Program-made: the position numbers and the translations under genes
The notes under the pieces: generated by a model
Databases searched by the model: none
The model's input: the letters and a program-made list of their open reading frames with translations, nothing else
What the model was told of the DNA's origin: nothing
Source of the DNA: a phage
NCBI GenBank assembly: GCA_019326865.1
Contig: GCA_019326865.1_4101.1
DNA length: 64,000 bases
Strand: one strand, 5' to 3'
Shown here: positions 1 through 64,000 of the stretch, piece after piece
Position numbering within the stretch: the first letter of the stretch is position 1
Layout of the letters: every line of letters starts with the position of its first letter

Positions 1-34
1 TTAAAGTATTTTTGCAAAAAGTAATAAAAAGTAC

Positions 35-62
35 TTGCACGATTAAGAGATTAGAGTATAAT
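35..62 (+). promoter_or_regulatory. sigma70-like promoter
   Basis: TTGCAC-16nt-TATAAT upstream of ATG 108. Confidence 0.5.
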
Positions 63-107
63 TAATTACATCAAGACAAGACACCTTAACTAACTGAGGA
101 TATAAAG

Positions 108-260
108 ATGAATACTTATGAACTGGATTGTTTTACTTTACAAGTAATGTCAGTATGCAGTAAAAAAGATTGGTCATCAAAGGAATTTAAAGCAGTTATT
201 GCGTGTGCAAAACACGGCAAGACTATCAATGAAACGGCATCAATCATTGATAAACTTTAA
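108..260 (+). CDS. hypothetical small protein (50 aa)
   Basis: hand-translated MNTYELDCF...IIDKL; SD GAGGA 6 nt upstream; below ORF-track size cutoff. Confidence 0.4.
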   Translation: MNTYELDCFTLQVMSVCSKKDWSSKEFKAVIACAKHGKTINETASIIDKL

Positions 261-268
261 AAAATAGT

Positions 269-297
269 TTGACAATAGTTTTAAGTACTGCGATAAT
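269..297 (+). promoter_or_regulatory. sigma70-like promoter
   Basis: TTGACA-17nt-GATAAT; same cassette recurs at 6834. Confidence 0.55.
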
Positions 298-331
298 ACA
301 TACATCAACTACTGAATAGGAATAAAAAACA

Positions 332-559
332 ATGGCTATCGTAATCACTCGCGTAACTGGTACTACTGGCACTGCTTCAAATGTTGCTGTAATTACTAAT
401 AAGAAAGGTGCAGAATTACATTTTGCAATGGATAAATGGGCCGTTAATGAGTTTGGTCAGTGGGCAAGTGTAGCATACATTGAAACCTATCAAGTGCCAT
501 CGATTAGCTTAACTGATTTAGGTGTAGAACGTATCCTTTGCCTGGATGAATTAAATTAA
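332..559 (+). CDS. hypothetical protein (75 aa)
   Basis: ORF track; SD AGGAAT upstream; promoter 269-297. Confidence 0.6.
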   Translation: MAIVITRVTGTTGTASNVAVITNKKGAELHFAMDKWAVNEFGQWASVAYIETYQVPSISLTDLGVERILCLDELN

Positions 560-567
560 AAAAGTAC

Positions 568-595
568 TTGCAAAGTAAATCGAATAAAGTATAAT
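568..595 (+). promoter_or_regulatory. sigma70-like promoter with 5' leader hairpin
   Basis: TTGCAA-16nt-TATAAT, followed by GGGGAGAA..TTCTCCCC stem-loop 608-628 and SD AAGAGGAAA. Confidence 0.55.
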
Positions 596-645
596 ACATT
601 ACATCAAGGGGAGAAAATGGTTCTCCCCACTAAGAGGAAACTAAT

Positions 646-789
646 ATGAAAACTTGTCAATGTGGTAAAAAATCTATTACTGGTTTGAAACGGGGCGTTG
701 CACTTTGCCAGTACCATTATAATTTACAAGTATGGGGTAAAGAATGGGCCGATCAGGTGGAAGCAATAAAGAAAGCAAAAAGTAAGTAA
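646..789 (+). CDS. hypothetical Cys-rich small protein (47 aa)
   Basis: hand-translated MKTCQCGKK...CQYHY...; SD AAGAGGAAA; below ORF-track cutoff. Confidence 0.45.
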   Translation: MKTCQCGKKSITGLKRGVALCQYHYNLQVWGKEWADQVEAIKKAKSK

Positions 790-869
790 AAAATATTATC
801 ACAGTACTATTGACATAGATTGATAGTACTGGCATAATAGATTTTATTAAAACAACTGAGGAAATTAAA
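790..869. repeat. promoter cassette copy 1 (about 80 bp, near-identical copies at 1081 and 3744)
   Basis: AAAATATTATCACAGTACTATTGACATAGATTGATAGTACTGGCATAATAG...GAGGAAATTAAA; contains TTGACA(810)-17-CATAAT. Confidence 0.8.
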
Positions 870-1082
870 ATGGCTATCATTACTAAAATCAAAGTAAACA
901 AAACACTGGTTAAGCTGGAACAAGTGAAAGAAGGTTATAAAGTATCTTGGTGCGGTATGTATCGGACGTTCGCAGATGTAGACGATGCAATCAATTACTA
1001 CACTGACACGGTTAAAAACTTTGTTCGTGCTGATGTGGTTATGGCAGTGGCAACATATAAAGCATCAAAAGAAAGTAAGTAA
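870..1082 (+). CDS. hypothetical protein (70 aa)
   Basis: ORF track; cassette promoter and SD GAGGAAA. Confidence 0.6.
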   Translation: MAIITKIKVNKTLVKLEQVKEGYKVSWCGMYRTFADVDDAINYYTDTVKNFVRADVVMAVATYKASKESK

Positions 1083-1164
1083 AAATATTATCACAGTACT
1101 ATTGACATAGATTGATAGTACTGGCATAATAGATTTTATCAAGACAACTAAGAGGAAATTAAAA
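1081..1164. repeat. promoter cassette copy 2
   Basis: near-identical to 790-869; TTGACA(1101)-17-CATAAT. Confidence 0.8.
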
Positions 1165-1509
1165 ATGGCTAACATCAATACTATAGCAGCACAAAATATC
1201 AACCTGTCTTCTGTTGAAGTTGTACACATTGCCGCCCGGCGTTGGTTCCAGGCGTCTTATGGTAATACGTATTTCTCTTTAACGGTAGATGTTGAAATCA
1301 ATGGCGAATTTATTGAAGTAGTAAACGTGCCGTTCCAATATGGCTACGGGGATCATTTTGACACTGTAGCAATGGAAGAATTTAGCAAGGTTATTAATAT
1401 GGAAGGTAAAGAGTTTTTACGCGGTTCTTATCTTTCCCGTTTTTGCCGTGATAATAATATCACTGTTTATAGTTCTGTTAGTGATGTTAAACGCAAAAAA
1501 GATCTTTAA
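1165..1509 (+). CDS. hypothetical protein (114 aa), paralog of 7526..7849
   Basis: ORF track; shares GNTY, YGYG and C-terminal DVKRKKD with 7526..7849. Confidence 0.65.
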   Translation: MANINTIAAQNINLSSVEVVHIAARRWFQASYGNTYFSLTVDVEINGEFIEVVNVPFQYGYGDHFDTVAMEEFSKVINMEGKEFLRGSYLSRFCRDNNITVYSSVSDVKRKKDL

Positions 1510-1589
1510 TTAGCTTTACTTTATGCAGATACTTTGATATAGTGTCTGCATAGGGGAAAGAAATTAAATCAACTTAAGAGGATAGTAAA

Positions 1590-1859
1590 ATGAAAAATAT
1601 CAGTACTTTAATCGATGCAGGTACACATGTTCGTCGGTCTATGGTTGCAACCAGTTCTACAAAACAAGTAGCGAGCGGTTATCTTGTATTTGTGCACGAT
1701 GGAAAACTCCTGGAACGTTCAATCAATTTTGATGTTAAAAACAATTGCCGTTTTATTATCTTTCGCCGTGAACAATACAAGATCGACATTCCAGCAAAGC
1801 CCATTAGCGGGGCGTACAACGTGCAATCATTGTTTGAGCGTCAACCATACACCTATTAA
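1590..1859 (+). CDS. hypothetical protein (89 aa)
   Basis: ORF track; SD AAGAGGA upstream; overlapping 1684..1911 frame rejected. Confidence 0.6.
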   Translation: MKNISTLIDAGTHVRRSMVATSSTKQVASGYLVFVHDGKLLERSINFDVKNNCRFIIFRREQYKIDIPAKPISGAYNVQSLFERQPYTY

Positions 1860-1910
1860 TCAAAACATCGTTAGCGGTCGATTTAGGCCGCTTATACTGG
1901 GGATTATATA

Positions 1911-2183
1911 ATGAATACTAATCAAGTACTGAATGAGATTGAAAGCATCATTAAACCGATGAAGCGTACTGATGCAATGTTAACACCGGAAGAATGCCGC
2001 CTATATGAGCGTTATAGCGTCGAACAAGTCCAGGAAATGGCTATGGCTATCCCTGCCGTTCAACAGCCTGAGAATGCGTCACAGGACGTTACAGGGGATT
2101 ATAACATCAATCCAGTACTAGGGAAGATTACACCAATTACCGAAGAAGAAAAAGACTACTTAAGCCAGTACTTAAAAGGTTAA
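1911..2183 (+). CDS. hypothetical protein (90 aa)
   Basis: ORF track; tightly packed after previous gene. Confidence 0.55.
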   Translation: MNTNQVLNEIESIIKPMKRTDAMLTPEECRLYERYSVEQVQEMAMAIPAVQQPENASQDVTGDYNINPVLGKITPITEEEKDYLSQYLKG

Positions 2184-2188
2184 TTAAT

Positions 2189-2398
2189 ATGCTTACTGTA
2201 CAGGATAAGATCGACATCTTAAAGGTTAATATGTATGTGATTGATGCAGATCCTGAAAAAGTATTTGCATACGATGATTCTAATCGTAGTCCTTTTTATT
2301 GTAGTCATGTAGTTGGATATGTGCCGTTATCGTATGTTATCGAAAGAGTGGTTGATTCAGCATACAAACATTTTTTAGAAAATAGTACTTGCAATTAG
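2189..2398 (+). CDS. hypothetical protein (69 aa)
   Basis: ORF track. Confidence 0.5.
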   Translation: MLTVQDKIDILKVNMYVIDADPEKVFAYDDSNRSPFYCSHVVGYVPLSYVIERVVDSAYKHFLENSTCN

Positions 2399-2416
2399 TT
2401 TTTAGTACTGTATAAT
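2389..2416 (+). promoter_or_regulatory. sigma70-like promoter with 5' leader hairpin
   Basis: TTGCAA-16nt-TATAAT; GGGGGG..TTCTCCCC hairpin 2429-2448. Confidence 0.5.
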
Positions 2417-2466
2417 GTTTTACATGAAGGGGGGAAATGATTCTCCCCAATAACAGGAGAAACAAA

Positions 2467-2619
2467 ATGAAACAATACAACGCTCGGTTTGATGTTACTA
2501 TCGGCAACGGCAAAGGTCAATTCTCTTTCAGTGCTCGTAAGAGTTATACAGAAAACTTCTTGCGTAATTGTGCACTGACCGCCGCACAAATTAAACATTA
2601 TTTTCAGGCTAAAAAATGA
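2467..2619 (+). CDS. hypothetical small protein (50 aa)
   Basis: start moved from track ATG 2437 (inside hairpin loop) to ATG after SD AGGAGAAAC. Confidence 0.5.
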   Translation: MKQYNARFDVTIGNGKGQFSFSARKSYTENFLRNCALTAAQIKHYFQAKK

Positions 2620-2705
2620 AATCATTAGCTTATTATAGCTCGGCCCTGGTCGGTGCATTGATCGCGGCATTGTTAGTAGCTTATCTATTCTTTATGGTGA
2701 TTTAA
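2616..2705 (+). CDS. hypothetical hydrophobic peptide (29 aa)
   Basis: hand-translated MKSLAYYSSALVGALIAALLVAYLFFMVI; ATGA-coupled to upstream gene; single TM-like helix. Confidence 0.3.
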   Translation: MKSLAYYSSALVGALIAALLVAYLFFMVI

Positions 2706-2843
2706 ATGAATCCTAACGGTATAATTTACAGTACTCCTAAAACTAAAGCAGATAAAGCGGAAGCACGTAAAGCGAAAGTAAAGGAGTACATCAAGCAAGG
2801 TATGACACGAAAGGCGGCGATTCTAAAAGCTAAAAATAAATGA
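2706..2843 (+). CDS. hypothetical basic small protein (45 aa)
   Basis: hand-translated MNPNGIIYSTPKTKADKAEARKAK...; directly follows previous stop. Confidence 0.35.
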   Translation: MNPNGIIYSTPKTKADKAEARKAKVKEYIKQGMTRKAAILKAKNK

Positions 2844-2975
2844 AAAAAAGTGGTTGACTTCGGTCAGCCATTTTGCTATTATATATTCATTGAGAGATAG
2901 CTCACTAGCCCACAGGGTGCGGGAGTGTATCTATTATATAAGTATTGAGTACTGAAAACTATTTTAAAAGTACAT
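2844..2975. repeat. intergenic element R copy 1 (terminator-like hairpin + promoter + conserved core)
   Basis: hairpin TGGTTGAC-TTCG-GTCAGCCA with flanking A/T runs; TTGACT(2854)-17-TATTAT; core CTAGCCCACAGGGTGCGGGAGTGTATC. Confidence 0.75.
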
Positions 2976-2986
2976 GTATAAAGTAC

Positions 2987-3014
2987 TTGCAAACTATCTC
3001 AATTGGCGTATAAT
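2987..3014 (+). promoter_or_regulatory. sigma70-like promoter with 5' leader hairpin
   Basis: TTGCAA-16nt-TATAAT; AGGGGAAA..TTTCCCCT hairpin 3028-3046. Confidence 0.55.
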
Positions 3015-3065
3015 GTTTTACATCGAGAGGGGAAACGGTTTCCCCTAGTAATAAGGAATAAAATC

Positions 3066-3407
3066 ATGACTATTGCAATTGTACAATCTAACTTTGAAAA
3101 TGAAATCATCGCCCAAGCACTGCGTTTAAATGATGGTCGGGCCGAAATTAATTACGGTTTCAATTCAGGCGGTTGTGAAAAATATCAGTACTTTATAACT
3201 GCTGATGGCGGTGTCCTGGGTATTAATACAGTTATTGTAAACATTCAGAAAATTAATTTCAATGATCCAGACGATAGCCAGTTTTACATTGTAGGCGTAG
3301 ACGTGAACTATGAGGATGACTCACTAACTGATGATTACACTGGCGAGAAGTTAGAAAGTGCATACGGTGAAGATGATTATCAGTCAGTACCGGAAGATTT
3401 TGAATAA
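3066..3407 (+). CDS. hypothetical acidic protein (113 aa)
   Basis: start moved from track 3003 to ATG after SD AAGGAAT; acidic C-terminus. Confidence 0.6.
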   Translation: MTIAIVQSNFENEIIAQALRLNDGRAEINYGFNSGGCEKYQYFITADGGVLGINTVIVNIQKINFNDPDDSQFYIVGVDVNYEDDSLTDDYTGEKLESAYGEDDYQSVPEDFE

Positions 3408-3421
3408 TATTAAAAAATAGT

Positions 3422-3449
3422 TTGACAATAGATTATAGTACTGTATAAT
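3422..3449 (+). promoter_or_regulatory. sigma70-like promoter with double leader hairpin
   Basis: TTGACA-16nt-TATAAT; two stem-loops (GGGAAGTTTTAAAAACTTCCC and GGGAGAATAGTTCTCCCC) before SD. Confidence 0.55.
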
Positions 3450-3531
3450 AGTTTACATCAAGGGCGACGGGAAGTTTTAAAAACTTCCCTATAGGGAGAA
3501 TAGTTCTCCCCACTAACAGAGAGAAAACAAA

Positions 3532-3744
3532 ATGGCTAATATCTGCACTGTACTGAAAAATGCAAAACAAGTTTTATTTTCTGATCACGATCATTTAAAC
3601 AAGGATATTACTGGCGTTCGGAATATCAAAGATGTAAAACGTGTTATGGGTATCTATTGCAATATGAAACGTGTCGGCACGTTCGGTAATAAATTTCTAT
3701 ACCAGGCGGGGGATTACAATTTTACACTGACTATCATTAACTAA
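3532..3744 (+). CDS. hypothetical protein (70 aa)
   Basis: ORF track; SD AGAGAGAAA. Confidence 0.6.
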   Translation: MANICTVLKNAKQVLFSDHDHLNKDITGVRNIKDVKRVMGIYCNMKRVGTFGNKFLYQAGDYNFTLTIIN

Positions 3745-3823
3745 AAATATTATCACAGTACTATTGACATAGATTGATAGTACTGGCATAATAGATTTTA
3801 TTAAAACAACTGAGGAAATTAAA
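3744..3823. repeat. promoter cassette copy 3
   Basis: near-identical to 790-869; TTGACA(3764)-17-CATAAT. Confidence 0.8.
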
Positions 3824-4003
3824 ATGGCTATCATCGCAAAAACTGAAATCATCGGCCTGGATTCTATCATCATGACGTTTGAAGATCAAAAAGGTATGTA
3901 TGTAGTTTCCTATGGTGATTATGTTCGGGAGTATGAAACGGTAGACGAAGCCTTTGAAAGTTACATTCGCCAGGTGAATAAAGCATACGACGATTACCGC
4001 TAA
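3824..4003 (+). CDS. hypothetical protein (59 aa)
   Basis: hand-translated MAIIAKTEIIGLD...DDYR; same cassette and N-terminal MAII as 870..1082. Confidence 0.5.
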   Translation: MAIIAKTEIIGLDSIIMTFEDQKGMYVVSYGDYVREYETVDEAFESYIRQVNKAYDDYR

Positions 4004-4030
4004 AATATATTACCAGTACTATCAAAGCTA

Positions 4031-4058
4031 TTGACAACGTTTGATAGTACTGTATAAT
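4031..4058 (+). promoter_or_regulatory. sigma70-like promoter
   Basis: TTGACA-16nt-TATAAT. Confidence 0.55.
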
Positions 4059-4104
4059 AAGTTTTATCAACTGTAGTTAACTTAACAAAAGAGAGAGAAA
4101 CAAA

Positions 4105-4248
4105 ATGATCGCACTGGATTCATTCATCGATGCAGTTCTGGCAAAAACTGGCGAGGATCTGACCGCAGAACAATACGCGATGATCGAGCAATGCCAGCAA
4201 GACGGTAAATCGGTGAAAGATACTGTTAAGATTATCCGCAAGATGTAA
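4105..4248 (+). CDS. hypothetical small protein (47 aa)
   Basis: hand-translated MIALDSFIDAVLAKTGEDL...; SD AGAGAGAGAAA; followed by hairpin AGCCCA..TGGGCT. Confidence 0.45.
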   Translation: MIALDSFIDAVLAKTGEDLTAEQYAMIEQCQQDGKSVKDTVKIIRKM

Positions 4249-4354
4249 GATTATAAGCCCATTAGTTAACGCTGGTGGGCTTTAATCATTTACCCTATAC
4301 AATGCCAGTACTAAACCGTTTATCTCGTTAGAATGCATTACAGGACGTTTAACA

Positions 4355-4552
4355 ATGATTAGCATGAAATCAGTACAAAAACAAATAGAAACATTATCAA
4401 AAATTAAACGTAAACAGTACTCATTAGAATATAATATCAATGGTAACTATCATCTAATGAAAGAGAATAATTTTATCGTCATTGATGAATCATTGCAAAT
4501 TATTAGTATAGTACTGAAAGCATTAATTAATGATAGAAAAAGGTTAAAATAA
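4355..4552 (+). CDS. hypothetical protein (65 aa)
   Basis: ORF track; no strong promoter seen. Confidence 0.4.
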   Translation: MISMKSVQKQIETLSKIKRKQYSLEYNINGNYHLMKENNFIVIDESLQIISIVLKALINDRKRLK

Positions 4553-4809
4553 TGGCAGTAGGATTCGCGAAAGATGGAGCCGAGCAAGATGAGATTAACG
4601 CAGTTATTCAAGCCGCCGTTAACCACGCTAGAAAGCAAATTAACGCACAAATAGAATCACTGATACATTGCCTCGACTGCGGCGATAAAATCCCTGAGAA
4701 TCGCCGACAGGCTGTTAAGGGATGTAAGTACTGCATAACCTGCCAGGAAGATCATGATAGTACTTTTAAACGAGATCCGCGTAATTGTTGGCATAGATCT
4801 ATGAGATAA
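4552..4809 (+). CDS. TraR/DksA-type C4 zinc-finger protein
   Basis: CLDCGDKIPENRRQAVKGCKYCITCQ = C-x2-C-x17-C-x2-C typical of TraR/DksA fingers. Confidence 0.55.
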   Translation: MAVGFAKDGAEQDEINAVIQAAVNHARKQINAQIESLIHCLDCGDKIPENRRQAVKGCKYCITCQEDHDSTFKRDPRNCWHRSMR

Positions 4810-4816
4810 AAAGTAA

Positions 4817-4844
4817 TTGACAGTACTGAAAGATAGTGTATAAT
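4817..4844 (+). promoter_or_regulatory. sigma70-like promoter
   Basis: TTGACA-16nt-TATAAT. Confidence 0.55.
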
Positions 4845-4873
4845 GTTTTATATCTTAACTGAGGATAGAAATC

Positions 4874-5230
4874 ATGGGAATACAACATATCACGCTGACC
4901 ACTGACAATGGCGAGATCACTGGTTATCAAGTACAGGGCAAAGTAGCACAATTGCAGTACTGGTTTGTTAAACGTGGAATCATTGCACCGGATCTTGATT
5001 ATGACCGTGTAGCGTTTATTGATTCTCTTTATGTTGATCCTGAAAGTCGGGGCAATGGTGAAGGTAACGAATTAATGAATGCCTTTATTGATGCCGCCGA
5101 TGATTCAGATTGTATCATTTTAGAATGCGATACGGGAGAAGATAACGCCTTCAATCTTAAAGAATGGTATGAAGGTTTCGGATTCGAAGTACTGATCGAT
5201 AGTGAATATCCTATCATGATTTTATCATAG
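4874..5230 (+). CDS. small GNAT-family acetyltransferase-like protein
   Basis: VDPESRGNGEGNELM resembles GNAT motif A (R-G-x-G-x-G); NAFNLKEWYEGFGF resembles motif B. Confidence 0.5.
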   Translation: MGIQHITLTTDNGEITGYQVQGKVAQLQYWFVKRGIIAPDLDYDRVAFIDSLYVDPESRGNGEGNELMNAFIDAADDSDCIILECDTGEDNAFNLKEWYEGFGFEVLIDSEYPIMILS

Positions 5231-5244
5231 TACTAAAAAAGTAA

Positions 5245-5272
5245 TTGACAGTACTATCAGATAGTATATAAT
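5245..5272 (+). promoter_or_regulatory. sigma70-like promoter with 5' leader hairpin
   Basis: TTGACA-16nt-TATAAT; AGGGGAA..TTCCCCT hairpin 5283-5302. Confidence 0.55.
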
Positions 5273-5319
5273 GTTTTACATAGAGGGGAAACATCTTCCC
5301 CTACTAAGAGGAAAGAAAA

Positions 5320-5508
5320 ATGGAAAACTTATCAAGTATTTTAGTACAAGATGATTTTGGTAATCCTGGAAGTGCTATCATTGTTCGGGGTAATAAAGCA
5401 ACGTTTGTTATTGCTGGTGGACCTGTACAGCGTAGCATTAAAAACAATGCTGTTACTATTAATAATGTACGCTATCGCTTAGATAAAGAATTGATTCATA
5501 AACTGTAA
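5320..5508 (+). CDS. hypothetical protein (62 aa)
   Basis: ORF track; SD AAGAGGAAAG. Confidence 0.55.
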   Translation: MENLSSILVQDDFGNPGSAIIVRGNKATFVIAGGPVQRSIKNNAVTINNVRYRLDKELIHKL

Positions 5509-5535
5509 TATTAATTTAATAGAGGATAACAATAA

Positions 5536-5859
5536 ATGTACATTCATACTACTATCACAAAGGAAGTCCGTTGCCAGTTCGAAAGTATTCCGGGCGTATG
5601 TTTCATCACTGGTACGTTTTCCCCTGGTGATCGTGATAATCCAGTACTGTTACAGTTACGCCATCCATTATGGGATAAAGCATTTGATCTACCGTTGAAT
5701 GAATTCGCAACTACTGCTGAAAAGTACATTAAAAATATTCGCGAGAATGATCGACTATTCATTAATGCTTTTAGTGATTCCGCGTTAAGCGAGATCCACG
5801 GCGTATTGGTTGCAATCATGGAATCAATGGAGAAAACTAAATTCAAACAAGGTGAATAA
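5536..5859 (+). CDS. hypothetical protein (107 aa)
   Basis: ORF track; SD AGAGGATAA. Confidence 0.6.
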   Translation: MYIHTTITKEVRCQFESIPGVCFITGTFSPGDRDNPVLLQLRHPLWDKAFDLPLNEFATTAEKYIKNIRENDRLFINAFSDSALSEIHGVLVAIMESMEKTKFKQGE

Positions 5860-5865
5860 AAACTA

Positions 5866-5893
5866 TTGACAATGTAATCTAGTACTGTATAAT
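5866..5893 (+). promoter_or_regulatory. sigma70-like promoter with 5' leader hairpin
   Basis: TTGACA-16nt-TATAAT; GGGGAGAAATGATTCTCCC hairpin. Confidence 0.55.
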
Positions 5894-5943
5894 AAGTTAC
5901 ATGAAGGGGAGAAATGATTCTCCCTACTAAGAGGAAAGAAAAA

Positions 5944-6156
5944 ATGCAAGGTCAACTAATCGTTCGTAAATGGTCTGATACTAATGAAAAACCGTGGGAT
6001 GTACAATACATCGGACCGGATGGGGTATCACGTTATCAGCCTGGCGTAACGCATAGTACTGAGCAATATGCCGCCGCTCATCGTGAACGCCTGTTAGAAT
6101 CTATGCAACAGGGTTTAGGTGAAAAATTCATTCAAGATCATTGGCTGAAAGATTAA
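5944..6156 (+). CDS. hypothetical protein (70 aa)
   Basis: start moved from track 5914 (ATG in hairpin loop) to ATG after SD AAGAGGAAAG. Confidence 0.55.
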   Translation: MQGQLIVRKWSDTNEKPWDVQYIGPDGVSRYQPGVTHSTEQYAAAHRERLLESMQQGLGEKFIQDHWLKD

Positions 6157-6164
6157 AAAGTACT

Positions 6165-6191
6165 TGTGTAGTATAGAAAATAAAGTATAAT
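6165..6191 (+). promoter_or_regulatory. sigma70-like promoter with 5' leader hairpin
   Basis: TTGTGT-15nt-TATAAT; GGAAGGGGAATAGTTCCCCTCC hairpin. Confidence 0.45.
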
Positions 6192-6242
6192 GTTTAATAC
6201 AGGAAGGGGAATAGTTCCCCTCCTAACAAAAAGGAAAGTAAC

Positions 6243-6416
6243 ATGATTCATGTAGAATTGTCAGTACTGAGAGATTTGTTTTATCGGATGGGTACTACTG
6301 GCGAATATCCGAAGGGTGATACTGCAAAACTTTTTGTATCTCTCGACTTATGGCAACGCGAACAATTAGTAATGTCGTGGCGTAAAGGTAAAGCAGATCG
6401 CGAGGTGAAAGCATGA
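6243..6416 (+). CDS. hypothetical protein (57 aa)
   Basis: hand-translated MIHVELSVLRDLFYRMG...; SD AAAGGAAAG. Confidence 0.4.
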   Translation: MIHVELSVLRDLFYRMGTTGEYPKGDTAKLFVSLDLWQREQLVMSWRKGKADREVKA

Positions 6417-6562
6417 AAGAATTTTTATTCGAAGTAGTTTTTATTGGTGTAAGTAGTCACCAATTGATTCGCTCAAGTGGTTACAATGTTTGCCAGGCAT
6501 GGAATAACATTAAACAAATGTACCCGAACGCTATCACATATCGCAACCCAAAACAAGTTTAA
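6413..6562 (+). CDS. hypothetical protein (49 aa)
   Basis: hand-translated MKEFLFEVVFIGVSSHQ...; ATGA-coupled to upstream ORF. Confidence 0.35.
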   Translation: MKEFLFEVVFIGVSSHQLIRSSGYNVCQAWNNIKQMYPNAITYRNPKQV

Positions 6563-6570
6563 AAATAATT

Positions 6571-6705
6571 AAAAAAAGGATTGACTTCGGTCAGTCCTTT
6601 TTGCTATTATATATTCATTGAGAGATAGCTCACTAGCCCACAGGGTGCGGGAGTGTATCTATTATATGTTGGTGGGTGTATTATCTAGTACTGAAAACTA
6701 TTTGA
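6571..6705. repeat. intergenic element R copy 2
   Basis: hairpin GGATTGAC-TTCG-GTCAGTCC; TTGACT(6581)-18-TATTAT; conserved core as in copy 1. Confidence 0.75.
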
Positions 6706-6715
6706 TAAAAAGTAC

Positions 6716-6743
6716 TTGCATTGTACTTAGAATCAAGTATAAT
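6716..6743 (+). promoter_or_regulatory. sigma70-like promoter driving an ORF-less structured leader
   Basis: TTGCAT-16nt-TATAAT; followed by about 80 nt with nested inverted repeats and no ORF before the next promoter. Confidence 0.45.
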
Positions 6744-6833
6744 GTTTTACATCAGGACAGGGAACGAAATAAGTAACTTCCCGTTAAGTAGCCCAGGAGT
6801 AAGGCATACGAAAAACTCCCCTGATAAAATAGT

Positions 6834-6862
6834 TTGACAATAGTTTTAAGTACTGATAAAAT
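6834..6862 (+). promoter_or_regulatory. sigma70-like promoter
   Basis: TTGACA-17nt-TAAAAT; cassette homologous to 269-330. Confidence 0.5.
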
Positions 6863-6894
6863 AATCACATCAACTACTGATAAGGAAACATAAA

Positions 6895-7170
6895 ATGCGG
6901 GTTCTTCTGACAGCTAACGAAATCGAGCAAGTACTTACTACTAACCTGGAACAATGGAAACGTGAAGCAGATATCCAGGCGGTTCAATTGTTAAATGAGA
7001 AGTTAACGCCGGATGATTTAAGTAAGATTGTAGATCCTCAATTCTACGAAGATATTCACGACACCGCGTTAAGCGTCGAGGATGTACTAGATAAACACTA
7101 CATTGATACTAATTTACAGGGTTACGGTCGTAAAAATTTTATTACTATTCACGACATTTACAATAATTAA
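6895..7170 (+). CDS. hypothetical protein (91 aa)
   Basis: ORF track; SD AAGGAAAC. Confidence 0.6.
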   Translation: MRVLLTANEIEQVLTTNLEQWKREADIQAVQLLNEKLTPDDLSKIVDPQFYEDIHDTALSVEDVLDKHYIDTNLQGYGRKNFITIHDIYNN

Positions 7171-7173
7171 GTA

Positions 7174-7201
7174 TTGACAAAGTATCTTAGTACTGTATAA
7201 T
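7174..7201 (+). promoter_or_regulatory. sigma70-like promoter with 5' leader hairpin
   Basis: TTGACA-16nt-TATAAT; GAGGGGAATGGTTCCCCTC hairpin; cassette repeated at 7443. Confidence 0.6.
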
Positions 7202-7256
7202 AGTTTACATCAAGTGAGGGGAATGGTTCCCCTCCTAACAAAGAGAGAAATAAAAA

Positions 7257-7439
7257 ATGGCTAAGTGCACTATCTGTAAGAAAGAAATAGTATTAGTTCC
7301 AAGTGCCCGTGAGCGTGCAGCTCGGTTCGGTGGCAAAGCGTCAGACTATACAAAAATGTTTACTACTCATGCAAATTGCCAGGTAGCAAAACGTTCACAA
7401 GAAAGCGTAGAATTAATGCGTAAACTTTCCAAAAAATAA
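7257..7439 (+). CDS. hypothetical Cys-containing protein (60 aa)
   Basis: ORF track; CTIC...H..C possible zinc ligands. Confidence 0.55.
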   Translation: MAKCTICKKEIVLVPSARERAARFGGKASDYTKMFTTHANCQVAKRSQESVELMRKLSKK

Positions 7440-7442
7440 GTA

Positions 7443-7470
7443 TTGACAAAGTATCTTAGTACTGTATAAT
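7443..7470 (+). promoter_or_regulatory. sigma70-like promoter with 5' leader hairpin
   Basis: TTGACA-16nt-TATAAT; near-identical to 7174 cassette. Confidence 0.6.
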
Positions 7471-7525
7471 AGATTACATCAAGTGAGGGGAAACGGTTCC
7501 CCTCCTAACAAAGAGAGAAATAAAA

Positions 7526-7849
7526 ATGACTATGATCCTTGCCCAGAAAGTAGAACTGAAAATTGTAACTTCCTTTGACATTAAAGTTAATCGCTGGACT
7601 GATCGGAACGGTAATACTTACCACTCTTGCTACGTGTCTGCATTGATTGGTGATCGTTGGGAAGACTTGGGACACGAAACCTTTACATACGGTTACGGTA
7701 CGCAAGGCGAATACACTGGTTTGGAGATCATTAAAGAAACCGTTATAGGTTTCAACCCGAAAGAAAAAGTTATTCACCGCATCGAAAAAGAGATTAATAA
7801 AGAAATAACAGTTCGCTACTACGATGTAAAACGTAAGAAAGACATGTAA
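7526..7849 (+). CDS. hypothetical protein (107 aa), paralog of 1165..1509
   Basis: ORF track; shared YGYG and C-terminal DVKRKKD. Confidence 0.65.
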   Translation: MTMILAQKVELKIVTSFDIKVNRWTDRNGNTYHSCYVSALIGDRWEDLGHETFTYGYGTQGEYTGLEIIKETVIGFNPKEKVIHRIEKEINKEITVRYYDVKRKKDM

Positions 7850-7871
7850 TAGAATCCATTTAAAGTACTAT

Positions 7872-7900
7872 TTGACATTACACAGATAGTACTTTATAAT
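7872..7900 (+). promoter_or_regulatory. sigma70-like promoter
   Basis: TTGACA-17nt-TATAAT. Confidence 0.55.
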
Positions 7901-7935
7901 AGACTCTAACTTGTAGTATTAACTTAACTAATAGG

Positions 7936-8340
7936 ATGTATACCATGATTACTAAATTCTACGCTACCCGTGAAGCTGCCCGTATTGTTGCACGCGAGGA
8001 AGGAGCGGCATTTAAAGACATGGGCAAAGATGCACCGAAAGGCCAACGCTGGAGCGTACAGTTCAAAGAAATCTCTGATATTGTGAATTCACCTGAACCA
8101 GTACTGACAGCAGCAGAACAGAAGAAAGCTGATGAACTGGCGGCAATTCTTAACGCTCAAGATGAATTCGTCGAGGGTGCTGATATCCAGGTTGTAGTAA
8201 ATTCGAATGCATGGACTCACGCGGATCATCTGGCTAACCTGAAGCGTCCAAGCGTATTGATTCGCAACCATAAAGAGATCCGACACGACCGCAAGGGCAA
8301 CCGTGTTACTGTATACAGTAAACGCCGCCAGGTTATCTAA
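7936..8340 (+). CDS. hypothetical protein (134 aa)
   Basis: ORF track; alternative start ATG 7945; followed by terminator. Confidence 0.6.
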   Translation: MYTMITKFYATREAARIVAREEGAAFKDMGKDAPKGQRWSVQFKEISDIVNSPEPVLTAAEQKKADELAAILNAQDEFVEGADIQVVVNSNAWTHADHLANLKRPSVLIRNHKEIRHDRKGNRVTVYSKRRQVI

Positions 8341-8362
8341 TACCTAGCAGTACTAACAACAC

Positions 8363-8388
8363 GGCGGGATCTGTTCCCGCCTTTTTTA
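8363..8388 (+). terminator. rho-independent terminator
   Basis: GGCGGGA-TCTGT-TCCCGCC followed by TTTTTT. Confidence 0.7.
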
Positions 8389-8402
8389 CAGGATAAACTA
8401 AA

Positions 8403-8657
8403 ATGATTAAGGTAAAACTATCTAAAGATAATATCTTGCGGGTACACTATAAAGCCCCTCAGAGAATCATCACAAAGGCCGTACAGCTTGCGAATGAGTT
8501 TATTAATGGTAATCTATTACCTAGGAAGTTAAGCAACGGAAAACTGCGTGTAATCGATGTAGACACTAACAACAGAATAGTAATAGAGAATACCGGAAAG
8601 ATAAACCTATATGAACACCAACAATATAATAAGAAAATAAAACTAATTAGTCGTTGA
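8403..8657 (+). CDS. hypothetical protein (84 aa)
   Basis: ORF track. Confidence 0.55.
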   Translation: MIKVKLSKDNILRVHYKAPQRIITKAVQLANEFINGNLLPRKLSNGKLRVIDVDTNNRIVIENTGKINLYEHQQYNKKIKLISR

Positions 8658-8711
8658 CAGTACTCAAATGTTTTAGTACTATATATCTATACCAACACGG
8701 AGAGAAACAAA

Positions 8712-8930
8712 ATGAAATTATCTAAAATCGAAAAGAAAACTATTGACGTAGCTATCCAACATGGTTACACCTTTCGTAATGATTTACATTTTACCAATTT
8801 TCAACAAGGGTATCGTACTATTAAAAAACTAATTGACAAAGGTTTATTAGTTAAAGTAGACAACGGCAACGGCGTTGAATATCAACCAACACAGGACGCA
8901 TTTAATTTTAAGAAATATAATATTATCTAA
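8712..8930 (+). CDS. hypothetical protein (72 aa), possible winged-helix DNA binder
   Basis: ORF track; promoter TTGACA 8654; IKKLIDKGLLVKVDNGNG wing-like segment (weak). Confidence 0.5.
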   Translation: MKLSKIEKKTIDVAIQHGYTFRNDLHFTNFQQGYRTIKKLIDKGLLVKVDNGNGVEYQPTQDAFNFKKYNII

Positions 8931-8987
8931 TTGACAGTACTCAAATGTTTTAGTACTATATCTATACCAACACAGGAAAAAAACAAA

Positions 8988-9572
8988 ATGCGTAATTATA
9001 CTAAATTCATCCGTACACTGTCAGAAATGGAAACCAACAAAGAGATCTTGACAGCTTGTCGGTTAGCTGGTCTGGAGATCATCGGTGCGGGGTCTTCCCG
9101 TATTGTATTCGCTTTAAATGATCGGTTAGTGATTAAGGTCGCGAATTGTGATGCGGGTGTAGAACAAAATGAAACAGAATGTAAAGTATGGAATTTTTTA
9201 GATTATGACCGACCTCAGTTGAAACAGTTCTTTGCTAAAGTACATATGCATTTAAGCGATCCTGATAATATGTTTATTGTTATGGATCGGTTGAGTACTG
9301 CAAGTAAAGGCAGTGTAAAGCACGTTAACGCGTGCAACGAATTAAAGTACAATATTAAACGTAATGCAATCGAACGCCAGCACCGCTTTGCTGATGCACT
9401 ACAACACGTCGATGATACATTATCAACACTAACGATCAGAGATATCAGAAAACAGAATATCGGACAGGATCGAAATGGACTGATTAAAGTACTTGATTAT
9501 GGTTTAACCCGCAATATCTGGAATCAGTACTATAAAAAGCGTGATGTAAAAGCCGTAACTATAACACGATAA
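8988..9572 (+). CDS. compact protein-kinase-like protein (194 aa)
   Basis: start moved from track TTG 8931; Gly-loop IGAGSSRIVF, VIKV lysine, catalytic-loop-like RDIRKQN, DFG-like LDYG. Confidence 0.5.
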   Translation: MRNYTKFIRTLSEMETNKEILTACRLAGLEIIGAGSSRIVFALNDRLVIKVANCDAGVEQNETECKVWNFLDYDRPQLKQFFAKVHMHLSDPDNMFIVMDRLSTASKGSVKHVNACNELKYNIKRNAIERQHRFADALQHVDDTLSTLTIRDIRKQNIGQDRNGLIKVLDYGLTRNIWNQYYKKRDVKAVTITR

Positions 9573-9580
9573 AAAAGATT

Positions 9581-9705
9581 AAAAAAGGGATTGACTCCGG
9601 TCAGTCCCTTTGCTATTATATATTCATTGAGAGATAGCTCACTAGCCCACAGGGTGCGGGAGTGTATCTATTATATAAGTATTGAGTACTGAAAACTATT
9701 TTTAA
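9581..9705. repeat. intergenic element R copy 3
   Basis: hairpin GGGATTGAC-TCCG-GTCAGTCCC; TTGACT(9591)-17-TATTAT; conserved core. Confidence 0.75.
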
Positions 9706-9713
9706 AAAGTACT

Positions 9714-9740
9714 TGCATTGTACTTAGATTCAAGTATAAT
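9714..9740 (+). promoter_or_regulatory. sigma70-like promoter with 5' leader hairpin
   Basis: TTGCAT-15nt-TATAAT; imperfect GGGGGAACGTCCC hairpin; SD AAGGAAT. Confidence 0.55.
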
Positions 9741-9787
9741 GTTTTATATCGAGAGGGGGAACGTCCCTGATAATAAGGAATAAAATC

Positions 9788-10009
9788 ATGACTACAATGA
9801 CTTGCATTTACGCTTCCAATCTTCTGAATGATGCTGTTTTTAATGTTGATTCAGAATATCAATGTTATCGGGATGAAAATAAAAAAGTTTTTGTAGTTGA
9901 TAATAATGGTTTCCATATTGAATTACAATCCGGCTTCACTGGTGTTGATGGTAAATCAGTATGGGGCGTACAGGATGATAAAGGCACATATCATTTTAAA
10001 CGTAATTAA
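9788..10009 (+). CDS. hypothetical protein (73 aa)
   Basis: ORF track; SD AAGGAAT. Confidence 0.6.
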   Translation: MTTMTCIYASNLLNDAVFNVDSEYQCYRDENKKVFVVDNNGFHIELQSGFTGVDGKSVWGVQDDKGTYHFKRN

Positions 10010-10012
10010 GTA

Positions 10013-10040
10013 TTGACAAAGTATCTTAGTACTGTATAAT
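10013..10040 (+). promoter_or_regulatory. sigma70-like promoter with double leader hairpin
   Basis: TTGACA-16nt-TATAAT; same double hairpin as at 3460-3510. Confidence 0.6.
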
Positions 10041-10124
10041 AGTTTACATCAAGGGCAACGGGAAGTTTTAAAAACTTCCCTATAGGGAGAACAGTTCTCC
10101 CCGATACTAAAAGGAAACAAAAAT

Positions 10125-10397
10125 ATGTCTAGCTACTCCGCTACTATGATCATTAAAGATATGAACGGTAATCCTACTGCTGCTGGTGGATCATTTGGAA
10201 ACATTAACTTAGATGGTCGGTTAACCATGCAATCAGCCATCAATGCAGCGAAAGAAGTTTTTAAGAATGAATGCACTGTAAGTAAGCTGGATTATATGGG
10301 ATTCGCTATCGAGAAAACTAATCGTTTTGTGAACTACAAAAATCCACTGATGATTGATACTAACCTGAAAGCTAACGAAGTGGAATACTTATTATGA
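10125..10397 (+). CDS. hypothetical protein (90 aa)
   Basis: ORF track; SD AAAGGAAAC. Confidence 0.6.
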   Translation: MSSYSATMIIKDMNGNPTAAGGSFGNINLDGRLTMQSAINAAKEVFKNECTVSKLDYMGFAIEKTNRFVNYKNPLMIDTNLKANEVEYLL

Positions 10398-10585
10398 CAG
10401 TTGAAGAAGTTAAAAAAGTACTGGCAGTTCTACGCTATCATAACCATTGCAAGGTGAAGAATGATTCTGATTATCTTGATTCATCCCTTGAGGAAGACAC
10501 ATTAAACGCAATAAGCTATATGCAAACATTATTAAAACGTATGACCGAAAAGAATAGACCGGACTATATCGGAAATAAAATTTAA
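10394..10585 (+). CDS. hypothetical protein (63 aa)
   Basis: ORF track; ATGA-coupled. Confidence 0.5.
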   Translation: MTVEEVKKVLAVLRYHNHCKVKNDSDYLDSSLEEDTLNAISYMQTLLKRMTEKNRPDYIGNKI

Positions 10586-10593
10586 AAAGTACT

Positions 10594-10620
10594 TGCATTG
10601 TAGTTAGATTAACGTATAAT
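10594..10620 (+). promoter_or_regulatory. sigma70-like promoter with 5' leader hairpin
   Basis: TTGCAT-15nt-TATAAT; GAGGGGAAATGGTTTCCCCTC hairpin. Confidence 0.55.
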
Positions 10621-10671
10621 GTTTTATATCGAGAGGGGAAATGGTTTCCCCTCAAGTCCAGGAGATACACA

Positions 10672-10935
10672 ATGAACACTATCGAAATCACTATCAATGC
10701 TCACGTATACGACAACGTAGTACTGCAAACTACTATGACCGCTAATGATACCAGTACTTTGCGGAATACTGTTATTAGTGCTGTATGTGCCGCTATCGGT
10801 GATGTCGCCCTGGAAAATGCAAAACACGTAAACGATGGTTTCACTATGTGCAAGCGTGATAACGCAAAACATATCATCGTAGAAGGTTACGGCGGTGTAG
10901 AATATAATGTTTATATGAAAAAAGTACTTGCATAA
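10672..10935 (+). CDS. hypothetical protein (87 aa)
   Basis: ORF track; SD CAGGAGA; 3' end overlaps next promoter. Confidence 0.6.
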   Translation: MNTIEITINAHVYDNVVLQTTMTANDTSTLRNTVISAVCAAIGDVALENAKHVNDGFTMCKRDNAKHIIVEGYGGVEYNVYMKKVLA

Positions 10936-10955
10936 TAACTAAAACAAAGTATAAT
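10928..10955 (+). promoter_or_regulatory. sigma70-like promoter with 5' leader hairpin
   Basis: TTGCAT-16nt-TATAAT; GGGGGAGATATCCTCCCCC hairpin. Confidence 0.55.
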
Positions 10956-11002
10956 GTTTTGCATAGGGGGAGATATCCTCCCCCACTAAAAGGAGTAATA
11001 AA

Positions 11003-11227
11003 ATGGCTAACTTTGATGAACTGATGCGGGAAGTAGCTAACCTGGCAGAAGAGAAGAAATCATTCGATTCTATCTATAACACCTCTTACCGTGATTCAGT
11101 ACTGGCATGTAACCAGGATCAAAAAGATGAACTAATCGCCACCTATTATGAAGCATGGAAGTACTACCGACAATGGGAGAAAGAAGAAAGTGAGTCTACC
11201 ATTGACGGCCTCAATAATCTAATCTAA
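11003..11227 (+). CDS. hypothetical protein (74 aa)
   Basis: ORF track; SD AAAGGAG. Confidence 0.6.
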   Translation: MANFDELMREVANLAEEKKSFDSIYNTSYRDSVLACNQDQKDELIATYYEAWKYYRQWEKEESESTIDGLNNLI

Positions 11228-11245
11228 AGTTTTATTTCAGTACTA

Positions 11246-11274
11246 TTGACATAGATTGATAGTACTGATATGAT
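11246..11274 (+). promoter_or_regulatory. sigma70-like promoter
   Basis: TTGACA-17nt-TATGAT; partial copy of the 790 cassette. Confidence 0.45.
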
Positions 11275-11302
11275 AACTTTACTATCTACAAGGGGAAACA
11301 TC

Positions 11303-11560
11303 ATGGAACAATTCACACAATATCGGGTAAATCCTCAAGCTATGGCATACGTAGAAGACCATAAAACGTTACCAGTACAAACACCAATTAAAGGCCATAT
11401 CTATCGTGCAATGTCATGGAATCCGGCCCAGTATGGCTATAACACCGTAGCCGTGGGCATGTACTGCGGCAATGGTGAATGGTTTGATCCTAACAATCCG
11501 ATTGCACTTGATAGTACTGAAAAAATGAAATGGGCCGACTACATCGAAGATATTTCATAA
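11303..11560 (+). CDS. hypothetical protein (85 aa)
   Basis: start moved from track 11270 (ATG inside -10 region) to ATG after SD AAGGGGAAA. Confidence 0.55.
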   Translation: MEQFTQYRVNPQAMAYVEDHKTLPVQTPIKGHIYRAMSWNPAQYGYNTVAVGMYCGNGEWFDPNNPIALDSTEKMKWADYIEDIS

Positions 11561-11567
11561 AAATTAT

Positions 11568-11595
11568 TTGACAGTACTAACCAGTAATGTATAAT
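11568..11595 (+). promoter_or_regulatory. sigma70-like promoter with 5' leader hairpin
   Basis: TTGACA-16nt-TATAAT; GCGGGGGAATAGTTCTCCCGC hairpin. Confidence 0.55.
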
Positions 11596-11650
11596 GTTTT
11601 ACATAGAGCGGGGGAATAGTTCTCCCGCCAATAGTTTGGAGTAAAACATT

Positions 11651-11851
11651 ATGTCTATCGCTATCGCCCTGGTCGAAGTACTGAAAGAAGCTAAAGCCAA
11701 CCTTATCGATGTACAGATTAAGGAATTGCAAAATGGCTTAATCGGCTGTACTTGTACCGCTGGTGGCCCGTCAGACTATCGGGAATTCGAATCACTTGAA
11801 TCGATGGTCCGTTATCTTACAATCATCGTAGAAGATTGGAGAATCATCTAA
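11651..11851 (+). CDS. hypothetical protein (66 aa)
   Basis: ORF track; SD TTTGGAG. Confidence 0.55.
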   Translation: MSIAIALVEVLKEAKANLIDVQIKELQNGLIGCTCTAGGPSDYREFESLESMVRYLTIIVEDWRII

Positions 11852-11865
11852 CAAAAAAAAAGAAT

Positions 11866-12005
11866 AAAAAGGGATTGACTCCGGTCAGTCCCTTTGCTAT
11901 TATATACGCATAGACAAAAACTAGCCCACAGGGTGCATAGGTGTATCTTAAATATATAGTTAATAACGGTGAGTAACTATCTGCTGGTGGGGTGAAAACT
12001 ATTAA
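11866..12005. repeat. intergenic element R copy 4 (diverged)
   Basis: same hairpin and TTGACT(11875)-17-TATTAT; central part diverged, keeps CTAGCCCACAGGGTGC. Confidence 0.7.
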
Positions 12006-12014
12006 TAAAAAGTA

Positions 12015-12043
12015 TTGACAAAGTATATCAGTACTGCAATAAT
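12015..12043 (+). promoter_or_regulatory. sigma70-like promoter
   Basis: TTGACA-17nt-AATAAT. Confidence 0.45.
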
Positions 12044-12097
12044 GTATCTCGTAGGGCGGCAATGGTGCGACGGTCCACAAAGTTAGGAGATTCACAA

Positions 12098-12430
12098 ATG
12101 AGTACTTCAATCGCTATCGTTAAAGCTTTCATCCGTACCAACGTTTCATCTGTATTCATTGACGGACTGGATCGGGAAGTAGAATACTCAATCATTATCG
12201 CACAAACTGCAAACGGTGCTCGGTACATCCTTAATAATAGTGAAGCAAATCACTACTACTTCACTAAAGCCACTGGCTTTAAACGCATCGATGCTGATGT
12301 AGTATACGCTAAGATGAATAAGCTGGTAGACAAGATTAACGCGAAAGGTACTATCGATTTACAGTACTGGACCGAAACCGATCCAGAATATGGATCTCAC
12401 CGCTACCTGAATCCAGGTATTAAAATGTAA
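12098..12430 (+). CDS. hypothetical protein (110 aa)
   Basis: start moved from track 12062 to ATG after SD AGGAGA. Confidence 0.6.
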   Translation: MSTSIAIVKAFIRTNVSSVFIDGLDREVEYSIIIAQTANGARYILNNSEANHYYFTKATGFKRIDADVVYAKMNKLVDKINAKGTIDLQYWTETDPEYGSHRYLNPGIKM

Positions 12431-12437
12431 AAAGTAC

Positions 12438-12465
12438 TTGCATAGTACTTAGATTTAAGTATAAT
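12438..12465 (+). promoter_or_regulatory. sigma70-like promoter with 5' leader hairpin
   Basis: TTGCAT-16nt-TATAAT; GAGGGGGAAATGGTTCTCCCTCC hairpin. Confidence 0.55.
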
Positions 12466-12519
12466 GTTTTTCATAGAGAGGGGGAAATGGTTCTCCCTCC
12501 TAAATTAAGGAGTTTTATC

Positions 12520-12921
12520 ATGACCTTCTCAATCACTTCCTTCGCTGACGTTTTAGTACTGGCTCGGACTTTCGGCAAAGCTGGCCTTGAGCACGCTGTA
12601 AGTAATGGTTATATGCACCCGGAATATTGCCGCATTATCGGTAGCTGTAAACGTTGGGCCGTGTCCCGTAATATTGAGATTGAAAACTTCAATGATGGTA
12701 ACAACGAATATACAGTTGATGCAGTATTCGAATCCGTTGATCTCGGCGGTATCTATAACACTAACCTGAATGATGTGCGTATTGTTCGCACGGGGTTCGG
12801 TGCTTATGATGTATCTATCCGTGAAGCGATGGACAAGGGATACATTAGCAAGGATCAGTTAGCTTACATTATGCAGCAGACTAAAGAGCGTAATGAAGCA
12901 CGCACTATCTTAGGTCTGTAA
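12520..12921 (+). CDS. hypothetical protein (133 aa)
   Basis: start moved from track 12487 (ATG in hairpin loop) to ATG after SD AAGGAG. Confidence 0.6.
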   Translation: MTFSITSFADVLVLARTFGKAGLEHAVSNGYMHPEYCRIIGSCKRWAVSRNIEIENFNDGNNEYTVDAVFESVDLGGIYNTNLNDVRIVRTGFGAYDVSIREAMDKGYISKDQLAYIMQQTKERNEARTILGL

Positions 12922-12989
12922 GCATTACACATCACTAAACATCATAGGCCGCTCTCTAGCGGCCTTAACTATATCAGGAGTACATACAC

Positions 12990-13199
12990 ATGATCTATAC
13001 AGTATACAGTGTTCTAGGCACTATTGCAGGTGTACACGATAATGTCGATGATACTATGATTACAGTACTGCAACAGGTTCCACTAAAGCCTAAGACAGTT
13101 AAGAAGATGACCGCACGACTAACCAGGGCGACGGCTGGCGTGGAAGTATGGCAGGACTACGGGGATACACAGGTAATCGTAAGCGTAACGAGGGATTAA
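12990..13199 (+). CDS. hypothetical protein (69 aa)
   Basis: ORF track; SD CAGGAG; preceded by hairpin AGGCCGCT-CTCT-AGCGGCCT. Confidence 0.55.
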   Translation: MIYTVYSVLGTIAGVHDNVDDTMITVLQQVPLKPKTVKKMTARLTRATAGVEVWQDYGDTQVIVSVTRD

Positions 13200-13418
13200 T
13201 ACGTAAAATGATTTAGTACTGATTCAGAAAAAAGTCAAGGCGTTTTTAAAATTATGCGTTAAAAAAATGCATAGGTAATCCCTTGACTTTTTTGAAATAA
13301 AAGGGATTGGACTATGGCAAAATGCGTAGGGGGGCTAAAGTGCGGGTAACTTAGCGGCTTCGATAAAGGGGTATTACGAATAAAATGTTATTGACTTTTT
13401 ATATAAATCGTATAAAAT

Positions 13419-13646
13419 ATGATTGATAATAATTTTAAGGGAGTCCCTGTGCGTATTTTAACTCAAGCAGAACACCACGAAAGACTTATCAATAACATGG
13501 CTATGATAATGTATAAGTCCCATGACCGTGGTATTGCCTATAAGCGTGAATTAGTACTGGAACTATTCATTGGAACTAACTTTCAGGAAAGGTATGTCAA
13601 CGATTGGATTTGGTATTTAATTGAAGATATAACGAGTAAACTATGA
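13419..13646 (+). CDS. family A paralog (LGTNYQ motif), hypothetical
   Basis: famA motif IGTNFQERYV; start may be GTG 13446 after SD AGGGAG. Confidence 0.6.
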   Translation: MIDNNFKGVPVRILTQAEHHERLINNMAMIMYKSHDRGIAYKRELVLELFIGTNFQERYVNDWIWYLIEDITSKL

Positions 13647-13837
13647 TCATTTTAAATAAAGAAGAATATCAAGAACTGTTACGTAAAAACTTTGTAAAGA
13701 TTTATAATACAGACACACACGTAGAACGAATGGAGTTATACCTTTTGATTACATTGGGAACTAACTATCAGGAAAGATGGGTGATTCAATATATGGATAC
13801 ATTGAAAAATAAAATATTGTCCACGAGGAAACAATGA
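13643..13837 (+). CDS. family A paralog, hypothetical
   Basis: famA LGTNYQERWV; ATGA-coupled. Confidence 0.6.
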   Translation: MIILNKEEYQELLRKNFVKIYNTDTHVERMELYLLITLGTNYQERWVIQYMDTLKNKILSTRKQ

Positions 13838-14043
13838 AAACTATAACACGAACCCAATCATTCGGACTTATCTTGAAATACATGGACTTAATGGTGGATA
13901 TCAGCAAAGACCTGCCTAAAACTGCAATTGAAGTTGCAAGAGCAGAGATCCGCATGTTGGCTGTACTGAACACAAACCATCAGGAAGAGTATGTTGACGA
14001 TTGGATTCGATTTTTAATAGAAGATATTAAGAGTAAACTATGA
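13834..14043 (+). CDS. family A paralog, hypothetical
   Basis: famA LNTNHQEEYV; ATGA-coupled. Confidence 0.6.
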   Translation: MKTITRTQSFGLILKYMDLMVDISKDLPKTAIEVARAEIRMLAVLNTNHQEEYVDDWIRFLIEDIKSKL

Positions 14044-14252
14044 TTATATTAACACCTGAAGAATATAAGAAACGTTTTAATTCTGTCCAGACTGAAATAT
14101 TACTTATATACCTTTCAAATGCAGATCTTAACTTATCAAGGGTAATGGAGAAGGATTTACTTATGGGTGCATTTTTGGATACAGACTTTCAGGAGTATTA
14201 TGTAGGGGAATACTTTATTGCACTTCAGAACCACATTAAGAGTAAACTATGA
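14040..14252 (+). CDS. family A paralog, hypothetical
   Basis: famA LDTDFQEYYV; ATGA-coupled. Confidence 0.6.
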   Translation: MIILTPEEYKKRFNSVQTEILLIYLSNADLNLSRVMEKDLLMGAFLDTDFQEYYVGEYFIALQNHIKSKL

Positions 14253-14464
14253 TTATTCTAGAAAAATCATATCAATATACTGAACGCATCGCTGCCAGAC
14301 AACTTGAAATCCTCATAATATACGAAGAGACTTCTGATTTAAACTTAGCCGAGGTATTGGAAAATGAAATACTTTTGGGTGCATTCTTGGGAACAGACTA
14401 TCAGGAGTATTATGAGGAAAAGTATTTGTCATCTCTTGAGAAATACGTCAGGAGCAAACTATGA
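14249..14464 (+). CDS. family A paralog, hypothetical
   Basis: famA LGTDYQEYYE; ATGA-coupled. Confidence 0.6.
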   Translation: MIILEKSYQYTERIAARQLEILIIYEETSDLNLAEVLENEILLGAFLGTDYQEYYEEKYLSSLEKYVRSKL

Positions 14465-14688
14465 AACATTTAAGTAATATAGAGAAGAATAAAATTATCA
14501 TTGCTGTAATAAACAAATATTTTACACTTCCACAAAAAGAATGTTTATCTATAAGGGAACACAGGATAAACACCACCGAGATTCGCATGTTGGCTGTACT
14601 GGGGACTAACTTCCAAGAAGGCTATGTTCATGAGCACATCGTTGCACTCACTAATTACATAATGGACAAATGCAATGAACATCATTAA
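14461..14688 (+). CDS. family A paralog, hypothetical
   Basis: famA LGTNFQEGYV. Confidence 0.6.
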   Translation: MKHLSNIEKNKIIIAVINKYFTLPQKECLSIREHRINTTEIRMLAVLGTNFQEGYVHEHIVALTNYIMDKCNEHH

Positions 14689-14899
14689 TAACTTTGAATA
14701 CGAGGCCCGTGTTAAGAGTGCCAGAAAAAAAGAGAACACCATTTACTTCACTATGATGTACTTACAATGGACTGAAATTGAAGAAAAGGTTGCTGAAGTA
14801 TGGATGTTGGAATTCATGGGGACGCAGTATCAGAATAGGTTTGCGGGTGAGTATATCAATGTTCTTATGAAACAAATAGAAAGGAAGGAAAAGAACTAA
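14675..14899 (+). CDS. family A paralog, hypothetical
   Basis: famA MGTQYQNRFA. Confidence 0.55.
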   Translation: MNIINNFEYEARVKSARKKENTIYFTMMYLQWTEIEEKVAEVWMLEFMGTQYQNRFAGEYINVLMKQIERKEKN

Positions 14900-14988
14900 T
14901 GGAGGGATGCTGTACTTTATTGGAACTTTTATATATTCATGAACACATAGTTGCCCTCACAAATCTAATAAAGGATAAATGTAAATGA
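14899..14988 (+). pseudogene. truncated family A remnant (29 codons)
   Basis: encodes MEGCCTLLELLYIHEHIVALTNLIKDKCK, matching only the C-terminal end of 14461..14688. Confidence 0.45.
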
Positions 14989-15242
14989 AACACTTGACTG
15001 ATGATGAACATGAAACTATAATTCGTAAACTAACCCCCATCACAAGGATAGTCTACGGTGATCCCAGCCTCACATGGAACCAAATGCGAGCTAAAGTTAA
15101 TGAGCTATGGTTGCTGTACTTTATGGGGACTCAATATCAAGATAAGTTTTGCACAGAATATATCGAACAATTAACGAATGTTATACAGGATAAACTAAAT
15201 GAACGAATTGTGGAAAAATATGAAAACTTTATCAAGCATTGA
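14985..15242 (+). CDS. family A paralog, hypothetical
   Basis: famA MGTQYQDKFC; N-terminus MKHLTDDEH shared with 17780. Confidence 0.6.
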   Translation: MKHLTDDEHETIIRKLTPITRIVYGDPSLTWNQMRAKVNELWLLYFMGTQYQDKFCTEYIEQLTNVIQDKLNERIVEKYENFIKH

Positions 15243-15471
15243 GTATCAGACTGCCCTCTTCTCTCTTCTAAACACCCTCCGCACGAACAATAAACTTTAT
15301 AATTCACGTGAAGCTGATATTGTCAACGCTGATGTATATCTTAATAAATTTATAGGGACTAACTATCAAGAACTGTTTGTTTTACGATATATCTCTGCAC
15401 TAAGAAACGAAATATCAGATAAAACCCGCCAAGCCAGAAGAGAATGGAAGAGACAATGCAACAAAGACTAA
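15199..15471 (+). CDS. family A paralog, hypothetical
   Basis: famA IGTNYQELFV; start may be ATG 15220. Confidence 0.55.
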   Translation: MNELWKNMKTLSSIEYQTALFSLLNTLRTNNKLYNSREADIVNADVYLNKFIGTNYQELFVLRYISALRNEISDKTRQARREWKRQCNKD

Positions 15472-15707
15472 ATCACAAAATGTATTGTAAACTATTACAG
15501 AATCTAGGACAAAAACACTATGATACAGTATCTGAAATATTACCCTATGATATCATGCGTTTAATTCATAGTGAGGCAGAGATGCTTGTACTGATGACCG
15601 GTACTGATAAAACAGCAATCACCAGATCGATAGAGCAATATATTGATGCACACTGTCAATGTATTAGAACTGAGATATGGAGGCGAGTAAATGAAAGTAC
15701 TGAATGA
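15444..15707 (+). CDS. family A-like divergent paralog, hypothetical
   Basis: position in array; degenerate motif MTGTDKTAI. Confidence 0.5.
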   Translation: MEETMQQRLNHKMYCKLLQNLGQKHYDTVSEILPYDIMRLIHSEAEMLVLMTGTDKTAITRSIEQYIDAHCQCIRTEIWRRVNESTE

Positions 15708-15906
15708 GTATCAGTATCATTGGAGGTTACAAACTATAAGAGGGAAAGTTGTTAGTATTTCTTTAGACAAGTCTATTGCACAAGAGGACAAATGTGTTAT
15801 AATAGCTGAAATGAAGTTGGGTGTATTTGTAGGAACAAACTATCAAAACATCTACACTGACGTATTATTAAGTGCCTTACGCAACAAGGTGTTATCCAGA
15901 GAATGA
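15691..15906 (+). CDS. family A paralog, hypothetical
   Basis: famA VGTNYQNIYT. Confidence 0.6.
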   Translation: MKVLNEYQYHWRLQTIRGKVVSISLDKSIAQEDKCVIIAEMKLGVFVGTNYQNIYTDVLLSALRNKVLSRE

Positions 15907-16121
15907 GAAAATTAATAGGTTACGAATATGTTAAGCTTCTGAAAACCTGTAGTATTAGCAGGGTAAAGATTCAATCTGATAAGAGTATTCCTGTTGAACT
16001 AAAGTACGCAATGATGGCTGAACTTTATGTAGGTGCACTATTGGGGACAAACTATCAACAAATGTATGTAGACCTATGGGTTGACGCTCTACTGAAAGAG
16101 GTCCAAAGTAAATGCAAATGA
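15903..16121 (+). CDS. family A paralog, hypothetical
   Basis: famA LGTNYQQMYV; ATGA-coupled. Confidence 0.6.
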   Translation: MRKLIGYEYVKLLKTCSISRVKIQSDKSIPVELKYAMMAELYVGALLGTNYQQMYVDLWVDALLKEVQSKCK

Positions 16122-16333
16122 TTCATTTATCTTACTATGAATATCAAAAACGTTTAAATGCATCAAGGGATATAAGGATTAAAATCTACAATAACAAAAG
16201 ATTGAAATCTGAAGCCAAAAAAATCAAAATGATAGAAGCTGAATTATGCAACTTCCTTGGGACGAACTATCAGGATGATAAGGTAACAAACTATCTTAGA
16301 GAACTAATGATTAGTATCAAGAGTAAATGTTAG
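16112..16333 (+). CDS. family A paralog, hypothetical
   Basis: famA LGTNYQDDKV. Confidence 0.6.
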   Translation: MQMIHLSYYEYQKRLNASRDIRIKIYNNKRLKSEAKKIKMIEAELCNFLGTNYQDDKVTNYLRELMISIKSKC

Positions 16334-16337
16334 GCAG

Positions 16338-16595
16338 ATGTACATGAAAATGATTAAATTATCTCAAGCAAAATATAAAGAACGCCTGGAAAAAATTACA
16401 CCTAGACTTAATGAAATCCATCACGGAGAAGTCATTAAACACGGAAATAAGATGATTATGAAACTTGAGTTAAAGGTGGGTGCATTCATAGGAACAAACT
16501 ATCAGGAGTATTATGTAGATGAATACATAATCGCACTTAAGAGATACATTGGAAGAAAACTATATCTACAAACTAAAGAATTGTATTGCAAATAA
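16338..16595 (+). CDS. family A paralog, hypothetical
   Basis: famA IGTNYQEYYV. Confidence 0.6.
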   Translation: MYMKMIKLSQAKYKERLEKITPRLNEIHHGEVIKHGNKMIMKLELKVGAFIGTNYQEYYVDEYIIALKRYIGRKLYLQTKELYCK

Positions 16596-16876
16596 ATGCA
16601 AGGATAATGAATATGAAAATGATCAATTTAAGTAAAGATGAATATACCGAGCGTATGACAAAAATTACGCACAAACGTAATACAATCTATCACAACCCAG
16701 AAATTCAACACAGTAAGAAAATGATTATGATGCGTGAGTTAAAGATGGGTGTATTCTTGGGAACAAACTATCAAGATACAGAAGTAAATCGCTTAATCGC
16801 GGAGTTACTACTGGAAATCAGAGGTAAGCTGTACTTTCATCAAATGACCCAACCACTGAGGTGTACTAAGAAATGA
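16586..16876 (+). CDS. family A paralog, hypothetical
   Basis: famA LGTNYQDTEV. Confidence 0.6.
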   Translation: MQINARIMNMKMINLSKDEYTERMTKITHKRNTIYHNPEIQHSKKMIMMRELKMGVFLGTNYQDTEVNRLIAELLLEIRGKLYFHQMTQPLRCTKK

Positions 16877-17088
16877 TCAACATCACATTGCAAGAAAGAT
16901 TCATCCGAATCAACTATGCAATTACCAAATTAGATGCTACTATAGGATTCCAAAGTCTACCGTTCCAAACAAGAATGATATTAGAGTGCGAAGCTAAATT
17001 GGGTGTACTGTTAGGAACGCAACACCAACAACGATATGTGGAAATCTGGATTGATCTTTTAACCCAAAATGTACATGAGAAAATGTAA
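16873..17088 (+). CDS. family A paralog, hypothetical
   Basis: famA LGTQHQQRYV; ATGA-coupled. Confidence 0.6.
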   Translation: MINITLQERFIRINYAITKLDATIGFQSLPFQTRMILECEAKLGVLLGTQHQQRYVEIWIDLLTQNVHEKM

Positions 17089-17325
17089 ATGAAAAATGAA
17101 ATGATATACTTAACGAATGAAGAGTTTCAAGAGAAGATGTTAAAAATCTATGATAATACTCTTGAGTACGTTCCAAATCAATCAATATATGAAGTGTCTG
17201 CGAATGTATTATTTCAGAAGCTACCATACGTTCTTGGAACGGATAAACAAGAATTTATGGTCAAAAATATGATTGAACATCTTATGATGAGTATTAAGGA
17301 AAAAGTGAATGCAAAAGAAAAATGA
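17089..17325 (+). CDS. family A paralog, hypothetical
   Basis: famA LGTDKQEFMV. Confidence 0.6.
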   Translation: MKNEMIYLTNEEFQEKMLKIYDNTLEYVPNQSIYEVSANVLFQKLPYVLGTDKQEFMVKNMIEHLMMSIKEKVNAKEK

Positions 17326-17572
17326 AATGATATACTTAACACCTGCTGAGTTAACAGAAAGACTAGTTAAATCCAGAAGATATACAAATCAACTTCCTCA
17401 CAACCCAAATCAAACCCCAGCGGAAAGGAGTGCAGAAGTTTTATTCCAATCACTACCATACCTTCTTGGAACTAATAGACAAGAGTATCATATCGAACGT
17501 ATAATTAAATATCTTAAAATTACTATTAAGGAAAAAGTAAATGCTCAAGAATTTAAAAATCCTAACAGTTAA
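17309..17572 (+). CDS. family A paralog, hypothetical
   Basis: famA LGTNRQEYHI; N-terminus near-identical to 17089. Confidence 0.6.
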   Translation: MQKKNEMIYLTPAELTERLVKSRRYTNQLPHNPNQTPAERSAEVLFQSLPYLLGTNRQEYHIERIIKYLKITIKEKVNAQEFKNPNS

Positions 17573-17783
17573 TGAATATCATAAGATTGTAATGAAAACT
17601 AATAGTGCAATTTCTAAAAAATCAAACCCAAAGTACATACTGGAACACACATTTGAAGAACGTCAATTAGCTTTAGTTGAAGCAAAACTTCTTGCACTCT
17701 TAGGAACAAACTATCAGGAAGAATACATCAGAAAACTAATATACCTTTTAACTAAACACATCAGGAAAAGAAAAAAAGCATGA
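17541..17783 (+). CDS. family A paralog, hypothetical
   Basis: famA LGTNYQEEYI. Confidence 0.6.
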   Translation: MLKNLKILTVNEYHKIVMKTNSAISKKSNPKYILEHTFEERQLALVEAKLLALLGTNYQEEYIRKLIYLLTKHIRKRKKA

Positions 17784-18010
17784 AGCACTTGACAGATGAT
17801 GAACATGGGCTTATAGTAATGGATGTAATCAACATCGAATACAAAAAGTTGATACGCTATCGTTGTTATGAAGATAAGCAACTAGTTCTAGCAGAACAGA
17901 AGTTGTTTCGACTCTTAAACACAAACTTCCAAGCACAATACGAAGAATCGTATATGTACCTTTTGGCGAGGAAAGCAAAAAGAGATTATGAAAATTTTAA
18001 GCAAAGGTGA
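17780..18010 (+). CDS. family A paralog, hypothetical
   Basis: famA LNTNFQAQYE; ATGA-coupled. Confidence 0.6.
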   Translation: MKHLTDDEHGLIVMDVINIEYKKLIRYRCYEDKQLVLAEQKLFRLLNTNFQAQYEESYMYLLARKAKRDYENFKQR

Positions 18011-18209
18011 TTCAGTAATATTACTTATAGAGAGTTCAAATAAATTCTTAAACATAACACTGTCTGATATAGATGAAGATGATAAAGAAGTACTGAGAGC
18101 AGATTTAAGAGTACTGTTACATCTCGGAACAAACCTACAAGAAGAATATGTAGAGTACTACATTGATGAACTTAAAGAATCAGTACTGAGAAGATGCAAA
18201 TGCGAATGA
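17988..18209 (+). CDS. family A paralog, hypothetical
   Basis: famA LGTNLQEEYV. Confidence 0.6.
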   Translation: MKILSKGDSVILLIESSNKFLNITLSDIDEDDKEVLRADLRVLLHLGTNLQEEYVEYYIDELKESVLRRCKCE

Positions 18210-18421
18210 TTACCGACGAAGAATACCTAACAATTATAAATGGATTGTTTTTGAAGTTGTTTGTTATTAACACATCAGATATACCAGATATGGATAAAAT
18301 TATTAAGAGAAATGAAATCTATGTTCTAGCTACCCTGGGAACTAACTATCAAGAATGCAATATTAATGATTATATTAATACACTTAAAGGAGCGATTGAA
18401 CTAAAATGCCAAAACCACTAG
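18194..18421 (+). CDS. family A paralog, hypothetical
   Basis: famA LGTNYQECNI. Confidence 0.6.
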   Translation: MQMRMITDEEYLTIINGLFLKLFVINTSDIPDMDKIIKRNEIYVLATLGTNYQECNINDYINTLKGAIELKCQNH

Positions 18422-18621
18422 GAACAGCAGAATACATTGAACTCATGGGATTACACTTCTCATCCTTTCAGAAACTTATGCGAGAATCAAAGAATGATTT
18501 AGAATATACCATCAGAGGTTCAGATTTAAGAATGCTTCTCACCCTAGACACAGATTCCCAAGAGAGATTTGTCAATGAGCATATTAGAGCACTTTTAATG
18601 GAAATTAAAAGTAAACTATGA
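18406..18621 (+). CDS. family A paralog, hypothetical
   Basis: famA LDTDSQERFV. Confidence 0.6.
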   Translation: MPKPLGTAEYIELMGLHFSSFQKLMRESKNDLEYTIRGSDLRMLLTLDTDSQERFVNEHIRALLMEIKSKL

Positions 18622-18833
18622 AGGTAATATCAAACCAAGAGTACTTGGCACTATTCAGGAAGAATAATCACAAATATATGGCACTTGATTCAAGAACTGA
18701 TATAGGGGAACTTGAAAAAAATCTTTTGCGTTCAGAGATGATAGTACTGACACTCTTAGGAACACAACATCAAGAGAGAACTGTTGATTCATATATTGAG
18801 ATTCTTAAGAAGCTTATACAGGAAAAACTATGA
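18618..18833 (+). CDS. family A paralog, hypothetical
   Basis: famA LGTQHQERTV; ATGA-coupled. Confidence 0.6.
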   Translation: MKVISNQEYLALFRKNNHKYMALDSRTDIGELEKNLLRSEMIVLTLLGTQHQERTVDSYIEILKKLIQEKL

Positions 18834-19060
18834 GAATCATAACACAAACAGACATATTTAAGTTAGCAAGGGAACATACATCTGAAATTGATGCTATAGT
18901 ATCAAAAAGTTACAATGACCCTTATACACAAGATGTGCACTACAATGAATTATGGGTGTATATACTTTTAGGTACAAATTATCAAGAGCAAGCAGTACAG
19001 AAGTATTTGGCAGCTTTAAGTACTGCTACTGCTAATAGTATAGGTATTAAAAAATGCTAG
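18830..19060 (+). CDS. family A paralog, hypothetical
   Basis: famA LGTNYQEQAV; ATGA-coupled. Confidence 0.6.
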   Translation: MRIITQTDIFKLAREHTSEIDAIVSKSYNDPYTQDVHYNELWVYILLGTNYQEQAVQKYLAALSTATANSIGIKKC

Positions 19061-19290
19061 TACTGACAGAACTAGAAATGTATCATAGATTTAATAAGTA
19101 CTATCATTTACTTAAGCCTATACAGAGGATTAAATGTCCATTTGAAGAGAAACAGGTATTAATTTATGAGCATAAGTTATTTGTATCATTAGGTACGAAT
19201 GAACAAGAGTATTATTTGAAGTTGTACTTAATTACTTTAATTGAATTGATTAATCACAAAACACAGAAAGCTAAGAAATCTAAAAAATGA
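19054..19290 (+). CDS. family A paralog, hypothetical
   Basis: famA LGTNEQEYYL. Confidence 0.6.
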   Translation: MLVLTELEMYHRFNKYYHLLKPIQRIKCPFEEKQVLIYEHKLFVSLGTNEQEYYLKLYLITLIELINHKTQKAKKSKK

Positions 19291-19625
19291 AAACTAATAT
19301 TCAACTCAAGGTATACATATCTTATGAATCTATATACATCAAATGCAGTCTATGTAAAGATGTAATGGATTATAAAGGTAAGCCATTCACAATTACTTAC
19401 AGTCTAACAGGAGGCTTTTATATATCTTTTGTTGATTACGAAAATAAAATATACAAGCACATTGATATTAAAGATTTAAGTACCTTGTCAGATGAGGAAT
19501 ACTTTCAAGAATCATTAGTATGGGATTTAGAGTTTCCTATGACATTAGTACACAAAATGATAGTACTAATGAAAGAAACTAAACCTGAGCCGAGTGGTTA
19601 TGAAGAATTCATTATTGAGTATTAA
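19287..19625 (+). CDS. family B paralog (acidic-FQxS motif), hypothetical
   Basis: famB SDEEYFQESLVWD; sits inside family A array. Confidence 0.6.
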   Translation: MKTNIQLKVYISYESIYIKCSLCKDVMDYKGKPFTITYSLTGGFYISFVDYENKIYKHIDIKDLSTLSDEEYFQESLVWDLEFPMTLVHKMIVLMKETKPEPSGYEEFIIEY

Positions 19626-19637
19626 GAGTACTGATAT

Positions 19638-19853
19638 ATGAAAAGATTATCATACAAAGATTACAGTAAACTTATCAGTACTTTACAACCAGAAATTAGA
19701 AGAATTAATTATCTTCCTATATCTAACGAAGAACGTGTAGTACTGAAAAATGAGTTAATATTAAAACGCACAGTAGGTACTAACTATCAAGATAATAGTG
19801 TTTGCGATTTAATTAGAGGGTTAATGATCACAATAAAGGCCAAGTGCTATTGA
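19638..19853 (+). CDS. family A paralog, hypothetical
   Basis: famA VGTNYQDNSV. Confidence 0.6.
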   Translation: MKRLSYKDYSKLISTLQPEIRRINYLPISNEERVVLKNELILKRTVGTNYQDNSVCDLIRGLMITIKAKCY

Positions 19854-19859
19854 CAGTAC

Positions 19860-19888
19860 TTGACGGAGCTTTTCATTACTGATATAGT
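19860..19888 (+). promoter_or_regulatory. sigma70-like promoter
   Basis: TTGACG-17nt-TATAGT upstream of 19918. Confidence 0.45.
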
Positions 19889-19917
19889 ATACTAACGTTA
19901 ATCATAGGGTAGAAATT

Positions 19918-20163
19918 ATGTTAAAATTTTTAAATTTCCTTATCGTCTTGTGTATTGTTCTTGGGATTGCACCGTTTGTACTGGTGTATATGGATTCAGA
20001 TGAAATGCAAAAGATGAATTGCACAAAGACGGGACAGAGTAGAGAAGAGACGATTCTTATGCCTGTTACTGTTATTGTTAATAATATGCCCATTACAAAC
20101 ATGGTCCCTACCCTAACGACAACGTACCAGTACTCTTGTACAGACGGGGAGAGGTGGAGATGA
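19918..20163 (+). CDS. hypothetical membrane protein (81 aa)
   Basis: ORF track; N-terminal hydrophobic helix FLNFLIVLCIVLGIAPFVLVY. Confidence 0.55.
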   Translation: MLKFLNFLIVLCIVLGIAPFVLVYMDSDEMQKMNCTKTGQSREETILMPVTVIVNNMPITNMVPTLTTTYQYSCTDGERWR

Positions 20164-20480
20164 AATTTAATATAGCAAAAACATCGAATGTATGTATATT
20201 TGGTTATGCAGAAGAGTTAGGTGATATTGACATTCTTTTGTACAAAAAGGATGGTGTTATGCATTTCAAGTACCAGGATGAAGAGGCAGACAATTATCTT
20301 TTGCCTAATTTAGTACAAATGCAGGAAGAGGAATTATTCCAGTACAGCTTAGTATATGACATTGATATTTGCACGATGCCAGTACTAATTAATATTCAAA
20401 AAGTGATGCTCGATGTGTTTGATAGGCTAATACAAGGCACACAAGGAAGAACCATATATGTCAATGTACAAGACAATTAA
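20136..20480 (+). CDS. family B paralog, hypothetical
   Basis: famB QEEELFQYSLVYD. Confidence 0.6.
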   Translation: MYRRGEVEMKFNIAKTSNVCIFGYAEELGDIDILLYKKDGVMHFKYQDEEADNYLLPNLVQMQEEELFQYSLVYDIDICTMPVLINIQKVMLDVFDRLIQGTQGRTIYVNVQDN

Positions 20481-20673
20481 TCAAGAATGGAAGAATCAAA
20501 AGTACAGAGAATTCAATAGGAATTTTACAAAAGACGAATTGAATATAAAAACAACAGAATTTGATATGTTTATTTTTCTCGGAACACGTTCTCAGGAGCA
20601 ATTTGTTCATTATTATATAAATTCGTTGCGAGCGGAGATAGTATGCAAAACAAAGGGTATTATAAAAAGGTAA
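20458..20673 (+). CDS. family A paralog, hypothetical
   Basis: famA LGTRSQEQFV. Confidence 0.55.
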   Translation: MSMYKTINQEWKNQKYREFNRNFTKDELNIKTTEFDMFIFLGTRSQEQFVHYYINSLRAEIVCKTKGIIKR

Positions 20674-20909
20674 ACCAACATTTGTACGCTACAAAGTACA
20701 GGGATTTTTGTTTAAAGGGTGGTGATGAAGATTTTTCTTTGCGATTATCAGAATTTAATCTGTTATTTTATCTTGGTACATCGGAACAAGAAGAAATGGC
20801 ACAGAAATTTCTCAATCACCTTGTACAAAAAATTAATATGCAAATTTTGATGCTTAAGTTACAGGATGAGATAAATGAATATGAACCCAACAATAGTACA
20901 GGATCTTAA
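20643..20909 (+). CDS. family A paralog, hypothetical
   Basis: famA LGTSEQEEMA. Confidence 0.55.
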   Translation: MQNKGYYKKVNQHLYATKYRDFCLKGGDEDFSLRLSEFNLLFYLGTSEQEEMAQKFLNHLVQKINMQILMLKLQDEINEYEPNNSTGS

Positions 20910-21270
20910 ACAAGTAATATTCCTTTTGAATACAAGAAGTGAATTGTATACAGAGTTTAAAGAGATTAATGCATTTTATCAGAATTTTGTAATTCAAGAG
21001 TTCAGTGATTTAATTACAGATGCATTATTTGAATTATCGGAAAAATACAAAGGAACAGAGTTCAGTGTTAAAAATGTATTACGTTCTTTATCAACGCGTA
21101 TAATAAAATTAGATCATTTCAAATTTGAAAATAAAGATTTATTCAGTCACAATCCAAGTACAGCTTTATATTTTATTCCTGATTCAGACAAAAATCATCC
21201 TATTCATTACGGATGGATTTTGTCGTACATAGTACAAGGAAAGGAGTATCCTATTAAATGGAACGATTAG
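20875..21270 (+). CDS. hypothetical protein (131 aa)
   Basis: ORF track; no family motif. Confidence 0.5.
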   Translation: MNMNPTIVQDLKQVIFLLNTRSELYTEFKEINAFYQNFVIQEFSDLITDALFELSEKYKGTEFSVKNVLRSLSTRIIKLDHFKFENKDLFSHNPSTALYFIPDSDKNHPIHYGWILSYIVQGKEYPIKWND

Positions 21271-21418
21271 GGCGATTAGATTATTACACAATTAATACAA
21301 ATTATTTGTTGCGTAATATAAAATCCGATTACAAAATATGGATAAAGAACAGAGATAGCATGTGTTATGAATTTTATTTAGATTATGCTATCAAACGATT
21401 TTTAAGAGAAGAACATTA

Positions 21419-21622
21419 GTGCAAAATAGTAATACGATAACATTAAATGCATTACAGGATTCATTATTAGATAGTATTAAGATGTATTACAATATACATT
21501 TGAGGGGTGGCATTGATGATTATAATTATTATTTGAGTTTAATTGTAATTGAGCACCTTTCAGTACAGGACAGGATTTTACATCCTACAAATCCTAGGTA
21601 TCCATCGATAGGTAAATTATGA
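21419..21622 (+). CDS. hypothetical protein (67 aa)
   Basis: ORF track; start is GTG per track. Confidence 0.4.
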   Translation: MQNSNTITLNALQDSLLDSIKMYYNIHLRGGIDDYNYYLSLIVIEHLSVQDRILHPTNPRYPSIGKL

Positions 21623-22176
21623 ATGAGATAGAGTTATTAGCACACAAGATAAGTACAATAATGCTTATCCTCAATAACAACCATCCTATATCGCAGATAG
21701 ATGGAATCCTGAGTCAGAGGACAGGTGGTAGTTTATATTTGTCCCTAAACGCAAATATCGCAAGGAAATACATTGACATTGGTGATGTTGATGCTGAAAT
21801 CGAATGTGATACAACTGGAATTGTTGATGTAGGTGCATTAATCAGTTCAAATCCTGTATCAGTATCCCCGTTGACCAAAGGTGTTAGTACAGGATTCGAA
21901 GGATATTTGTGGTATAATGCTAATGATAATTATTTTATATATCAGCATTCTAATACAAATTATGATGAAGATAAATTTGAGTTCATTGACCCTTATGATG
22001 AAGCTGGAGTATTTCAACAATCATTAATCACAAAACCACATCAAATGATGTATCTAATGTTATTCAGTACAATGAATTTGAATCCATTAATTAATGGTTT
22101 AAAGTTTTATATTCAATTGAATTTGGTTCATGTAGTTTATGATTTATTAATGCAAGGATATAGTTATGAAGTATAA
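21619..22176 (+). CDS. family B paralog, hypothetical
   Basis: famB DEAGVFQQSLITKP; ATGA-coupled. Confidence 0.6.
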   Translation: MNEIELLAHKISTIMLILNNNHPISQIDGILSQRTGGSLYLSLNANIARKYIDIGDVDAEIECDTTGIVDVGALISSNPVSVSPLTKGVSTGFEGYLWYNANDNYFIYQHSNTNYDEDKFEFIDPYDEAGVFQQSLITKPHQMMYLMLFSTMNLNPLINGLKFYIQLNLVHVVYDLLMQGYSYEV

Positions 22177-22468
22177 AATGATGTATACTCCAGATATGAT
22201 TTATGTTGAATTAGAAGACGATGACGACGGCTGGAATTTGATTTATTCAATTAGTTCAGGTTGGTACATGGCACATTTAAATGATAACAAAGTTACAGAT
22301 TATTTTGTAGATTTCAACACCTTATCCGATGAAGAATTGTTTCAACAACAATTAGTGATTGATACAGGTGGTTATGATGTGTTATTATTAAAAAAGATAC
22401 AGAAAGCTGTTATTGATTTTAAGCCCAATATGTTGCAAAGGAAATATTATGACATCGAAGTACAATAA
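22166..22468 (+). CDS. family B paralog, hypothetical
   Basis: famB SDEELFQQQLVID. Confidence 0.6.
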   Translation: MKYKMMYTPDMIYVELEDDDDGWNLIYSISSGWYMAHLNDNKVTDYFVDFNTLSDEELFQQQLVIDTGGYDVLLLKKIQKAVIDFKPNMLQRKYYDIEVQ

Positions 22469-22802
22469 TGTATTTGATATTAAGAAATTAAAAGAATGGG
22501 TTTATAGTATTGAAATTGAAGCAATTCCTTATCATAGATACAAACAATATGATTTATGTAATATAGATATTCGTGAGTTGTACGCATATTATCAGAGTGC
22601 ATTAGAGATGCATAAGATATTTTTGAGTTCAAATTACATGACACGTTGTAATGATGCTTTTAAAGAATTTAATAATTATAATTTAGTACAAAAATATGTA
22701 GTATCAAAGTACATGTACAATCAAGGAATTAAAGGTTGTATTGAATTCAATTCGGTCTTTGCTTTAGTTGAGATAATTTTATGCAGTACATGTCTGATTT
22801 AG
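22449..22802 (+). CDS. hypothetical protein (117 aa)
   Basis: track ORF 22413..22802; start moved to ATG 22449 (MTSKYNNV) to reduce overlap. Confidence 0.5.
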   Translation: MTSKYNNVFDIKKLKEWVYSIEIEAIPYHRYKQYDLCNIDIRELYAYYQSALEMHKIFLSSNYMTRCNDAFKEFNNYNLVQKYVVSKYMYNQGIKGCIEFNSVFALVEIILCSTCLI

Positions 22803-23278
22803 AGTTTAGTTTAGATGCTGCTTTTAAATTTGTACACAAGATAGAAACAATATATCGTACATTATGTGCAATACGATTAGTAACATCTGAACTTGATGTT
22901 GGTAAAAGGTATCAGGTATGGAATAACACATTTCTAGACAAAGAGCGTTGTTCAACTGGGTTTAATATTTTATCATTTAATCCAAGTAATTGTTACCCAG
23001 AGAAGCATGAGCGTTATCCGAATGATGACATGTGGTTTGAGTACAAAGAAGATGGTGATATGTCGTTCATTGAAGTTCCTGATGATTTTAATGCACAAGA
23101 TTTAACAGAAGAATGGTGGTTCCAGCAGAATTTAGTCCACGATGATATTGATTTATTTTTTTATGTAGTATTTAAAATGCTTTATCACAACAAGATAGTA
23201 CAAGATAGTGTATTTTTTTCATGTCTATATATTGATGATTTGTACAATGAAATTCAAATCAACATGCCTGTATCGTAA
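22781..23278 (+). CDS. family B paralog, hypothetical
   Basis: famB TEEWWFQQNLVHDD. Confidence 0.6.
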   Translation: MQYMSDLEFSLDAAFKFVHKIETIYRTLCAIRLVTSELDVGKRYQVWNNTFLDKERCSTGFNILSFNPSNCYPEKHERYPNDDMWFEYKEDGDMSFIEVPDDFNAQDLTEEWWFQQNLVHDDIDLFFYVVFKMLYHNKIVQDSVFFSCLYIDDLYNEIQINMPVS

Positions 23279-23303
23279 GATATGGGCTTTTTTTGTTTTG
23301 GTA

Positions 23304-23332
23304 TTGACATAGAAGTACAAAACTGTTATCAT
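23304..23332 (+). promoter_or_regulatory. sigma70-like promoter
   Basis: TTGACA-17nt-TATCAT; SD AAAGGAGG before ATG 23359. Confidence 0.5.
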
Positions 23333-23358
23333 GGGTAATCATTTTAAAGGAGGAATTT

Positions 23359-23880
23359 ATGGCGAGTTTTATGGTTCCAAGTACATACGAAGATGCATCA
23401 AGTGCAGTGCATAAGGTTCATCATATTTTTAATTTAATTATTAATGCATCAAAAAATAAAATGTATGCACCTCTAGTGAAATTTAATAAAAATGAGGAAA
23501 TTTTTGTTAGTACAGAACAAACGATTTTTCCATATTTCAATAAAGATAGATTATGGTTCATGCATTCAGTTGCATTACAAAGATATAATATAACAAGATC
23601 CAACGAAAATCATAATCCAGGATATTTGCATATATCGTTATACCATCCCGATATTGGAGAGGATGTATATTTTCAGTACAGCACAGTACACTGCCATGAA
23701 GATATCTTTGCTGCTATGCTTATTGCTAAACTGAACACCGTTGATTTGGAGTACCACAAATACAATAATAAATCATTTAAGATCATAATCCCTGCATTCA
23801 TAGCTCTTTATGATTATGTGGTGCATAACAAAAAAGATGATACATATGCTTTCAATGAAGAGTATTTGGATTTTTTTTAA
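23359..23880 (+). CDS. family B paralog, hypothetical
   Basis: famB GEDVYFQYSTVHCHED. Confidence 0.6.
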   Translation: MASFMVPSTYEDASSAVHKVHHIFNLIINASKNKMYAPLVKFNKNEEIFVSTEQTIFPYFNKDRLWFMHSVALQRYNITRSNENHNPGYLHISLYHPDIGEDVYFQYSTVHCHEDIFAAMLIAKLNTVDLEYHKYNNKSFKIIIPAFIALYDYVVHNKKDDTYAFNEEYLDFF

Positions 23881-23889
23881 GGAGAACAT

Positions 23890-24435
23890 ATGAGCAGTAC
23901 AACAGTACAGAAAGCAATGACATTCAATGAAATTGGTGCATTTAAAGATAAGATTATTGATAGTATTGAATATTTGATTTGTTGTAACATCAATAAGATA
24001 GATGTATATAACAAGGTAAATGGTTCATGTCACACAATGTACATGACAAACAACAATGGAACTATTCCATTTATTTCGGATAGTACAATATGGTACGCAT
24101 GTGATACAACAAAATACACAGCAGGTTCGTATGTGTTAGGGACACATAAGGAATTAATTATTCCTGAGCATTGTATACAAGAAGAAGAATATTTTCAAAT
24201 GCAGTTAGTACACGCACCATTAGAGATGGTTGCTTTATATATGATACCTTATATCTCTAAATGTGTTCATGAGAATAAAGCTCCATGGAATCATGAATTT
24301 GGTTCGTTGAAGTTATTGTATAATGTTTTAGCACAATATTATGATTACAGACACGAGGGTACAATCAGCGATGTATGGGATTTTGAATCACTAAGGGTGA
24401 AAACATACACAGGTGAATTATATGTCCAGAATTAA
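23890..24435 (+). CDS. family B paralog, hypothetical
   Basis: famB QEEEYFQMQLVHAP; SD AAGGAGAA. Confidence 0.6.
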   Translation: MSSTTVQKAMTFNEIGAFKDKIIDSIEYLICCNINKIDVYNKVNGSCHTMYMTNNNGTIPFISDSTIWYACDTTKYTAGSYVLGTHKELIIPEHCIQEEEYFQMQLVHAPLEMVALYMIPYISKCVHENKAPWNHEFGSLKLLYNVLAQYYDYRHEGTISDVWDFESLRVKTYTGELYVQN

Positions 24436-25036
24436 AATGTGTGATTTGATGCAGTACAGTAAAATTGCAATTCCAGTACTTAATAAAGTTCTTGATGCAT
24501 TCATTGCAAAATACCCTGAGAATTCAGAATTACGTATTCCGTTTCGTGTACCAGACATAGATGATACATTCTATGTAAATGTCAGTACACGTGGTATTAC
24601 ATTGCAGCAGAAATACAGGGATACAGAATACTATGGAATAAAGTTGGATTCGGGGCAGGGTTCTAAATCATCCTATGATTTTTTTGTTCCTAATAATATA
24701 GAGTCATGGGAAACAAACATTTCAAAGAAAGATGAAAATGATGTTCCTATTAGTGGTGAATTAAGCAATAAAGTTTTTTATTATTACGAAACTGATAAAT
24801 TCCCTGAAGAGTTATATTACAATTCAGAAATGAGTGAAGATGTAGATGCATTCATGTTTCAATTATCTTTAGTACAGGATATAATTAATGTTCAAGAGTT
24901 AAGAGCAGAAATCAATTTAGCTAAAGAGTTGTCGGACATGTTGCCACCGTTTAGTATGATTTTTTGTGAAGGAGGTTATTTTACAAAAGAAGTGTTTGAA
25001 CATTTCGTAGATGTTGTAAAAGGGTTGGATATATAG
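24413..25036 (+). CDS. family B paralog, hypothetical
   Basis: famB DVDAFMFQLSLVQD. Confidence 0.6.
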   Translation: MNYMSRIKMCDLMQYSKIAIPVLNKVLDAFIAKYPENSELRIPFRVPDIDDTFYVNVSTRGITLQQKYRDTEYYGIKLDSGQGSKSSYDFFVPNNIESWETNISKKDENDVPISGELSNKVFYYYETDKFPEELYYNSEMSEDVDAFMFQLSLVQDIINVQELRAEINLAKELSDMLPPFSMIFCEGGYFTKEVFEHFVDVVKGLDI

Positions 25037-25037
25037 T

Positions 25038-25268
25038 ATGCTTACTGATGATATTAAACAAAAATACCGTAAGTTTGATTGGTTCACCGACAGTTTCCAG
25101 CTTGAATTACTGCATTTGAATATAAGTGAGACATTATGTGCAGAAACACAAGATGAATTTGATGACAGAGTTCTTAACATAGTAATGCTTTCTTGCTTTA
25201 AACACTTTGGTTATTTTTCGAACAGGATTAAGGTACAAAATGCATCAACACAAGCATCATTCATATGA
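25038..25268 (+). CDS. hypothetical protein (76 aa)
   Basis: ORF track; no family motif. Confidence 0.45.
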   Translation: MLTDDIKQKYRKFDWFTDSFQLELLHLNISETLCAETQDEFDDRVLNIVMLSCFKHFGYFSNRIKVQNASTQASFI

Positions 25269-25755
25269 TTTTGCAATTAACATTATGAAGTTCATTCGAG
25301 CGTTGGAGGATGGGAAGCTTAGTCATAAGTACAGGAAAGAGGGTAACAATTGGTTCAGAAATGATTCCGAGTTCAGGAGTCATAACATCGTGTATAGCAA
25401 TCAGTACAGTGCTAATTACCTACAAGATGTAGTGATGTGTTTTGAATATGTATTGCAGTTCAGGGGTACAATCCAGAATGAATTAATGGATCACATGTAC
25501 ATCCGATACCTTCCAATGCATAAAGATGAAAATGCATTATTAGGTTCAATATACCAACGAGTAAGGGAAATTGAGTGCAGGGATATATTAGATACAGAAG
25601 AATCGTATTTCCAGCAATCTCTTATTACTGCACCTGATTCATTACAGGCACATAATTTGTTTAATACATTACGTCAGAACATCAGTACAGACATATTTTT
25701 GTCATTATTGGATTATGATACATTTGTCAAAGATTTAGAGGAAATAGGTTTATGA
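25240..25755 (+). CDS. family B paralog, hypothetical
   Basis: famB TEESYFQQSLITAPD; start moved from track 25207 to ATG 25240. Confidence 0.55.
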   Translation: MHQHKHHSYDFAINIMKFIRALEDGKLSHKYRKEGNNWFRNDSEFRSHNIVYSNQYSANYLQDVVMCFEYVLQFRGTIQNELMDHMYIRYLPMHKDENALLGSIYQRVREIECRDILDTEESYFQQSLITAPDSLQAHNLFNTLRQNISTDIFLSLLDYDTFVKDLEEIGL

Positions 25756-26108
25756 GTATATTTTCGGTTTATATAGTAAACGTCCACAACGATGGTAGTT
25801 TAATTGAATTTGATCTAGTTGATAACGATGATAATGCATATGGTATTAAAGTGCAGGGAGATGAAGTGCAGTTCACTACAAGAACAAATTTTGAAAATCC
25901 AGTCCAAGTTCCTAATTTCATAGAAGATGAAGCTGCACGATTCCAATACGAAACGATATACGAGAATGTACATATGCATACTGTTATGCAACAAAGTTTA
26001 GTTCAATTAGTTCCTTTGTTTAAACAAAATATATATGTACATGAATTGTCGATTAATGACGTTCGCAGTTCCGTTTTGTTCGGTTCCAGTGATACCGATG
26101 ATATGTAA
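25752..26108 (+). CDS. family B paralog, hypothetical
   Basis: famB DEAARFQYETIYEN; ATGA-coupled. Confidence 0.55.
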   Translation: MSIFSVYIVNVHNDGSLIEFDLVDNDDNAYGIKVQGDEVQFTTRTNFENPVQVPNFIEDEAARFQYETIYENVHMHTVMQQSLVQLVPLFKQNIYVHELSINDVRSSVLFGSSDTDDM

Positions 26109-26117
26109 GGAAGTGTT

Positions 26118-26666
26118 ATGAGTTTATTAGATACATTAGAAAAAGACCGAAGTGCAATTAAACGATTAAAAAAGCAAATTCAAAAGATTGTATACAACGT
26201 TGATAAGTTTGAGGTTCCTGGGAGAGTAGGTGATATTTCCCATACTGAGATCAAATCCCTTAAGTCAGATTTGTTGTTAAAAAATAAAAATGAGTTGATT
26301 TTAGTTTTGAGTTCAGATATGATGGGGGTAAGATATGGTTTTAATTCAGTATCAGTGCATCCTAAGAGTGAAGGGATATATCTATCACAGGGTTTCAATA
26401 GCAACGAGCAGAAGTGTTTTTACGATGCTGTACATGAACCTTTGAAGTTTACGAGAAGTGAAGCTCAAGCGTTATTAGAGCTATCAGACGAGAGTTTGTT
26501 TCAGTACAGTACAATGTACGACAATGACAAGCTTCGTTGTATGTACGCAGTGAAGCATTATGCACATGAGTTCTCTGGATTTGAATACCTTTTAGTTAGA
26601 ACCAATACAATGTATCTTGATATGTTAGAAGAATACATCGATAAAGTTGTTAATGAGTATCACTAA
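26118..26666 (+). CDS. family B paralog, hypothetical
   Basis: famB SDESLFQYSTMYDND. Confidence 0.6.
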   Translation: MSLLDTLEKDRSAIKRLKKQIQKIVYNVDKFEVPGRVGDISHTEIKSLKSDLLLKNKNELILVLSSDMMGVRYGFNSVSVHPKSEGIYLSQGFNSNEQKCFYDAVHEPLKFTRSEAQALLELSDESLFQYSTMYDNDKLRCMYAVKHYAHEFSGFEYLLVRTNTMYLDMLEEYIDKVVNEYH

Positions 26667-26819
26667 TGAAAGAGTTATTTGAAGATCAGTTCAATACCTA
26701 TGTGGATAATATTCTTTATTCCAATCGTGCCAGTCAACGAGGAAATCGTGCTTACAATATTGATTACCTATTAGTGGTACTGAGTTCACAGTACACACAC
26801 GCTGTACAGAGGATGTATT

Positions 26820-27023
26820 ATGAATAGTTATCACGATATTGCAAAGGAGAAGTTGGAGTGTAGTTTAGATTACGGTTTAAATAATTTTCTTACATGCACA
26901 ATGTACAGGGATGAAGATTATGAACAATCCGTAATTTCGTTGCATAGATATTTCGAAATAATTTACGCAAGATATCTTAGAAGGTTAGACGGGATAGGGG
27001 ATTGGAATTATGATTACGTTTGA
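26820..27023 (+). CDS. hypothetical protein (67 aa)
   Basis: ORF track. Confidence 0.45.
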   Translation: MNSYHDIAKEKLECSLDYGLNNFLTCTMYRDEDYEQSVISLHRYFEIIYARYLRRLDGIGDWNYDYV

Positions 27024-27264
27024 AGAACCTGAAACAATGAGTCCATATACGATGAAAGGTTTTGAATTCATGATGGATTCGATTTTGAAGAGTTCGTGTT
27101 TAGTACACAATCCTGGATGTGCTACAGTGAGGGAATATCAGGACAATGCATTGCATCGTGTAATGAATATGTACAGGAATACGAGCCGTAAGCTTTGTGC
27201 GATTAAAAGGATTAAAGAAATCAAGGCTTCTAAGATGAATAAAATCAATCCGTGTGATTTTTGA
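27010..27264 (+). CDS. hypothetical protein (84 aa)
   Basis: ORF track. Confidence 0.45.
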   Translation: MITFEEPETMSPYTMKGFEFMMDSILKSSCLVHNPGCATVREYQDNALHRVMNMYRNTSRKLCAIKRIKEIKASKMNKINPCDF

Positions 27265-27300
27265 AATCTTCGTATTCATATATCATAAGGTTTAATAAAA

Positions 27301-28029
27301 ATGAAATATAAAGAATTTTGTATAAAAACATGGATGTACACTGGTGAATTGCTTACGTGCTGTAATTTGTACAAGCGTGATGTAAACTTCACAAAGGACA
27401 AAGTTATCAAGTATGAAAATTCTCAATTTTATTTGATGGATTTTAGTACTGGGTTTCATGGTAAATCAACCGAGATGCTGGATTATACATTAATGGATGA
27501 GGCGGCACTATTTCAAGAATCATTAGTATTTGATAAGAAGTACATCTGTACATTAGAAGAGATGATTGAAATTCAGAATAAAATTAAATGTGTTCACAGG
27601 GAATGTATTGATAAATGGTGTAAAACTGGTGAAACTGATTTTAGTAATCATTTTAATTTAGGAGAAAGAGTGATGGAATTTGATTTTTTAATATCAGTGC
27701 ATACATTCAAGAATACACATCAGTACTTTTGTAATTTAAACAAAGGTGATTTAATGCACAGTGCGAATGAGTATATTCATTTTATGGATGGTAAATTCAC
27801 ATTCATTGATTACAGTTCATTACAATATCCACATCAAGATATGCCGGACTATACAATAATGAATGAGGCTGAACTATTTCAAGCTTCATTAGTATTTGAC
27901 AAGAAGTACATCTGTACATTTGAAGAAGTAATTACTATACAAAATGAAATGAAGGAGTATGCATCTTTGAATAAACCCAATGAAGGTATTAATCAAGAAT
28001 ACAAATTCAATATAGAGATTCCAAAATGA
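27301..28029 (+). CDS. family B paralog with internal tandem duplication
   Basis: two motif copies: DEAALFQESLVFDKKYICTLEEM and NEAELFQASLVFDKKYICTFEEV. Confidence 0.6.
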   Translation: MKYKEFCIKTWMYTGELLTCCNLYKRDVNFTKDKVIKYENSQFYLMDFSTGFHGKSTEMLDYTLMDEAALFQESLVFDKKYICTLEEMIEIQNKIKCVHRECIDKWCKTGETDFSNHFNLGERVMEFDFLISVHTFKNTHQYFCNLNKGDLMHSANEYIHFMDGKFTFIDYSSLQYPHQDMPDYTIMNEAELFQASLVFDKKYICTFEEVITIQNEMKEYASLNKPNEGINQEYKFNIEIPK

Positions 28030-28385
28030 CATATGATTATTCTATGTACTATTATAAGTTACCTAAAGGATGGGACTTGTGCTGTAATCTTATTAAGGGA
28101 GACTCGGAACATGAGTTGAATTTATATATGCACTACAAAGATTCTTGTTTTAAATTTATTCATGTATCACATGATGACTATGACTATGAATCTGAGAGTC
28201 TTATAGATTATACAGTACTGGACGATGGCGAACTATTTCAGGAAGCATTAGTGTTTGATAAGAATAAGTACTCCTGTACATTTGAAGAAATGGTTTCTTT
28301 GCAAACTGAAATGAAGAGATTTGAAAAAGAAAACGTATTTAATCCATCCCCATCAAGAACGAATAATTATTATTTCAATATATGA
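28026..28385 (+). CDS. family B paralog, hypothetical
   Basis: famB DDGELFQEALVFDKNKYSCTFEEM; ATGA-coupled; third copy of the unit in 27301..28029. Confidence 0.6.
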   Translation: MTYDYSMYYYKLPKGWDLCCNLIKGDSEHELNLYMHYKDSCFKFIHVSHDDYDYESESLIDYTVLDDGELFQEALVFDKNKYSCTFEEMVSLQTEMKRFEKENVFNPSPSRTNNYYFNI

Positions 28386-28394
28386 GATTATAAA

Positions 28395-28877
28395 ATGACA
28401 TTACAGAGTTCATTGGAAAAAGCAAAGAAGATTCATGAGTACATGAATATGGCAAAAGAAGGTTCAGTTTACGGTGTTTTCAAAGACACAAGTACTCAAT
28501 ATTATGTGCCGGATAACCTCCTTTATAATGACTACTCAGATACAGAAACGTGCGTACTGGATACCGACCCTAAAGATTATGAATGTTTCATTGATATGCA
28601 TTATGAGTACATGGTCTATATTAATGATGCAGATATTACCATATACAGTACTGACTGCGATTCTGATGACATTATAATTCCTAGTGAAGTTCTGAATGGC
28701 CCGTGGGATAGTGAAGAGTATTACTTCCAACAAAGTACTGTATACAATGAAGAAGTACTTGATGTTATTATAATTATGTGGTACTTTAAAAATATTGGTT
28801 CTGATAACTTCTATTTCGATTACAGATACGTAAAGAAAGCTATAGATAACGATATTAATAAACCACACGGGGGTTGA
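28395..28877 (+). CDS. family B paralog (WYFK subgroup)
   Basis: famB DSEEYYFQQSTVYNEE...WYFKN; N-terminus MTLQSSLEKAKK. Confidence 0.65.
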   Translation: MTLQSSLEKAKKIHEYMNMAKEGSVYGVFKDTSTQYYVPDNLLYNDYSDTETCVLDTDPKDYECFIDMHYEYMVYINDADITIYSTDCDSDDIIIPSEVLNGPWDSEEYYFQQSTVYNEEVLDVIIIMWYFKNIGSDNFYFDYRYVKKAIDNDINKPHGG

Positions 28878-28878
28878 A

Positions 28879-29349
28879 ATGAGTTTAGAAAGAGCATTAG
28901 AGATTGCGAAGTTAATTGATTTATGCAGCAAAGAAATTGTATCAAATTGTCTCAATGGATATCTATTCAAGGAAGGTAAATCATATTGTCGAATGAGATA
29001 CGATGACAGTAGTGAGTATATTCACATGTATGAAGAAGACCTTGATGATTCCGAAATAACACTGAATGGGTGTGATGTTAATCTGGAAGATAATTACATT
29101 TACTTCAGTCGTGGTGCTGATATTTTAATACAAGAAACATCAATTCAACATGTGAATCCAGATGTATATCTTCCATATTCAGTACTGGATAATGACTGGG
29201 GAAGTGAAGAGGTTTACTTTCAGCATAATACTATCTACGATGAAGATGTGCTTGACAAGCTTGTCATTCTGTGGTACTTTAAGAACACTGATACTCCCAA
29301 CTTCTATATGGATTTGGATCTACTACGAGTTATAAAAGAGGATATATGA
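28879..29349 (+). CDS. family B paralog (WYFK subgroup)
   Basis: famB GSEEVYFQHNTIYDED...WYFKN. Confidence 0.65.
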   Translation: MSLERALEIAKLIDLCSKEIVSNCLNGYLFKEGKSYCRMRYDDSSEYIHMYEEDLDDSEITLNGCDVNLEDNYIYFSRGADILIQETSIQHVNPDVYLPYSVLDNDWGSEEVYFQHNTIYDEDVLDKLVILWYFKNTDTPNFYMDLDLLRVIKEDI

Positions 29350-29789
29350 GTTTAGCAAGTGCACTTAAACTGGCACACAAAATACATCACTTCCACGATA
29401 ACATAAAAAGTGGGTTCAATGGTGATAAAGTAAGTGCATTGGGTAATGAGTATTATCTATCAGGTATAAAGACATACTCTGATGATATTTTACTTATGGG
29501 ACATGATAAAGACAATACTATACAGTACTCTTCATGTAGTCAATATACTAGTTTTATGGTATATATTCCAGGTACTAAGATTACGTTTGACACATCAAAT
29601 TCACCTGTTGACTTCGGGGTACTTGATGGCCCGTGGGGTACTGAAGAGTATTACTTCCAACAGAGTCTTATTTTCAACCAAGAAATTCTTGATTCCTTGG
29701 TTGTTTTGTGGTACTTTAAGGAATTGAATTTTGAACCATTCTTTCTTGACTGGGGAGCATGTGAGTATTTAAGTACAGGGGATTTGTAA
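29346..29789 (+). CDS. family B paralog (WYFK subgroup)
   Basis: famB GTEEYYFQQSLIFNQE...WYFKE; ATGA-coupled. Confidence 0.65.
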   Translation: MSLASALKLAHKIHHFHDNIKSGFNGDKVSALGNEYYLSGIKTYSDDILLMGHDKDNTIQYSSCSQYTSFMVYIPGTKITFDTSNSPVDFGVLDGPWGTEEYYFQQSLIFNQEILDSLVVLWYFKELNFEPFFLDWGACEYLSTGDL

Positions 29790-30277
29790 TGTCGTTACAA
29801 AGTGCATTAAAAGAAGCAAAGAAAATCCATGAGTACATGATTATGGTACAAGAAGGTTCAGTCCCAGGTGTGTATAAAACATCTGATACTGAATTTTTTG
29901 TAAAAGACCGTGACGATTATGATGAGTCAGAGATATGTGCAGAAACGTTAGTACTGCACACTGATACTGGTGATAGTGATAACTGTGAATATCATATGTA
30001 CAATCAATACATTAGTTATTGCCGTAATGAAGATATTACCATCTACAACACAGATATTGATGCTGATGACACTATCATTCCGTATTCAGTACTGGAAGGT
30101 CCGTGGGATAGTGAAGAGTATTACTTTCAGAATAGTACTATCTACAATGAAGAAGAACTGGATGTTATTGTGATTATGTGGTACTTTAAAAGTATTGACT
30201 CCAGTAGTTTCTATTTTGATTATGAATATGTAGAGAATACAGTAGGAGAAGGTAATGTCATTACAAAGTGCTCTTGA
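29789..30277 (+). CDS. family B paralog (WYFK subgroup)
   Basis: famB DSEEYYFQNSTIYNEE...WYFKS. Confidence 0.65.
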   Translation: MSLQSALKEAKKIHEYMIMVQEGSVPGVYKTSDTEFFVKDRDDYDESEICAETLVLHTDTGDSDNCEYHMYNQYISYCRNEDITIYNTDIDADDTIIPYSVLEGPWDSEEYYFQNSTIYNEEELDVIVIMWYFKSIDSSSFYFDYEYVENTVGEGNVITKCS

Positions 30278-30701
30278 AAAAGCAAAAGAACTACATGGAT
30301 ACTTTGAAGATATAAAGGCAGGAAAGTTCAAAGAAGTATACAAAGCCGAGAACGGTAACTACTACAAAGATGAAATATATAATAATTCCGTTGGTGTAAG
30401 GGTTATTCTTGGGTTGAATTCCAATAGTCCTGTGTCGTTTTCTGAATACAATAGAGATGCAGAATTCATTAGTTATGTTGAAAATGGTAGCATTCGTTTT
30501 ATTAATAGACAAAAACCATTAATTTTGAATTATGAAGTTCTGGATGGTCAATGGGATAATGAAGAGTATTACTTCCAAAACAGTACTGTATACGACGATG
30601 AAGTACTTGAAGCATTAGTTATTATGTGGTACTTCAAGAGTATTAACTGTCCTCGATTTTATTTGGATTTCGAAGAACTTGGTAAAGATCCAGAGGTATA
30701 G
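30255..30701 (+). CDS. family B paralog (WYFK subgroup)
   Basis: famB DNEEYYFQNSTVYDDE...WYFKS; SD AGGAGAAGG. Confidence 0.65.
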   Translation: MSLQSALEKAKELHGYFEDIKAGKFKEVYKAENGNYYKDEIYNNSVGVRVILGLNSNSPVSFSEYNRDAEFISYVENGSIRFINRQKPLILNYEVLDGQWDNEEYYFQNSTVYDDEVLEALVIMWYFKSINCPRFYLDFEELGKDPEV

Positions 30702-31017
30702 AATGAAAAACTTATTCAGTGTTCAGTACGTTCCAGGTGAAATTAGTTTATTGTATCTCTTTGACCATGATAATTCATTATTACTAGTAGTAAAGAAATG
30801 TCAAGCTAGTTCGTTTGTTGAATACATTCACGATAATGAATATATACCTGATTTTTTAGAGTGCGATTATTACGATGATCATGAATCATTTATTTTTCAG
30901 GAATCGCTAGTATGGGACAAATCGATTAACTTCTTTACGTTAATTGAATTACAAAAGCAAGTGAAGTATCATTGGGATTATTTAATTACACAGGATTACA
31001 TTGAGATAGAAATATAA
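30679..31017 (+). CDS. family B paralog, hypothetical
   Basis: famB DHESFIFQESLVWDKS. Confidence 0.55.
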   Translation: MVKIQRYRMKNLFSVQYVPGEISLLYLFDHDNSLLLVVKKCQASSFVEYIHDNEYIPDFLECDYYDDHESFIFQESLVWDKSINFFTLIELQKQVKYHWDYLITQDYIEIEI

Positions 31018-31325
31018 TGACTAAAAATGAATTTGATTCACTTTGTACTGTTTATAATTCATTAACAGAAATACCTAACTTTATTAGTTATATTTCAGCT
31101 TTAAATCACATTATGCATAGTTTTGAACAATCGTTTGAGGAGAAATATGCTGGAAGAAAAGTTCTATGTCATATGCCAATGTACTTAGGAGATGGTGAGC
31201 CTTACACTACAAGTACTACATGTGAAATAAAAAAATATAATATATTATTGGGTACTATAGAATTCACAGTATCCAATGGCGGTAGTTATATGTACTTTAG
31301 AGATGGAGTGGTTGAATTATTATGA
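31017..31325 (+). CDS. hypothetical protein (102 aa)
   Basis: ORF track; no family motif. Confidence 0.5.
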   Translation: MTKNEFDSLCTVYNSLTEIPNFISYISALNHIMHSFEQSFEEKYAGRKVLCHMPMYLGDGEPYTTSTTCEIKKYNILLGTIEFTVSNGGSYMYFRDGVVELL

Positions 31326-31771
31326 GTTACGAAAGTGCAATCAAGAAAGCAAATGATATTCTACGCGTCGTTCAATTCTTCAAAGAAAATCCTGAATACG
31401 TAGATGATAAAAACCAAGAGCACGATGAGAGATTGAGACGAAAAATTATCTCTTTATTTGACACTAATAAAGATAATTGGAGTCTAATTGAGTTAGCATA
31501 CGATTATATTTCATTGAACCGAAATGATGATGTAGTTAAGATAGAAAGGCATGAATCAGAAGAATCTTTTAAAATTTCAGATATTTTATCCCTGAGTACT
31601 GAAGAAGGGTACTTCCAGGGTAGCACTCTTTATAATGAAGAAACACTTGACAATCTATGCACATTCAGTGTAATATATCAGAAATCTGTACTAGATATAT
31701 TTTATCTTGACACTGCTGAACTGCATACCCTAACCAATTTTGTTACTACCGAAGAGGCTACATTCGAGTGA
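31322..31771 (+). CDS. family B paralog, hypothetical
   Basis: famB STEEGYFQGSTLYNEE; ATGA-coupled. Confidence 0.6.
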   Translation: MSYESAIKKANDILRVVQFFKENPEYVDDKNQEHDERLRRKIISLFDTNKDNWSLIELAYDYISLNRNDDVVKIERHESEESFKISDILSLSTEEGYFQGSTLYNEETLDNLCTFSVIYQKSVLDIFYLDTAELHTLTNFVTTEEATFE

Positions 31772-32304
31772 TGAAAGTTAACATTAATGACTTTGATGCA
31801 TTACAAGATTTATCAAAAAAGATTCGCACCATCGTACCAGTACTTAAAAAATGCAGTACTGGTTTAATCGATCCTAGTTCTGTTGTCAATGAGAAGTACA
31901 ATTTTCATCGTGTATTACAGGGGACAGGTGCATTTCAGAAGTGTGAGGTACGTGAGAAACATGTAATTGATACATCGTTGTTTTCTATTGGTGCACCTGT
32001 GTCAAACAATACTATTTTCCTGGATGCATCTGGAAATATTCAACAATTAACATTTAAGAAAAGGAAAAAGAATAATAACATTGGTGTGTACGCGATGAAG
32101 TGGGGACAGCCAGCGTTGATGCGTGACATTCACATTCCTAAGTACAATTTCAATGCATTTGAAGAACAGTGTTTTCAACTTTCTTGTACTGACCCTGACT
32201 ATGCTATCATTCAATTCTATATGGAATTGCAGATTGCATTTAATAGTAATTTGTATATTAACTTATTGGCAATGAACATAGATGAAGTATTCAAAAACAT
32301 TTAA
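31768..32304 (+). CDS. family B paralog, hypothetical
   Basis: famB AFEEQCFQLSCTDPD; ATGA-coupled. Confidence 0.55.
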   Translation: MMKVNINDFDALQDLSKKIRTIVPVLKKCSTGLIDPSSVVNEKYNFHRVLQGTGAFQKCEVREKHVIDTSLFSIGAPVSNNTIFLDASGNIQQLTFKKRKKNNNIGVYAMKWGQPALMRDIHIPKYNFNAFEEQCFQLSCTDPDYAIIQFYMELQIAFNSNLYINLLAMNIDEVFKNI

Positions 32305-32500
32305 TCGAATTGAATACATGAGAACTGTGAGAGCGGTGTGGAATATATGGTACACTACTAAACCAAAAATGGATTACCATGATTTTAAGCTCTTGTTCTT
32401 TGTTGGCTCTAACAAACAGGATGTTGCAATGAAGGGTTATATTCAGCACTTACAGGAACTAATCCAGAAGAGAATATATGAAAATAATAGACCAAAATGA
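32282..32500 (+). CDS. family A paralog, hypothetical
   Basis: famA-like VGSNKQDVAM; stray copy inside family B array. Confidence 0.5.
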   Translation: MKYSKTFNRIEYMRTVRAVWNIWYTTKPKMDYHDFKLLFFVGSNKQDVAMKGYIQHLQELIQKRIYENNRPK

Positions 32501-32669
32501 CATTGCTAAACTATTCAATATATATTCTACTAGAATGATGCAAACAGATTCATATAGTACTAAATTCAAAGAGTTGAAAGTACTGATGTACTTGGGAACA
32601 CAATATCAGGAACAAGTTATTTTAGAATATATTAATTCATTAAAGAAGGATATCCGTGATGTACGATGA
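32478..32669 (+). CDS. family A paralog, hypothetical
   Basis: famA LGTQYQEQVI. Confidence 0.55.
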   Translation: MKIIDQNDIAKLFNIYSTRMMQTDSYSTKFKELKVLMYLGTQYQEQVILEYINSLKKDIRDVR

Positions 32670-33219
32670 TTTAGATCTTGCGTTTGAACGCATGAAAATT
32701 TTAATGCAATGCAATGAAATGCATGAGACAATCCGTCGCACCAAAGGGATTGAATATACAAGTAAACTATTCTCATACGAAAGTCGTCGAGGGATGGATC
32801 ATTTTTACTGCACTGATTGTTCAAAGTTTTCAGTACTGAAATATTATCATCCTACTGTTTCCAATAATAGTTTAATATCCACATATGACGGTGATCTGTT
32901 TAGTGTAATGTATGACACATTACATCCATCAATTTCAATATATAAAGATTGCGATAGTAGTCTATCGTATATAATTGAAGATTACTTATCTCCTAATACT
33001 GAAGAGAATATATTTCAAAACAGTGTATTGCATGATGAATTAAGTATAAAATGCATCTATATGTTCAATAAGTTAAAAGAATACGTTGATAATAATTACT
33101 TAATTGATGAGTTAGCTGTGTTTTCGGTTTCAGTTTTCAATACAAATGATGTTGATATGAAATACTATAATGAAATTTGTAAAGTACATAACATGTATAA
33201 GGAACTCTTATGCTACTAA
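32656..33219 (+). CDS. family B paralog, hypothetical
   Basis: famB TEENIFQNSVLHDE. Confidence 0.55.
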   Translation: MMYDDLDLAFERMKILMQCNEMHETIRRTKGIEYTSKLFSYESRRGMDHFYCTDCSKFSVLKYYHPTVSNNSLISTYDGDLFSVMYDTLHPSISIYKDCDSSLSYIIEDYLSPNTEENIFQNSVLHDELSIKCIYMFNKLKEYVDNNYLIDELAVFSVSVFNTNDVDMKYYNEICKVHNMYKELLCY

Positions 33220-33812
33220 ATGCCAATAAATGTTGTAGTGCAGATGTGCATTTGTTTTTTAAGAAATTGGCAAATGATATTATATATATGCAGGAAATGA
33301 TTTACCACAAACGAACAGATTTAGAAAAAGCATTAGTACAGTTCTCCTTTATGCTTGATGGTGATATATTTCTACATGGTGATACATTGCGAACAGTACT
33401 GGACGGAAATTCAAATAGAAGTTTCATTTGTACAAATAATAAATTTTCTTCCACGATGTGCCGTACTTTTTATAATCCTGATTCGGACTTATATCAAGTG
33501 TCGTATTCTAAAGGTGCAGTTGAATCATCATATTGTGATAGTTCAGCTTTAGGTAAAAGTCGTCCATATATGCAATCATTTGAAATTGAACTCATCAGTA
33601 CTGATGAAGATGCAATGTTCACAAATGATATAACGATGGATCGTGAATCTGCAATGATATATATTACAAATTCTATGCATACATTCTTTCAACGATTAGA
33701 ATTTGATAATGTATATATATCAAATGTAAATATTTTCAATGATCTGTGTCAGTACTTGAAAAGTGTTTGTGATTTTGATGAAAGCTATTGTAAGCTTTAT
33801 ACTGAGGTATAA
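33210..33812 (+). CDS. hypothetical protein (200 aa), possible degenerate family B
   Basis: ORF track; weak motif TDEDAMFTNDITMD. Confidence 0.5.
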   Translation: MLLNANKCCSADVHLFFKKLANDIIYMQEMIYHKRTDLEKALVQFSFMLDGDIFLHGDTLRTVLDGNSNRSFICTNNKFSSTMCRTFYNPDSDLYQVSYSKGAVESSYCDSSALGKSRPYMQSFEIELISTDEDAMFTNDITMDRESAMIYITNSMHTFFQRLEFDNVYISNVNIFNDLCQYLKSVCDFDESYCKLYTEV

Positions 33813-33817
33813 AACAA

Positions 33818-34180
33818 ATGAACACATTAAGTATTACATACTATACAACTAAAAAATTAGTTACTTGTTTAATATCATTGAAGTCAAAAAATGATGATAT
33901 GTTTGATATGGCTGCATATGAATTAGAATTATCAGAAGATGGTTTCAAGATCTATGAAGTATATAGCTATGTTCGTGAAGATGTAATTGACACTACACTA
34001 ATGCAAGAGGATGAGTTATTCCAAGAAAGTTTAGTATGGGATAATAAGTACGATTGTAACTTTGATTTCTTATGTTTAATCCAAAAAGAAATGAAAAGAA
34101 TCTTTGATAATTATCCAATCAAACGTTTCAGTACTGCACCTGAGCAATATAAAAGGATTATATTCACCTATGAAGATTGA
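33818..34180 (+). CDS. family B paralog, hypothetical
   Basis: famB QEDELFQESLVWDNKYDCNFD. Confidence 0.6.
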   Translation: MNTLSITYYTTKKLVTCLISLKSKNDDMFDMAAYELELSEDGFKIYEVYSYVREDVIDTTLMQEDELFQESLVWDNKYDCNFDFLCLIQKEMKRIFDNYPIKRFSTAPEQYKRIIFTYED

Positions 34181-34547
34181 ATTTGAAGTTATTACATATA
34201 GTATAGGTGATGGTATCCGTTGCTACGTACAAGCAAGGCATATTGTTCCTGATGATAAACTGTCACCCAAAAGTTTCCTTATTACACAAGAACTCTTAGA
34301 TATTAACAGAGAGAACAAGTATACATATTATCTCACTAAGGGTTATTGTGGTTCGCGTGGTTTTAATATTGTAGCTGTTTCTAGAGATGAAATTGATGAT
34401 TTAACTGAGTACGGTGAAGAAGAGATGTTCCAGTACAGTACTGTTTTTAATGATCTGGATGTGTTTCTGTTACGAAAAATACAACACATTATGCAAGAAT
34501 GTTTGCATCATAAGAGAGGTATTGTATGCGACGTGAAATTGAATTAG
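34170..34547 (+). CDS. family B paralog, hypothetical
   Basis: famB GEEEMFQYSTVFND; start moved from track 34104 to ATG 34170. Confidence 0.55.
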   Translation: MKIEFEVITYSIGDGIRCYVQARHIVPDDKLSPKSFLITQELLDINRENKYTYYLTKGYCGSRGFNIVAVSRDEIDDLTEYGEEEMFQYSTVFNDLDVFLLRKIQHIMQECLHHKRGIVCDVKLN

Positions 34548-34867
34548 TTAAAGTAATGTACGCTACTCATATTAAACTACTACTTGTGAAATTTGATTAT
34601 AATAAAAAACATAATGATTTCTATACGTTGATTCGTGATGAAAATTCATTCTCCTTGCGATGCAACAATATACAGTGGACGATAAATGATTTTTCTTCAC
34701 TTGACGAAGGTGAATTATTTCAAGAATCATTAGTTCTTAATAGTAATATAAAAATTGATATAGAAGCTATTAAAAAATACCAGATTTTATTAAACAAAAT
34801 TATGAATTGTTATCCATGTGAAATAGGCGGTAATATGCAGTTCAAATCAAAAATGTATGAATTATGA
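34526..34867 (+). CDS. family B paralog, hypothetical
   Basis: famB LDEGELFQESLVLNS. Confidence 0.55.
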   Translation: MRREIELVKVMYATHIKLLLVKFDYNKKHNDFYTLIRDENSFSLRCNNIQWTINDFSSLDEGELFQESLVLNSNIKIDIEAIKKYQILLNKIMNCYPCEIGGNMQFKSKMYEL

Positions 34868-35411
34868 GGTTTATATGTTAGATGAAAAAATGAACGCTGG
34901 AACTCAATATAATCATCTTAAGTTGGATACATTTGAATCAGCTATCAGTACTGCACAAGATATTATCGATATTATTAAGTACATTAAAGAAAATAAGTTA
35001 AAATGTGTGAAAACACCCGAACGTACAATGTATAAAGATGACTGTATTCACGTATCTGTTGTTAATCCAAAAGATAAGGATGGTAATAGAGATTTCTATA
35101 ATAACAGTGAGCAGTTCGAATGTGAATATGATCCAGAATTCAGAGGCGGTTTCATGTGTTACAGTATGAAGGATACCTCACACATTGAGATACGTTCATC
35201 TAAAGGTGGCATACGTACATTAGAGTTCATTGATATAGTTTTAAATCAGGAATACTACTTTCAACTATCATTATTGTTTCCTGCATACGATTTAGGAGTT
35301 CTATTCATGTATAAGTACTTTTATGAGCACTTGAATGAAGACTTCTATCTGGACTTAGAAGATTACCAATTAGTTTGGGAAGAAATGGTAGAACTTCGCA
35401 ACCACCCTTGA
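34857..35411 (+). CDS. family B paralog, hypothetical
   Basis: famB NQEYYFQLSLLFPA. Confidence 0.55.
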   Translation: MNYEVYMLDEKMNAGTQYNHLKLDTFESAISTAQDIIDIIKYIKENKLKCVKTPERTMYKDDCIHVSVVNPKDKDGNRDFYNNSEQFECEYDPEFRGGFMCYSMKDTSHIEIRSSKGGIRTLEFIDIVLNQEYYFQLSLLFPAYDLGVLFMYKYFYEHLNEDFYLDLEDYQLVWEEMVELRNHP

Positions 35412-35470
35412 CACCCACCGATTCTTTGTGATATAATCCCTTTATATTAATTTTAAAGGGTTATAACACA

Positions 35471-35947
35471 ATGTCAAACGAACTCACATTCACCAATGCA
35501 CAAAAGATAGCAAAAGACATTATCAGGGTTTATAAATTCCTTGCGAATGTTACTGAAGATTTTTTAATTGATAAAAATAAAGTTATTAAGCGAAATGGAT
35601 ACCTTTCCTTTATGGATGGGTTGCTCTATAGTTCAGATGAGTCAGCTTGTAGTATTAGAGTACTTGATACTGTACCAAGTGGTGATTTTATTTCATACCA
35701 TTTTCCAAGTTCAGATAAGTTCAAATACTACAATAGTATTCTCATAGCAGAAGACTTTGATACGATTGTAATTAACACTGAAGAAGAGTTCTTCCAGTAC
35801 AGTACTGTGTACCCAGAGAGGATTGTTTTCAGTTCAGTGATTTACACTACCCTTAAAAATGAACTAAATTCCGATAGTGATCATTTCTACTTGGACCTGA
35901 ATAATATCGATTGTATTATTGAGTACATGGAGAAAAATGGTTTATGA
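35471..35947 (+). CDS. family B paralog, hypothetical
   Basis: famB TEEEFFQYSTVYPE. Confidence 0.6.
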   Translation: MSNELTFTNAQKIAKDIIRVYKFLANVTEDFLIDKNKVIKRNGYLSFMDGLLYSSDESACSIRVLDTVPSGDFISYHFPSSDKFKYYNSILIAEDFDTIVINTEEEFFQYSTVYPERIVFSSVIYTTLKNELNSDSDHFYLDLNNIDCIIEYMEKNGL

Positions 35948-36447
35948 TTACTACAGAATATGATTACAATAGTGTCCTTGAATTTGCAGAAAATATATAT
36001 CGTATTGCAAAGGAGTTCAGAAGTCCTGAGCCGTTTGGTGGTATGTTCGAATACGATGAGTTTAGTTCATCAAAAGGAAGACTTGCATTTACTAATGGTA
36101 GAGGTAATCAAATCTACACAGAGTACTTTGATGACAATGACTTTCATCACAAAGCCGAATACATTTCATATTGCCCTGGGTCTGATTTGAAGATTCATAT
36201 TGAAAGAGATATAGAAAATGTATTTGTTCCATATACTGATTTAGTCTTCATGTCAGAGGAAATGTACTTTCAGGAATCATTGATTCATGATACAAAAGTA
36301 CTTAATACTATATTATTATATGGTACACTACTTAATCATTACAAATACAATCAAAGATTCTTTTTAGATTTAGTAGTATACCATCAATGTGTGGATTATT
36401 TGAATGCAAAATCAGACAACAATTCAGTACATGACCGATGGTTCTGA
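35944..36447 (+). CDS. family B paralog, hypothetical
   Basis: famB SEEMYFQESLIHDT; ATGA-coupled. Confidence 0.6.
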   Translation: MITTEYDYNSVLEFAENIYRIAKEFRSPEPFGGMFEYDEFSSSKGRLAFTNGRGNQIYTEYFDDNDFHHKAEYISYCPGSDLKIHIERDIENVFVPYTDLVFMSEEMYFQESLIHDTKVLNTILLYGTLLNHYKYNQRFFLDLVVYHQCVDYLNAKSDNNSVHDRWF

Positions 36448-36766
36448 ATACTTTGTTTCAAGATATGTAATAAATCACAACCATTATGTAACCTATATTC
36501 CAGAGTACAATCAATTTTATATCCAGATTTATCAACATAATGGAAAGAGAAATGATATATATTCAGAAATAAAAATCCCTGATTATAGTTCTTTATCAGA
36601 AGAGGAATTGTTTCAGGAGAGCACTATCAGTACTGAAGATGTGTACGAAATAATGGAGTACCAGAAGGTACTTAAACATTTTCATGAAACAAATGATATA
36701 CAAATAGATATTGTTAAACCGTGGTGTTACAATACATATGAGGTAAATTATGTTAGAAATGATTAA
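36431..36766 (+). CDS. family B paralog, hypothetical
   Basis: famB SEEELFQESTISTED; start moved from track 36404 to ATG 36431. Confidence 0.55.
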   Translation: MTDGSEYFVSRYVINHNHYVTYIPEYNQFYIQIYQHNGKRNDIYSEIKIPDYSSLSEEELFQESTISTEDVYEIMEYQKVLKHFHETNDIQIDIVKPWCYNTYEVNYVRND

Positions 36767-37163
36767 AATTATGCAACGCTGTCTTATTGACAAATACGGG
36801 ATATATGGATATCGTTTAAGTGCTCCTATTGACAAAAATAAAACAACCTATGTAAGTTATAATGCTGTACAAGGGTTTGATATATTCATTAGTACTAATT
36901 ATCAAATCAAACAAGCTAAAGATGTGTCTATAATGACCCCTGATGAGTTATTTCAGTACAGCTTAGTTCTTCCTACATGTATCGATTTACAACGTCTAGG
37001 AGCGATACAGAAGGTTTTACGCGAACATAAAGTACAACCCAATAAAGTCACGCACATTCCAGAAACAATCTTCAAAACTATAGAAGTAGAAACCCCTGAT
37101 TATATGTTAAGTGATGATGAATTCTACGAGAAGCACTTCCCTGGTAAAGTTTGGAGAGACTAA
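36750..37163 (+). CDS. family B paralog, hypothetical
   Basis: famB TPDELFQYSLVLPT. Confidence 0.55.
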   Translation: MLEMIKIMQRCLIDKYGIYGYRLSAPIDKNKTTYVSYNAVQGFDIFISTNYQIKQAKDVSIMTPDELFQYSLVLPTCIDLQRLGAIQKVLREHKVQPNKVTHIPETIFKTIEVETPDYMLSDDEFYEKHFPGKVWRD

Positions 37164-37645
37164 TGAACCGAAAGTACAGAGAAACTATGAAGTTCGCTAA
37201 GGAGTGTTTAGAGACATTTGATTTCATTTTCGATAACAAAGACTCACTTGGTCATTACTTCGTAATTACAAAAAAAGAAGATGAGAGATACAAGTGTCAA
37301 AGATTAGGATACAGTATTGAGTTATCCTTAATGAGTGATGGTATGATAAACTCCATATATGAATCTGGTAAGACAGATTACATTTCATTTAGATCATGGA
37401 GTGATAATATAATGTTCTTGAGTCCTAATGGAAGTAAATATCCATTCATTAATGATTTATCAGAAGAAAGTTACTTTCAAAACAGTTTAATTTATACAGA
37501 AAAAGAACTCAAAATGTTATTCATAATGTCGTACTTTAAAAAGTACTGTAAATTTAAATCATTATCTTTTGAGATTTCTGCGATGAAAGTATTCATTAAA
37601 AATGTAAAAGAATTAAAGAGGGCTTTTAATGTACATAGAAAATGA
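37151..37645 (+). CDS. family B paralog, hypothetical
   Basis: famB SEESYFQNSLIYTEKE...SYFKK. Confidence 0.6.
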   Translation: MERLMNRKYRETMKFAKECLETFDFIFDNKDSLGHYFVITKKEDERYKCQRLGYSIELSLMSDGMINSIYESGKTDYISFRSWSDNIMFLSPNGSKYPFINDLSEESYFQNSLIYTEKELKMLFIMSYFKKYCKFKSLSFEISAMKVFIKNVKELKRAFNVHRK

Positions 37646-38171
37646 GAATGTAAAATGCATCACTGACATTTGTATAAAATTAATGAAAATTTTCATTAAC
37701 CCAAAATACAAGACTCGTTCTTTACGTCATAATATTGATGAGCATTGTACCATTAATATCCTAGGTAGTATTCTTGATGTAAAATATGATGGTAAACTGT
37801 TATTCGGTATAAGAGAAGAGAAAATGGATGATGCATTCTTTTCTTGTAAAGATAAATTTGAACCTTCTGATTATAAAGTAATTATTCGTGATGATAGCAT
37901 CTATATTAGTAGTGATTATTCAAATTACTTCGATAAAATATACACTGAAAACGTTGATTACCATTATGAAATGCTAGATTTACCAGTAACAGACATTGAT
38001 ATGGAGAGAATCAAATTTTCATTATCAGATAATGAGTACTTAGGTATACAAACATATTATTCACTACAAGGAAAGATTCCACCTGCTATGTATATAAGGA
38101 TTGAGATTGGTAATGTATTCAATGATAAGGTTATATCAATTGCTGATAAAATATTGAGGGTTGAATTATGA
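37629..38171 (+). CDS. hypothetical protein (180 aa)
   Basis: ORF track; no clear family motif. Confidence 0.5.
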   Translation: MYIENENVKCITDICIKLMKIFINPKYKTRSLRHNIDEHCTINILGSILDVKYDGKLLFGIREEKMDDAFFSCKDKFEPSDYKVIIRDDSIYISSDYSNYFDKIYTENVDYHYEMLDLPVTDIDMERIKFSLSDNEYLGIQTYYSLQGKIPPAMYIRIEIGNVFNDKVISIADKILRVEL

Positions 38172-38731
38172 ATGGCCATGATTACCAATTCCATAGACTA
38201 GAATTTAGACACTGTGTTGCATATGCAAAAACATTAATGTGCATCATTGACACTCTTTCATCCGAACAATTTCGTAAGGATAATGATTTATTGCTGAAAA
38301 AAGGTCGTATAACATCATCCGATATCGGTATTGAACTATTTGTTGAAATCAGTGTTGATACCGGAGACAGTACAAGGGCTGGTTGTATAGGTCATATTGG
38401 CACACATTGTTTCACATGGAATCCAAATACAAGTCAAGTTAGAATTGATTATAGAAATTCACGTTGGGTTGATCTTAGTACTGAATCAGATTTAGAATCA
38501 GTTATGTTCCAGCTAAGTTTAATTCACGATCCTAATGAACTTCTTTATATTATTACTTTCAGTTATCTGTTACAAAACTACGATAGTCCATCAGGGTTTT
38601 TCATAGAATCAGATATAGATGAAATTATGGAAGAGATTCCTAGTTTAAAGAATATTCTGGAAGAAAAAGATTTCTATAAGGACTTCAGAGATTTATACGA
38701 CATGCACTTGGAGTTATTTAAGAATGGATAA
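38168..38731 (+). CDS. family B paralog, hypothetical
   Basis: famB LESVMFQLSLIHDPNE; ATGA-coupled. Confidence 0.55.
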   Translation: MNGHDYQFHRLEFRHCVAYAKTLMCIIDTLSSEQFRKDNDLLLKKGRITSSDIGIELFVEISVDTGDSTRAGCIGHIGTHCFTWNPNTSQVRIDYRNSRWVDLSTESDLESVMFQLSLIHDPNELLYIITFSYLLQNYDSPSGFFIESDIDEIMEEIPSLKNILEEKDFYKDFRDLYDMHLELFKNG

Positions 38732-39242
38732 AGATGATATTCTAATTAGACTAGTTCAGAGTTTGATAAAGTTCGCAAATAATGATATCAATACATACAA
38801 AGTAGGTGATATTGAATTCAAATCATTTGGTATGTACGGTGATGACGAAACATATTATGCTTCAATGAAATTTCAAGAATTTCACGAGATGTTAATATCG
38901 TTATCATACGAAGATGTTGACCCAAGATGGAGTTCCAGTATTTCACTATCGAGAATGGTAATTCGTAGTAAGCATCGTTACATTTCGTCAAAGAATACTC
39001 CTAACTTGATTAATATTGTGTTGAATGAAAATACAAACCCCCTATCTAAATATGATATCGTACCTTTAACCGATGAAGCAATTTTTCAATTGAGTACCAT
39101 TTGTGATGAAGATGTGATATCATGTATGAAAATTTATGAGAAAGTTGGGGGTGATATTCCCATGAACTATTACCTAACTATAGATGAAACGTATCTCCAA
39201 GATGATGTTCTGGCGTACATTGACAGTGTTTTACCAAAATAA
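38724..39242 (+). CDS. family B paralog, hypothetical
   Basis: famB TDEAIFQLSTICDED; followed by terminator. Confidence 0.55.
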   Translation: MDKDDILIRLVQSLIKFANNDINTYKVGDIEFKSFGMYGDDETYYASMKFQEFHEMLISLSYEDVDPRWSSSISLSRMVIRSKHRYISSKNTPNLINIVLNENTNPLSKYDIVPLTDEAIFQLSTICDEDVISCMKIYEKVGGDIPMNYYLTIDETYLQDDVLAYIDSVLPK

Positions 39243-39266
39243 AGACCCGTTATGGGTCTTTTTGTG
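39243..39266 (+). terminator. rho-independent terminator
   Basis: GACCC-GTTAT-GGGTC followed by TTTTTG. Confidence 0.6.
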
Positions 39267-39274
39267 TTTATGGC

Positions 39275-39303
39275 TTTACAAGAGCATTCAGGTGTGTTAT
39301 ACT
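39275..39303 (+). promoter_or_regulatory. sigma70-like promoter
   Basis: TTTACA-17nt-TATACT; SD GGAGGAAT before ATG 39319. Confidence 0.5.
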
Positions 39304-39318
39304 TGATTTCAAATAGAG

Positions 39319-39894
39319 TTGGAGGAATCTATGAGTACTGAATTAATTAAAGAAGTTACCTTACTTCTGAAGCATTGTTTTAAGTTCATTCCTGATACTG
39401 GTTCACGCCAGTACATTAAAGTTAATGAGAAATATAACATCAATATCCTTGTATCTGAAACTGCGAGCAGCTATGCTAACATTGAGTTGGATTCTGAAGA
39501 AAAATATACAGTATTACAAATCATAGCAGATGTACAACGTAAACAAGATTATCGTTCTTCATTTGACAACGATTATCTGTGTGTTTGCTCAAACTTCAGT
39601 GAGAATAAAATTGTGTATAAGAATTTATACACACATGAAGTGATTGATACATATAATTATAAAATTTCATCTGATGAATACAATGTGCTAATGTTCAACG
39701 CAAACCTTTTGTATGATGCCAGTACTGTACGCTGTTTAGAGTTAGCATATAAAATTCCAAAGATCATGGAAAGAAAAGATTTGATTCACTTTAAAACTAT
39801 TTTAAAATACAGTACAAAAGAATTAGAAGATTTAGTACAGGCTCTTAAGAATTTCATTAATGAACATGTACCTGTTAAATTAGAGGACTTATAA
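39319..39894 (+). CDS. hypothetical protein (191 aa), possible degenerate family B
   Basis: ORF track; degenerate SDEYNVLMFNANLLYD. Confidence 0.5.
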   Translation: MEESMSTELIKEVTLLLKHCFKFIPDTGSRQYIKVNEKYNINILVSETASSYANIELDSEEKYTVLQIIADVQRKQDYRSSFDNDYLCVCSNFSENKIVYKNLYTHEVIDTYNYKISSDEYNVLMFNANLLYDASTVRCLELAYKIPKIMERKDLIHFKTILKYSTKELEDLVQALKNFINEHVPVKLEDL

Positions 39895-40478
39895 TGCAAG
39901 TTGAACACATTCAAATTATGAAATTGATGCATGACATTGCGGAACTATCTGATAAGTACGATATTACTGTTCATGAGCCTATTGGAAATTATCGACTTAA
40001 AATTGAAAACAAATCACCACATCGTTTTGGTTCTGTAACTCTTGAATATTATAAAGTTTACGGTTATGAAACGGCAAAAAAAGGTTTCTGGGATACTATG
40101 GCAATGTATATCCGTACATCAAGACGTAGAGAACAAATCGGTTCAATCACGCCACATATGATATTTGTCAATGCTGTACACAGTGATATTAATCGAATTG
40201 TTGAATCTAATTTTGGTGACGTTGAGAACGATACATATTTAGAAATTCCACCAGAACTAGATCAATGTGAAGACATTCGTGAAGCATACATTTTCCAGAG
40301 ATCATTACTTGACAACTTCAATGAGTTTGAGTACTTGATGCTTTGCTATGAAACTGCAAAAGCTATTAAGACTGGTGAATTGGTAATGTATAATAATTTC
40401 ATTAACTGCAAATCCGATACACTTAAAGAGTTACACACTGCCATAAAAAACATCAAGGATACATATGAACGCTTATAG
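39894..40478 (+). CDS. family B paralog, hypothetical
   Basis: famB IREAYIFQRSLLDN. Confidence 0.55.
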   Translation: MQVEHIQIMKLMHDIAELSDKYDITVHEPIGNYRLKIENKSPHRFGSVTLEYYKVYGYETAKKGFWDTMAMYIRTSRRREQIGSITPHMIFVNAVHSDINRIVESNFGDVENDTYLEIPPELDQCEDIREAYIFQRSLLDNFNEFEYLMLCYETAKAIKTGELVMYNNFINCKSDTLKELHTAIKNIKDTYERL

Positions 40479-41043
40479 TTACATGACAGAACGTCATCAG
40501 ATATTATATGATATCAGTACTAAAATGTTATCAATTGTTAGTAGTGCGAAAGAAATTGAAAAACAATACCTCATCCGTGATGTAGCAATTTCATCTAAAT
40601 GTTGGTCCAATGAATATTACGATCATGGTATTCTTACTATTTCTGGGGCTAGAAATATTTGTATTGTAAAAAATAAGAAAAAATGCAATGAAGAGTGTGA
40701 GATTAGAACCGATATACAAATTAAGGATGATGGAAGTTTTTCACACCACCCATTCCATATTAGTACTGTTGGTGTTTTATATAATATTAAAGTACTATTC
40801 GGTGATGAAGAGTATGTGTTAAAAGCTATCAATCCAGAATCAAGTACAGTTGAAGAAGAACTGTTCCAGATGAGCACGGTTATACCTGAAGAGGTTCTTA
40901 GTACTGTTATTTTTTGTAGTTTAATTTATCATGAATACAAAAAGAACCAGTTCGATTTCCACATGTTAGGAACGTACATCTTCAATAATTTGAGCGTAGA
41001 TCGTTTAAAAGCATTAAATTCAGCGATGGATAAGGTTCTATAA
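40465..41043 (+). CDS. family B paralog, hypothetical
   Basis: famB VEEELFQMSTVIPEE. Confidence 0.6.
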   Translation: MNAYSYMTERHQILYDISTKMLSIVSSAKEIEKQYLIRDVAISSKCWSNEYYDHGILTISGARNICIVKNKKKCNEECEIRTDIQIKDDGSFSHHPFHISTVGVLYNIKVLFGDEEYVLKAINPESSTVEEELFQMSTVIPEEVLSTVIFCSLIYHEYKKNQFDFHMLGTYIFNNLSVDRLKALNSAMDKVL

Positions 41044-41471
41044 TGACAAGAGATGATTGTTTGTACATATGGGATGTAGTTGAAAATACACTTTCAAATC
41101 CAGAAAATTATAAAACACAAAAAAGACAGCGACACAAAACATGGATAGATTTGTTCGTTGAGGACATACATGCAGTGACTATTTGGGATTCACCGAGGGC
41201 ATCAGCATCTACTCTATTGGACAATGAATGCATTGATTGCATTAATTCCACTTTTCATCTACACGGTTCTACAATTTTTGGTACATTTCTGGATATTGAA
41301 AATAAAGATGATATTGATTCACTTGCGTTACAATATCAAGTACTGTATAATACTAAATTAATTTACGATTTAGTACTAGCTTCTTATGTGTATAAATTAA
41401 TGATGAAATATAATCACATTTCAGTATCAGTTTATACCAAGGATATTCTTTCATTAAGAGACAAAACATGA
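41043..41471 (+). CDS. hypothetical protein (142 aa)
   Basis: ORF track; motif degenerate. Confidence 0.5.
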   Translation: MTRDDCLYIWDVVENTLSNPENYKTQKRQRHKTWIDLFVEDIHAVTIWDSPRASASTLLDNECIDCINSTFHLHGSTIFGTFLDIENKDDIDSLALQYQVLYNTKLIYDLVLASYVYKLMMKYNHISVSVYTKDILSLRDKT

Positions 41472-41977
41472 GTTTATTAAATGCACGAGAATTAGTTGAG
41501 ATGTATGAGATCTTATCTTCATATAAAAATTCCCCAAAAGATGTAATTCTCAACAAAAAGTTCCATGTCAATGTTGATCATATGAAAAATATAGATATGA
41601 TTTCTTTAGTGGAAAGTAGTAAATCGGGTCTTGAGCGTGATATCATGCGTTTGATTTATATTACCAAACCATCATATACTAATGATAGTTCAATTAGTAA
41701 TGAGACATTTTTGTACACTCCTTATACTGATTGTACTTTAGTTTCAGTGTCTAATCAGAAACAAGATACTATCCAATTCATCAATACCAGTACTGATAAC
41801 ATTGAAGAAAATGAATTCCAAAACAATACATTAAGTTCATGTAGTAGTGTTATAACCTTTATGTCATATCTGTGGTCAATAAAATCAAATGCAATTGTAT
41901 ATAGTTCTAATTACACACAAGATAGTATTGTTGAATCATATAAAGCTCTGAAGGAATACTATGAAAATAACAAATGA
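41468..41977 (+). CDS. family B paralog, hypothetical
   Basis: famB IEENEFQNNTLSS; ATGA-coupled. Confidence 0.5.
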   Translation: MSLLNARELVEMYEILSSYKNSPKDVILNKKFHVNVDHMKNIDMISLVESSKSGLERDIMRLIYITKPSYTNDSSISNETFLYTPYTDCTLVSVSNQKQDTIQFINTSTDNIEENEFQNNTLSSCSSVITFMSYLWSIKSNAIVYSSNYTQDSIVESYKALKEYYENNK

Positions 41978-42542
41978 TTTTTTTAAATGTTTAGTACACC
42001 CTATGCTGAGTGTTATGAAAAAATTACAGAATCTACCGGAAGACAACGATTACAAGTTTAATCGTTTTGATTCAGATGTATTTTGTATTGAAATTGAAAT
42101 GAATAATAATCGTAATTTGCATTTAAAATTCAAAGAATCGTCAAGTCCGTATTACAACTTTGATATGAATTTTAAAATAGATACTGACATTGAAGAAAAC
42201 GTAATATCAAATCATACTAGCAAAAATGGTTTTAAGCATAGAACTACTATGTACAATAATAAAAATAGTATTATATCTAAATGGTTTCACCAATTCACCA
42301 AAATTGGTGAAATTGAATATAGTGATTTTGGTGAAGAGCAATACTTTCAGTTGAGTACAATTCATGAACTTCCACCATATGATTATGTTAAAACATGGTT
42401 TGATATTCATAATATAATTGATGATGCAATCAAACTTCCATTTGGGGTATCAATATCATATACTGCTCCTAAAACATTTGTTTTTACGGAAGATATGATT
42501 ATGAAAAAGATATGGGCAATTATCCCACTTATGATGGATTAA
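41961..42542 (+). CDS. family B paralog, hypothetical
   Basis: famB GEEQYFQLSTIHE. Confidence 0.6.
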   Translation: MKITNDFFKCLVHPMLSVMKKLQNLPEDNDYKFNRFDSDVFCIEIEMNNNRNLHLKFKESSSPYYNFDMNFKIDTDIEENVISNHTSKNGFKHRTTMYNNKNSIISKWFHQFTKIGEIEYSDFGEEQYFQLSTIHELPPYDYVKTWFDIHNIIDDAIKLPFGVSISYTAPKTFVFTEDMIMKKIWAIIPLMMD

Positions 42543-42546
42543 ATTT

Positions 42547-42575
42547 ATACCAGGGGTTGACTCTGGTATTTTTGT
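42547..42575 (+). terminator. rho-independent terminator (weak)
   Basis: ATACCAG-loop-CTGGTAT followed by TTTTT. Confidence 0.45.
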
Positions 42576-42603
42576 ATGATACATTATCCTAAAGGAGAAT
42601 TTT

Positions 42604-43155
42604 ATGAACTACAATCATGATCTTTTTACATTATGTGCATCAAAATGTGTTGATGGTTGGGCAGATAAAATCAATACCATAATTCATCGATATCTCGTCT
42701 TTAGTTCCCGTGCACGAAGTGAGGGGGCTATGGATTTCAAATATACACTATCTATTGATGGTGTAACTATCCATGCAGACGAAGAACGTCTGAGCATTAA
42801 TTTGTATGATTCCTGTGTATTTGCTATTCACCAAAAGATGGGGAAAGGATGGGGTTGTAATAACATTAACTCCAAAGCTATCTTTTGGGTTGGTCACCAT
42901 CAGACAGTACTTGATCCTTCAATTAAATCTAATCTTTTATCCGATAATATGGTTTATGATTTATTGTACTCCGAAGAACAACATTTTCAATTAAGTACAT
43001 TGCATGATCTGGCACAGTACGAGGATTGTTACAAAACATTAGAACTATGCCATTCCCTTGAACTCAAAGATAAATTGATACAAGTTTACCCTTCATTCTT
43101 TCATGAAGAAGTACAATGCACACTAGAACATATTTTATATGGGTACGACAAATGA
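42604..43155 (+). CDS. family B paralog, hypothetical
   Basis: famB SEEQHFQLSTLHD; SD AAGGAGAA. Confidence 0.6.
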   Translation: MNYNHDLFTLCASKCVDGWADKINTIIHRYLVFSSRARSEGAMDFKYTLSIDGVTIHADEERLSINLYDSCVFAIHQKMGKGWGCNNINSKAIFWVGHHQTVLDPSIKSNLLSDNMVYDLLYSEEQHFQLSTLHDLAQYEDCYKTLELCHSLELKDKLIQVYPSFFHEEVQCTLEHILYGYDK

Positions 43156-43754
43156 GAAAAAGTTATCAAAAAACTATTGACCTAATTAGAGAAGTTATTA
43201 AAGTGGCTCCTGGTGCGATAGCATTCAAGAAGTCCCTATATAAAAAGTATGGCTCCATGTCAAATATGTGTTGTCAAAAGAAACGTAGTAAATTCACTAC
43301 GCAGTACTGGCATGATTCTATTATTCTTAGTAATGAACATCATCGTATTTTAACAATCGAATCAGTAGATAATCAATATGGTGAAGGAATGATTTGTGTA
43401 CCTGATTATGATGAAATTAACTTCAACTGCGGTGATTTTGAAACAACATTATTACTTCACGAGGGTTATCCAGAAGGTGATGTATTAGCTGAGTACAATC
43501 CAAAAACTAAAATTCTCAAAAGAGGAATCCAGTTCACTATTAATAACAAAGATGATGTTGAAGCAGCACTAATGCAACTGAGTACAAGTGAACCTATTAC
43601 TATTAGTGTAGAAGAGTTATGGGGAATTATTTCAGTACTTAATGAGTGCTACAAAGTAAAATCATTACGTAATCACACCCTTATATTGCATACTAATATA
43701 GCACATATAAAATGTAAGCACATTCAAGAAATGGCGGTTCCAGATGGACTTTAA
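43152..43754 (+). CDS. family B-like paralog, hypothetical
   Basis: variant motif VEAALMQLSTSEP; start moved from track 43116 to ATGA-coupled ATG 43152. Confidence 0.5.
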   Translation: MRKSYQKTIDLIREVIKVAPGAIAFKKSLYKKYGSMSNMCCQKKRSKFTTQYWHDSIILSNEHHRILTIESVDNQYGEGMICVPDYDEINFNCGDFETTLLLHEGYPEGDVLAEYNPKTKILKRGIQFTINNKDDVEAALMQLSTSEPITISVEELWGIISVLNECYKVKSLRNHTLILHTNIAHIKCKHIQEMAVPDGL

Positions 43755-44337
43755 AGAAATTGAAAGTAAATTAAAGTACTTCAAAGATATCAAACTTCTT
43801 TGGGAAAAGTATAAAATTGATTACAAATTCAGTGATGATGAGACAATAAAATCCATTGATATTAATATCAAAATCAAGTTCAAGAATAATAATTATGGTG
43901 AAGTAAGCTTAAATCATACTGGTGTATCACTCAGGGACTATGATGGTTCAACACTCGCATATTTCGACTTCATTCCAGAACCAGGTGAAACACTACTTAG
44001 TGAGATAAATTCCTATGATATGGAAATATTCGGCGGGAATCCGTTACTGTTCCGACTGTCCGAAGAGTGGAGTGAAGAATACTACACTTACAAAGATGGT
44101 GTAGTACTTGACATTCATGGAGAAGTTGTGAATGACTTGGAAGAACGTTTGTTCCAAGAATTGTGTGTTTCAAATACTTCATATGCATACAATCATATCC
44201 TTGACATGTTTGATTTATATAGTAAAATAGATGCTGAAATGAATGCACATGGTATTCATTACCTTACAATTAACGACTATGCACAACTCGAAACCGCTGT
44301 GACAGCATTGTCTAAAGTACTGAAAATAGGAACGTAA
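43744..44337 (+). CDS. family B paralog, hypothetical
   Basis: famB LEERLFQELCVSN. Confidence 0.55.
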   Translation: MDFKEIESKLKYFKDIKLLWEKYKIDYKFSDDETIKSIDINIKIKFKNNNYGEVSLNHTGVSLRDYDGSTLAYFDFIPEPGETLLSEINSYDMEIFGGNPLLFRLSEEWSEEYYTYKDGVVLDIHGEVVNDLEERLFQELCVSNTSYAYNHILDMFDLYSKIDAEMNAHGIHYLTINDYAQLETAVTALSKVLKIGT

Positions 44338-44338
44338 T

Positions 44339-44752
44339 ATGAAACTGTACCATGCGAGTACTGTAAAAATTGATAACTTTTATATCCCGTATGGTGGTCT
44401 ACATATGGGAGGCAAACACAGTGCTTTGGAAGCTGCATTACGCAAGCTGAGAAGCCCACTGAACGTCGTAGACGCATGTACAGTATACTTGCATACCTTA
44501 GAAGTTGATGTTGATAACGTGCTTCTGTGTGAAGATTTAGGCAGTGATGATGAGTGGCGTTCACTTATTGAGAATTGCACTGTTCAAGGATATGATGCTG
44601 TTCAGTACAAAAATGATTACGAGCCAGACAATGTTCCTAGTTATATGATTTGGGATGCATCTAAAGTTCGTATAGTTGAAGTTGATGCTATGCATATGGA
44701 TGATGCTGAAATGATTATCGAAGATTTTCTTGATGAATATGAAGGTGTATAA
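44339..44752 (+). CDS. hypothetical protein (137 aa), unrelated to families A/B
   Basis: ORF track; no family motif; looks slightly GC-richer than neighbours by eye. Confidence 0.55.
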   Translation: MKLYHASTVKIDNFYIPYGGLHMGGKHSALEAALRKLRSPLNVVDACTVYLHTLEVDVDNVLLCEDLGSDDEWRSLIENCTVQGYDAVQYKNDYEPDNVPSYMIWDASKVRIVEVDAMHMDDAEMIIEDFLDEYEGV

Positions 44753-45288
44753 TGTCTGACCCGATGGTAGCACTGGCACGTACTAAATTACTATTAAAGA
44801 TTGGTGAGATATTCACAGATCTTCTGTGCAATAAAATTGATATTACCGATCTAGATATTAAGCAACCGTGGGAAGTGACTATGTTCTCGGCGTTCCACCG
44901 ATTGTCATATAAAGGTGAAAGTGTTCTTGATTTTAACCCCAAAGCAAAATTCATAGATTATGCCGCGTTGTACCGAGCGTTGCACAAAAATAGTTATTCA
45001 GGTTGTATAACCAATAACTTTGAACGAATTCAAGTTCAAACAGCATCACATGAGTTCAATGATTTACTCTATCCAGAATTTAATCTAACTGAAGAATTAC
45101 TATTTCAGTACTCGTTAATTCTTACAAATCTCGAAACGCTAGAGTACTACAAAGAGTTAGTAGATATTTTTATGAATACACGACTTTCAAAAGATATTGT
45201 GATATTCTGGTATACAGAGCATATTACAGAGGAATTGCTTAATGAATTTCTTCTAAATATGACAGCTATAAAGGAGAAGTTATGTTAG
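44752..45288 (+). CDS. family B paralog, hypothetical
   Basis: famB TEELLFQYSLILTN. Confidence 0.6.
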   Translation: MSDPMVALARTKLLLKIGEIFTDLLCNKIDITDLDIKQPWEVTMFSAFHRLSYKGESVLDFNPKAKFIDYAALYRALHKNSYSGCITNNFERIQVQTASHEFNDLLYPEFNLTEELLFQYSLILTNLETLEYYKELVDIFMNTRLSKDIVIFWYTEHITEELLNEFLLNMTAIKEKLC

Positions 45289-45755
45289 ATATTTTAGGAA
45301 ACATCGATACTGCAAATTATTTTATCCAAGACGCACTATTTAATACACTACAAAAAGGTTTAGAAGTTCGTTACAACGTATATCAAGGTGATGGATATTT
45401 TGTTGATATTCTAGAAACACGTAAAAATACATTTAATGTTAACATTACGACGTTTGGAAGACAGAACATTGCACGAATTTTAGTAAGTAAAGATGAAATA
45501 GTACTGAGATACAGTGCTAAGTTTATGTTGACGTACAAGAAAAAAACAGACATGTTCAGTACTAATTTATTTGATGAACCATTTGACCTTGTAGATATTG
45601 AAGCTACTTTCTTTACTCAAAGTACTATGGTAAAATACACTGATGTTCAATTTTCATCAGACGTTATGTCTGAAACATTACAAATGATCAAGGTATTATT
45701 TTATGCATTTGAGCAATTCAGAGAAGAAAGAAACAAGGTTAACAACCACAGATGA
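45282..45755 (+). CDS. hypothetical protein (157 aa), possible degenerate family B
   Basis: ORF track; degenerate IEATFFTQSTMVKY. Confidence 0.5.
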   Translation: MLDILGNIDTANYFIQDALFNTLQKGLEVRYNVYQGDGYFVDILETRKNTFNVNITTFGRQNIARILVSKDEIVLRYSAKFMLTYKKKTDMFSTNLFDEPFDLVDIEATFFTQSTMVKYTDVQFSSDVMSETLQMIKVLFYAFEQFREERNKVNNHR

Positions 45756-46116
45756 ACTAATAGAGGCGATCACTAAGGAGTCAAAATACCACAAAGGGAT
45801 TCGTCTATATTTTATAGATCTTGGTTCAATGGACGGCATATACATTTATGGTTCACAATCTTTATCTTATGATGTAATGCCAAAAAAATATGTAAAAATC
45901 TTTTTAGGGTCAAATAAGAAAACTTTCTTGACAATTAATGATAAAAACGTTATTATGAATTCTTTGGGTCATGATAAAGTGAAAATTGATCTAAACACGC
46001 TGGATGATATTGATTTTTTTCAATACGAATGTTTAGGTGTTGACTTACATGGAATCAGTAGTGATATGATAAAATCATTAATCAAATATTTCGAAGGCGT
46101 TCATAAATGTATCTAA
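45703..46116 (+). CDS. family B paralog, hypothetical
   Basis: famB DDIDFFQYECLGVD; 53-nt overlap with upstream ORF, start uncertain. Confidence 0.45.
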   Translation: MHLSNSEKKETRLTTTDELIEAITKESKYHKGIRLYFIDLGSMDGIYIYGSQSLSYDVMPKKYVKIFLGSNKKTFLTINDKNVIMNSLGHDKVKIDLNTLDDIDFFQYECLGVDLHGISSDMIKSLIKYFEGVHKCI

Positions 46117-46613
46117 CTAAATCGATGAAAAATTCATTTGATAAAATCAAGAGTTGTCTTGATGGAGAGAATATTACAAGTGTTACACAATCTGCTGACC
46201 AAATTCAATGCAGTTCAAGTGATTGTACTGTTATTTTGGGTTTACATAGTCTGCGTTTGTCAATAGTAAATAATATTGACAACACTGCTATTGTAATCAC
46301 ACCGTGCAATATTCAAAATGAGAATGGTGTATATCTTCATCACATGGGAACCGCATTTTATATTTTCAATACAAACAATACACTCGAAACAATCGTTAAG
46401 GAATATAATACACTTAACATTGATCCTGGTGAGTTATTTCAGATGAGTACGTTGTATTCATGTGATTTTACTGATACCTCACGTATTTTACCATTTTTCT
46501 TGGAAATTTTAAAGAAAATGGATAATTTAAATCGTCAATACAATAAAAAAATGGTTCCAGAAGCTATATTAAATATTACTGATGCTATGGAAAAATATAA
46601 AGCAGTGCCTTAA
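46107..46613 (+). CDS. family B paralog, hypothetical
   Basis: famB PGELFQMSTLYSCD. Confidence 0.55.
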   Translation: MYLTKSMKNSFDKIKSCLDGENITSVTQSADQIQCSSSDCTVILGLHSLRLSIVNNIDNTAIVITPCNIQNENGVYLHHMGTAFYIFNTNNTLETIVKEYNTLNIDPGELFQMSTLYSCDFTDTSRILPFFLEILKKMDNLNRQYNKKMVPEAILNITDAMEKYKAVP

Positions 46614-46656
46614 TAAAAAACGCACATGGAGTGCATATGAAGATCAAGGATAGATC

Positions 46657-47130
46657 ATGGAGATTAAAACTGTTGAAAATGGGAAAATTGATGACATTTT
46701 AGACTTGGACGCATTCAAAGTTCATGATATAATGTTTAATGTGAAGGACATTATTCAATGTCTGTTTTTATGCAGCAAGACTATGCATGATTTTTTTCAC
46801 AACCCGAATACTAATGTTTTTATACTTACAATCAGTACTGAAAACTCGTTTATCATGGGTATGCCCATGAGTACAAATGAACAGTATATTGATTGTGTTA
46901 TTCGCAATAATGATTGTATTACCCCACAATCTGAAGTTCGCAAAAAGAAAAACACTTACACAATCAAAGATGATAAAATCATGATGTGTTGCAGTAAAGG
47001 ATTTATATTGGACAATTTCATCGTCAAAGATAGTTATCATGACTTTAAAATTTCCGAAAATCAATCCAATGTAGTTCTTTATGCTAGTGATATCGAAAGT
47101 TTAACAGTCAAAGATCCTAGTTTGGAGTAA
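46657..47130 (+). CDS. hypothetical protein (157 aa)
   Basis: ORF track; no family motif. Confidence 0.5.
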   Translation: MEIKTVENGKIDDILDLDAFKVHDIMFNVKDIIQCLFLCSKTMHDFFHNPNTNVFILTISTENSFIMGMPMSTNEQYIDCVIRNNDCITPQSEVRKKKNTYTIKDDKIMMCCSKGFILDNFIVKDSYHDFKISENQSNVVLYASDIESLTVKDPSLE

Positions 47131-47132
47131 GT

Positions 47133-47264
47133 ATGGCTAAGAAAGTAAACAATTTCGTACAGAAACACATGAATGAGTTTAACAAGCCTCAGACACATGT
47201 GGATCGTAAAAAAGAAATGAAAAATGGTAAAGTAAAACACAAGTCGAGATTTATTCTCGACTAA
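47133..47264 (+). CDS. hypothetical basic small protein (43 aa)
   Basis: hand-translated MAKKVNNFVQKHMNEF...KHKSRFILD; 3' end lies in terminator stem. Confidence 0.35.
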   Translation: MAKKVNNFVQKHMNEFNKPQTHVDRKKEMKNGKVKHKSRFILD

Positions 47265-47270
47265 TTTTTT
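47243..47270 (+). terminator. rho-independent terminator
   Basis: GTCGAGA-TTTAT-TCTCGAC followed by TAATTTTTT. Confidence 0.6.
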
Positions 47271-47287
47271 GTCTAAATTTTTGAGGA

Positions 47288-48142
47288 TTGTATATGTTGG
47301 ACATTTCAGATTTTCTTAATTTTAAAAAGTATTCAGTACTTGAACATATCAACGAATTTCTGAATTCCCCAACACCATTTGGTATCAGTACATCAGATTC
47401 ATACGATGGATATAGAATCTTCCCATGCAATGACTTTCAAATTTCTGTCAAAAAAGGTTTTACAAAAGAAGTTGCAATTCGTGATGTAGTAATGTATAGC
47501 GATTCTTCTATTTCTTACTGTCATGATGTGAACAATTTTGAATCTCTTTCAACACCTAATTGTTCATACTACAAATCCCATGACACGATGATGTATAAAG
47601 AACAACATATCAATGGTGTTTCGTTCTACAAAACTAGCAGTGATAAATCATATACATCTAGAGATGATTTTGGAAAATACACATGTACTATGCACACGGA
47701 TAATGAAAAAACAAATTACACTCATTCATTCGAGTCCAAATTCCAAGAGAGTGAAGTTTCAAATATCACTATACAAGAACAGGTTTCAGAAGGCATTGTA
47801 TATCGTAGTACTGCATTCTTTCGCATGAAAGATGTTGCCACAGGCAGACCAATGATGTACAATATTGACATATACATGAAAGGTGATATATCAGAAGTAG
47901 TGATTAGTACTGGTTATCGTGAAAAATATACAGTTACAATGGAATCACCAGATGCATCGTTAGTTCACCTCTTTAACAATTTATATACATTCCAATTCGA
48001 ACTTAGTTTAGACTACAATGAATATCAAATATTCGATATATTAAAAAGTAATATTATTAATAAGTTAGAATATTACTACAAGTTAGGTGGTAAGATGTGC
48101 ATAGTTAATACTATGTTACATAACATAAAAGAAACATTATAA
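47288..48142 (+). CDS. hypothetical protein (284 aa), possible family B relative
   Basis: ORF track; C-terminal LYTFQFELSLDYNE. Confidence 0.55.
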   Translation: MYMLDISDFLNFKKYSVLEHINEFLNSPTPFGISTSDSYDGYRIFPCNDFQISVKKGFTKEVAIRDVVMYSDSSISYCHDVNNFESLSTPNCSYYKSHDTMMYKEQHINGVSFYKTSSDKSYTSRDDFGKYTCTMHTDNEKTNYTHSFESKFQESEVSNITIQEQVSEGIVYRSTAFFRMKDVATGRPMMYNIDIYMKGDISEVVISTGYREKYTVTMESPDASLVHLFNNLYTFQFELSLDYNEYQIFDILKSNIINKLEYYYKLGGKMCIVNTMLHNIKETL

Positions 48143-48158
48143 ATCTGGAGGATTTGGT

Positions 48159-48452
48159 ATGGATACTAAATTCAAAATTATTTTTAAAACTAAGCCGTAT
48201 ATTCCACATACAGCAGAACGTTTTATACCACATGATGCAGAGGAAATTATTCATCAAGATGGTACAAAGTTATATCTAGTGCCATGTTCATATGAACGTG
48301 CAGTAGAAATGTTACTCATGAATTCTAAATTATGTACAAACAAGTACATTAGTTACTTATATAATGAACATATTTTAGATTTTAATGATGAAAATATGTT
48401 TATTCTGGCAATTGAAGATTTTAATAATTGGTACAACATTATTAAAATCTGA
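48159..48452 (+). CDS. hypothetical protein (97 aa)
   Basis: ORF track; SD GGAGGA. Confidence 0.55.
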   Translation: MDTKFKIIFKTKPYIPHTAERFIPHDAEEIIHQDGTKLYLVPCSYERAVEMLLMNSKLCTNKYISYLYNEHILDFNDENMFILAIEDFNNWYNIIKI

Positions 48453-48522
48453 TAAAATATTGTGAACATATTAAATCTTTATGATATAATGTTCACATAT
48501 TTTTTTGATAATGGAGATATAG

Positions 48523-48909
48523 ATGAATACAAGTTCAATCCTAAAAGCAATTGGTGGTGTTTTACTTATTGAAGTGAAAGGTGAACCAAAACTGTGCTGT
48601 TTGGAAGATATGAAGAATACAAAACACTTCAGTACTGGTCAGATTTTTAATGCCATTCGTGTTCTAAATGATAAATCAATCGCTGATTATGGTAAAGTTT
48701 GGCCTGTATATCAAAACGCAGATGGTGATATCAGTTCTGACTGGAAAACCATTGAAGCAGTCCGACAAAGTTGTGATAGCGACTGGGACTTCATTGTAGA
48801 AGTATGTGACCAACTTCAAGAAGATGTACCAGAAATTGTGGAACGAAAGGAAGTTCTGGCAAATCTAGAAAAGTTCCGTCATGGAACACTACCATATGAT
48901 ACAATCTAA
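48523..48909 (+). CDS. hypothetical protein (128 aa)
   Basis: ORF track; SD TGGAGA; palindrome TGTGAACAT..ATGTTCACA upstream. Confidence 0.55.
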   Translation: MNTSSILKAIGGVLLIEVKGEPKLCCLEDMKNTKHFSTGQIFNAIRVLNDKSIADYGKVWPVYQNADGDISSDWKTIEAVRQSCDSDWDFIVEVCDQLQEDVPEIVERKEVLANLEKFRHGTLPYDTI

Positions 48910-48959
48910 TCTACTTATTAAAAAATAGCTAGTTAACATTATATAAAAAGGAATTTAAA

Positions 48960-49265
48960 ATGGAAGATAATGGAATGAAATTTGATATGTTTGAGGGTGT
49001 ACCTGAGTTTGATTTTAACAAACTAGAAAATGGTGAAGAGTCAGAACTCGTTAGTGTTACACTTAAAGCAGATTCTAAGAAGAAATATTCATCAGCAGTA
49101 CGTTCACGTTCACAAGAAGAATACGAAACATTTATTGAAAGTATTCATTATGAAACATTCCATCATGCAGATGGAACTCCATATGAAGTACGTGTAACAG
49201 TACTGAAGCCTGAAGTAAATCCAATGGAAAATCTACGTCCTGTTTACTGCTGGGCAAGTCACTAA
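48960..49265 (+). CDS. hypothetical protein (101 aa)
   Basis: ORF track; SD AAAGGAAT; followed by terminator. Confidence 0.55.
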   Translation: MEDNGMKFDMFEGVPEFDFNKLENGEESELVSVTLKADSKKKYSSAVRSRSQEEYETFIESIHYETFHHADGTPYEVRVTVLKPEVNPMENLRPVYCWASH

Positions 49266-49273
49266 TAAACCAA

Positions 49274-49306
49274 AGGACGGGATTTGTTATTTCGTCCTTT
49301 TTTTTG
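49274..49306 (+). terminator. rho-independent terminator
   Basis: AGGACG-14nt loop-CGTCCT followed by TTTTTTTT. Confidence 0.6.
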
Positions 49307-49317
49307 TCTGGAGATGT

Positions 49318-50172
49318 ATGAAACTTTATCTAATCGTTGACTACAATAAGGATTATGCTGGTAACTTCACCGAAGATTCGGATGGATATTGCACATCGAC
49401 TAATGTCAATGTACGTAGCAGTAGTGCTCATGAACATGAATCTTGTAAAAATCTAAAAGATTTTATCACATACCGAGCATTTGAAAAGAACTTCTGCCGC
49501 AGTAGATATTCTAAGTTTGAGTACCCATTAATTGATGTTCCTGATGAATTGATGTTCCAGCTAATGTTAACTGGAGTTCAAGATTATGATTATATTGCTT
49601 ATAATCACATAACAAAGAAGATTTACATTGGAACATCAGTACACGATACTTCCATGTATGCATCATGCCCAGATGATCGAATGAAGCATAGAAATTCATA
49701 CTATAGTGGATCAGTTGGTTCAAATAATTCATCAAATAAAAATTCATTCTTTGAGTACGTGTATGATTACCATCACGAGAAAAAAGAACGTGAAGATTAC
49801 TGTATAGAGATTGATAGTACTAATGGATATGAAGACGTAAAAGAAGCTCTTATGCCATACATTATAGAAAAATACTACAAAGATTTTCAGTACTGTAGTA
49901 ATTTTCTAATCAGAAATTCTATTCAAATCGGTCGTCAATCCACTGCATACGCTATGTACTACAGTGATTCTCCAGTTGTAGCAGGAAATGAAAGGGGTGA
50001 TATCCTACCAATTCCACGTGAAGATATGACATTCATTTTTACATCTTTTATTGAGGATGATGAATTGTACGTTAAAAATAAGCATCGTTTCATGCCAAGT
50101 AAAATTGAGATTATTAGAAGCATCAGTGTTGATATATTAACCAATTTTACTGAAAAAACTGAATATAACTGA
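49318..50172 (+). CDS. hypothetical protein (284 aa), possible family B relative
   Basis: ORF track; N-proximal VPDELMFQLMLTGVQD. Confidence 0.55.
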   Translation: MKLYLIVDYNKDYAGNFTEDSDGYCTSTNVNVRSSSAHEHESCKNLKDFITYRAFEKNFCRSRYSKFEYPLIDVPDELMFQLMLTGVQDYDYIAYNHITKKIYIGTSVHDTSMYASCPDDRMKHRNSYYSGSVGSNNSSNKNSFFEYVYDYHHEKKEREDYCIEIDSTNGYEDVKEALMPYIIEKYYKDFQYCSNFLIRNSIQIGRQSTAYAMYYSDSPVVAGNERGDILPIPREDMTFIFTSFIEDDELYVKNKHRFMPSKIEIIRSISVDILTNFTEKTEYN

Positions 50173-50202
50173 GACAAAATAGAAGTTAATGATATAATGT
50201 GA

Positions 50203-50231
50203 GGTGACAGTATATACTGTCACCTTTTTTT
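50203..50231 (+). terminator. rho-independent terminator
   Basis: GGTGACAGTATATACTGTCACC palindrome followed by TTTTTTT. Confidence 0.75.
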
Positions 50232-50849
50232 AATCCTGAAAGGTTCCTATAAGGAAATGATTAAAAGCCTAATCCACTCGAAAATGTAGAGGGTAGATGA
50301 GTAGTCCTTTCAGTACGAACAGCAGATGAAACCCGTTAGATGATGGCATAGTTTGAACCACTCACGGCAATGCGGCTGTATAAAGAACTCCAATAGGATA
50401 AAGAGAGTTCCTAGATAGACATATAAGGATCGCACCTTACCAATTATCTAAGGGAGATTTCATAAGAAATATGCGGTCGGAATTATACAATATAGTTGCG
50501 TCCAAATTTTGTGAAATCAAATACAAGTACTGGTCATATGGTATTTGTATTATGTGTCGGGATGTTTAAGACCGACGACCGTTGCTACAAGAACCGCGAT
50601 AGAGAGAAACAGAGCAACCCGCTTTCGTCTCGTAAGAGAATTCGTGATATGAACTATGTGAAGGCCACCAGCGTCAAACTTTTTTGTTCTTTCCCCTGCG
50701 GGGGGATGAAATATGCTCAAGCAAACCTCGTCAATATTAATTAAAAGACTTTATAATACTTGTAGAATTGTACATGCACCGCATGGAGAATTCTACTGAT
50801 GTTGATGTAATCAACATCACGTATATTCATTGATGTTTCCATAGGAATA

Positions 50850-51395
50850 ATGATGGCATTTATTAAAAAAGAAAAAACTATTACTTATAAAACTTTGAAT
50901 TTTGATGATTGTATTAATCAATCACAGGACGAAAATATTTTTACTGGATATGTGGTTATTAAAGAAAAAGGATGCATTTCTTATATAAAGGAATTGCAAA
51001 ATGGCATTGAAGTCACTTCAGTTAAATTACTTCCTACACAAAAACCAACAATATCAAAAGCCCAGTACGGTAATTATTTCGAGGAAAGATACAGTAATAA
51101 TTTAATAAGTGTTAAAGCTCATATTGTAAAAGGAGAACTAGAAGGAGAATATAGAAAATTCAACCCACAAGGAAAATGTGTTTGGGTTAAATACTACAAT
51201 TCAGGTGTTGATATAACATCTGAAATTATAGAGTTCTTAGGGTTGTCATGTACACCTGAAACTCTTCATGACTACAAATTTAATACTGAAGAAGAGTTTA
51301 ATCTGATGATGCGTTATGGATCACATTTTAAATTTTTATATGAATATAACGTTGACAGTAGTATTTTTGATAAAATAGTACATAACTGTCTATAA
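50850..51395 (+). CDS. hypothetical protein (181 aa), possible MORN/YwqK-like repeats
   Basis: ORF track; repeat-like GEYRKFNPQGKCVWVKYYNSG (weak). Confidence 0.5.
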   Translation: MMAFIKKEKTITYKTLNFDDCINQSQDENIFTGYVVIKEKGCISYIKELQNGIEVTSVKLLPTQKPTISKAQYGNYFEERYSNNLISVKAHIVKGELEGEYRKFNPQGKCVWVKYYNSGVDITSEIIEFLGLSCTPETLHDYKFNTEEEFNLMMRYGSHFKFLYEYNVDSSIFDKIVHNCL

Positions 51396-51411
51396 CAAAA
51401 GGATTTATATA

Positions 51412-51933
51412 ATGTCGAAGAAGGATACTTCGAATAAGCACTCAGTTCATTTCAGTACTGGAAAAGATAACTGGACAACCCCAAAAGATTTTTTTGAAGA
51501 TTTAGATGAGTTATGGGGATTTACACTTGATGCTGCTTGTGTAGATGAGACTGCATTGTGTGATAATTTTTTCACTCCAGAAGATGATTCACTGTCACAG
51601 GATTGGGGAAATAATATAGTTTGGTTGAATCCACCATATAGTGACTTAAAAACATGGTTATCTAAAGCTGTAGATGCATATAATAACGGAGCAACTGTAG
51701 TTATTCTTGTACCCTCAAGAACCGATACAATTGCTTTTCAGGATTATGCTGCTAAAATATGTGATTGTATTTGTTTTATTAAGGGAAGATTGCGATTTGG
51801 TATACCAGAAGAACCCGATAAGAAAACTGATTCAGCACCATTTCCTTCGTGTCTGATAGTTCTGGATAAGTACTTAACCACTGCTAAAATCAATTGTCTT
51901 AAATCTCTCGGATTGGTGATGAAGAATTTATGA
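51412..51933 (+). CDS. phage Dam-type DNA N6-adenine methyltransferase
   Basis: catalytic NPPY in WLNPPYSD; size and N-terminal DNWTTPKDFFEDL layout as in small phage Dam MTases (recalled, not searched). Confidence 0.65.
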   Translation: MSKKDTSNKHSVHFSTGKDNWTTPKDFFEDLDELWGFTLDAACVDETALCDNFFTPEDDSLSQDWGNNIVWLNPPYSDLKTWLSKAVDAYNNGATVVILVPSRTDTIAFQDYAAKICDCICFIKGRLRFGIPEEPDKKTDSAPFPSCLIVLDKYLTTAKINCLKSLGLVMKNL

Positions 51934-52463
51934 AAGAAACATGTATATTATCATTTATGAGATGTAACCCAGTCCACAATGGACATGGTTTAGTTTTTGA
52001 AAAGGCCAAAACATTACAAGAACAGTACAATGCTGATTTAAAAATTTATCTAAGCACTAGTACTGACAATATAAAAAACCCACTACCACCTGAACTAAAA
52101 ATGTATTATACAGAGGGATTCTATCCTTCAGTGCAAGAGAACATCTACACAGAGGACAATCTATTTGATATAATGAGAGAACTGGATGGAAAGTACTTAG
52201 ATGTTCTCTTCATATGTGGTTCTGACCGTATTGATTCTTTTCAGAAAACCCTTGACACTTACAATGGGAAGTTGTATAATTTTTGTAATATAAAAGTAAT
52301 TCAAGCAGGTATTGACCGCCAATCAAGTCGATATAGCTCAACACAAATGCGTAAGTTTGCCAAAAATGAAGATTTTGATAGTTTTCGTGAGTTTTTGCCT
52401 GGAAATGACGAGAACTTAAAAATTCAATTATTTGAAGATGTTATAAAATACATGAGGAAATAA
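51930..52463 (+). CDS. HxGH nucleotidyltransferase, NMN adenylyltransferase-like
   Basis: N-terminal RCNPVHNGH (H-x-G-H) and SSTQMRKF (S-x-T-x-x-R) as in short NMNAT/cytidylyltransferases; ATGA-coupled to methyltransferase. Confidence 0.55.
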   Translation: MKETCILSFMRCNPVHNGHGLVFEKAKTLQEQYNADLKIYLSTSTDNIKNPLPPELKMYYTEGFYPSVQENIYTEDNLFDIMRELDGKYLDVLFICGSDRIDSFQKTLDTYNGKLYNFCNIKVIQAGIDRQSSRYSSTQMRKFAKNEDFDSFREFLPGNDENLKIQLFEDVIKYMRK

Positions 52464-52465
52464 TT

Positions 52466-52759
52466 ATGTCAGTACTGTTCAAAACTAATCCAGTACTTTG
52501 GGAACAAAATGAACAATCAGGATTTCGTTCCATCCATGTTGAATACAAAGGTAATACAGTAGTTGCAATTATTGCTAACAAAACTCTAGGAAAATGGACC
52601 GCACAGGTTGTTCCTATGGGCTATTCTTATACATCTGATGAGGTTCAATTTTTAGCTGAACTTTATCGTCAAGTTCCTTTTATTATTAATGTGTTAGAAG
52701 GCAATGATACATTATCACATGAAGATGTGATTGATTTTCTTGGAAACTTACATGTGTGA
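52466..52759 (+). CDS. hypothetical protein (97 aa)
   Basis: ORF track. Confidence 0.5.
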   Translation: MSVLFKTNPVLWEQNEQSGFRSIHVEYKGNTVVAIIANKTLGKWTAQVVPMGYSYTSDEVQFLAELYRQVPFIINVLEGNDTLSHEDVIDFLGNLHV

Positions 52760-53039
52760 TGAAATAAATCTTACAGGATATTTTTTACAAGAATCTATGA
52801 TCAAATTTAGTGAACATTTCCCAGTACTGGATGGTATCGAAATGTGGCATGTCAAACCACTGTTTCACACTTTCAGTAAAGAGCACAAAATGTTATTGAC
52901 TGAAGCGAGTAAATCAAATAACATATGTGAAATCAAAATTGGTGTAAATGTCTATAAAGGGATGGTTATCTTTTTTGACAATAACAGCAACTACTTTTAT
53001 ATTGTTAAGGAGCAATACGTTGACAAATACAAATACTAA
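52752..53039 (+). CDS. hypothetical protein (95 aa)
   Basis: track ORF 52731..53039; start moved to ATG 52752 overlapping upstream stop. Confidence 0.45.
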   Translation: MCDEINLTGYFLQESMIKFSEHFPVLDGIEMWHVKPLFHTFSKEHKMLLTEASKSNNICEIKIGVNVYKGMVIFFDNNSNYFYIVKEQYVDKYKY

Positions 53040-53628
53040 TACATACTTCCGTTATCTTCGTTTAGGTCTTTCCCTTCGACCAATCCGTGGAAAGTGTGAT
53101 TCACTCGCAGACCTTGACTATGCATATGCATTACATCATGAGGGTGTACAGTATGTATTGGGTGATTATGGTGAATTTGAAGAAACAAATGACAGTACTG
53201 GAATTAATGCTGGTGTAGAAAATCTCAACAACATTGCAAACAGTTCGCGTCATGATATTGTGTTACAGATTCAAAACTTTATTGAGCAACACACTGGTAA
53301 ACGTGTTTGGTGTTATGTCGGAACTGATGCACAAATGTCTATTTCATTCGGTAATGATGACGGATATGTCGCACAGCTAATTATGGATTTTGAATCTGAA
53401 GAGAAGTTTTTAGAATTTAAAGATAAAATCATCAAATCACTCGTTGATATGGGTATCCCAGAAGATAAAATGCCAGAAGTTCAAAACATTGATGAATTTG
53501 TTTTGATTCCATCTGATGAGAAATACGATGCTATGTTTTCTGCTCTTAATATTCCAGGAGTCATTGTGGAGTACTTTGATGATGGTGATGATAGCATCTA
53601 TATCGATTTAGATGACGATGATGAATAA
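52948..53628 (+). CDS. hypothetical acidic protein, start unresolved
   Basis: track ORF with no in-frame ATG for about 130 codons; C-terminus DDGDDSIYIDLDDDDE; possible frameshift with 52752..53039. Confidence 0.4.
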   Translation: MSIKGWLSFLTITATTFILLRSNTLTNTNTNTYFRYLRLGLSLRPIRGKCDSLADLDYAYALHHEGVQYVLGDYGEFEETNDSTGINAGVENLNNIANSSRHDIVLQIQNFIEQHTGKRVWCYVGTDAQMSISFGNDDGYVAQLIMDFESEEKFLEFKDKIIKSLVDMGIPEDKMPEVQNIDEFVLIPSDEKYDAMFSALNIPGVIVEYFDDGDDSIYIDLDDDDE

Positions 53629-53633
53629 TATAT

Positions 53634-53661
53634 AGCCCGACATAAGTTCGGGCTATTTTTG
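53634..53661 (+). terminator. rho-independent terminator
   Basis: AGCCCGA-CATAAGT-TCGGGCT followed by ATTTTTG. Confidence 0.7.
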
Positions 53662-53672
53662 TAAGGGGAAAT

Positions 53673-53948
53673 ATGAATTATAAATTTCTACAATATACAT
53701 ACACAATATTATTTGATTTACATCACAATGGACGATATATCAACACAATACGAGAAAACACATTTACTCATATGTTATGGATTGATTACTTAGAAACGAT
53801 TCGTGCATATTTTGTTAATACTGAGATAATCATTCGTGGTAAAAAACAGAAGATTCAACATGTTAATAGTTATGGTGGTAAATTAACTCTAACATTTACC
53901 GATAATAATACTAATGAAATGTGTTGTATCGAGTTGGTGAACATATGA
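53673..53948 (+). CDS. family C paralog (about 90 aa), hypothetical
   Basis: N-terminus MNYKFLQYTYTILFDL; first of 5 tandem copies. Confidence 0.6.
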   Translation: MNYKFLQYTYTILFDLHHNGRYINTIRENTFTHMLWIDYLETIRAYFVNTEIIIRGKKQKIQHVNSYGGKLTLTFTDNNTNEMCCIELVNI

Positions 53949-54211
53949 ATTATAAAGATTTCCAATTAACATATAAGATTATTCGCAATCTAGCACACAG
54001 CAATAATAGCCCTAGTCTAGAAGACACATGCACAGAAATGATCCATACGATTCGTGCAAAGATTGAAGAAAATTTCAGTACTGTTATTATTAATGATGAC
54101 CATGCAGAATTTTCTGATATAATCATTAGACGTGATGGTAAAGTTGAGGTTCAGTACTACACTGATTTTGGATTTACAAGTGTACCGTTGGAGATATTCC
54201 CTTGGGATTAA
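53945..54211 (+). CDS. family C paralog, hypothetical
   Basis: MNYKDFQLTYKIIRNL; start moved from track 53921 to ATGA-coupled ATG. Confidence 0.55.
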   Translation: MNYKDFQLTYKIIRNLAHSNNSPSLEDTCTEMIHTIRAKIEENFSTVIINDDHAEFSDIIIRRDGKVEVQYYTDFGFTSVPLEIFPWD

Positions 54212-54513
54212 ATTTAAATGATATACAATTCACTTATAAGGTACTATATGATTTGTATGATGCATACCTTGTTAGTAACAAAATAGGTTCACATAACCCA
54301 ACCAAAGAACAATCATTTATTGATTTATATATTGAGTACTTAGATTCTATTGAAAACTATCTCAAAAAGAATTACAGTACTTTTATCGATGGAAATGATA
54401 CATTCGATTTCTATGGTGTGCAATCATATGATGGTATAATCCATGTTCAATTTCAGGAAAGAACCGATAGGGAATTTATCGAAATTAAAGTTGTGAAGTT
54501 GGTGAATTTATAA
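54202..54513 (+). CDS. family C paralog, hypothetical
   Basis: LNDIQFTYKVLYDL; track start is TTG, no in-frame ATG nearby. Confidence 0.5.
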   Translation: MGLNLNDIQFTYKVLYDLYDAYLVSNKIGSHNPTKEQSFIDLYIEYLDSIENYLKKNYSTFIDGNDTFDFYGVQSYDGIIHVQFQERTDREFIEIKVVKLVNL

Positions 54514-54523
54514 GAGGTTACAT

Positions 54524-54835
54524 ATGTTATTAAATGATATACAATTTACATACAAATTTTTGTATATCCAATTCGCAACGGTTGATGCTGGTGAATATAT
54601 CTACAGTGAAGTTTATCGTTCGATATGGATAAAGTTTTTAGATGAATTACATGAATATTACCATGATTTGCGTATAGTTCGTAATAATAAAATATACAAA
54701 TTCCGCGATATTGTTAGTCATAGCGGTAAGCTACGATTGGAATTAAGTACTGATAGTGATGTTGATTGGATTGGTGTAAATTTACTGGAGTTGGAGAATG
54801 AAAAGCAACTTAAAGGAAATACAAGTATTTTATAA
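54524..54835 (+). CDS. family C paralog, hypothetical
   Basis: MLLNDIQFTYKFLYIQF. Confidence 0.6.
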   Translation: MLLNDIQFTYKFLYIQFATVDAGEYIYSEVYRSIWIKFLDELHEYYHDLRIVRNNKIYKFRDIVSHSGKLRLELSTDSDVDWIGVNLLELENEKQLKGNTSIL

Positions 54836-55082
54836 ATTCTTATACTTGTCATATGTTAAAGATGAGTACTATGAAAGTGTGTATTATTTTTTATGGCAAC
54901 ATTACCGTACTATAGTAAGAGATTTATATCTAGGAAAATCTATCATATACAATGGTGAAAAATGTACATGTACGGATGTAGTTAGTTTTAATGGTTCTTT
55001 AACACTGTGTTTCAGATGCGATAATAATAGTGGGTCATTTTCATTAAACGTATATCAGTTAGAAGGAATAAATTTTGAATAA
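54798..55082 (+). CDS. family C paralog, hypothetical
   Basis: LKEIQVFYKFLYLSY. Confidence 0.55.
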   Translation: MKSNLKEIQVFYKFLYLSYVKDEYYESVYYFLWQHYRTIVRDLYLGKSIIYNGEKCTCTDVVSFNGSLTLCFRCDNNSGSFSLNVYQLEGINFE

Positions 55083-55275
55083 GTGTCCATATTGTAACAG
55101 TACTCAATTAGCTCGTTTCCGTTTAGATTCAGACTGGGCAACTGGTGCTGGGGATTTCTTCCCTATTAATGATGATGCGGAATACACCGAAGAACAACAC
55201 AAAGATTTTGATAAATCATGGCGACCGGACATTGAGTGCATTTATTGCCTTAATTGTGAGCGTGTCCATGACTAA
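55075..55275 (+). CDS. zinc-ribbon protein (66 aa)
   Basis: CPYC near N-terminus and CIYCLNC near C-terminus (paired CxxC). Confidence 0.55.
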   Translation: MNKCPYCNSTQLARFRLDSDWATGAGDFFPINDDAEYTEEQHKDFDKSWRPDIECIYCLNCERVHD

Positions 55276-55531
55276 AGCTGAACTAATAGTTCATACATAT
55301 AAAATGATATCAAGTACTGAGTTATCATATAGTGAAGATAATCCGGTACTGGATTATTTTGTGGAATTATTGAAAGACCATTATATTGGTAAATCACTGA
55401 ATCTTAATAATATTAATTTCACTGTAAAGGATGTAGCACCAGGTAAAAACGTACTAATAGTATGTGTTACTTCATCTGATAACCCAGTATACCCAATATC
55501 AATAACTTTTGAGATATTAGGGGATGTATGA
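55268..55531 (+). CDS. hypothetical protein (87 aa)
   Basis: track ORF 55145..55531; start moved to ATG 55268 (MTKAEL) just before upstream stop. Confidence 0.5.
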   Translation: MTKAELIVHTYKMISSTELSYSEDNPVLDYFVELLKDHYIGKSLNLNNINFTVKDVAPGKNVLIVCVTSSDNPVYPISITFEILGDV

Positions 55532-55818
55532 ATATCATTTTAATACAAAAAACATATACTCTACTAATGAAAGAATATGCTAATACTTATGATGAAAGGT
55601 GTAGTGCAATTCATAATATGTATGAATTTATTACTCAAGAGTACAGGGATTATATATATGCTGCGTTAGTGGGTAGATATTTCAGTACTAGAAAATACCC
55701 AAAACTTCAAATAGTTGATGTTTCTTTTTATTTCAATGGTCATATTACTATTCATAGTTTAGACCAAGATTCAACAACGTACTTAAACTTTTCATTTGAT
55801 GAGGTAACATTTTTATGA
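55528..55818 (+). CDS. hypothetical protein (96 aa), family C-like
   Basis: MNIILIQKTYTLLMKEY resembles family C N-termini; ATGA-coupled. Confidence 0.5.
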   Translation: MNIILIQKTYTLLMKEYANTYDERCSAIHNMYEFITQEYRDYIYAALVGRYFSTRKYPKLQIVDVSFYFNGHITIHSLDQDSTTYLNFSFDEVTFL

Positions 55819-55997
55819 GAACAGTATTTTTTATCTGGAGTCTTTTTTCATTGGCAGTACTGACAGTTTCAGGTGCTTATTCATTTTTAACAATGAACAC
55901 ATGGTATGTTAATTTACTATTCCCAATTGTTGGTGTTGGTTTAGGATTTAGTTTACATAGTGTATGTAAGGATTACAATGACAAATACAACAAATGA
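55815..55997 (+). CDS. small membrane protein (60 aa)
   Basis: two hydrophobic helices FFIWSLFSLAVLTVSGA and LLFPIVGVGLGFSL. Confidence 0.5.
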   Translation: MRTVFFIWSLFSLAVLTVSGAYSFLTMNTWYVNLLFPIVGVGLGFSLHSVCKDYNDKYNK

Positions 55998-56262
55998 AGT
56001 TCTTATTGCTGAAACAATGAAGATGATTTACTTTATTACTACGGCACAGGATTTGTCTTATCCAGTGAAATCGTTACTTAGGTCAATGTATCTTGATATT
56101 GTAAAAGAATATTATAAATCTAAACACAGAAGCATTATTAGTGTTTATCGTGATTATGAAAGGATTCGTATTTTATTCTGGAACAAGAATCGAGTACGTT
56201 CTGAATGTGATCTAGTAGATTTTAAATTAGAGAATCTTTATTCTTACAAAGCGGGACAATAG
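55978..56262 (+). CDS. hypothetical protein (94 aa)
   Basis: track ORF 55960..56262; start moved to ATG 55978. Confidence 0.45.
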   Translation: MTNTTNEVLIAETMKMIYFITTAQDLSYPVKSLLRSMYLDIVKEYYKSKHRSIISVYRDYERIRILFWNKNRVRSECDLVDFKLENLYSYKAGQ

Positions 56263-56320
56263 TTTAAATCATGATATAATAATGGATAAGGAACAATAAC
56301 TAACACAAGGAGTGTGTAAA

Positions 56321-57049
56321 GTGCTTGACCGTATCCGTTTCGCTACAGAGATGGCGAATGAATTAAACATGGCAAATTTCCAAATGTTAACATCAGTAAT
56401 GGCTGAACATGCATGTGCTTATTCTGTAAGCGGGGTGCAGTGTGGTCAGGAAAATATGTTAGCAGATGTTTATAGTGAAGTTCAAAGTAAACAATATAGT
56501 GTAAAGACTTACAAGGACAAGTTTGTCAGTCTTTACATGAATGAAGATATTAAAGAAGATCGTAAATTCACTGATTTTATTATTGAACGTCGAGTATCGG
56601 GTGTATCTAATCCTAATGCATCAAGTGATGAAGTATTTGTGGAAGTACTTCAAGATATATATGAAAATGAATTGAAAAGTAAGAATCATTACAATGTACG
56701 TGAAACTAGCACAGTGCTCTTGGGATATGATGAAGACGAACAATATTATTATTTCCGTATGACTGAAGTTCCATTTGAATATAAATCACCAAACACCACA
56801 TCAGTTAAAGAATTTACTGAAAAAAGTAAAAATTACATGAAACATGAAGGTAATCGCTGTAGTGTGAATGGTTATGATGAAAATGGTGTTCATGTTTACG
56901 AGTGGATTCATCCTAACTGTCAGACATACACCCGTTGCTTGAAAAAACGTTATAATTTAGAAGAGCATGACTCATTCTATTTTAAGGTAAAGAAACAAGA
57001 TTACCGTCGCCCTGATGATTCTGAATTAATGGGGATGGTCTATTTCTAA
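56321..57049 (+). CDS. hypothetical protein (about 242 aa)
   Basis: track ORF starts GTG 56312 only 1 nt after SD AAGGAG; GTG 56321 has better spacing. Confidence 0.5.
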   Translation: MLDRIRFATEMANELNMANFQMLTSVMAEHACAYSVSGVQCGQENMLADVYSEVQSKQYSVKTYKDKFVSLYMNEDIKEDRKFTDFIIERRVSGVSNPNASSDEVFVEVLQDIYENELKSKNHYNVRETSTVLLGYDEDEQYYYFRMTEVPFEYKSPNTTSVKEFTEKSKNYMKHEGNRCSVNGYDENGVHVYEWIHPNCQTYTRCLKKRYNLEEHDSFYFKVKKQDYRRPDDSELMGMVYF

Positions 57050-57059
57050 AGGAATCGTC

Positions 57060-57344
57060 ATGGATTTATACTCACATGCTTGGACATTCGAACAGTATAT
57101 TTCATTATATAATGAAATTTACAATACTGATATGTCATACTGCAATTATTTTCGCAATATGATCGATGAATATTCAAAGGAATTTAATAGTTTATACCTT
57201 TATGTTAATAAAGAAGTTACACATAAGACTATGAATAAAACAGGTACAATTGATGAAATTTCATTTGATTCCTATGGTGTGTATTTCTATATTACATTTT
57301 CTGATGATACTTTAGGTATACACACTTATAGTGAGTTAAAATAA
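57060..57344 (+). CDS. hypothetical protein (94 aa)
   Basis: ORF track; followed by terminator. Confidence 0.55.
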   Translation: MDLYSHAWTFEQYISLYNEIYNTDMSYCNYFRNMIDEYSKEFNSLYLYVNKEVTHKTMNKTGTIDEISFDSYGVYFYITFSDDTLGIHTYSELK

Positions 57345-57351
57345 AAATATA

Positions 57352-57376
57352 GGCCAGCGTTTGCTGGTCTTTTTTC
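57352..57376 (+). terminator. rho-independent terminator
   Basis: GGCCAGC-GTTT-GCTGGTC followed by TTTTTT. Confidence 0.65.
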
Positions 57377-57388
57377 GCAGGTACAAAG

Positions 57389-57691
57389 ATGATCAGTATA
57401 GATTTAATTGATAGTACTATAAAAATGTTGGCTGATTTAGTGAGACAATCCAATGAAACTTTATACCAATCAATGTATAAAATGTTTGACCGATACATCA
57501 AGGATTGTAACATATCATTATATGGACTTGCTGTTGATATAGACGATTACTATGGTATTAATACTTCATATGAAACAGGAATTTTAATTGGTATTAATAT
57601 AAAGATGGGATATTATCCTTATTACTGTATAGGATTACCAGATAATACGTTGGTAGAATATCCAGCCAGTACTATTAAATTAAGAGGATAA
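57389..57691 (+). CDS. hypothetical protein (100 aa)
   Basis: ORF track. Confidence 0.5.
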   Translation: MISIDLIDSTIKMLADLVRQSNETLYQSMYKMFDRYIKDCNISLYGLAVDIDDYYGINTSYETGILIGINIKMGYYPYYCIGLPDNTLVEYPASTIKLRG

Positions 57692-57698
57692 AACTAAA

Positions 57699-58277
57699 AT
57701 GAATGTATTAGAATTAAGTACGAAGCTGATTAGTATGCGTAACGAGTGGTACGATTGGTTTTATAATGGTACTGATATGGATTTTTCAAAATATCCATTT
57801 ATGGAATCAGGATGTGATTCAAGATACCGCTGGTTGAGCAAAAGTGGTTCTGGTTTATTCATTCGTGTTGATGATAGTGGTCGAGGAATTATAAAAGATT
57901 TCATTCAAGTTGAAGAACTCGTCTATGATAATTGGGGTGATAACGATCCATACCTTGGAAATATGATTTATGTAAGTGAAAATGATTGCATATTCGTTAT
58001 CCAGCGTCATGGTGATTCTATGTTTTATGTAGCGGACAACAATACACCTGACGGTGCAGCAGCCGATGGACTTATGCCTAAGATTGATATATTGGAATTT
58101 GGATTACCTGAGCATTTTCAGATTAGTACTTTATACGATATCCCACCACTTGAGTTCTTTGAAGAATTTAAATTATACTACAATGAACTTCAAAAATTGA
58201 GTACTGAACATCGAATTGAAATAACAGTCAAGTACATAGATGGGACAAAATTAACCGATACGGGGATAGAATTTTGA
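57699..58277 (+). CDS. family B paralog (distal stray), hypothetical
   Basis: famB GLPEHFQISTLYDIPP. Confidence 0.55.
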   Translation: MNVLELSTKLISMRNEWYDWFYNGTDMDFSKYPFMESGCDSRYRWLSKSGSGLFIRVDDSGRGIIKDFIQVEELVYDNWGDNDPYLGNMIYVSENDCIFVIQRHGDSMFYVADNNTPDGAAADGLMPKIDILEFGLPEHFQISTLYDIPPLEFFEEFKLYYNELQKLSTEHRIEITVKYIDGTKLTDTGIEF

Positions 58278-58963
58278 TTAAAGATTTAGATAGAATTTTA
58301 TATGTACTAAGGGGTGTAATTACATTACATCCACACATCAATCGAATTGAAAGTACATTTCAGTTGGAGTCAAGAGAAACTCAATATTCACATATATCAA
58401 ATGTAGTTGGCTCACTTAGTACTGAAGACTCGCCTTACGATATTTGTGTATGTGAAGTACAACCAAGTTCGGATCTTGGATTTGCTATTTTTGATAAAAA
58501 TCAAAATCTCATTAGTATGTTTCAGTGCAATAATCCTTTTTGGAAAACATGCCTGTATCCAGAGTGGGCTATGCTTGATCCAACCAAGAGCACCATTAAA
58601 GTTTATGACTCTAAAAATGATGAAGTCGTTATTGATTTGGATGAGTCAATGTCCGAGGAAGAACACTTTCAGCTAATGATGATGCGTGCTATGCCTGAAT
58701 ACAATGCAATGATTAACACTGTGCAATACATTAAGGATACCATGCCATCATTGCGTACACATGAGTTTTGTCATCCGGTATTGTATGAACATTTAGATTT
58801 AGATTTCAGTACTATTAAATTTAAAGATAGTGTCATTGAGTATATCCAAGAGGTTACTAAATTCGATTTCATTAGTACAATGAATAATAACCCTGAAACA
58901 AATTTCAGACGACAATACAATGAATCTTTGTCTAATGGACGTGATACAAGTTGGTGGAAATAA
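58274..58963 (+). CDS. family B paralog (distal stray), hypothetical
   Basis: famB SEEEHFQLMMMRAMPE; ATGA-coupled. Confidence 0.55.
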   Translation: MIKDLDRILYVLRGVITLHPHINRIESTFQLESRETQYSHISNVVGSLSTEDSPYDICVCEVQPSSDLGFAIFDKNQNLISMFQCNNPFWKTCLYPEWAMLDPTKSTIKVYDSKNDEVVIDLDESMSEEEHFQLMMMRAMPEYNAMINTVQYIKDTMPSLRTHEFCHPVLYEHLDLDFSTIKFKDSVIEYIQEVTKFDFISTMNNNPETNFRRQYNESLSNGRDTSWWK

Positions 58964-58964
58964 T

Positions 58965-59228
58965 ATGAATATTCAAGATAGATTACAATTACTATACACT
59001 ATTGAACAGGCTGCTTTTGAACTTGTTAATAAAATCTCCGAAGAACTTCCCAAAGGAACTATAGTTCGTGTACGTGAGAGGGATTATGAATCTGGAGAAA
59101 TTGAAGAACTAGTACTGACCGTGAATAAAGTAACATACTATGAATCTGAGTTGGCTATCCAATGTAGATCGGAAGATGGTAAAATATACTATTATGACAC
59201 TGGTGTAGATATAGAGGTAATAAAATGA
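58965..59228 (+). CDS. hypothetical protein (87 aa)
   Basis: track ORF 58920..59228; start moved to ATG 58965 after upstream stop. Confidence 0.5.
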   Translation: MNIQDRLQLLYTIEQAAFELVNKISEELPKGTIVRVRERDYESGEIEELVLTVNKVTYYESELAIQCRSEDGKIYYYDTGVDIEVIK

Positions 59229-60367
59229 CCCTTTTGCAAATATATGAAGATTTAATGCACTTGTGCAATACAAACGATGCGTTCTTTTATGTGGATCATA
59301 AAAGTCCTGCTGGTGGAACGTATCGTGTATTCAGTTATCGTCTAGCATCATATACTGATTTCATGCAACCCAATGCATTAGAAACCCGTGGATCTATGTG
59401 GGAAATTGATGAAGAAGGTAATATGATTCGTTGTGCTGCTCGTACTATGAAAAAGTTCTTTAATGCTTACGAGAATCCTGCTACAATGTTCCCTGCTAAC
59501 ACCACATGCGATGACATTGCAGTAGTGATGCCTAAATTGGATGGTTCAGTGATCAGTACTTACCGTGACAATGATGGTGAGATTCGTTGTAAATCACATA
59601 CTGCATTGTATTCTGACCATGCGATTAACAGTACTCGACTTATTAACGAGAACCAGAATCTATATCAGTACATCGATGAAGCTGAACGTTTAGGTTACAC
59701 AGTTAATATGGAGTATACAAGCCCAGAGTACCGAATTGTATTACCGTATCAGGTAGAACAATTGTTTGTGCTGAACGTTCGTCATCGTGTAAGTGGTGAG
59801 TTGCTATGTGGTAAAGCATTACGTGATAAGTTTCCATGTCTTTCACAGTACAGCACTAATATGACAGGAAAAGATATTCATCACACTTTTCCTGTGCGAA
59901 ATTCATTCCGTGAAAGCGTTGATGAAGTTCATAAAATGCTTGACATTGAGGGTTTTGTTTGCATTTTAAAAGATGGGACAATGTGTAAAATAAAGACTGA
60001 CTGGTACAGTTCATTACATCTTACAAAAGATAGTATTATTATTGATTCTCATTTATATGAAGCTGTATTAAATGGTTCAAGTGATGATTTAAAACAATTG
60101 TTCAGTTCTGACGAATATGCTATGCAAAAGATATTAAGAATGGAACAGTTGGTTTTTTCGTGCTATAATGCATTACAAGATGAAGTAGAAAGCTTCGTCA
60201 ATGAACACAAGCACTTAGAGCGAAAGGAATTCGCATTGAAGGTTCAGACGTGCTTATCTAGTGAACTGAATCGTCAGGGCTTGGCATTTGCAATGTATAA
60301 TAATAAGAAAGTTGATTACAAAGATACACTTATCAAATACATGAAAATTATACTAAAAGATTTTTAG
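59225..60367 (+). CDS. rnlA: RNA ligase 1 (T4 RnlA-like)
   Basis: FFYVDHKSPAGGTYRVFSYRLASYTDFMQPNALETRGSMWEID aligns with the T4 Rnl1 N-terminus as recalled; nucleotidyl-lysine motif KLDGS; CILKDGTMCKIKTDWY as in T4. Confidence 0.85.
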   Translation: MTLLQIYEDLMHLCNTNDAFFYVDHKSPAGGTYRVFSYRLASYTDFMQPNALETRGSMWEIDEEGNMIRCAARTMKKFFNAYENPATMFPANTTCDDIAVVMPKLDGSVISTYRDNDGEIRCKSHTALYSDHAINSTRLINENQNLYQYIDEAERLGYTVNMEYTSPEYRIVLPYQVEQLFVLNVRHRVSGELLCGKALRDKFPCLSQYSTNMTGKDIHHTFPVRNSFRESVDEVHKMLDIEGFVCILKDGTMCKIKTDWYSSLHLTKDSIIIDSHLYEAVLNGSSDDLKQLFSSDEYAMQKILRMEQLVFSCYNALQDEVESFVNEHKHLERKEFALKVQTCLSSELNRQGLAFAMYNNKKVDYKDTLIKYMKIILKDF

Positions 60368-60397
60368 TACTAACTAGCCTAAGCACAAGGAGAAGTG

Positions 60398-60652
60398 ATG
60401 GCTAAACCTAAGTATAAAAATGACGGTTCCCTTTCTCCAACTGAGTTCAGGAAAATACAACAAGAAATCGATGAATTACAGCACAAACGCTCAATGAAAG
60501 GTGTGAAGATAAGTAAGAAGAGAATCGAGAATACTTTCGGATGTAGTAGTACTGAATATAAGAAGAAAAGGAAACCGAAGGGTGTTAAGCCGAGAATACA
60601 TGATGTAACTCGCTATACATCAAAACGTGAAAATAAATTTGATCCACTATAA
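60398..60652 (+). CDS. hypothetical basic protein (84 aa)
   Basis: track starts GTG 60395; ATG 60398 follows SD AAGGAGAA. Confidence 0.5.
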   Translation: MAKPKYKNDGSLSPTEFRKIQQEIDELQHKRSMKGVKISKKRIENTFGCSSTEYKKKRKPKGVKPRIHDVTRYTSKRENKFDPL

Positions 60653-60661
60653 GGAGTTCAT

Positions 60662-60892
60662 ATGAAAGTTGAAGTTCAGCATAGTATTGTTCAAGATATG
60701 TCTGTAGTTAAATTTCTTTCATTAAAAGATTACTTTAGATGTATCAAGTTCCTAGAAGAATCTCATTTAAAATGGACTCCATTAAAGTACAGTTCATCCA
60801 AAGACACTGCTAGTATTCGTTGTGATGAAGCTGTACTCGTAAAAATCTCTAAAAGATTTGGGATAGGTAAAGTGAATGAGCACAGTAAATGA
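60662..60892 (+). CDS. hypothetical protein (76 aa)
   Basis: ORF track; SD AAGGAG. Confidence 0.55.
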   Translation: MKVEVQHSIVQDMSVVKFLSLKDYFRCIKFLEESHLKWTPLKYSSSKDTASIRCDEAVLVKISKRFGIGKVNEHSK

Positions 60893-61130
60893 ACTAAAAT
60901 ACTACAACAAAATTGCGGATACGTTTATTACTCATTTATATGAAGAATTCAGTAGTATCCGCAAGGAATATACAGGTAAATGTATTTTATATAGTTCTTA
61001 TCTTAGTGGAAGAATTGAACGTGCTTACATTACTAAAGTGAAGTTTTCTGATGATTATCAATTACTATTTGAATTGGATGATTGTTTAGTCATTGAAGCT
61101 GATTTAATAGTAGATGTGCTGAACAATTGA
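60876..61130 (+). CDS. hypothetical protein (84 aa)
   Basis: ORF track. Confidence 0.5.
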   Translation: MSTVNELKYYNKIADTFITHLYEEFSSIRKEYTGKCILYSSYLSGRIERAYITKVKFSDDYQLLFELDDCLVIEADLIVDVLNN

Positions 61131-61136
61131 GGACAT

Positions 61137-61451
61137 ATGAATAAAGAACTTGCATATAAGGGTATCGAAAAGCTAAAGTTCGTTGAAAAGGAACTAATAG
61201 AATCAGTTGAAACAATGGTTGAAGATTACGTTTTTGATTTTAAGAAAACATTAATTGGATGTAAAGTCAAATGCTGGGATCATACCATTAGAGAATGGTT
61301 CAGTGCTATAATTCTTGATGTTAAAGTATCTCGAACTGGTATTGGTAACTTAGTAAATGGTGAATGCTTTGTATACACTGAATACAATAACGGTACAAGA
61401 CACCTTTCAAAAGGATGGCACAATCTCGAAGATGTAGAATTCATTGAGTAA
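61137..61451 (+). CDS. hypothetical protein (104 aa)
   Basis: ORF track; SD TGAGGA. Confidence 0.55.
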   Translation: MNKELAYKGIEKLKFVEKELIESVETMVEDYVFDFKKTLIGCKVKCWDHTIREWFSAIILDVKVSRTGIGNLVNGECFVYTEYNNGTRHLSKGWHNLEDVEFIE

Positions 61452-61463
61452 CAAGGAGTAATA

Positions 61464-62396
61464 ATGCCAACTATCACCTTAACAATTGGGTTGCCTGGGT
61501 GTGGTAAAACTACATGGGCAGTGCAAGAGATTAAAAACGCCAAATCTAAGACTATCAACATCAACCGTGATGATATTCGTGAATCTATGGCGGGGTCACA
61601 TGATGCTTACAAATTCAACGATGCTAATGAGCAGTACGTAACTACTTTACAGTTCAGTGCAGCAAATTTAGCAGCAGAGAATGGTTGGAACATCATCATA
61701 TCCGATACGAACCTTAAACAACATTTCCGTGATCTCTGGAAAGTATGGGCTAAAGATAATGATTATGATTACAAAGAAAAGAACTTCTATGATGATTTTG
61801 TACCTAATGAAGACCGTGGTGCAGATGTTCATGAATTCTTTAAGATTAAAGAGTTCGTAAAACTTTGTAAGAAATATAACCGCCAGCGTGAGCGTTCAGT
61901 ACAAGATAATATCATTGACACTATGGCAGATACTTACTATTATAGTAAAGCAATGCACATTGGTTACTATGGTAATTCAAGAGAAGCCGCTGTTATCGTT
62001 GATATTGACGGAACTCTTGCTCATAAATGGGGTCGTAATCCTTACGATGAAAGTACTGTACTACAAGATACACCAGATGAAGAAGTTATTTTGTCTATTA
62101 TCGCTGAAGCAGTTTTCCATAAACGTAAGATTATTGTAATGAGTGGGCGTACTGAAGGGTGTCGTGCAGACACAGAACAGTGGCTTAAGAATTGGGGTGT
62201 TCCTTACGATGCATTGTTTATGCGAGGCATCGATGATAAACGACCCGATGATGTGGTAAAATATGAGTTGTATATGAATAACGTCGTGCATCATTACGAT
62301 GTTAAAAAAGTATACGATGACAGATCACAAGTCGTATTCATGTGGCGTAAACTACTTGGATTAAAAGTGATGCAAGTTGCAGAAGGAAATTTCTGA
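61464..62396 (+). CDS. pnk: polynucleotide 5'-kinase/3'-phosphatase (T4 Pnk-like)
   Basis: P-loop GLPGCGKTT; NINRDDIRES; HAD phosphatase motif IVDIDGTLA; C-terminus WRKLLGLKVMQVAEGNF aligns with T4 Pnk as recalled. Confidence 0.85.
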   Translation: MPTITLTIGLPGCGKTTWAVQEIKNAKSKTININRDDIRESMAGSHDAYKFNDANEQYVTTLQFSAANLAAENGWNIIISDTNLKQHFRDLWKVWAKDNDYDYKEKNFYDDFVPNEDRGADVHEFFKIKEFVKLCKKYNRQRERSVQDNIIDTMADTYYYSKAMHIGYYGNSREAAVIVDIDGTLAHKWGRNPYDESTVLQDTPDEEVILSIIAEAVFHKRKIIVMSGRTEGCRADTEQWLKNWGVPYDALFMRGIDDKRPDDVVKYELYMNNVVHHYDVKKVYDDRSQVVFMWRKLLGLKVMQVAEGNF

Positions 62397-62403
62397 CACA
62401 AAA

Positions 62404-62430
62404 GGGATCAATGTATGATCCCTTTTTCTT
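62404..62430 (+). terminator. rho-independent terminator
   Basis: GGGATCA-ATGTA-TGATCCC followed by TTTTTC. Confidence 0.7.
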
Positions 62431-62621
62431 TTAAGGTATATTATAATGAATGTAAAAACACAGATGTTATTACAAAAAGAATACTTAGAAAATATAGAAA
62501 TGTTCTATAGATTGTCTTTATACGAAAATAAACATAAAAAATATAACTTTTCTAAACAACTAACCACAAGTACTAATGATTATCTATTTTCATCAATGTT
62601 TTATGTGAGAGGTTTATTATA

Positions 62622-62879
62622 ATGGATAAATTTCACACAGATATAACACAGATAGGTAATCTTATCAATAGTCTAATTACTGATTTAGAAGAAAAGTACT
62701 TAGGTCGAAATGTATACGTTGAAATGTATGAAACATATGGTGTTATTGATATGATTTATTACAGTGCATTGAAGTGTGAAATACGTTTAACAGTATGTTT
62801 GTTTGAAAAAGATACATTCAACAGAAGTACTGCAATTCGTCAGGTTGGTGTAGATGACATTGAATTATATGAGGAATAA
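62622..62879 (+). CDS. hypothetical protein (85 aa)
   Basis: ORF track. Confidence 0.5.
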   Translation: MDKFHTDITQIGNLINSLITDLEEKYLGRNVYVEMYETYGVIDMIYYSALKCEIRLTVCLFEKDTFNRSTAIRQVGVDDIELYEE

Positions 62880-63133
62880 TGATGTTTGAACAGGACGTAG
62901 AGCTATTCAAAAGACATATTGAATATTTGACTGTTTTAGAGAATGATTTAACCACAAAATACAAAGGAATTAGAGTCCAGTGTTGGTATGATGACTGGGA
63001 TTATAAAAGGGAACTTACTATTGACCGAATTTATTTCAGTGATGGTGTACTGAATGTACATGGTGTAAATGATTTTGGTCATTCATATACATATTCTAAT
63101 AATGCTAAATTTAAAAGGATCTGCAATGAATGA
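62879..63133 (+). CDS. hypothetical protein (84 aa)
   Basis: ORF track; stop/start overlap with upstream. Confidence 0.5.
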   Translation: MMFEQDVELFKRHIEYLTVLENDLTTKYKGIRVQCWYDDWDYKRELTIDRIYFSDGVLNVHGVNDFGHSYTYSNNAKFKRICNE

Positions 63134-63428
63134 ATATTATCATAATTTATTCGATTACATAAAACTAATAGATGATCTTTCTTTTGAATTTCTCAGTACT
63201 GAAAAAGTTGATGAACCTCTCTATTATGATTGTATTAGTTCACTGTGTTTAGATGAAAAAGAGATATTAGCAAATAACTTACCATCCACGGTCTGTGTAA
63301 TCAATGGTTCCAAGGCTGTGGTGTCTGAGGTTAATTTTCATAAATCACTTAATACAATTGTTTACAAGTTCGATAACACTTGGTTTAATCACGTAACTAG
63401 TAATATTAAATCTGTGAGATTTTTATGA
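63126..63428 (+). CDS. hypothetical protein (100 aa)
   Basis: track ORF 63069..63428; start moved to ATG 63126 (MNEYYHNL) overlapping upstream stop. Confidence 0.5.
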   Translation: MNEYYHNLFDYIKLIDDLSFEFLSTEKVDEPLYYDCISSLCLDEKEILANNLPSTVCVINGSKAVVSEVNFHKSLNTIVYKFDNTWFNHVTSNIKSVRFL

Positions 63429-63721
63429 ATATAAAAAAATTATTTGAACAAGTAAATTTATTGTACTGGTGTTCAGACGGCTCAGATAAGGAATATAGTG
63501 AAGTTTATTTAGAACTATTTAGAACTGAAATACATCTAATTCGAAGATACCTAATTGATAACAAAACTGAAGTAAAAGTTAGATACCATAATGGTACTTT
63601 AAAGAATGGTATAATTATTGGATTGATAGTTACACGAATGTCCAGTAATATTAAAGTTGCAGTAAGATTAATGACTGATGATGGTGTCTACACAATAGAA
63701 GCTAATGAGATTATATATTAA
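63425..63721 (+). CDS. hypothetical protein (98 aa)
   Basis: ORF track; ATGA-coupled. Confidence 0.5.
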   Translation: MNIKKLFEQVNLLYWCSDGSDKEYSEVYLELFRTEIHLIRRYLIDNKTEVKVRYHNGTLKNGIIIGLIVTRMSSNIKVAVRLMTDDGVYTIEANEIIY

Positions 63722-64000
63722 ATGGATATACAAACATTCAATAAACTAAAGTACTATGATAATGGTTTTGTATTAATAATTAACGAACTTGATAGTATAC
63801 CATACGAATATCATAATCAAGTAATGAATATAGTAAAAAATATATGTGAAGAACTAAAAAGTATATTTAAAAATGAATATGTTTATGATTTAGGTAATAA
63901 TAGAACAAAACTATACATAAAGAAATTCTGGGGAACACATTGTGGTTTGATGGTCGATTTGGGTTTAAGTTTAGACAATAATTTCGAATCATGTTCATTA
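63722..64000 (+). CDS. hypothetical protein, 3'-truncated by window edge
   Basis: ATG 63722 right after upstream stop; open frame MDIQTFNKLKYYDNGF... runs to window end. Confidence 0.4.
   Translation, partial: MDIQTFNKLKYYDNGFVLIINELDSIPYEYHNQVMNIVKNICEELKSIFKNEYVYDLGNNRTKLYIKKFWGTHCGLMVDLGLSLDNNFESCSL

What the first reader, a model, noticed from the sequence alone, without database searches (positions are those of the whole stretch)
13419..19853. About 30 tandem, translationally coupled 70-aa paralogs (family A, LGTNYQExYV motif)
A 6.4-kb run of about 27 consecutive small ORFs, plus strays at 20458-20909 and 32282-32669, each ending with a conserved L-G-T-[ND]-[YF]-Q-E-x-[YF]-V then I..L...I..K helix. 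Most are linked by ATGA overlaps, so they are probably co-translated from one long transcript. Several share near-identical N-termini (MKHLTDDEH at 14985 and 17780; KNEMIYLT at 17089 and 17309), indicating recent duplication. No known family recognised.
Basis: seen in the sequence. Interest (0 to 1): 0.88.

Follow-up and report, generated by a model that had tools for sequence, protein, structure and literature searches.

The report
Thirty-gene mini-protein family in jumbo phage
A giant E. coli virus carries about 30 back-to-back, diverged copies of one tiny gene of unknown function right behind its terminal repeat; the array is real and conserved, has been mentioned once in the literature, and most likely supplies early proteins that act on the host cell.

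Summary
The window comes from an Asteriusvirus jumbo coliphage (PBECO4/121Q/G17 group; closest record UE-S1). A family profile finds 31 intact members plus one decayed copy, all on the + strand: 26 in a row at 13449-19290, one at 19638-19853, two at 20458-20909 and two at 32282-32669.

The copies are old. Median paralog identity is 25% and the maximum is 54%. Each has orthologs in other phages under purifying selection (dN/dS about 0.33).

The array starts 98 bp inside the unique genome, just past the inner edge of the roughly 21-kb direct terminal repeat. A sigma70-like promoter conserved in five phages precedes it. Genes are packed at a median spacing of -4 nt, with 12 ATGA junctions.

AlphaFold gives a confident four-helix domain (pLDDT 95) with no relative in PDB, Pfam or NCBIfam. 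The only family match is PHROG 4148, function unknown. No member appears in the phAPEC6 virion proteome.

The core is conserved; surfaces and charge vary widely (pI 4.4-10). Copy number varies from about 19 to 29. Relatives occur in RaK2-like Klebsiella phages.

Best reading: an early, polycistronic, birth-and-death family of host-interaction proteins. The function itself is inferred, not shown. A 2017 paper on 121Q probably noted this array in one sentence.

The parts
13351..13352 (.). Position equivalent to the inner boundary of the left direct terminal repeat (DTR)
   Evidence: The fEgEco12 DTR (20,993 bp, confirmed by restriction digests, PMC13070987) ends at GGGTAACCT|TAGCGAC. I verified 0 mismatches between its two copies. 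The boundary sequence is conserved in 5 of 5 phages and maps to window 13351|13352.
13391..13418 (+). Sigma70-like promoter in front of the array (TTGACT, 16 nt, TAAAAT)
   Evidence: Found in the consensus scan. The -35 element is invariant and the -10 element is conserved in window, fEgEco12, G17, 121Q and the divergent Turkey5.
13449..13646 (+). Member 1 (65 aa; GTG start, GGAG ribosome-binding site at 13440-13443)
   Evidence: HMM E 1.8e-19. Start revised. Annotated as 65 aa in G17, 121Q and fEgEco12.
13643..13837 (+). Member 2 (64 aa)
   Evidence: HMM E 1.6e-19; ATGA junction.
13834..14043 (+). Member 3 (69 aa)
   Evidence: HMM E 6.8e-22; ATGA junction.
14040..14252 (+). Member 4 (70 aa)
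   Evidence: HMM E 2.7e-23; ATGA junction. Its order is swapped with member 5 in G17.
14249..14464 (+). Member 5 (71 aa)
   Evidence: HMM E 9.9e-19; 49% identical to member 4.
14461..14688 (+). Member 6 (75 aa)
   Evidence: HMM E 1.9e-25.
14675..14899 (+). Member 7 (74 aa)
   Evidence: HMM E 5e-23.
14900..14984 (+). Decayed copy (pseudogene remnant); the HMM match is on the 14851-14985 reading frame
   Evidence: HMM E 6.4e-4. It has 58-bp and 11-bp deletions relative to G17_00606, including loss of the motif.
14985..15242 (+). Member 8 (85 aa)
   Evidence: HMM E 1.2e-26.
15199..15471 (+). Member 9 (90 aa from the first ATG; a later in-frame ATG is possible)
   Evidence: HMM E 3.2e-20.
15444..15707 (+). 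Member 10 (87 aa), divergent: GTDKTAITRSIEQY, a 6-residue insertion in the motif
   Evidence: HMM E 5.2e-18; alignment.
15691..15906 (+). Member 11 (71 aa)
   Evidence: HMM E 5.3e-23.
15903..16121 (+). Member 12 (72 aa)
   Evidence: HMM E 2.8e-24.
16112..16333 (+). Member 13 (73 aa)
   Evidence: HMM E 4.4e-25.
16338..16595 (+). Member 14 (85 aa)
   Evidence: HMM E 1.9e-26; best PHROG 4148 match, E 3e-26.
16607..16876 (+). Member 15 (89 aa from the ATG; the ORF list starts it at TTG 16586)
   Evidence: HMM E 2.8e-26; 47% identical to member 14.
16873..17088 (+). Member 16 (71 aa)
   Evidence: HMM E 2e-21.
17089..17325 (+). Member 17 (78 aa)
   Evidence: HMM E 7.5e-20. With member 18 it forms the closest paralog pair, 54% identical.
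17309..17572 (+). Member 18 (87 aa)
   Evidence: HMM E 9.6e-22.
17541..17783 (+). Member 19 (80 aa; most basic, net charge +9.8)
   Evidence: HMM E 1.2e-21; charge.
17780..18010 (+). Member 20 (76 aa)
   Evidence: HMM E 6.8e-17. It occurs fused in frame to the ortholog of member 19 in metagenome protein P0001.
17988..18209 (+). Member 21 (73 aa)
   Evidence: HMM E 5.4e-22.
18194..18421 (+). Member 22 (75 aa)
   Evidence: HMM E 2.9e-24.
18406..18621 (+). Member 23 (71 aa)
   Evidence: HMM E 4.7e-20; 100% identical to its G17 ortholog and 70% to its Turkey5 ortholog.
18618..18833 (+). Member 24 (71 aa); the copy whose structure was modelled
   Evidence: HMM E 1.1e-22. AlphaFold2 pLDDT 95.1, pTM 0.78, four helices.
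18830..19060 (+). Member 25 (76 aa)
   Evidence: HMM E 1.5e-22.
19054..19290 (+). Member 26 (78 aa)
   Evidence: HMM E 1.4e-21.
19287..19625 (+). Interrupting gene (112 aa). NOT a family member; it belongs to a second paralog family
   Evidence: No HMM hit. Matches phrog_13866 and phrog_15629. Clusters with 20160-20480, 22166, 27301, 28026 and 33818.
19638..19853 (+). Member 27 (71 aa)
   Evidence: HMM E 1.1e-21.
20458..20673 (+). Stray member 28 (71 aa)
   Evidence: HMM E 2.7e-21.
20643..20909 (+). Stray member 29 (88 aa)
   Evidence: HMM E 5.1e-19.
32282..32500 (+). Stray member 30 (72 aa), weak match
   Evidence: HMM E 1.5e-7. The equivalent gene in fEgEco12 also matches, E 2.7e-7.
32478..32669 (+). 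Stray member 31 (63 aa)
   Evidence: HMM E 1.9e-18; PHROG 4148 E 1.5e-16.

Best explanation
The array is a lineage-specific multigene family of small, soluble, non-virion proteins. Each is a single four-helix domain of about 65-90 aa.

Shown:
- The family arose by ancient tandem duplication and evolves by birth and death.
- It forms a tightly packed, overlap-coupled block that starts 98 bp inside the unique genome, just past the left direct terminal repeat.
- It sits behind one conserved sigma70-type promoter.
- The hydrophobic core and a polar loop motif (G-T-N-Y-Q-E, plus N-terminal E-Y and one Glu in helix 3) are conserved. The rest of the surface and the net charge differ almost completely between copies.
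- Each copy is kept by purifying selection in related phages.

Inferred:
- Host RNA polymerase transcribes the block as one early polycistronic mRNA, and translational coupling produces all copies together.
- The copies act as a set of specificity variants on one scaffold. Each binds a different host factor or defence component (host takeover or counter-defence), so the repertoire contributes to host range.
For: Family and count: 31 intact members plus 1 remnant.

Tandem-duplication origin: adjacent copies are more alike than distant ones (0.297 against about 0.25; none of 5000 permutations reached the observed value).

Birth and death:
- One pseudogene remnant.
- Main-array copy number is 27 here, 29 in G17, 23 in 121Q, 28 in fEgEco12 and about 19-20 in Turkey5.
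- One local order swap relative to G17.

Real, individually maintained genes:
- Ortholog dN/dS is 0.33, 0.30 and 0.35, against 0.21 for neighbouring genes.
- By site class it is 0.19 at paralog-conserved columns and 0.46 at paralog-variable columns, below 1 in every class.

Position and expression signals:
- DTR boundary at 13351|13352, conserved promoter at 13391-13418, GGAG ribosome-binding site and start at 13449.
- Median gap is -4 nt, against 80 nt in the DTR part. The DTR part has 17 near-consensus sigma70 promoters.
- No + strand terminator-like site.

Fold: pLDDT 95, pTM 0.78. Conserved positions in helix 4 follow a heptad-like a/d spacing, while other columns reach 3.0-3.8 bits of entropy. 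pI ranges from 4.4 to 10.0.

Non-structural: none of the 62 phAPEC6 virion proteins maps to the array.

Fast-evolving accessory region: against Turkey5, DTR genes are 94% identical, family members 43% and downstream genes 32%.

Family-level retention: members also occur in multiple copies in RaK2/K64-1-like Klebsiella jumbo phages and in uncultivated contigs.
Against: - No expression data exist for any Asteriusvirus in the searched literature. Early timing rests only on promoter type and position.
- There is no sign of positive selection at this crude level (omega 0.46 at variable sites), which an active arms race might predict.
- A conserved polar motif shared by all copies could equally mean one common partner rather than many.
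- The array promoter differs from the standard promoter cassettes of the DTR, so its timing may differ.
- Which genome end enters the cell first is unknown.
Confidence: 0.5

Rival explanations
1. The paralogs are subunits that co-assemble into a hetero-oligomeric intracellular structure or scaffold. Translational coupling would serve to fix their stoichiometry. They would not each bind a separate host target.
For: - Overlap-coupled genes of uniform size.
- A polar motif conserved in all copies could be a shared interface.
- A natural in-frame fusion of two adjacent members exists (P0001).
Against: - Copy number ranges from about 19 to 29 between related phages, and one copy is decaying. That fits poorly with a fixed-stoichiometry complex.
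- Net charge varies from -7.5 to +9.8.
- No member is in the virion.
- No multimer prediction could be run.
Confidence: 0.15
2. The family encodes small nucleic-acid-binding regulators, such as transcription or translation modulators of phage or host genes.
For: - About 40% of the copies are strongly basic, with pI 9-10.
- They are small all-helical proteins in an early region that also encodes a DksA/TraR-type zinc finger.
Against: - About half of the copies (16 of 30) are acidic or near neutral, pI 4.4-6.7.
- No Pfam DNA-binding family matches.
Confidence: 0.12
3. The array is mostly dispensable 'filler' produced by tandem duplication. It is tolerated because the large capsid packages DNA by the headful (the genome-expansion ratchet of Hua et al. 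2017), with little or no function per copy.
For: - Hua et al. interpret such arrays in this way.
- Copy number varies and a pseudogene is present.
- dN/dS is higher than in neighbouring genes.
Against: - Purifying selection acts on every site class.
- One-to-one orthologs are retained across the genus despite 25% paralog identity.
- The promoter and the start/stop coupling are conserved.
- The family is retained in distant RaK2-like Klebsiella phages.
Confidence: 0.15
4. The array is an assembly artefact or non-coding repeat DNA whose ORFs are spurious.
For: None beyond the generic risk that repeats pose in short-read assemblies.
Against: - The array is collinear in 36 independent phage records.
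- Copies are at most 54% identical, and no DNA-level tandem repeat is detected.
- dN/dS is well below 1.
- The predicted fold is confident.
Confidence: 0.01

Closest known systems
PHROG 4148, and the tandem array noted in phage 121Q by Hua et al. 2017 (mBio, PMC5646251)
   Same: This is the same family. Window members match phrog_4148 at E 1e-12 to 1e-26. 121Q carries 23 main-array copies plus strays at the same locus. [quoted passage not shown]
   Different: PHROG gives no function. The paper devotes one sentence to the array and gives no coordinates, so I cannot prove it means this one. It is the only candidate I saw near that size: the RCC1-like array in fEgEco12 has about 15 copies. The copies are also not 'very similar', with median identity 25%.
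Multigene families of large eukaryotic DNA viruses, such as African swine fever virus MGF100/110/360/505 and poxvirus terminal host-range families (recalled from my own knowledge, not checked here)
   Same: Tandem paralogs beside the terminal repeats. Birth-and-death evolution with copy-number differences between isolates. Non-structural proteins. A variable accessory region next to a conserved part of the genome.
   Different: No sequence or fold relationship. This is a bacterial virus. The proteins are much smaller (about 70 aa). They are arranged as an overlap-coupled operon. A role in host range or immune evasion is unproven here.
Terminal-repeat host-takeover modules: Bacillus phage SPO1 gp37-60 and the phage T5 pre-early region (recalled from my own knowledge)
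   Same: Clusters of small early genes at or near a long direct terminal repeat, read by host RNA polymerase. The DTR part of this window (1-13351) has exactly that look, with many consensus sigma70 promoter cassettes.
   Different: The array itself lies just outside the repeat. It has one promoter rather than one per gene, and it consists of paralogs of a single family rather than unrelated genes.
Strings of non-identical immunity genes next to polymorphic toxins, such as the type VII secretion immunity genes EsaG/TsaI in Staphylococcus aureus (PMC9484751, abstract seen)
   Same: Tandem arrays of diverged small paralogs on one scaffold, thought to cover variants of a polymorphic target. Recombination between neighbouring copies drives their evolution.
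   Different: Those are bacterial and lie next to a cognate toxin gene. No toxin domain was found in the neighbouring genes I scanned. There is no homology.
Hyperplastic early regions of T4-type phages, with promoter-early stem-loop cassettes (recalled from my own knowledge)
   Same: Densely packed small early ORFs with ATGA junctions. High turnover between related phages. Repeated promoter and hairpin cassettes nearby.
   Different: T4 hyperplastic regions hold mostly unrelated ORFs. They are not a 30-copy expansion of one family.

Membership tests
PHROG 4148 (phage protein family, unknown function) | Significant full-length match to the family profile | tested here: met
   Eight of 8 tested members match over nearly the whole 74-position profile, E 9.7e-12 to 3.2e-26. 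The Klebsiella-phage relatives also match.
Any Pfam-A or NCBIfam family | Score above the curated cut-off | tested here: not met
   The best Pfam hits score 13-17 bits against cut-offs of 25-29. NCBIfam gives only 3 scattered single-member hits at E of about 6e-4 or weaker.
Helix-turn-helix or other known DNA-binding folds | Structural match of the confident model to a DNA-binding domain | tested here: not met
Virion or internal head proteins | Detected in purified particles | tested here: not met
   The phAPEC6 virion proteome (62 proteins, Table 1 of PMC7247149) lists nothing between gp347 and gp549. The family member gp481c falls in that interval, so no array product is in the table.
Viral tandem multigene family (birth-and-death type) | Tandem paralogs of one family | tested here: met
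   31 members; adjacent copies are more similar than distant ones.
Viral tandem multigene family (birth-and-death type) | Copy-number variation and pseudogenes among related genomes | tested here: met
   About 19 to 29 main-array copies in five phages, and one decayed copy in this window.
Viral tandem multigene family (birth-and-death type) | Location beside the terminal repeat, in a variable accessory region | tested here: met
   The array starts 98 bp after the DTR boundary. Identity to Turkey5 drops from 94% to 43% across that boundary.
Viral tandem multigene family (birth-and-death type) | Role in host range or evasion of host defence | not testable with these tools
   Needs deletion mutants and host panels.
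Terminal-repeat host-takeover module (SPO1 / T5 type) | Genes lie inside the terminal repeat | tested here: not met
   The first member starts at 13449, outside the repeat, which ends at 13351.
Terminal-repeat host-takeover module (SPO1 / T5 type) | Many strong early promoters, roughly one per gene or gene pair | tested here: not met
   The array has one conserved promoter and a median gap of -4 nt. The DTR part has 17 near-consensus promoters and 80-nt gaps. The promoter-like site inside the array at 14994 is not conserved in orthologs.
Translationally coupled operon | Stop and start codons overlap or abut along the block | tested here: met
   Twelve ATGA junctions; 89% of gaps are 5 nt or less; only 14 of 30 starts have a Shine-Dalgarno-like sequence. 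Actual coupling was not measured.
Immunity-gene strings of polymorphic toxin systems | A cognate toxin gene adjacent to the array | tested here: inconclusive
   No toxin domain was found in the neighbours scanned with Pfam. Most neighbours have no detectable domain at all.

The most novel reading that the evidence does not exclude
The array is a phage counterpart of the multigene families of large eukaryotic DNA viruses. It would be a birth-and-death library of about 30 surface-diversified mini-proteins, built on a four-helix fold with no known relative and made first from the unique genome. Each copy would neutralise a different host defence or host-factor variant, so that the repertoire sets host range.
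Probability: 0.3. Interest if true: 0.75.

Novelty: new member of a known kind. Interest (0 to 1): 0.5.

Why it matters
About 83% of the genes in these 350-kb coliphages have no known function. Arrays like this one account for a visible share of the extra DNA.

This array is well suited to experiment. It is compact (6.4 kb) and sharply delimited by the terminal-repeat boundary. It sits behind a single promoter. It is made of about 30 small soluble domains with a confident predicted structure. Natural variants exist with 19 to 29 copies.

If the copies prove to be specificity variants against host defences or host factors, they would give three things: a new mini-protein scaffold for binders, a handle on host range in phages considered for therapy, and a bacterial-virus example of the multigene-family strategy known from African swine fever virus and poxviruses. 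If they prove dispensable, that would support the idea that jumbo genomes grow by near-neutral tandem duplication.

Tried and rejected
- Pfam, NCBIfam and PADLOC scans of all or representative members gave nothing above threshold.
- The PDB profile search had best E 0.53.
- The search for related loci could not be run with the alignment, because no stretch is conserved enough.
- tblastn with the divergent member P0169 against the phage collection found no match.
- A weak 'T4 MRH-like' hint for the interrupting 112-aa gene (E 0.024) was not reproduced in its paralogs, so I dropped it.
- Internal promoters: the sigma70-like site at 14994 is not conserved in orthologs. The one at 17789 lies in a gene that is itself 99% conserved, so it is uninformative.
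- 'Recent duplication' of the MKHLTDDEH genes is rejected.
- The array of tiny genes at the right end of fEgEco12 (g596-g613) could have been the same family. hhalign gives 4.6% probability, so it is not.
- The RCC1-like array, as the alternative meaning of Hua's '>30 genes', has only about 15 copies.
- Rfam finds no RNA family anywhere in the window. Tandem Repeats Finder finds no long-period DNA repeat.
- I considered folding the natural two-domain fusion P0001 to probe neighbour packing. All homologs aligned to one half, so the model would have been uninformative, and I abandoned it.

Full report
WHAT THE WINDOW IS. The 6.4-kb region matches 36 phage records, all from Escherichia or Salmonella jumbo myoviruses of the PBECO4/121Q/G17 group (genus Asteriusvirus). 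The closest is UE-S1, at 95.4% identity over 97% of the region. G+C is about 30-39% and almost every gene in the window is on the + strand.

CHECKING THE OBSERVATION. A loose motif pattern hits 29 times, all on the + strand, against 0.46 in shuffles. A profile HMM built from 30 copies (alignment A1) and run on all six-frame ORFs finds 31 intact members and one fragment.
- Twenty-six members are consecutive at 13449-19290.
- Next comes an unrelated 112-aa gene (19287-19625), which belongs to a different six-member paralog family.
- A further member follows at 19638-19853.
- Strays lie at 20458-20673, 20643-20909, 32282-32500 (weak) and 32478-32669.
- The only 'gap' in the run (14900-14984) is a decayed copy carrying 58-bp and 11-bp deletions relative to G17.

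Only one Thr is invariant. A Gln and a Leu are conserved in more than 90% of copies. Median pairwise identity is 25% and the maximum is 54%. At the DNA level the copies are too diverged for Tandem Repeats Finder. The array is collinear in independently sequenced genomes, so an assembly artefact is excluded.

GENE ORGANISATION. Twelve junctions are ATGA overlaps. Most others overlap by 7-44 nt when the first ATG is taken as the start. In the ORF set, 89% of gaps are 5 nt or less and the median is -4. Only 14 of 30 starts have a Shine-Dalgarno-like sequence at a normal distance, so many copies probably depend on coupling to the upstream gene. This is inference. The common C-terminal ...K-S-K-L* is encoded by AAGAGTAAACTATGA. 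That string carries both the Shine-Dalgarno-like AAGAG and the overlapping start of the next gene, so part of the C-terminal 'conservation' may be a DNA-level constraint (read from the sequence).

POSITION IN THE GENOME. Phage fEgEco12 has 20,993-bp direct terminal repeats confirmed by restriction digests (PMC13070987). I verified that the two copies in the record are identical. Synteny places window position 1 at about fEgEco12 position 6,721, and the inner repeat boundary at window 13351|13352.

The sequence around the boundary is conserved in all five phages compared, including the divergent Turkey5. Forty bases further on lies a sigma70-like promoter (TTGACT, 16 nt, TAAAAT; 13391-13418), also conserved in all five. 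A GGAG ribosome-binding site and the true start of member 1 follow: GTG 13449 here, ATG elsewhere.

A second phage gives the same result. The vB_Ec-M-J repeat is 21,525 bp and the array match begins at 21,594.

No + strand terminator-like site lies between 12512 and 23000. The next good promoter match (19860) comes right after the last main-array gene.

CONTRAST WITH THE REPEAT. The part of the window inside the repeat (1-13351) is built differently. It has 39 small genes with a median gap of 80 nt. It has 17 + strand sigma70 matches of 11/12 or better, ten of them perfect. It has more than 25 copies of a standard promoter cassette followed by a 5' hairpin. It encodes a DksA/TraR zinc-finger protein and a GNAT acetyltransferase. 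That resembles the terminal-repeat takeover modules of SPO1 and T5 (recalled from my own knowledge). The array is the first block of unique DNA behind it.

EVOLUTION.
- Adjacent copies are more similar than distant ones (0.297 against about 0.25; none of 5000 permutations reached the observed value). This is the signature of tandem duplication.
- The duplications are old. Each copy has a reciprocal-best ortholog in G17, 121Q and fEgEco12 at a median 80-89% identity.
- Ortholog dN/dS (Nei-Gojobori) is 0.33, 0.30 and 0.35, against 0.21 for neighbouring non-family genes.
- Split by site class over 70 ortholog pairs, dN/dS is 0.19 at paralog-conserved columns, 0.31 at intermediate columns and 0.46 at paralog-variable columns. 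Even the copy-specific surfaces are therefore under purifying selection. This argues that the copies are not redundant. I see no signal of positive selection at this resolution.
- Main-array copy number is 27 here, 29 in G17, 23 in 121Q, 28 in fEgEco12 and about 19-20 in Turkey5. There is one order swap and one pseudogene.
- Against Turkey5, genes inside the repeat are 94% identical (median), family members 43% and downstream genes 32%. The repeat boundary is thus also the edge of a fast-evolving accessory region.

DISTRIBUTION. An exhaustive profile search of 1.84 billion cluster representatives found only 90 clusters. tblastn finds the family only in the 36 Asteriusvirus records. A second profile built from the weakest hits led to other lineages:
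- Klebsiella phage phiKp_21, a RaK2/K64-1-like jumbo phage, with 7 copies in 20 kb. Some carry a C-terminal extension of about 50 aa with no detectable domain.
- Two uncultivated contigs with 12 and 16 copies.

The family therefore predates the genus and is always multi-copy, with its largest known expansion here.

THE PROTEIN. AlphaFold2 on a 66-sequence alignment gives pLDDT 95.1 and pTM 0.78. The model has four helices (residues 6-15, 17-24, 31-45, 52-70), with the N-terminal residue 2 bridged to the invariant Thr in the helix 3-helix 4 loop.
- Foldseek against PDB has best E 3.
- BFVD returns only family members from 121Q, PBECO4, UB and slurp01, at TM up to 0.93.
- Pfam, NCBIfam, PADLOC and the PDB sequence search are negative.

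Conserved positions are mostly hydrophobic and follow heptad-like spacing in helix 4. They also include a polar set: E-Y near the N-terminus, one Glu in helix 3, and G-T-N-x-Q-E. The other columns reach 3.0-3.8 bits of entropy. pI runs from 4.4 to 10.0 and net charge from -7.5 to +9.8. GRAVY is near zero or negative for every copy (-0.90 to +0.03), which argues against membrane segments.

None of the 62 virion proteins of phAPEC6 comes from the array. The family member gp481c is listed.

INTERPRETATION. Established:
- a genuine, selected, non-structural, soluble multigene family with a conserved scaffold and diversified surfaces;
- overlap-coupled packing behind one conserved host-type promoter;
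- a position at the very start of the unique genome, in a rapidly turning-over region.

From this I infer early polycistronic expression and a role in host interaction (takeover or counter-defence), with different copies recognising different targets. I put about 0.5 on that general reading. The specific targets are unknown.

Rivals are a hetero-oligomeric assembly (0.15), nucleic-acid-binding regulators (0.12), largely neutral filler DNA (0.15) and an artefact (0.01). The report sections give the evidence for and against each.

PRIOR KNOWLEDGE. Hua et al. [quoted passage not shown] Wagemans et al. 2020 echo this for phAPEC6. Neither gives coordinates or analysis. This array is the only one I saw in these genomes that approaches 30 copies; the RCC1-like array has about 15. 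The genome papers on UE-S1, Sharanji and fEgEco12 do not discuss it. I found no transcriptome for the genus.

So the array's existence is known and catalogued as PHROG 4148. The following appear not to have been described: its placement at the repeat boundary, the conserved promoter, the fold, the selection pattern, the copy-number dynamics and the wider distribution.

VERDICT. The feature is real and the observation confirmed, with corrections. I classify it as a new, uncharacterised member of a known kind of thing, namely tandem multigene expansions in the accessory early regions of large viruses. Interest is moderate (0.5). It is an experimentally tractable family with a fold that has no known relative, but there is no functional evidence yet and the array has been mentioned in the literature before.

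Noticed in passing
window 1-13351: This stretch corresponds to the inner two thirds of the roughly 21-kb direct terminal repeat. It holds 39 small genes with gaps of about 80 nt. It carries more than 25 copies of a standard promoter cassette (AAAAAGTACTTGCA or TTGACA ... GTATAATGTTTTACAT) followed by a 5' hairpin (GAGGGGAAAnGGTTTCCCC). Seventeen + strand sigma70 matches score 11/12 or better.
   Followed up: partly
window 2834-2893, 6562-6621, 9571-9630, 11855-11914: Four copies of a promoter embedded in a hairpin (AAAGGGATTGACTCCGGTCAGTCCCTTTGCTATTATAT). They are reminiscent of the promoter-early stem-loop cassettes of T4-type phages. The simple scan also scores them as terminator-like.
   Followed up: no
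window 13300-13375: The sequence around the terminal-repeat boundary (GGGATTGGACTATGGCAAAATGCGTAGGGGG...GGGTAAC|TTAGCG) is nearly invariant in five phages, including the divergent Turkey5. It is a candidate terminase recognition or cutting region.
   Followed up: no
window 4552-4809 and 4874-5230: A DksA/TraR C4 zinc-finger protein and a GNAT acetyltransferase, both above Pfam cut-offs, lie inside the terminal-repeat part. Depositors also annotate a 'spackle' protein and a Ser/Thr kinase in the fEgEco12 repeat. Pfam did not confirm the kinase.
   Followed up: partly
window 19287-34180 and 28395-37645: Further paralog families lie downstream. One has six members of 100-242 aa (19287, 20160, 22166, 27301, 28026, 33818). 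Another has eight members of 147-167 aa (28395-31771, 35944, 37163). The whole 19.9-47 kb stretch is packed at a median gap of -4 nt and has no Pfam hits.
   Followed up: partly
window 53673-55082: A three-member family of 91-103-aa paralogs.
   Followed up: no
L002 3836-8439 (fEgEco12 348,835-353,438): Another tandem array of 16-18 tiny genes (about 60 aa, conserved M..EYY...L...CT...Y..L.LI) lies just before the right terminal repeat. It is unrelated to the family studied here (hhalign probability 4.6%).
   Followed up: partly
L006 34399-49501 and L002 1-3733 (fEgEco12 g580-g595): About 15 tandem, minus-strand paralogs of about 370-390 aa (one about 245 aa), annotated 'chromosome condensation regulator' (RCC1-like). 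Several homologs in phAPEC6 are virion proteins.
   Followed up: no
L009 (Klebsiella phage phiKp_21, LC768486), L007, L011: Family members occur in RaK2/K64-1-like Klebsiella jumbo phages (7 in 20 kb, some with a C-terminal extension of about 50 aa) and in two uncultivated contigs (12 and 16 copies). The contigs also carry downstream arrays of 160-200-aa genes like those in the window.
   Followed up: partly
protein P0001 (metagenome contig, 154 aa): A natural in-frame fusion of the orthologs of two adjacent members (window 17541-17783 and 17780-18010), created by loss of the ATGA junction.
   Followed up: no
window 13351 versus Turkey5 (L005): There is a sharp break in divergence at the repeat boundary: 94% median protein identity inside the repeat, 43% and 32% just outside it. 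This suggests either recent exchange of the repeat between lineages or much faster turnover of the adjacent region.
   Followed up: partly
protein hits: Many family proteins are filed under 'Escherichia coli' assemblies on contigs of about 350 kb. That fits reports of lytic jumbo phage genomes turning up in bacterial isolate assemblies (titles seen).
   Followed up: no

Follow-up and report, generated by a model that had tools for sequence, protein, structure and literature searches.

The 29-codon open reading frame (ORF) at positions 14899..14988 of the plus strand, which runs from ATG to TGA and encodes MEGCCTLLELLYIHEHIVALTNLIKDKCK, is very probably a pseudogene relic of a gene of 52 codons (S below) that lost two small segments through illegitimate deletion. 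It lies in a 64,000-nucleotide stretch of a phage contig (GCA_019326865.1_4101.1), referred to below as the window. An intact ortholog of S is found at the same position in related phages, and the window carries disabling lesions relative to that ortholog. The original prediction had taken the ORF for a truncated full-length member of a gene array and for the deletion scar of an unequal crossover. A deletion-derived relic it is; its ancestor was the 52-codon S, which metagenome contigs and 10 phage genomes still carry intact, and not a full-length member, and the deletions were two small intragenic ones with only 1-2 nt of microhomology.

The best matches of the window were jumbo Escherichia and Salmonella phages of the genus Asteriusvirus (PBECO4, 121Q, and G17). 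The nearest phage was UE-S1, whose identity was 94% across 3 kb and 97.5% in the 620 bases that surround the relic. On the plus strand of the window, from about 13419 to 19853, small genes of 64-96 codons stand one behind another; they are co-directional, and their stop codons overlap the start codons of the genes that follow (ATGA, TAATG). The array genes share the consensus ...LGTNYQExYVxxYIxxLxxxIxxK and fit the 74-position PHROG profile phrog_4148, annotated "function unknown," from end to end with E-values of 4e-15 to 5e-23. Searches of the family against Pfam and NCBIfam gave sub-threshold noise only. A hidden Markov model (HMM) built from 26 members in the window recovered all 26, in 13419..19853, and also detected four diverged members on the plus strand (20458..20673, 20643..20909, 32282..32500, and 32478..32669; E 1e-12 to 3e-5), for a family total of about 30 copies. 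These four sit outside the main array and form two overlapping pairs. Two non-family ORFs of 112 and 114 amino acids (19287..19625 and 20136..20480, plus strand), loosely alike by eye only, interrupt or follow the array.

In a 27-sequence alignment of the family, the motif (L/F/M)-G-T-x-x-Q was conserved, with T49 invariant and Q52 nearly invariant (at least 90%). The AlphaFold model of the member at 14461..14688, made with the paralog alignment as input, had a pLDDT of 93.7 and helices at residues 6-22, 31-45, and 52-73. A PDB fold search with this model returned nothing better than E = 2.6, and the matches in a viral structure library were Asteriusvirus paralogs only, from the same phage group. 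Among 50,697 phage records, tblastn detected the family in just 36, all of them Escherichia or Salmonella phages of about 310-390 kb, and a literature search of the Asteriusvirus genome papers revealed no description of the array or its paralogs.

As the original prediction had it, the 29-codon ORF is flanked by two full-length members. Directly upstream is N (14675..14899, plus strand, 74 amino acids; phrog_4148 E 4.8e-23), and directly downstream is H (14985..15242, plus strand, 85 amino acids; phrog_4148 E 3.7e-21). N is preceded by K' (14461..14688, plus strand, 75 amino acids; phrog_4148 E 4e-15), whose 3' end resembles the relic. The ATG of the relic overlaps the stop codon of N (TAATG, 14897..14901) and its TGA overlaps the start codon of H (ATGA, 14985..14988), giving it the co-directional array position with start and stop overlaps that marks family members.

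The in-frame tail of the relic (14932..14984, plus strand; YIHEHIVALTNLIKDKCK) corresponds to helix 3 of the family fold only and is homologous to 14623..14675, the 3' end of K', which was its best match among the 26 paralogs in the window. The alignment is gapless with 42 of 53 nucleotides identical (about 79%), and its local score of 31 was reached by none of 2000 shuffles (mean 9.7, maximum 17). The similarity proposed for this pair is thus present at the DNA level; to call the two tails nearly identical was an overstatement, as only 14 of 18 residues agree when the translations YIHEHIVALTNLIKDKCK and YVHEHIVALTNYIMDKCN are read side by side. The relic tail was in fact nearer to the S orthologs of other phages (92-94%) and to the tail of gene K of phage SP27 (85%) than to K' in the window.

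That the ORF encodes only a C-terminal-like tail holds for the part read in frame, and the 5' part is also family DNA. The segment 14905..14927 (plus strand) is a relic of the motif region, which encodes G-W-M-L-Y-F-L-G-T in S and is now read out of frame as GCCTLLEL. Its best match was 15109..15131 in H, which encodes W-L-L-Y-F-M-G-T. The relic has no in-frame GT..Q motif, the DNA of its first half being kept out of frame and the S-H-Q-N codons deleted, and it has neither helix 1 nor helix 2, so that only the equivalent of helix 3 is encoded from the three-helix architecture of about 70 residues. The window-built HMM matched the tail at positions 55-72 of 73 only (E 0.0056, 14 bits), compared with 58-92 bits for full members, and an hmmscan of the relic against PHROG gave no family at E <= 0.01. 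The relic is the leftover of a phrog_4148 family member and not itself a member. The minus-strand ORFs across this region, of 24-28 codons, had no similarity to anything.

Ten phage genomes (G17, JP4, PBECO4, slurp01, Sharanji, CRJP21, and four Salmonella SD phages) have S itself at the position between N and H, where it reads MVFINISDQLDTKLEVEQSEGWMLYFLGTSHQNFYIHEHIVALTNLIRDKCK. It was also present in two metagenome contigs (L008 and L009) whose K' and N, as well as a conserved gene E, were 99-100% identical to those of the window. A scan of the JGI metagenomes returned two contigs only, both with intact S, and an IMG/VR scan with the H protein returned phage 121Q alone. A diverged S with 77% amino acid identity and exactly 52 codons was found in the K'-N-S-H context on eight Logan contigs, of which six were examined (L025-L030). 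Between the S genes of G17 and L025 there were 22 substitutions, no indel, and a dN/dS of 0.32 (one-sided binomial p 0.014-0.04), which makes S look like a maintained short member of the family without helix 1; by this comparison, the gene shows signs of purifying selection. S matched positions 27-72 of phrog_4148 and also matched phrog_28039, a 53-position profile again annotated "function unknown."

The original prediction had proposed to look in related genomes for a full-length gene at this position, and none was found, the 52-codon S standing there instead. No version of S of about 70 amino acids was detected in the 50,697 phage records or in a collection of 5.8 billion proteins, and all S forms in the latter were 52 amino acids long except one read-through variant on a 517-nt contig. 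This variant (L031 288..509; ENA ERZ27269292) reads into the H region to give a 73-amino-acid product and appears, judging from the protein, to have lost its stop codon. The K-like tail is an older feature of S in all S-bearing phages and not a recent scar in the window genome.

When aligned with S from G17, JP4, and L008, the window showed two gaps and no more, one of 58 nt and one of 11 nt. The 58-nt gap begins directly after the ATG and comprises S codons 2 to about 20 (...CTAAT[GGTTTTC...AGAGTGA]GGA(T>G)GGATG, missing segment in brackets). Its junction lies at 14900..14903 (plus strand), within which the exact breakpoint is ambiguous, and shows 2 nt of microhomology (GG). At the second junction (14927..14928, plus strand; 1 nt of microhomology, T) the 11 nt TCTCATCAAAA are missing, which hold the S-H-Q-N codons of the GT..Q motif, and this deletion restores the original S frame. 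In sum, 69 nt, or 23 codons, were lost from a gene of 159 nt. Because the two deletions add up to 69 nt, the frame is shifted only between the junctions, over about 9 of the remaining codons, and the S frame is back for the last 18 codons. Introduction of both deletions into S gave the reconstruction MDGCCTFLELFYIHEHIVALTNLIRDKCK, as against the observed MEGCCTLLELLYIHEHIVALTNLIKDKCK. When applied singly to S of JP4, deletion 1 left a 20-codon ORF and deletion 2 a 33-codon ORF, each with a premature stop 40-50 nt before the start of H; it is the two together that restore the frame.

The polarity of the change, from S to relic, is clear, since the motif DNA is read in frame in S, as part of a family-conforming protein, and out of frame in the relic; that insertions should have rebuilt a conforming protein from the relic is implausible. 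No intermediate with only one of the deletions was found, and an exact search of IMG/VR for the junction of deletion 1 gave no match. Relative to JP4 and outside the gaps, the relic carried substitutions at 6 of 90 positions and the adjacent N at 2 of 224 (Fisher p 0.008) in a locus that is a recombination mosaic. This excess in the relic is consistent with relaxed constraint, the alternative being the recombination mosaicism of the locus.

UE-S1 carries the same two-deletion relic with one amino-acid difference. Exact look-up of the window N and H proteins in Logan and ENA revealed 10 further independent assemblies, from different samples, with both deletions, and the N-H spacing was 85 nt in all 10. 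There were three alleles of the relic, which differed at two positions, both in the frame-shifted part; the tail was invariant, and the ORF was open in all 12 sequences (the window, UE-S1, and the 10 assemblies). The occurrence in UE-S1 and 10 assemblies indicates that the relic is inherited and not an artefact. In one relic-bearing Logan contig (L023 1191..1415; ERR11566739_5846), N was frame-shifted by a homopolymer change from A7 to A8, which might reflect an error of sequencing or the decay of a second gene beside the relic.

We reconstruct the following course of events. One sub-lineage of these phages carries the short 52-codon S, without helix 1, between N and H, and in the lineage of the window S has very probably been inactivated by the loss of 58 nt directly after the start codon and of 11 nt in the GT..Q core. 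As microhomology at the junctions amounts to only 1-2 nt, replication slippage or illegitimate recombination is the likely mechanism, and not homologous unequal crossover. The total loss of 69 nt restores the frame, and an ORF from the start codon of S to the stop codon of S persists for that reason. Since only helix 3 of the three-helix fold remains, a folded functional protein is unlikely, and judging from the structural model the relic ORF most likely yields no working protein.

The retained tail would still act as the translation initiation region of H. It contains a putative Shine-Dalgarno (SD)-like sequence, AAGGA (14971..14975, plus strand), 9 nt before the start codon of H, and read from the sequence this element probably works as the ribosome-binding site of H. 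The tail may have escaped deletion because it holds both AAGGA and the ATGA overlap. Another putative SD-like sequence, AGGAAGGA (14882..14889, plus strand), lies 9 nt before the ATG of the relic, within the 3' end of N. It is nearly conserved in the S-bearing phages, with one substitution (G/A at window position 14884), and its region would be the original translation start region of S.

The gene content of the interval bounded by the conserved E gene and the gene that follows H varied among genomes, with at least six arrangements, and the array is dynamic in the sense that the original prediction had suggested. K-H was found in SP27-type phages (12 records), which have neither N nor S; K-X-H, where X is an extra gene of 72 amino acids, in Turkey3-type phages and TH47; K'-N-S-H in G17-type phages; K'-N-relic-H in the window, UE-S1, and the 10 assemblies; N'-H in 121Q; and, in A4, N with the gene that otherwise follows H directly behind it. 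In addition, identity switched gene by gene across window positions 14249..15471 in comparison with the sequences L002, L008, L003, and L001. K' of the window was 100% identical to that of the metagenome contig L008 and only 81% to that of UE-S1, whereas H was 99% identical to that of UE-S1 and only 78% to that of L008. Relative to metagenome contig OEQX01000020.1, E, K', and N of the window were likewise 99-100% identical and H only 78%, and relative to UE-S1, N, the relic, and H were 97-100% identical.

Gene K of SP27-type phages is a full-length member of 72 amino acids that stands directly before H and ends in ...HIVALTDLIRDKCK. At the DNA level, SP27 K follows K' up to CACATAGTTGC.CTCAC, and past this point it follows S (CTAATAAGGGA.AAATGTAAATGAAACACTT) and not K' (TACATAATGGACAAATG.AATGAACATC). 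The join between the K' head and the S tail spans a shared CACATAGTTGCACTCAC stretch, and in JP4 a stretch of 17 nt is identical between K' and S at the switch point. A crossover between K' and S would take out 378 nt, from the K' tail through N to the S head, and so produce exactly the SP27 arrangement. SP27-type K is therefore, on this DNA comparison, a good candidate for an unequal-crossover product made of a K' head and an S tail, with N missing. As the direction is read from alignments, the reverse, by insertion into K rather than deletion by crossover, may also apply. In either direction, the exchange between K' and S concerns other genomes and not the origin of the 29-codon relic.

It is against this background that the 29-codon ORF might itself be viewed as a scar of homologous unequal crossover between neighboring full-length members in the window genome. 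The homology of its tail to the 3' end of 14461..14688 and the variable gene content of the locus would agree with such an origin, and the SP27-type K makes it plausible that unequal crossover operates here. However, the relic differs from S by gaps of 58 and 11 nt that lie inside a single gene and are bordered by only 1-2 nt of microhomology, and no whole repeat units have been lost. Chimeras of full length, and not ORFs reduced to a tail, are what a crossover at homologous positions produces; the intact S of other phages already has the K-like tail, and no full-length ancestor of S was found. We therefore consider a crossover scar to be highly unlikely. A chance ORF, or an artefact of assembly or sequencing, has practically no probability. 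The ORF is very short and was not called by the gene caller of the public collection, but its similarity is highly non-random and colinear with S, and an identical structure recurs in 12 independent sequences.

Alternatively, the ORF might have been kept open by selection, either as a translational bridge, with ribosomes that finish at the ATGA overlap starting again on H, or as a micro-peptide of helix 3 only, with the 11-nt deletion being compensatory. It is true that the deletions sum to a multiple of three, that either one alone would end translation 40-50 nt before H, and that AGGAAGGA at 9 nt upstream and both overlaps have been retained. The ORF is also open in 12 of 12 sequences, with both polymorphic sites in the frame-shifted part and an invariant tail. 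Yet the 12 sequences are nearly identical and were partly chosen for identical N or H proteins, so that they have no statistical power and lend little weight to selection, and we estimate the combined probability of restoring the frame (1/3) and of finding the shifted 9-codon stretch open by chance at about 0.2. Moreover, H has an SD-like AAGGA of its own, and a single helix is, from the model, unlikely to fold alone. Selection for the open frame is thus improbable to our minds, and a pseudogene relic of S made by two small deletions remains the preferred reading.

Bacterial and phage genomes contain unitary pseudogenes and gene relics that small deletions and frameshifts have produced. The relic resembles these in that related phages have an intact ortholog in its place, in that it carries disabling deletions and is out of frame over part of its length, and in that it has more substitutions than the adjoining gene N, in a locus that is mosaic. 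Unlike the usual unitary pseudogene, its two lesions restore the frame, and an ORF with the original start, the original stop, and both overlaps persists. Birth-and-death multigene families are known from large DNA viruses, as in the MGF360/505 arrays of African swine fever virus and the hyperplastic regions of T4-like phages, where small co-directional paralogs of unknown or host-interaction function stand in tandem, vary in copy number and content among close relatives, and include truncated copies. The window array is alike in its tandem co-directional paralogs, its content varying over at least six arrangements at one spot, and its truncated copies, and has no sequence or fold relationship to those systems.

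The relic alone matters little, being most likely a dead copy of a small gene and an ordinary pseudogene. Annotations would do better to leave the 29-codon ORF uncalled or to label it as what remains of S, and it can serve as a marker for one Asteriusvirus sub-lineage. Of wider interest is that an array of about 30 paralogs turns over fast between otherwise close phages: genes are gained and lost, sequence is exchanged in mosaic fashion where genes meet, small segments are deleted, and unequal crossover probably takes place. Such turnover is the pattern expected for genes in phage-host conflict, and for this reason it is the family, rather than the relic, that is worth studying.

A second orphan tail (EENYIYKLKNCIANKCK) with the helix-3 pattern was detected at 16552..16602 on the plus strand (HMM positions 56-72, E 0.03). 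The two orphan tails, at 14899..14988 and 16552..16602, might be read as footprints of recurrent module-wise recombination with breakpoints clustered in the helix-3 segment, which would drive the birth and death of an early-region family and in which the first ORF may be kept open for coupling through a compensatory second deletion; we hold this to be speculative and rather unlikely. The tail at 16552..16602 lies in a frame shifted relative to the gene at 16338..16595. It was 80-86% identical to the 3' end of the full-length gene that abuts the gene starting with MKMINLSKDEY in Turkey3 and 121Q, both of which are without the 16338-type gene. Its anatomy, an extra gene followed by a duplicated tail, is that of the K'-N-S-H pattern.

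The relic region was also considered as a regulatory RNA or a terminator and rejected in both roles: 14880..15010 folded as RNA with a z-score of -0.01, that is, no structure signal, and a scan for terminators found none near the relic. In the promoter and terminator scan, the number of matches was not above that of shuffles (42 versus 36.9 +/- 5.6). Among these, two sigma-70-like matches of 11/12, in a count that is not above shuffles, lie at 14994..15022 (TTGACT-17-TATAAT) and 17789..17817 (TTGACA-17-TATAGT) on the plus strand. They are two of the three best in the array and stand just inside the 5' ends of two genes that start with MKHLTDDEH.

Follow-up and report, generated by a model that had tools for sequence, protein, structure and literature searches.

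A clade-specific array of 38 tandem paralogues next to the terminal repeat of a jumbo Escherichia coli phage

Adjoining the terminal repeat of the phage analysed here, over ~27 kb (positions 19287–46613 of a 64,000-nucleotide window), is an array of 38 open reading frames (ORFs) carrying 39 copies of one domain, which constitute a real and undescribed protein family. The phage, a jumbo E. coli myophage with a genome of roughly 350 kb, is an Asteriusvirus of the PBECO4/121Q/phAPEC6 group and 97% identical to UE-S1. The proteins are 100–242 aa long and all family matches are on the + strand; listed below are coordinates, strand, length, motif and E value with the motif hidden Markov model (HMM).

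19287–19625, +, member 1: 112 aa, SDEEYFQESLVW, E=1.1e-16; short subfamily, jackhmmer match
20136–20480, +, member 2: 114 aa, QEEELFQYSLVY, E=1.6e-14
21619–22176, +, member 3: 185 aa, YDEAGVFQQSLIT, E=7.7e-16
22166–22468, +, member 4: 100 aa, SDEELFQQQLVI, Ser replaced by Gln, non-seed, E=5.7e-5, iterated 3.5e-12
22781–23278, +, member 5: 165 aa, TEEWWFQQNLVH, non-seed, E=3e-4, then 7.6e-15
23359–23880, +, member 6: 173 aa, GEDVYFQYSTVH, E=3.6e-11; first gene past the terminator at 23266 and promoter at 23304
23890–24435, +, member 7: 181 aa, QEEEYFQMQLVH, non-seed, E=1.8e-5, then 4.4e-14
24413–25036, +, member 8: 207 aa, DVDAFMFQLSLVQ, E=3.5e-9; broad HMM 8e-4, hhalign probability 52%, weakest in the array
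25207–25755, +, member 9: 182 aa, TEESYFQQSLIT, E=1.9e-12
26118–26666, +, member 10: 182 aa, SDESLFQYSTMY, E=8.3e-17
27301–28029, +, member 11: 242 aa, tandem domains MDEAALFQESLVF and MNEAELFQASLVF, two HMM domains, E=2.1e-32
28026–28385, +, member 12: 119 aa, DDGELFQEALVF, non-seed, E=4.3e-8
28395–28877, +, member 13: 160 aa, SEEYYFQQSTVY, E=1.4e-21; opens a local five-copy burst
28879–29349, +, member 14: 156 aa, SEEVYFQHNTIY, non-seed, E=1.3e-12
29346–29789, +, member 15: 147 aa, TEEYYFQQSLIF, E=5.6e-17
29789–30277, +, member 16: 162 aa, SEEYYFQNSTIY, net charge -26, E=9.8e-19
30255–30701, +, member 17: 148 aa, NEEYYFQNSTVY, E=2.1e-19
30679–31017, +, member 18: 112 aa, DHESFIFQESLVW, E=1.2e-10
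31322–31771, +, member 19: 149 aa, TEEGYFQGSTLY, E=2.4e-14
31768–32304, +, member 20: 178 aa, FEEQCFQLSCTD, E=3.4e-10
32656–33219, +, member 21: 187 aa, TEENIFQNSVLH, E=5.7e-14
33818–34180, +, member 22: 120 aa, QEDELFQESLVW, E=3.2e-17; AlphaFold-modelled
34104–34547, +, member 23: 147 aa, GEEEMFQYSTVF, E=1.9e-15
34526–34867, +, member 24: 113 aa, LDEGELFQESLVL, E=2.4e-13
34857–35411, +, member 25: 184 aa, NQEYYFQLSLLF, E=2.3e-14
35471–35947, +, member 26: 158 aa, TEEEFFQYSTVY, E=1.4e-18; first gene past the 12/12 consensus promoter at 35408
35944–36447, +, member 27: 167 aa, SEEMYFQESLIH, E=7.2e-19; long subfamily, AlphaFold-modelled
36404–36766, +, member 28: 120 aa, SEEELFQESTIS, E=1.1e-16
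36750–37163, +, member 29: 137 aa, TPDELFQYSLVL, E=1.8e-13
37151–37645, +, member 30: 164 aa, SEESYFQNSLIY, pI 9.1, E=1.3e-16
38168–38731, +, member 31: 187 aa, DLESVMFQLSLIH, E=9.6e-15; top match Klebsiella-phage ORF K22283
38724–39242, +, member 32: 172 aa, TDEAIFQLSTIC, E=8.3e-15; terminator 39241–39261 directly after
39894–40478, +, member 33: 194 aa, IREAYIFQRSLLD, E=3.5e-14
40465–41043, +, member 34: 192 aa, VEEELFQMSTVI, E=2.3e-15
41961–42542, +, member 35: 193 aa, GEEQYFQLSTIH, E=9.7e-12; terminator 42547–42569 after
42604–43155, +, member 36: 183 aa, SEEQHFQLSTLH, E=8.5e-10
44752–45288, +, member 37: 178 aa, TEELLFQYSLIL, E=2.8e-9
46107–46613, +, member 38, the last of the array: 168 aa, DPGELFQMSTLY, E=2.3e-12
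57699–58277, +, weak outlying member: 192 aa, PEHFQISTLYD, E=1.5e-4, hhalign probability 47%
58274–58963, +, weak outlying member: 229 aa, adjoining an RNA ligase gene, broad HMM E=1.6e-4, hhalign probability 53%

Jackhmmer runs, each seeded with a single member and controlled with 805 shuffled decoys, retrieved 27–34 ORFs per seed and 35 altogether, and matched 0/805 decoys; the array members are true paralogues, and the large family that an earlier sequence-only reading had proposed from the shared acidic FQxS motif is real. Profile searches with the motif region likewise found the members significantly related, the HMM also recovering five non-seed members (22166, 22781, 23890, 28026 and 28879). 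Between 19287 and 46613, 33 + strand ORFs contain exact FQxS after acidic residues, in 34 copies altogether; outside this interval, 4 further + strand ORFs contain FQxS. The extent of the array had been overstated: the 45–50 paralogues counted earlier come down to 38 ORFs with 39 domains, two of them in 27301–28029, and the motif is not carried by nearly every ORF, as neither HMM nor hhalign detects family membership in 25 of the 63 + strand ORFs of 19287–47130. Among these 25 is ORF 46657–47130, so that the array ends at 46613 rather than at 47130. Five of the 25 belong to a separate 70-aa family, and the interval 27301–28029 is annotated as several smaller genes in phAPEC6. The close packing on one strand was correctly described, with 17 of 62 gene junctions being ATGA or TAATG-type stop-start overlaps and 28 being other overlaps.

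The motif, with consensus [LMI][TS]EEx[YL]FQxS[LT][VIL][YH][DN], lies near the C terminus as first reported, the measured distance being 39–74 residues, against the 40–60 given earlier as usual. Recurring regularly spaced on one strand, it could in principle be a translated nucleotide-level element (a recombination site, RNA signal or promoter). Different synonymous codons encode the invariant residues (Phe TTT 26, TTC 14; Gln CAG 21, CAA 19; Ser, from both codon families, AGY 21, TCN 13), and conservation is therefore at the protein level; homology furthermore reaches over about 95 aa, and an Rfam search found no matching family. The codon usage refutes this nucleotide-level explanation, which we give practically no weight.

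Profile homology extends over about 90–100 residues and takes in a β-sheet part, so that the N-terminal regions, earlier called highly diverse, are not unrelated to one another. The array proteins are predicted to be built on one α+β domain of ~95 residues, whose most conserved helix is [TS]EEx[YL]FQxS. In the AlphaFold model of member 33818–34180 (pLDDT 81, pTM 0.74), a five-stranded sheet is followed by the motif helix (pLDDT about 96), a long helix and a strand, and the long-subfamily member 35944–36447 adopts the same predicted topology (core pLDDT 75–87). Also conserved are hydrophobic positions flanking the motif, strand aromatics and an F-Y-L-D strand, and insertions cluster in the hairpin loops. 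The hydrophobic helix previously noted after the motif is present, as an amphipathic core helix; no membrane segment was found in the members, the maximum 19-residue Kyte–Doolittle mean being 1.5. Members are predicted to be soluble and are acidic (median pI about 4.75, compared with 5.8 for other ORFs; net charge -10, compared with -2), with two basic exceptions that include 37151–37645.

Information content is highest at the motif, with F and Q 100% and S 93% conserved despite an overall identity of about 15%, and the remainder of the domain is variable. These features would suit a library of adaptors that all dock with one hub through the FQxS helix face, each delivering its own target to it, much like the poxvirus ankyrin/F-box or BTB families. 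The hub could be the replisome, RNA polymerase, the phage-encoded ClpP or a host AAA+ protease. The ClpP homologue (phAPEC6 gp353c) is encoded downstream of the array at a distance of about 25 kb, a link of proximity only, and gp353c is called a head maturation protease in one annotation. The motif is predicted to be integral to the fold, as the most confidently modelled helix flanked by conserved hydrophobics, not a free peptide; it is thus part of one globular domain, as its core helix, rather than a docking module joined to diverse N termini, as had been suggested, and we consider adaptors unlikely. Less probable still are small enzymes or ligand or nucleotide binders, in which E-E, Q, S and the conserved [YH]D that follows would form a common site for differing substrates: the invariant positions are indeed polar, but the domain is only about 95 aa, resembles no catalytic fold, Pfam family or PDB sequence, and tolerates Q, N or A in place of the Ser in several members that are still conserved.

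No described family accounts for these proteins, as the first reading had anticipated: Pfam matched 0 of 37 members at E≤0.01, a PDB sequence search gave no match, and the members are spread over 28 PHROGs (12674, 9317, 13866, 15629, 34017, 34600 and 22 others hold window proteins, with E down to 1e-130), all of 'unknown function'. Because the members are split in this way, the unity of the family and its common motif are unrecorded in PHROGs, and the published literature on these phages does not mention the family. Homologues fall into only 127 clusters among 1.84 billion representative proteins, and the 45 phage records with members are all jumbo Escherichia, Klebsiella or Salmonella phages, including Salmonella phages Munch and SE_PL; identified relatives are RaK2-like, and the family is confined to this clade of jumbo myophages.

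Collinear reciprocal orthologues exist in phAPEC6 for all 38 members, with a median dN/dS of 0.22 and none above 0.70, and the orthologues are, by these ratios, under purifying selection. In vB_Ec-M-J, median identity is 75% for members vs 86–93% for flanking genes, and four members have no orthologue. A comparison of copy number across related genomes, as had been proposed, gave 38, 41 and 42 for three Asteriusvirus genomes; a Klebsiella phage has at least 28 copies and is tied to the window by collinear cross-genus best matches, with gene order partly in common. The array is older than the split of the Escherichia and Klebsiella phages, with some local duplication and loss; members 13 (28395) and 16 (29789), for example, are 57% identical. 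Rather than the diversifying repertoire first envisaged, it is an old, maintained one that turns over modestly and evolves faster than the genes around it. Variation in copy number (38–42), local bursts and fusions could also be expected of evolutionary debris, a gene accordion of duplicates with no current function, but with 38/38 ORFs intact, the low dN/dS, gene order kept across genera and the motif unchanged in 135 of 138 database-retrieved homologues, this is already disfavoured and very improbable.

Small paralogous proteins could also be packaged as internal-head, inner-body or ejection proteins, in which case the motif would direct them to the capsid or mark the site for cleavage by a maturation protease; paralogous inner-body proteins are known from phiKZ-like phages, and the motif superficially resembles the TEV/3C site ExxYxQ|S (ENLYFQ|S). 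The motif is predicted to be a folded helix with Ser at Q+2, not Q+1, and the phage's prohead protease is T4 gp21-like, a type that cleaves after Glu. An inner body is present in phAPEC6, yet the 62 virion proteins that mass spectrometry identified there (PMC7247149) include none of gp404c–gp466c and none of the members' orthologues. The family is thus missing from the virions of this sister phage, and the family genes lie in an early-type region distant from the head genes; packaging, largely refuted by the proteome, is slightly less credible even than debris.

The array has few gaps, and at these it holds promoter and terminator pairs; the promoter scan as a whole gave no enrichment over shuffles. 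Individual candidate signals are:

19860–19888, +, sigma70-like promoter TTGACG-17-TATAGT with extended -10, in an intergenic gap
23266–23332, +, intrinsic terminator (23266–23287), then promoter TTGACA-17-TATCAT (23304–23332)
35408–35437, +, perfect consensus promoter TTGACA-18-TATAAT with TG, 12/12
39241–39303, +, terminator (39241–39261), then promoter TTTACA-17-TATACT (39275–39303)
42547–42569, +, intrinsic terminator between two members, overlapping a TTGACT promoter-like site
47242–47262, +, terminator-like hairpin directly downstream of the array

The terminal-repeat part of the window is furnished with one sigma70-consensus promoter for each gene. The terminal repeat of vB_Ec-M-J spans 1–21525, and on the same strand the arrays begin at 21.6 kb. 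PA5oct, a relative, expresses the genes of its terminal repeat early and depends on the host's RNA polymerase (PMC7318152). Position and consensus promoters suggest that the array, too, is expressed early.

Our preferred reading, held tentatively, is a clade-specific early multigene family in which each paralogue stoichiometrically binds or inhibits a protein of its own, from the host or a competing element. The array would comprise several operons just inside the 21 kb terminal repeat with its putative immediate-early promoter cassettes; the host's RNA polymerase would transcribe these operons early, using sigma70-type promoters, and the array's products would remain cytoplasmic. The conserved helix and aromatic strand residues would hold the scaffold together, with copy-specific specificity likely to come from the indel-rich β-hairpin loops and variable surfaces. 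With one target per paralogue, the array would be a host-takeover or anti-defence repertoire. No recognisable functional domain was found in any member, and acidity is weak evidence because it is common among phage early proteins. It counts against binders that purely structural positions do not usually show an invariant Gln or a nearly invariant Ser; these residues hint at a common activity or partner rather than 38 different targets.

Two-layer sheet-plus-helices matches to the RNA polymerase β/RPB2 lobe, the MHC-class-I-like platforms of viral immune evasins and polo boxes (3–18% identity) have scores in the generic topology-match range and so support neither homology nor function; the array domain has no motif in common with these folds. 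The phiKZ-like inner-body/ejection and T4 internal proteins are likewise paralogous small acidic proteins of giant phages, but they are packaged and protease-processed. A lineage-specific jumbo-phage expansion of similar size, its function also only guessed, is found in Bacillus phage G, which has about 35 zinc-ribbon proteins (Iyer et al. 2021, PMC7824862); the array domain has no zinc ribbon or Cys pattern, belongs to another phage clade and is kept across several genera, whereas the phage G expansion is confined to one phage. As working logic only, the array can be set beside gene families of large eukaryotic DNA viruses. The terminal multigene families ASFV MGF110/360/505, the poxvirus host-range families and cytomegalovirus US22/RL11, several of which are immune-evasion or host-range factors, similarly consist of dozens of diverged one-strand tandem paralogues near a genome end that are non-structural, vary in copy number between strains, evolve faster than core genes and have members kept by selection; they share no sequence or fold relationship with the array, whose host is bacterial and whose early expression is inferred.

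Megablast assigns the window to the Asteriusvirus group, whose members (PBECO4, 121Q, phAPEC6, G17) are jumbo myophages of E. coli, with UE-S1 as the best match (97% identity over 8 kb) and the other members of the group at 92–93% identity. Its G+C content is 30–38%, and the + strand carries essentially all genes. Occupying positions 19287–46613 of this strand is an array of paralogous ORFs, referred to here as the FQxS family. A regular-expression scan for acidic residues followed by FQxS located 34 copies in 33 + strand ORFs of the interval; outside it, FQxS occurs in four more ORFs. A profile HMM built around the motif (from 25 residues before it to 45 after it), which the sequence-only reading of this DNA had proposed together with a comparison of copy numbers, recovers these ORFs, five others that were not seeds (starting at 22166, 22781, 23890, 28026 and 28879) and one outlier (57699). 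As a non-circular check, jackhmmer was seeded with one member at a time and run against every + strand ORF and five shuffled copies of each, yielding 27–34 ORFs per seed, 35 altogether and no decoys, which bears out the sharing of the motif across many ORFs. When database homologues are added to make a broader HMM, the window gives 38 matches, every one on the + strand.

The census comprises 39 domains on 38 ORFs, fewer than the 45–50 paralogues first claimed. That nearly every ORF belongs was likewise an overestimate, as 25 of the interval's 63 + strand ORFs show no membership by HMM or hhalign, five of these being from a different family of ~70 aa. The idea that the 25 are degenerate copies was rejected, 25752–26108 and 41468–41977 being borderline at best. 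Genes are tightly packed, as had been observed, with ATGA or TAATG-type overlaps at 17 of 62 junctions, and the motif lies 39–74 residues from the C-terminus. Individual ORFs within and downstream of the array are as follows.

27301–28029, + strand: two-domain FQxS protein of 242 aa, a single ORF
37629–38171 and 39319–39894: embedded non-members, 97–98% identical to phAPEC6, far above their neighbours
57699–58277: weak, divergent outlier of 192 aa, E ~1e-4
58274–58963: weak, divergent outlier of 229 aa, E ~1e-4

The two embedded non-members have no known domain and are possibly conserved partners or regulators. The outlier pair consists of adjacent ORFs 11 kb downstream of the array, adjoining an RNA ligase gene (59225–60367).

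Homology between members extends beyond the motif: iterated profiles align ~90–100 residues in every one, and the longer members have an extra N-terminal helix in common. The 120-aa member 33818–34180, modelled by AlphaFold2 with the 39 window domains as alignment (pLDDT 81, pTM 0.74), is predicted to form five antiparallel strands, a helix carrying the motif (residues 64–73), a long helix (82–98) and a last strand, with pLDDT ~96 for the motif helix block. The same core is predicted for the 167-aa member 35944–36447, here extended by helices at the termini and by an insert predicted to be disordered. In an alignment of 174 domains, information is highest at [TS]-E-E-x-[YL]-F-Q-x-S-[LT]-[VIL]-[YH]-[DN], where F and Q are present in 100% and S in 93%; lesser peaks correspond to alternating strand aromatics and an F-Y-L-D strand following helix 2. 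Profile homology, the AlphaFold2 models and the conservation pattern together point to the FQxS motif as a predicted core helix of one globular domain, in place of a linear docking peptide on unrelated N-termini. The N-terminal regions, described earlier as highly diverse, are not unrelated: the aligned 90–100 residues are common to all members. Insertions gather in the hairpin loops.

At the conserved residues synonymous codons are mixed, serine drawing on both of its codon families, and selection therefore acts on the protein, with no DNA or RNA element involved; a nucleotide-level repeat is ruled out on the same grounds. A TEV/3C-type cleavage site (E-x-x-Y-x-Q / S/G) was also rejected, as 124 of 135 homologues have the Ser at Q+2, with Q+1 variable, and the segment is a predicted helix (pLDDT ~96) instead of an exposed flexible stretch. 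The invariant Gln and Ser, unusual for positions of purely structural role, could mark a site for a shared partner. An adaptor model, in which the FQxS face is that site and which the sequence-only reading had raised, is the main rival to the reading preferred below but is unlikely, and a catalytic or ligand site shared across the paralogues very unlikely. Members are acidic (median pI 4.75, net charge −10, lowest −26). None has a membrane-type segment, the peak 19-residue hydropathy being 1.5 and no member exceeding 1.6, and membrane or secreted proteins were rejected for lack of a hydrophobic segment. What had been described as a hydrophobic helix after the motif is an amphipathic core helix.

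Searches against known families support the earlier claim that the family is undescribed. No member (0 of 37) matched Pfam-A at E ≤ 0.01; the weak Pfam matches, for ten members and long homologues, have E ≥ 0.004 and are all under cut-offs, and non-member ORFs of the array gave nothing useful. Among the PADLOC-DB models of anti-phage defence, 36 of 37 members are unmatched and the remaining one has E = 0.009, and a sequence-profile search of the PDB found no match under E 0.15. PHROGs contains 28 matching clusters (12674, 9317 and 13866 among them; E down to 1e-130), with the function label unknown throughout; annotation hides the family, as all members are called 'hypothetical protein' and are spread over these 28 clusters. 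Foldseek against predicted viral structures retrieved only proteins of SP27, 121Q, UB and RaK2.

Searched exhaustively with a profile, 1.84 billion representative proteins yielded no more than 127 clusters (E ≤ 0.001), whose lengths are all within 65–224 aa, and F-Q is present in 135 of 138 retrieved homologues. Profile searches of a 5.8-billion-protein database returned the same phages and assemblies only, with neither Pfam annotation nor domain fusions. The relatives that have names are jumbo phages infecting Escherichia, Salmonella (Munch and SE_PL included) and Klebsiella (RaK2, K64-1, Muenster and others), further relatives being ~350 kb contigs within bacterial assemblies. No description of the family was found in the literature on the CBB, fEgEco12, Sharanji and RaK2 genomes, the phAPEC6 virion, PA5oct omics or in a jumbo-phage overview; the RaK2 paper states that ~10% of gene products are paralogues and nothing more on the subject.

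All 38 members have reciprocal, collinear orthologues in phAPEC6, with a median identity of 91%, a median dN/dS of 0.22 and a highest value of 0.70, compared with a dN/dS of 0.175 for genes downstream of the array. Judged by these substitution rates, the array is under purifying selection, with no positive selection. Positive diversifying selection is rejected (dN/dS 0.22), so the term 'diversifying' in the sequence-only reading does not apply at genus scale, and junk duplicates are disfavoured. Relative to the more distant phage vB_Ec-M-J, median identity is 75% for the family, 93% for terminal-repeat genes and 86% for downstream genes, and four of the 38 members lack an orthologue. Copy number is 38 in the window, 42 in phAPEC6, 41 in vB_Ec-M-J and at least 28, within one 40 kb stretch, in a Klebsiella jumbo phage. 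For roughly half of the members the best match is in this Klebsiella phage and not in their own genome, with order kept (35944 with K19677, 38168 with K22283, 40465 with K23423, 41961 with K26182, 44752 with K28963 and 46107 with K30417), which indicates that the array predates the split of these genera. Unlike these members, those at 28395–30701 form a local five-copy burst. The phAPEC6 interval matching the two-domain ORF is annotated as several smaller genes, indicating gene fusion or split within the genus. The array, with its one fusion and one five-copy burst, is maintained, with slow turnover through duplication, loss and fusion.

The genome of vB_Ec-M-J has a direct terminal repeat (1–21525), followed on the same strand by a 70-aa family from 21.6 kb and the FQxS family from ~27 to 56 kb. 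Correspondingly, the first 13.3 kb of the window is the inner part of a ~21 kb terminal repeat, and the 38-copy array begins ~6 kb inside the repeat boundary. Within 1–13300, sigma70-consensus promoters followed by a 5'-UTR hairpin form cassettes, one for nearly every small gene. Regulatory features of the repeat and of the few intergenic gaps in the array, several of which hold an intrinsic terminator, a sigma70-like promoter or both, are as follows.

1–13300: promoter cassettes, AAAAAGTACTTGCA or TTGACA, 17 nt, TATAATGTTTTACAT, in 9–12 copies per overlapping repeat family, often followed by a GGGGAA..TTCCCC hairpin, ~1 cassette per small gene
2834–2969, 6562–6697, 9571–9706 and 11855–11914: a hairpin-plus-promoter element (GGGATTGACTCCGGTCAGTCCC, then TTGCTATTATATA) present four times, with ~100 nt of conserved non-coding sequence after three of the copies
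19860; 23266/23304; 35408 (12/12 matches); 39241/39275; 42547: gap signals in the array

The cassettes probably mark an immediate-early class. The hairpin-plus-promoter elements are candidate small RNA genes; they have no Rfam match, and scanning the whole window for Rfam families and tRNAs gave no hit. The related phage PA5oct is reported to have ncRNAs in its terminal repeat; its terminal-repeat genes are early, and its transcription relies on host RNA polymerase (PMC7318152). Promoter and terminator scans overall showed no enrichment over shuffles, so the suggestive value of the signals in the array is limited to their placement in gaps.

Past the array, phAPEC6 encodes Dam methylase, RNA ligase 1, polynucleotide kinase, phosphatases, DNA ligase and a ClpP-like protease, typically early or middle functions. 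The array's counterparts in this sister phage (~93% DNA identity over the array), gp404c–gp466c, are not among the 62 phAPEC6 virion proteins detected by mass spectrometry (PMC7247149), and packaged or inner-body proteins are disfavoured, indirectly, because the orthologues are missing from these virions. From the gap promoters, the genome position, the early or middle neighbours, the virion result and the PA5oct data, we infer that the array products would be early, non-structural, cytoplasmic proteins.

The ClpP-like gene lies in the early/middle region (263744–264439 in phAPEC6, 81671–82366 in vB_Ec-M-J), is labelled ClpP or 'head maturation protease' depending on the record, and is distinct from the T4-type prohead protease gp227c. 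Owing to its proximity, it is a speculative candidate hub for the adaptor model. In a specific form of that model, the E-E/F-Q/S face would dock a single cellular or phage hub (a protease or RNA polymerase), to which the ~40 paralogues would deliver different host defence or housekeeping proteins. We regard this as distinctly unlikely; if true, the poxvirus F-box/BTB adaptors would have an equivalent in a bacterial virus, and the array would embody a new broad-spectrum anti-defence principle.

Two further families are present in the window. Directly past the terminal-repeat boundary, and partly interleaved with the FQxS family, is an unrelated family of ~30 tandem paralogues of 63–96 aa (13419–20909 and 32282–32669), with pI from 5.6 to 9.9 for five copies inside the interval and a median identity of 76% to vB_Ec-M-J. 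At 53673–55082 are five tandem paralogues of ~90–100 aa. Neither family has a Pfam match.

Our preferred reading, held tentatively, is that the FQxS array is an old, selectively kept multigene family of early cytoplasmic proteins. Each would present the one scaffold, with variable loops that bind a different host protein from copy to copy, and takeover of the host or suppression of its defences would be the outcome of that binding. The family accounts for ~7% of the genes and ~8% of the genome in a jumbo-phage clade of which several phages are under development for therapy, and what were 40 anonymous genes are now one testable unit with a defined domain, an invariant motif, kept order and purifying selection. 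As a host-interaction repertoire, it would be among the largest known in any phage and an obvious place to look for new inhibitors of bacterial proteins.

African swine fever virus (ASFV), poxviruses and cytomegaloviruses carry terminal multigene families that are comparable in logic, by analogy only. Giant viruses with lineage-specific expansions of paralogues are already known; new here are the family of proteins itself, how large it is and its conservation throughout a phage clade. Shared with the viral families are tandem, diverged paralogues by the genome terminus and copy-number variation and turnover between relatives. On early expression and a role in host range or immune evasion, also expected of such a family, the array offers promoter-like sites and its genome position; were it a repertoire for host interaction, a bacterial virus would here parallel ASFV, poxviruses and herpesviruses with their multigene families.
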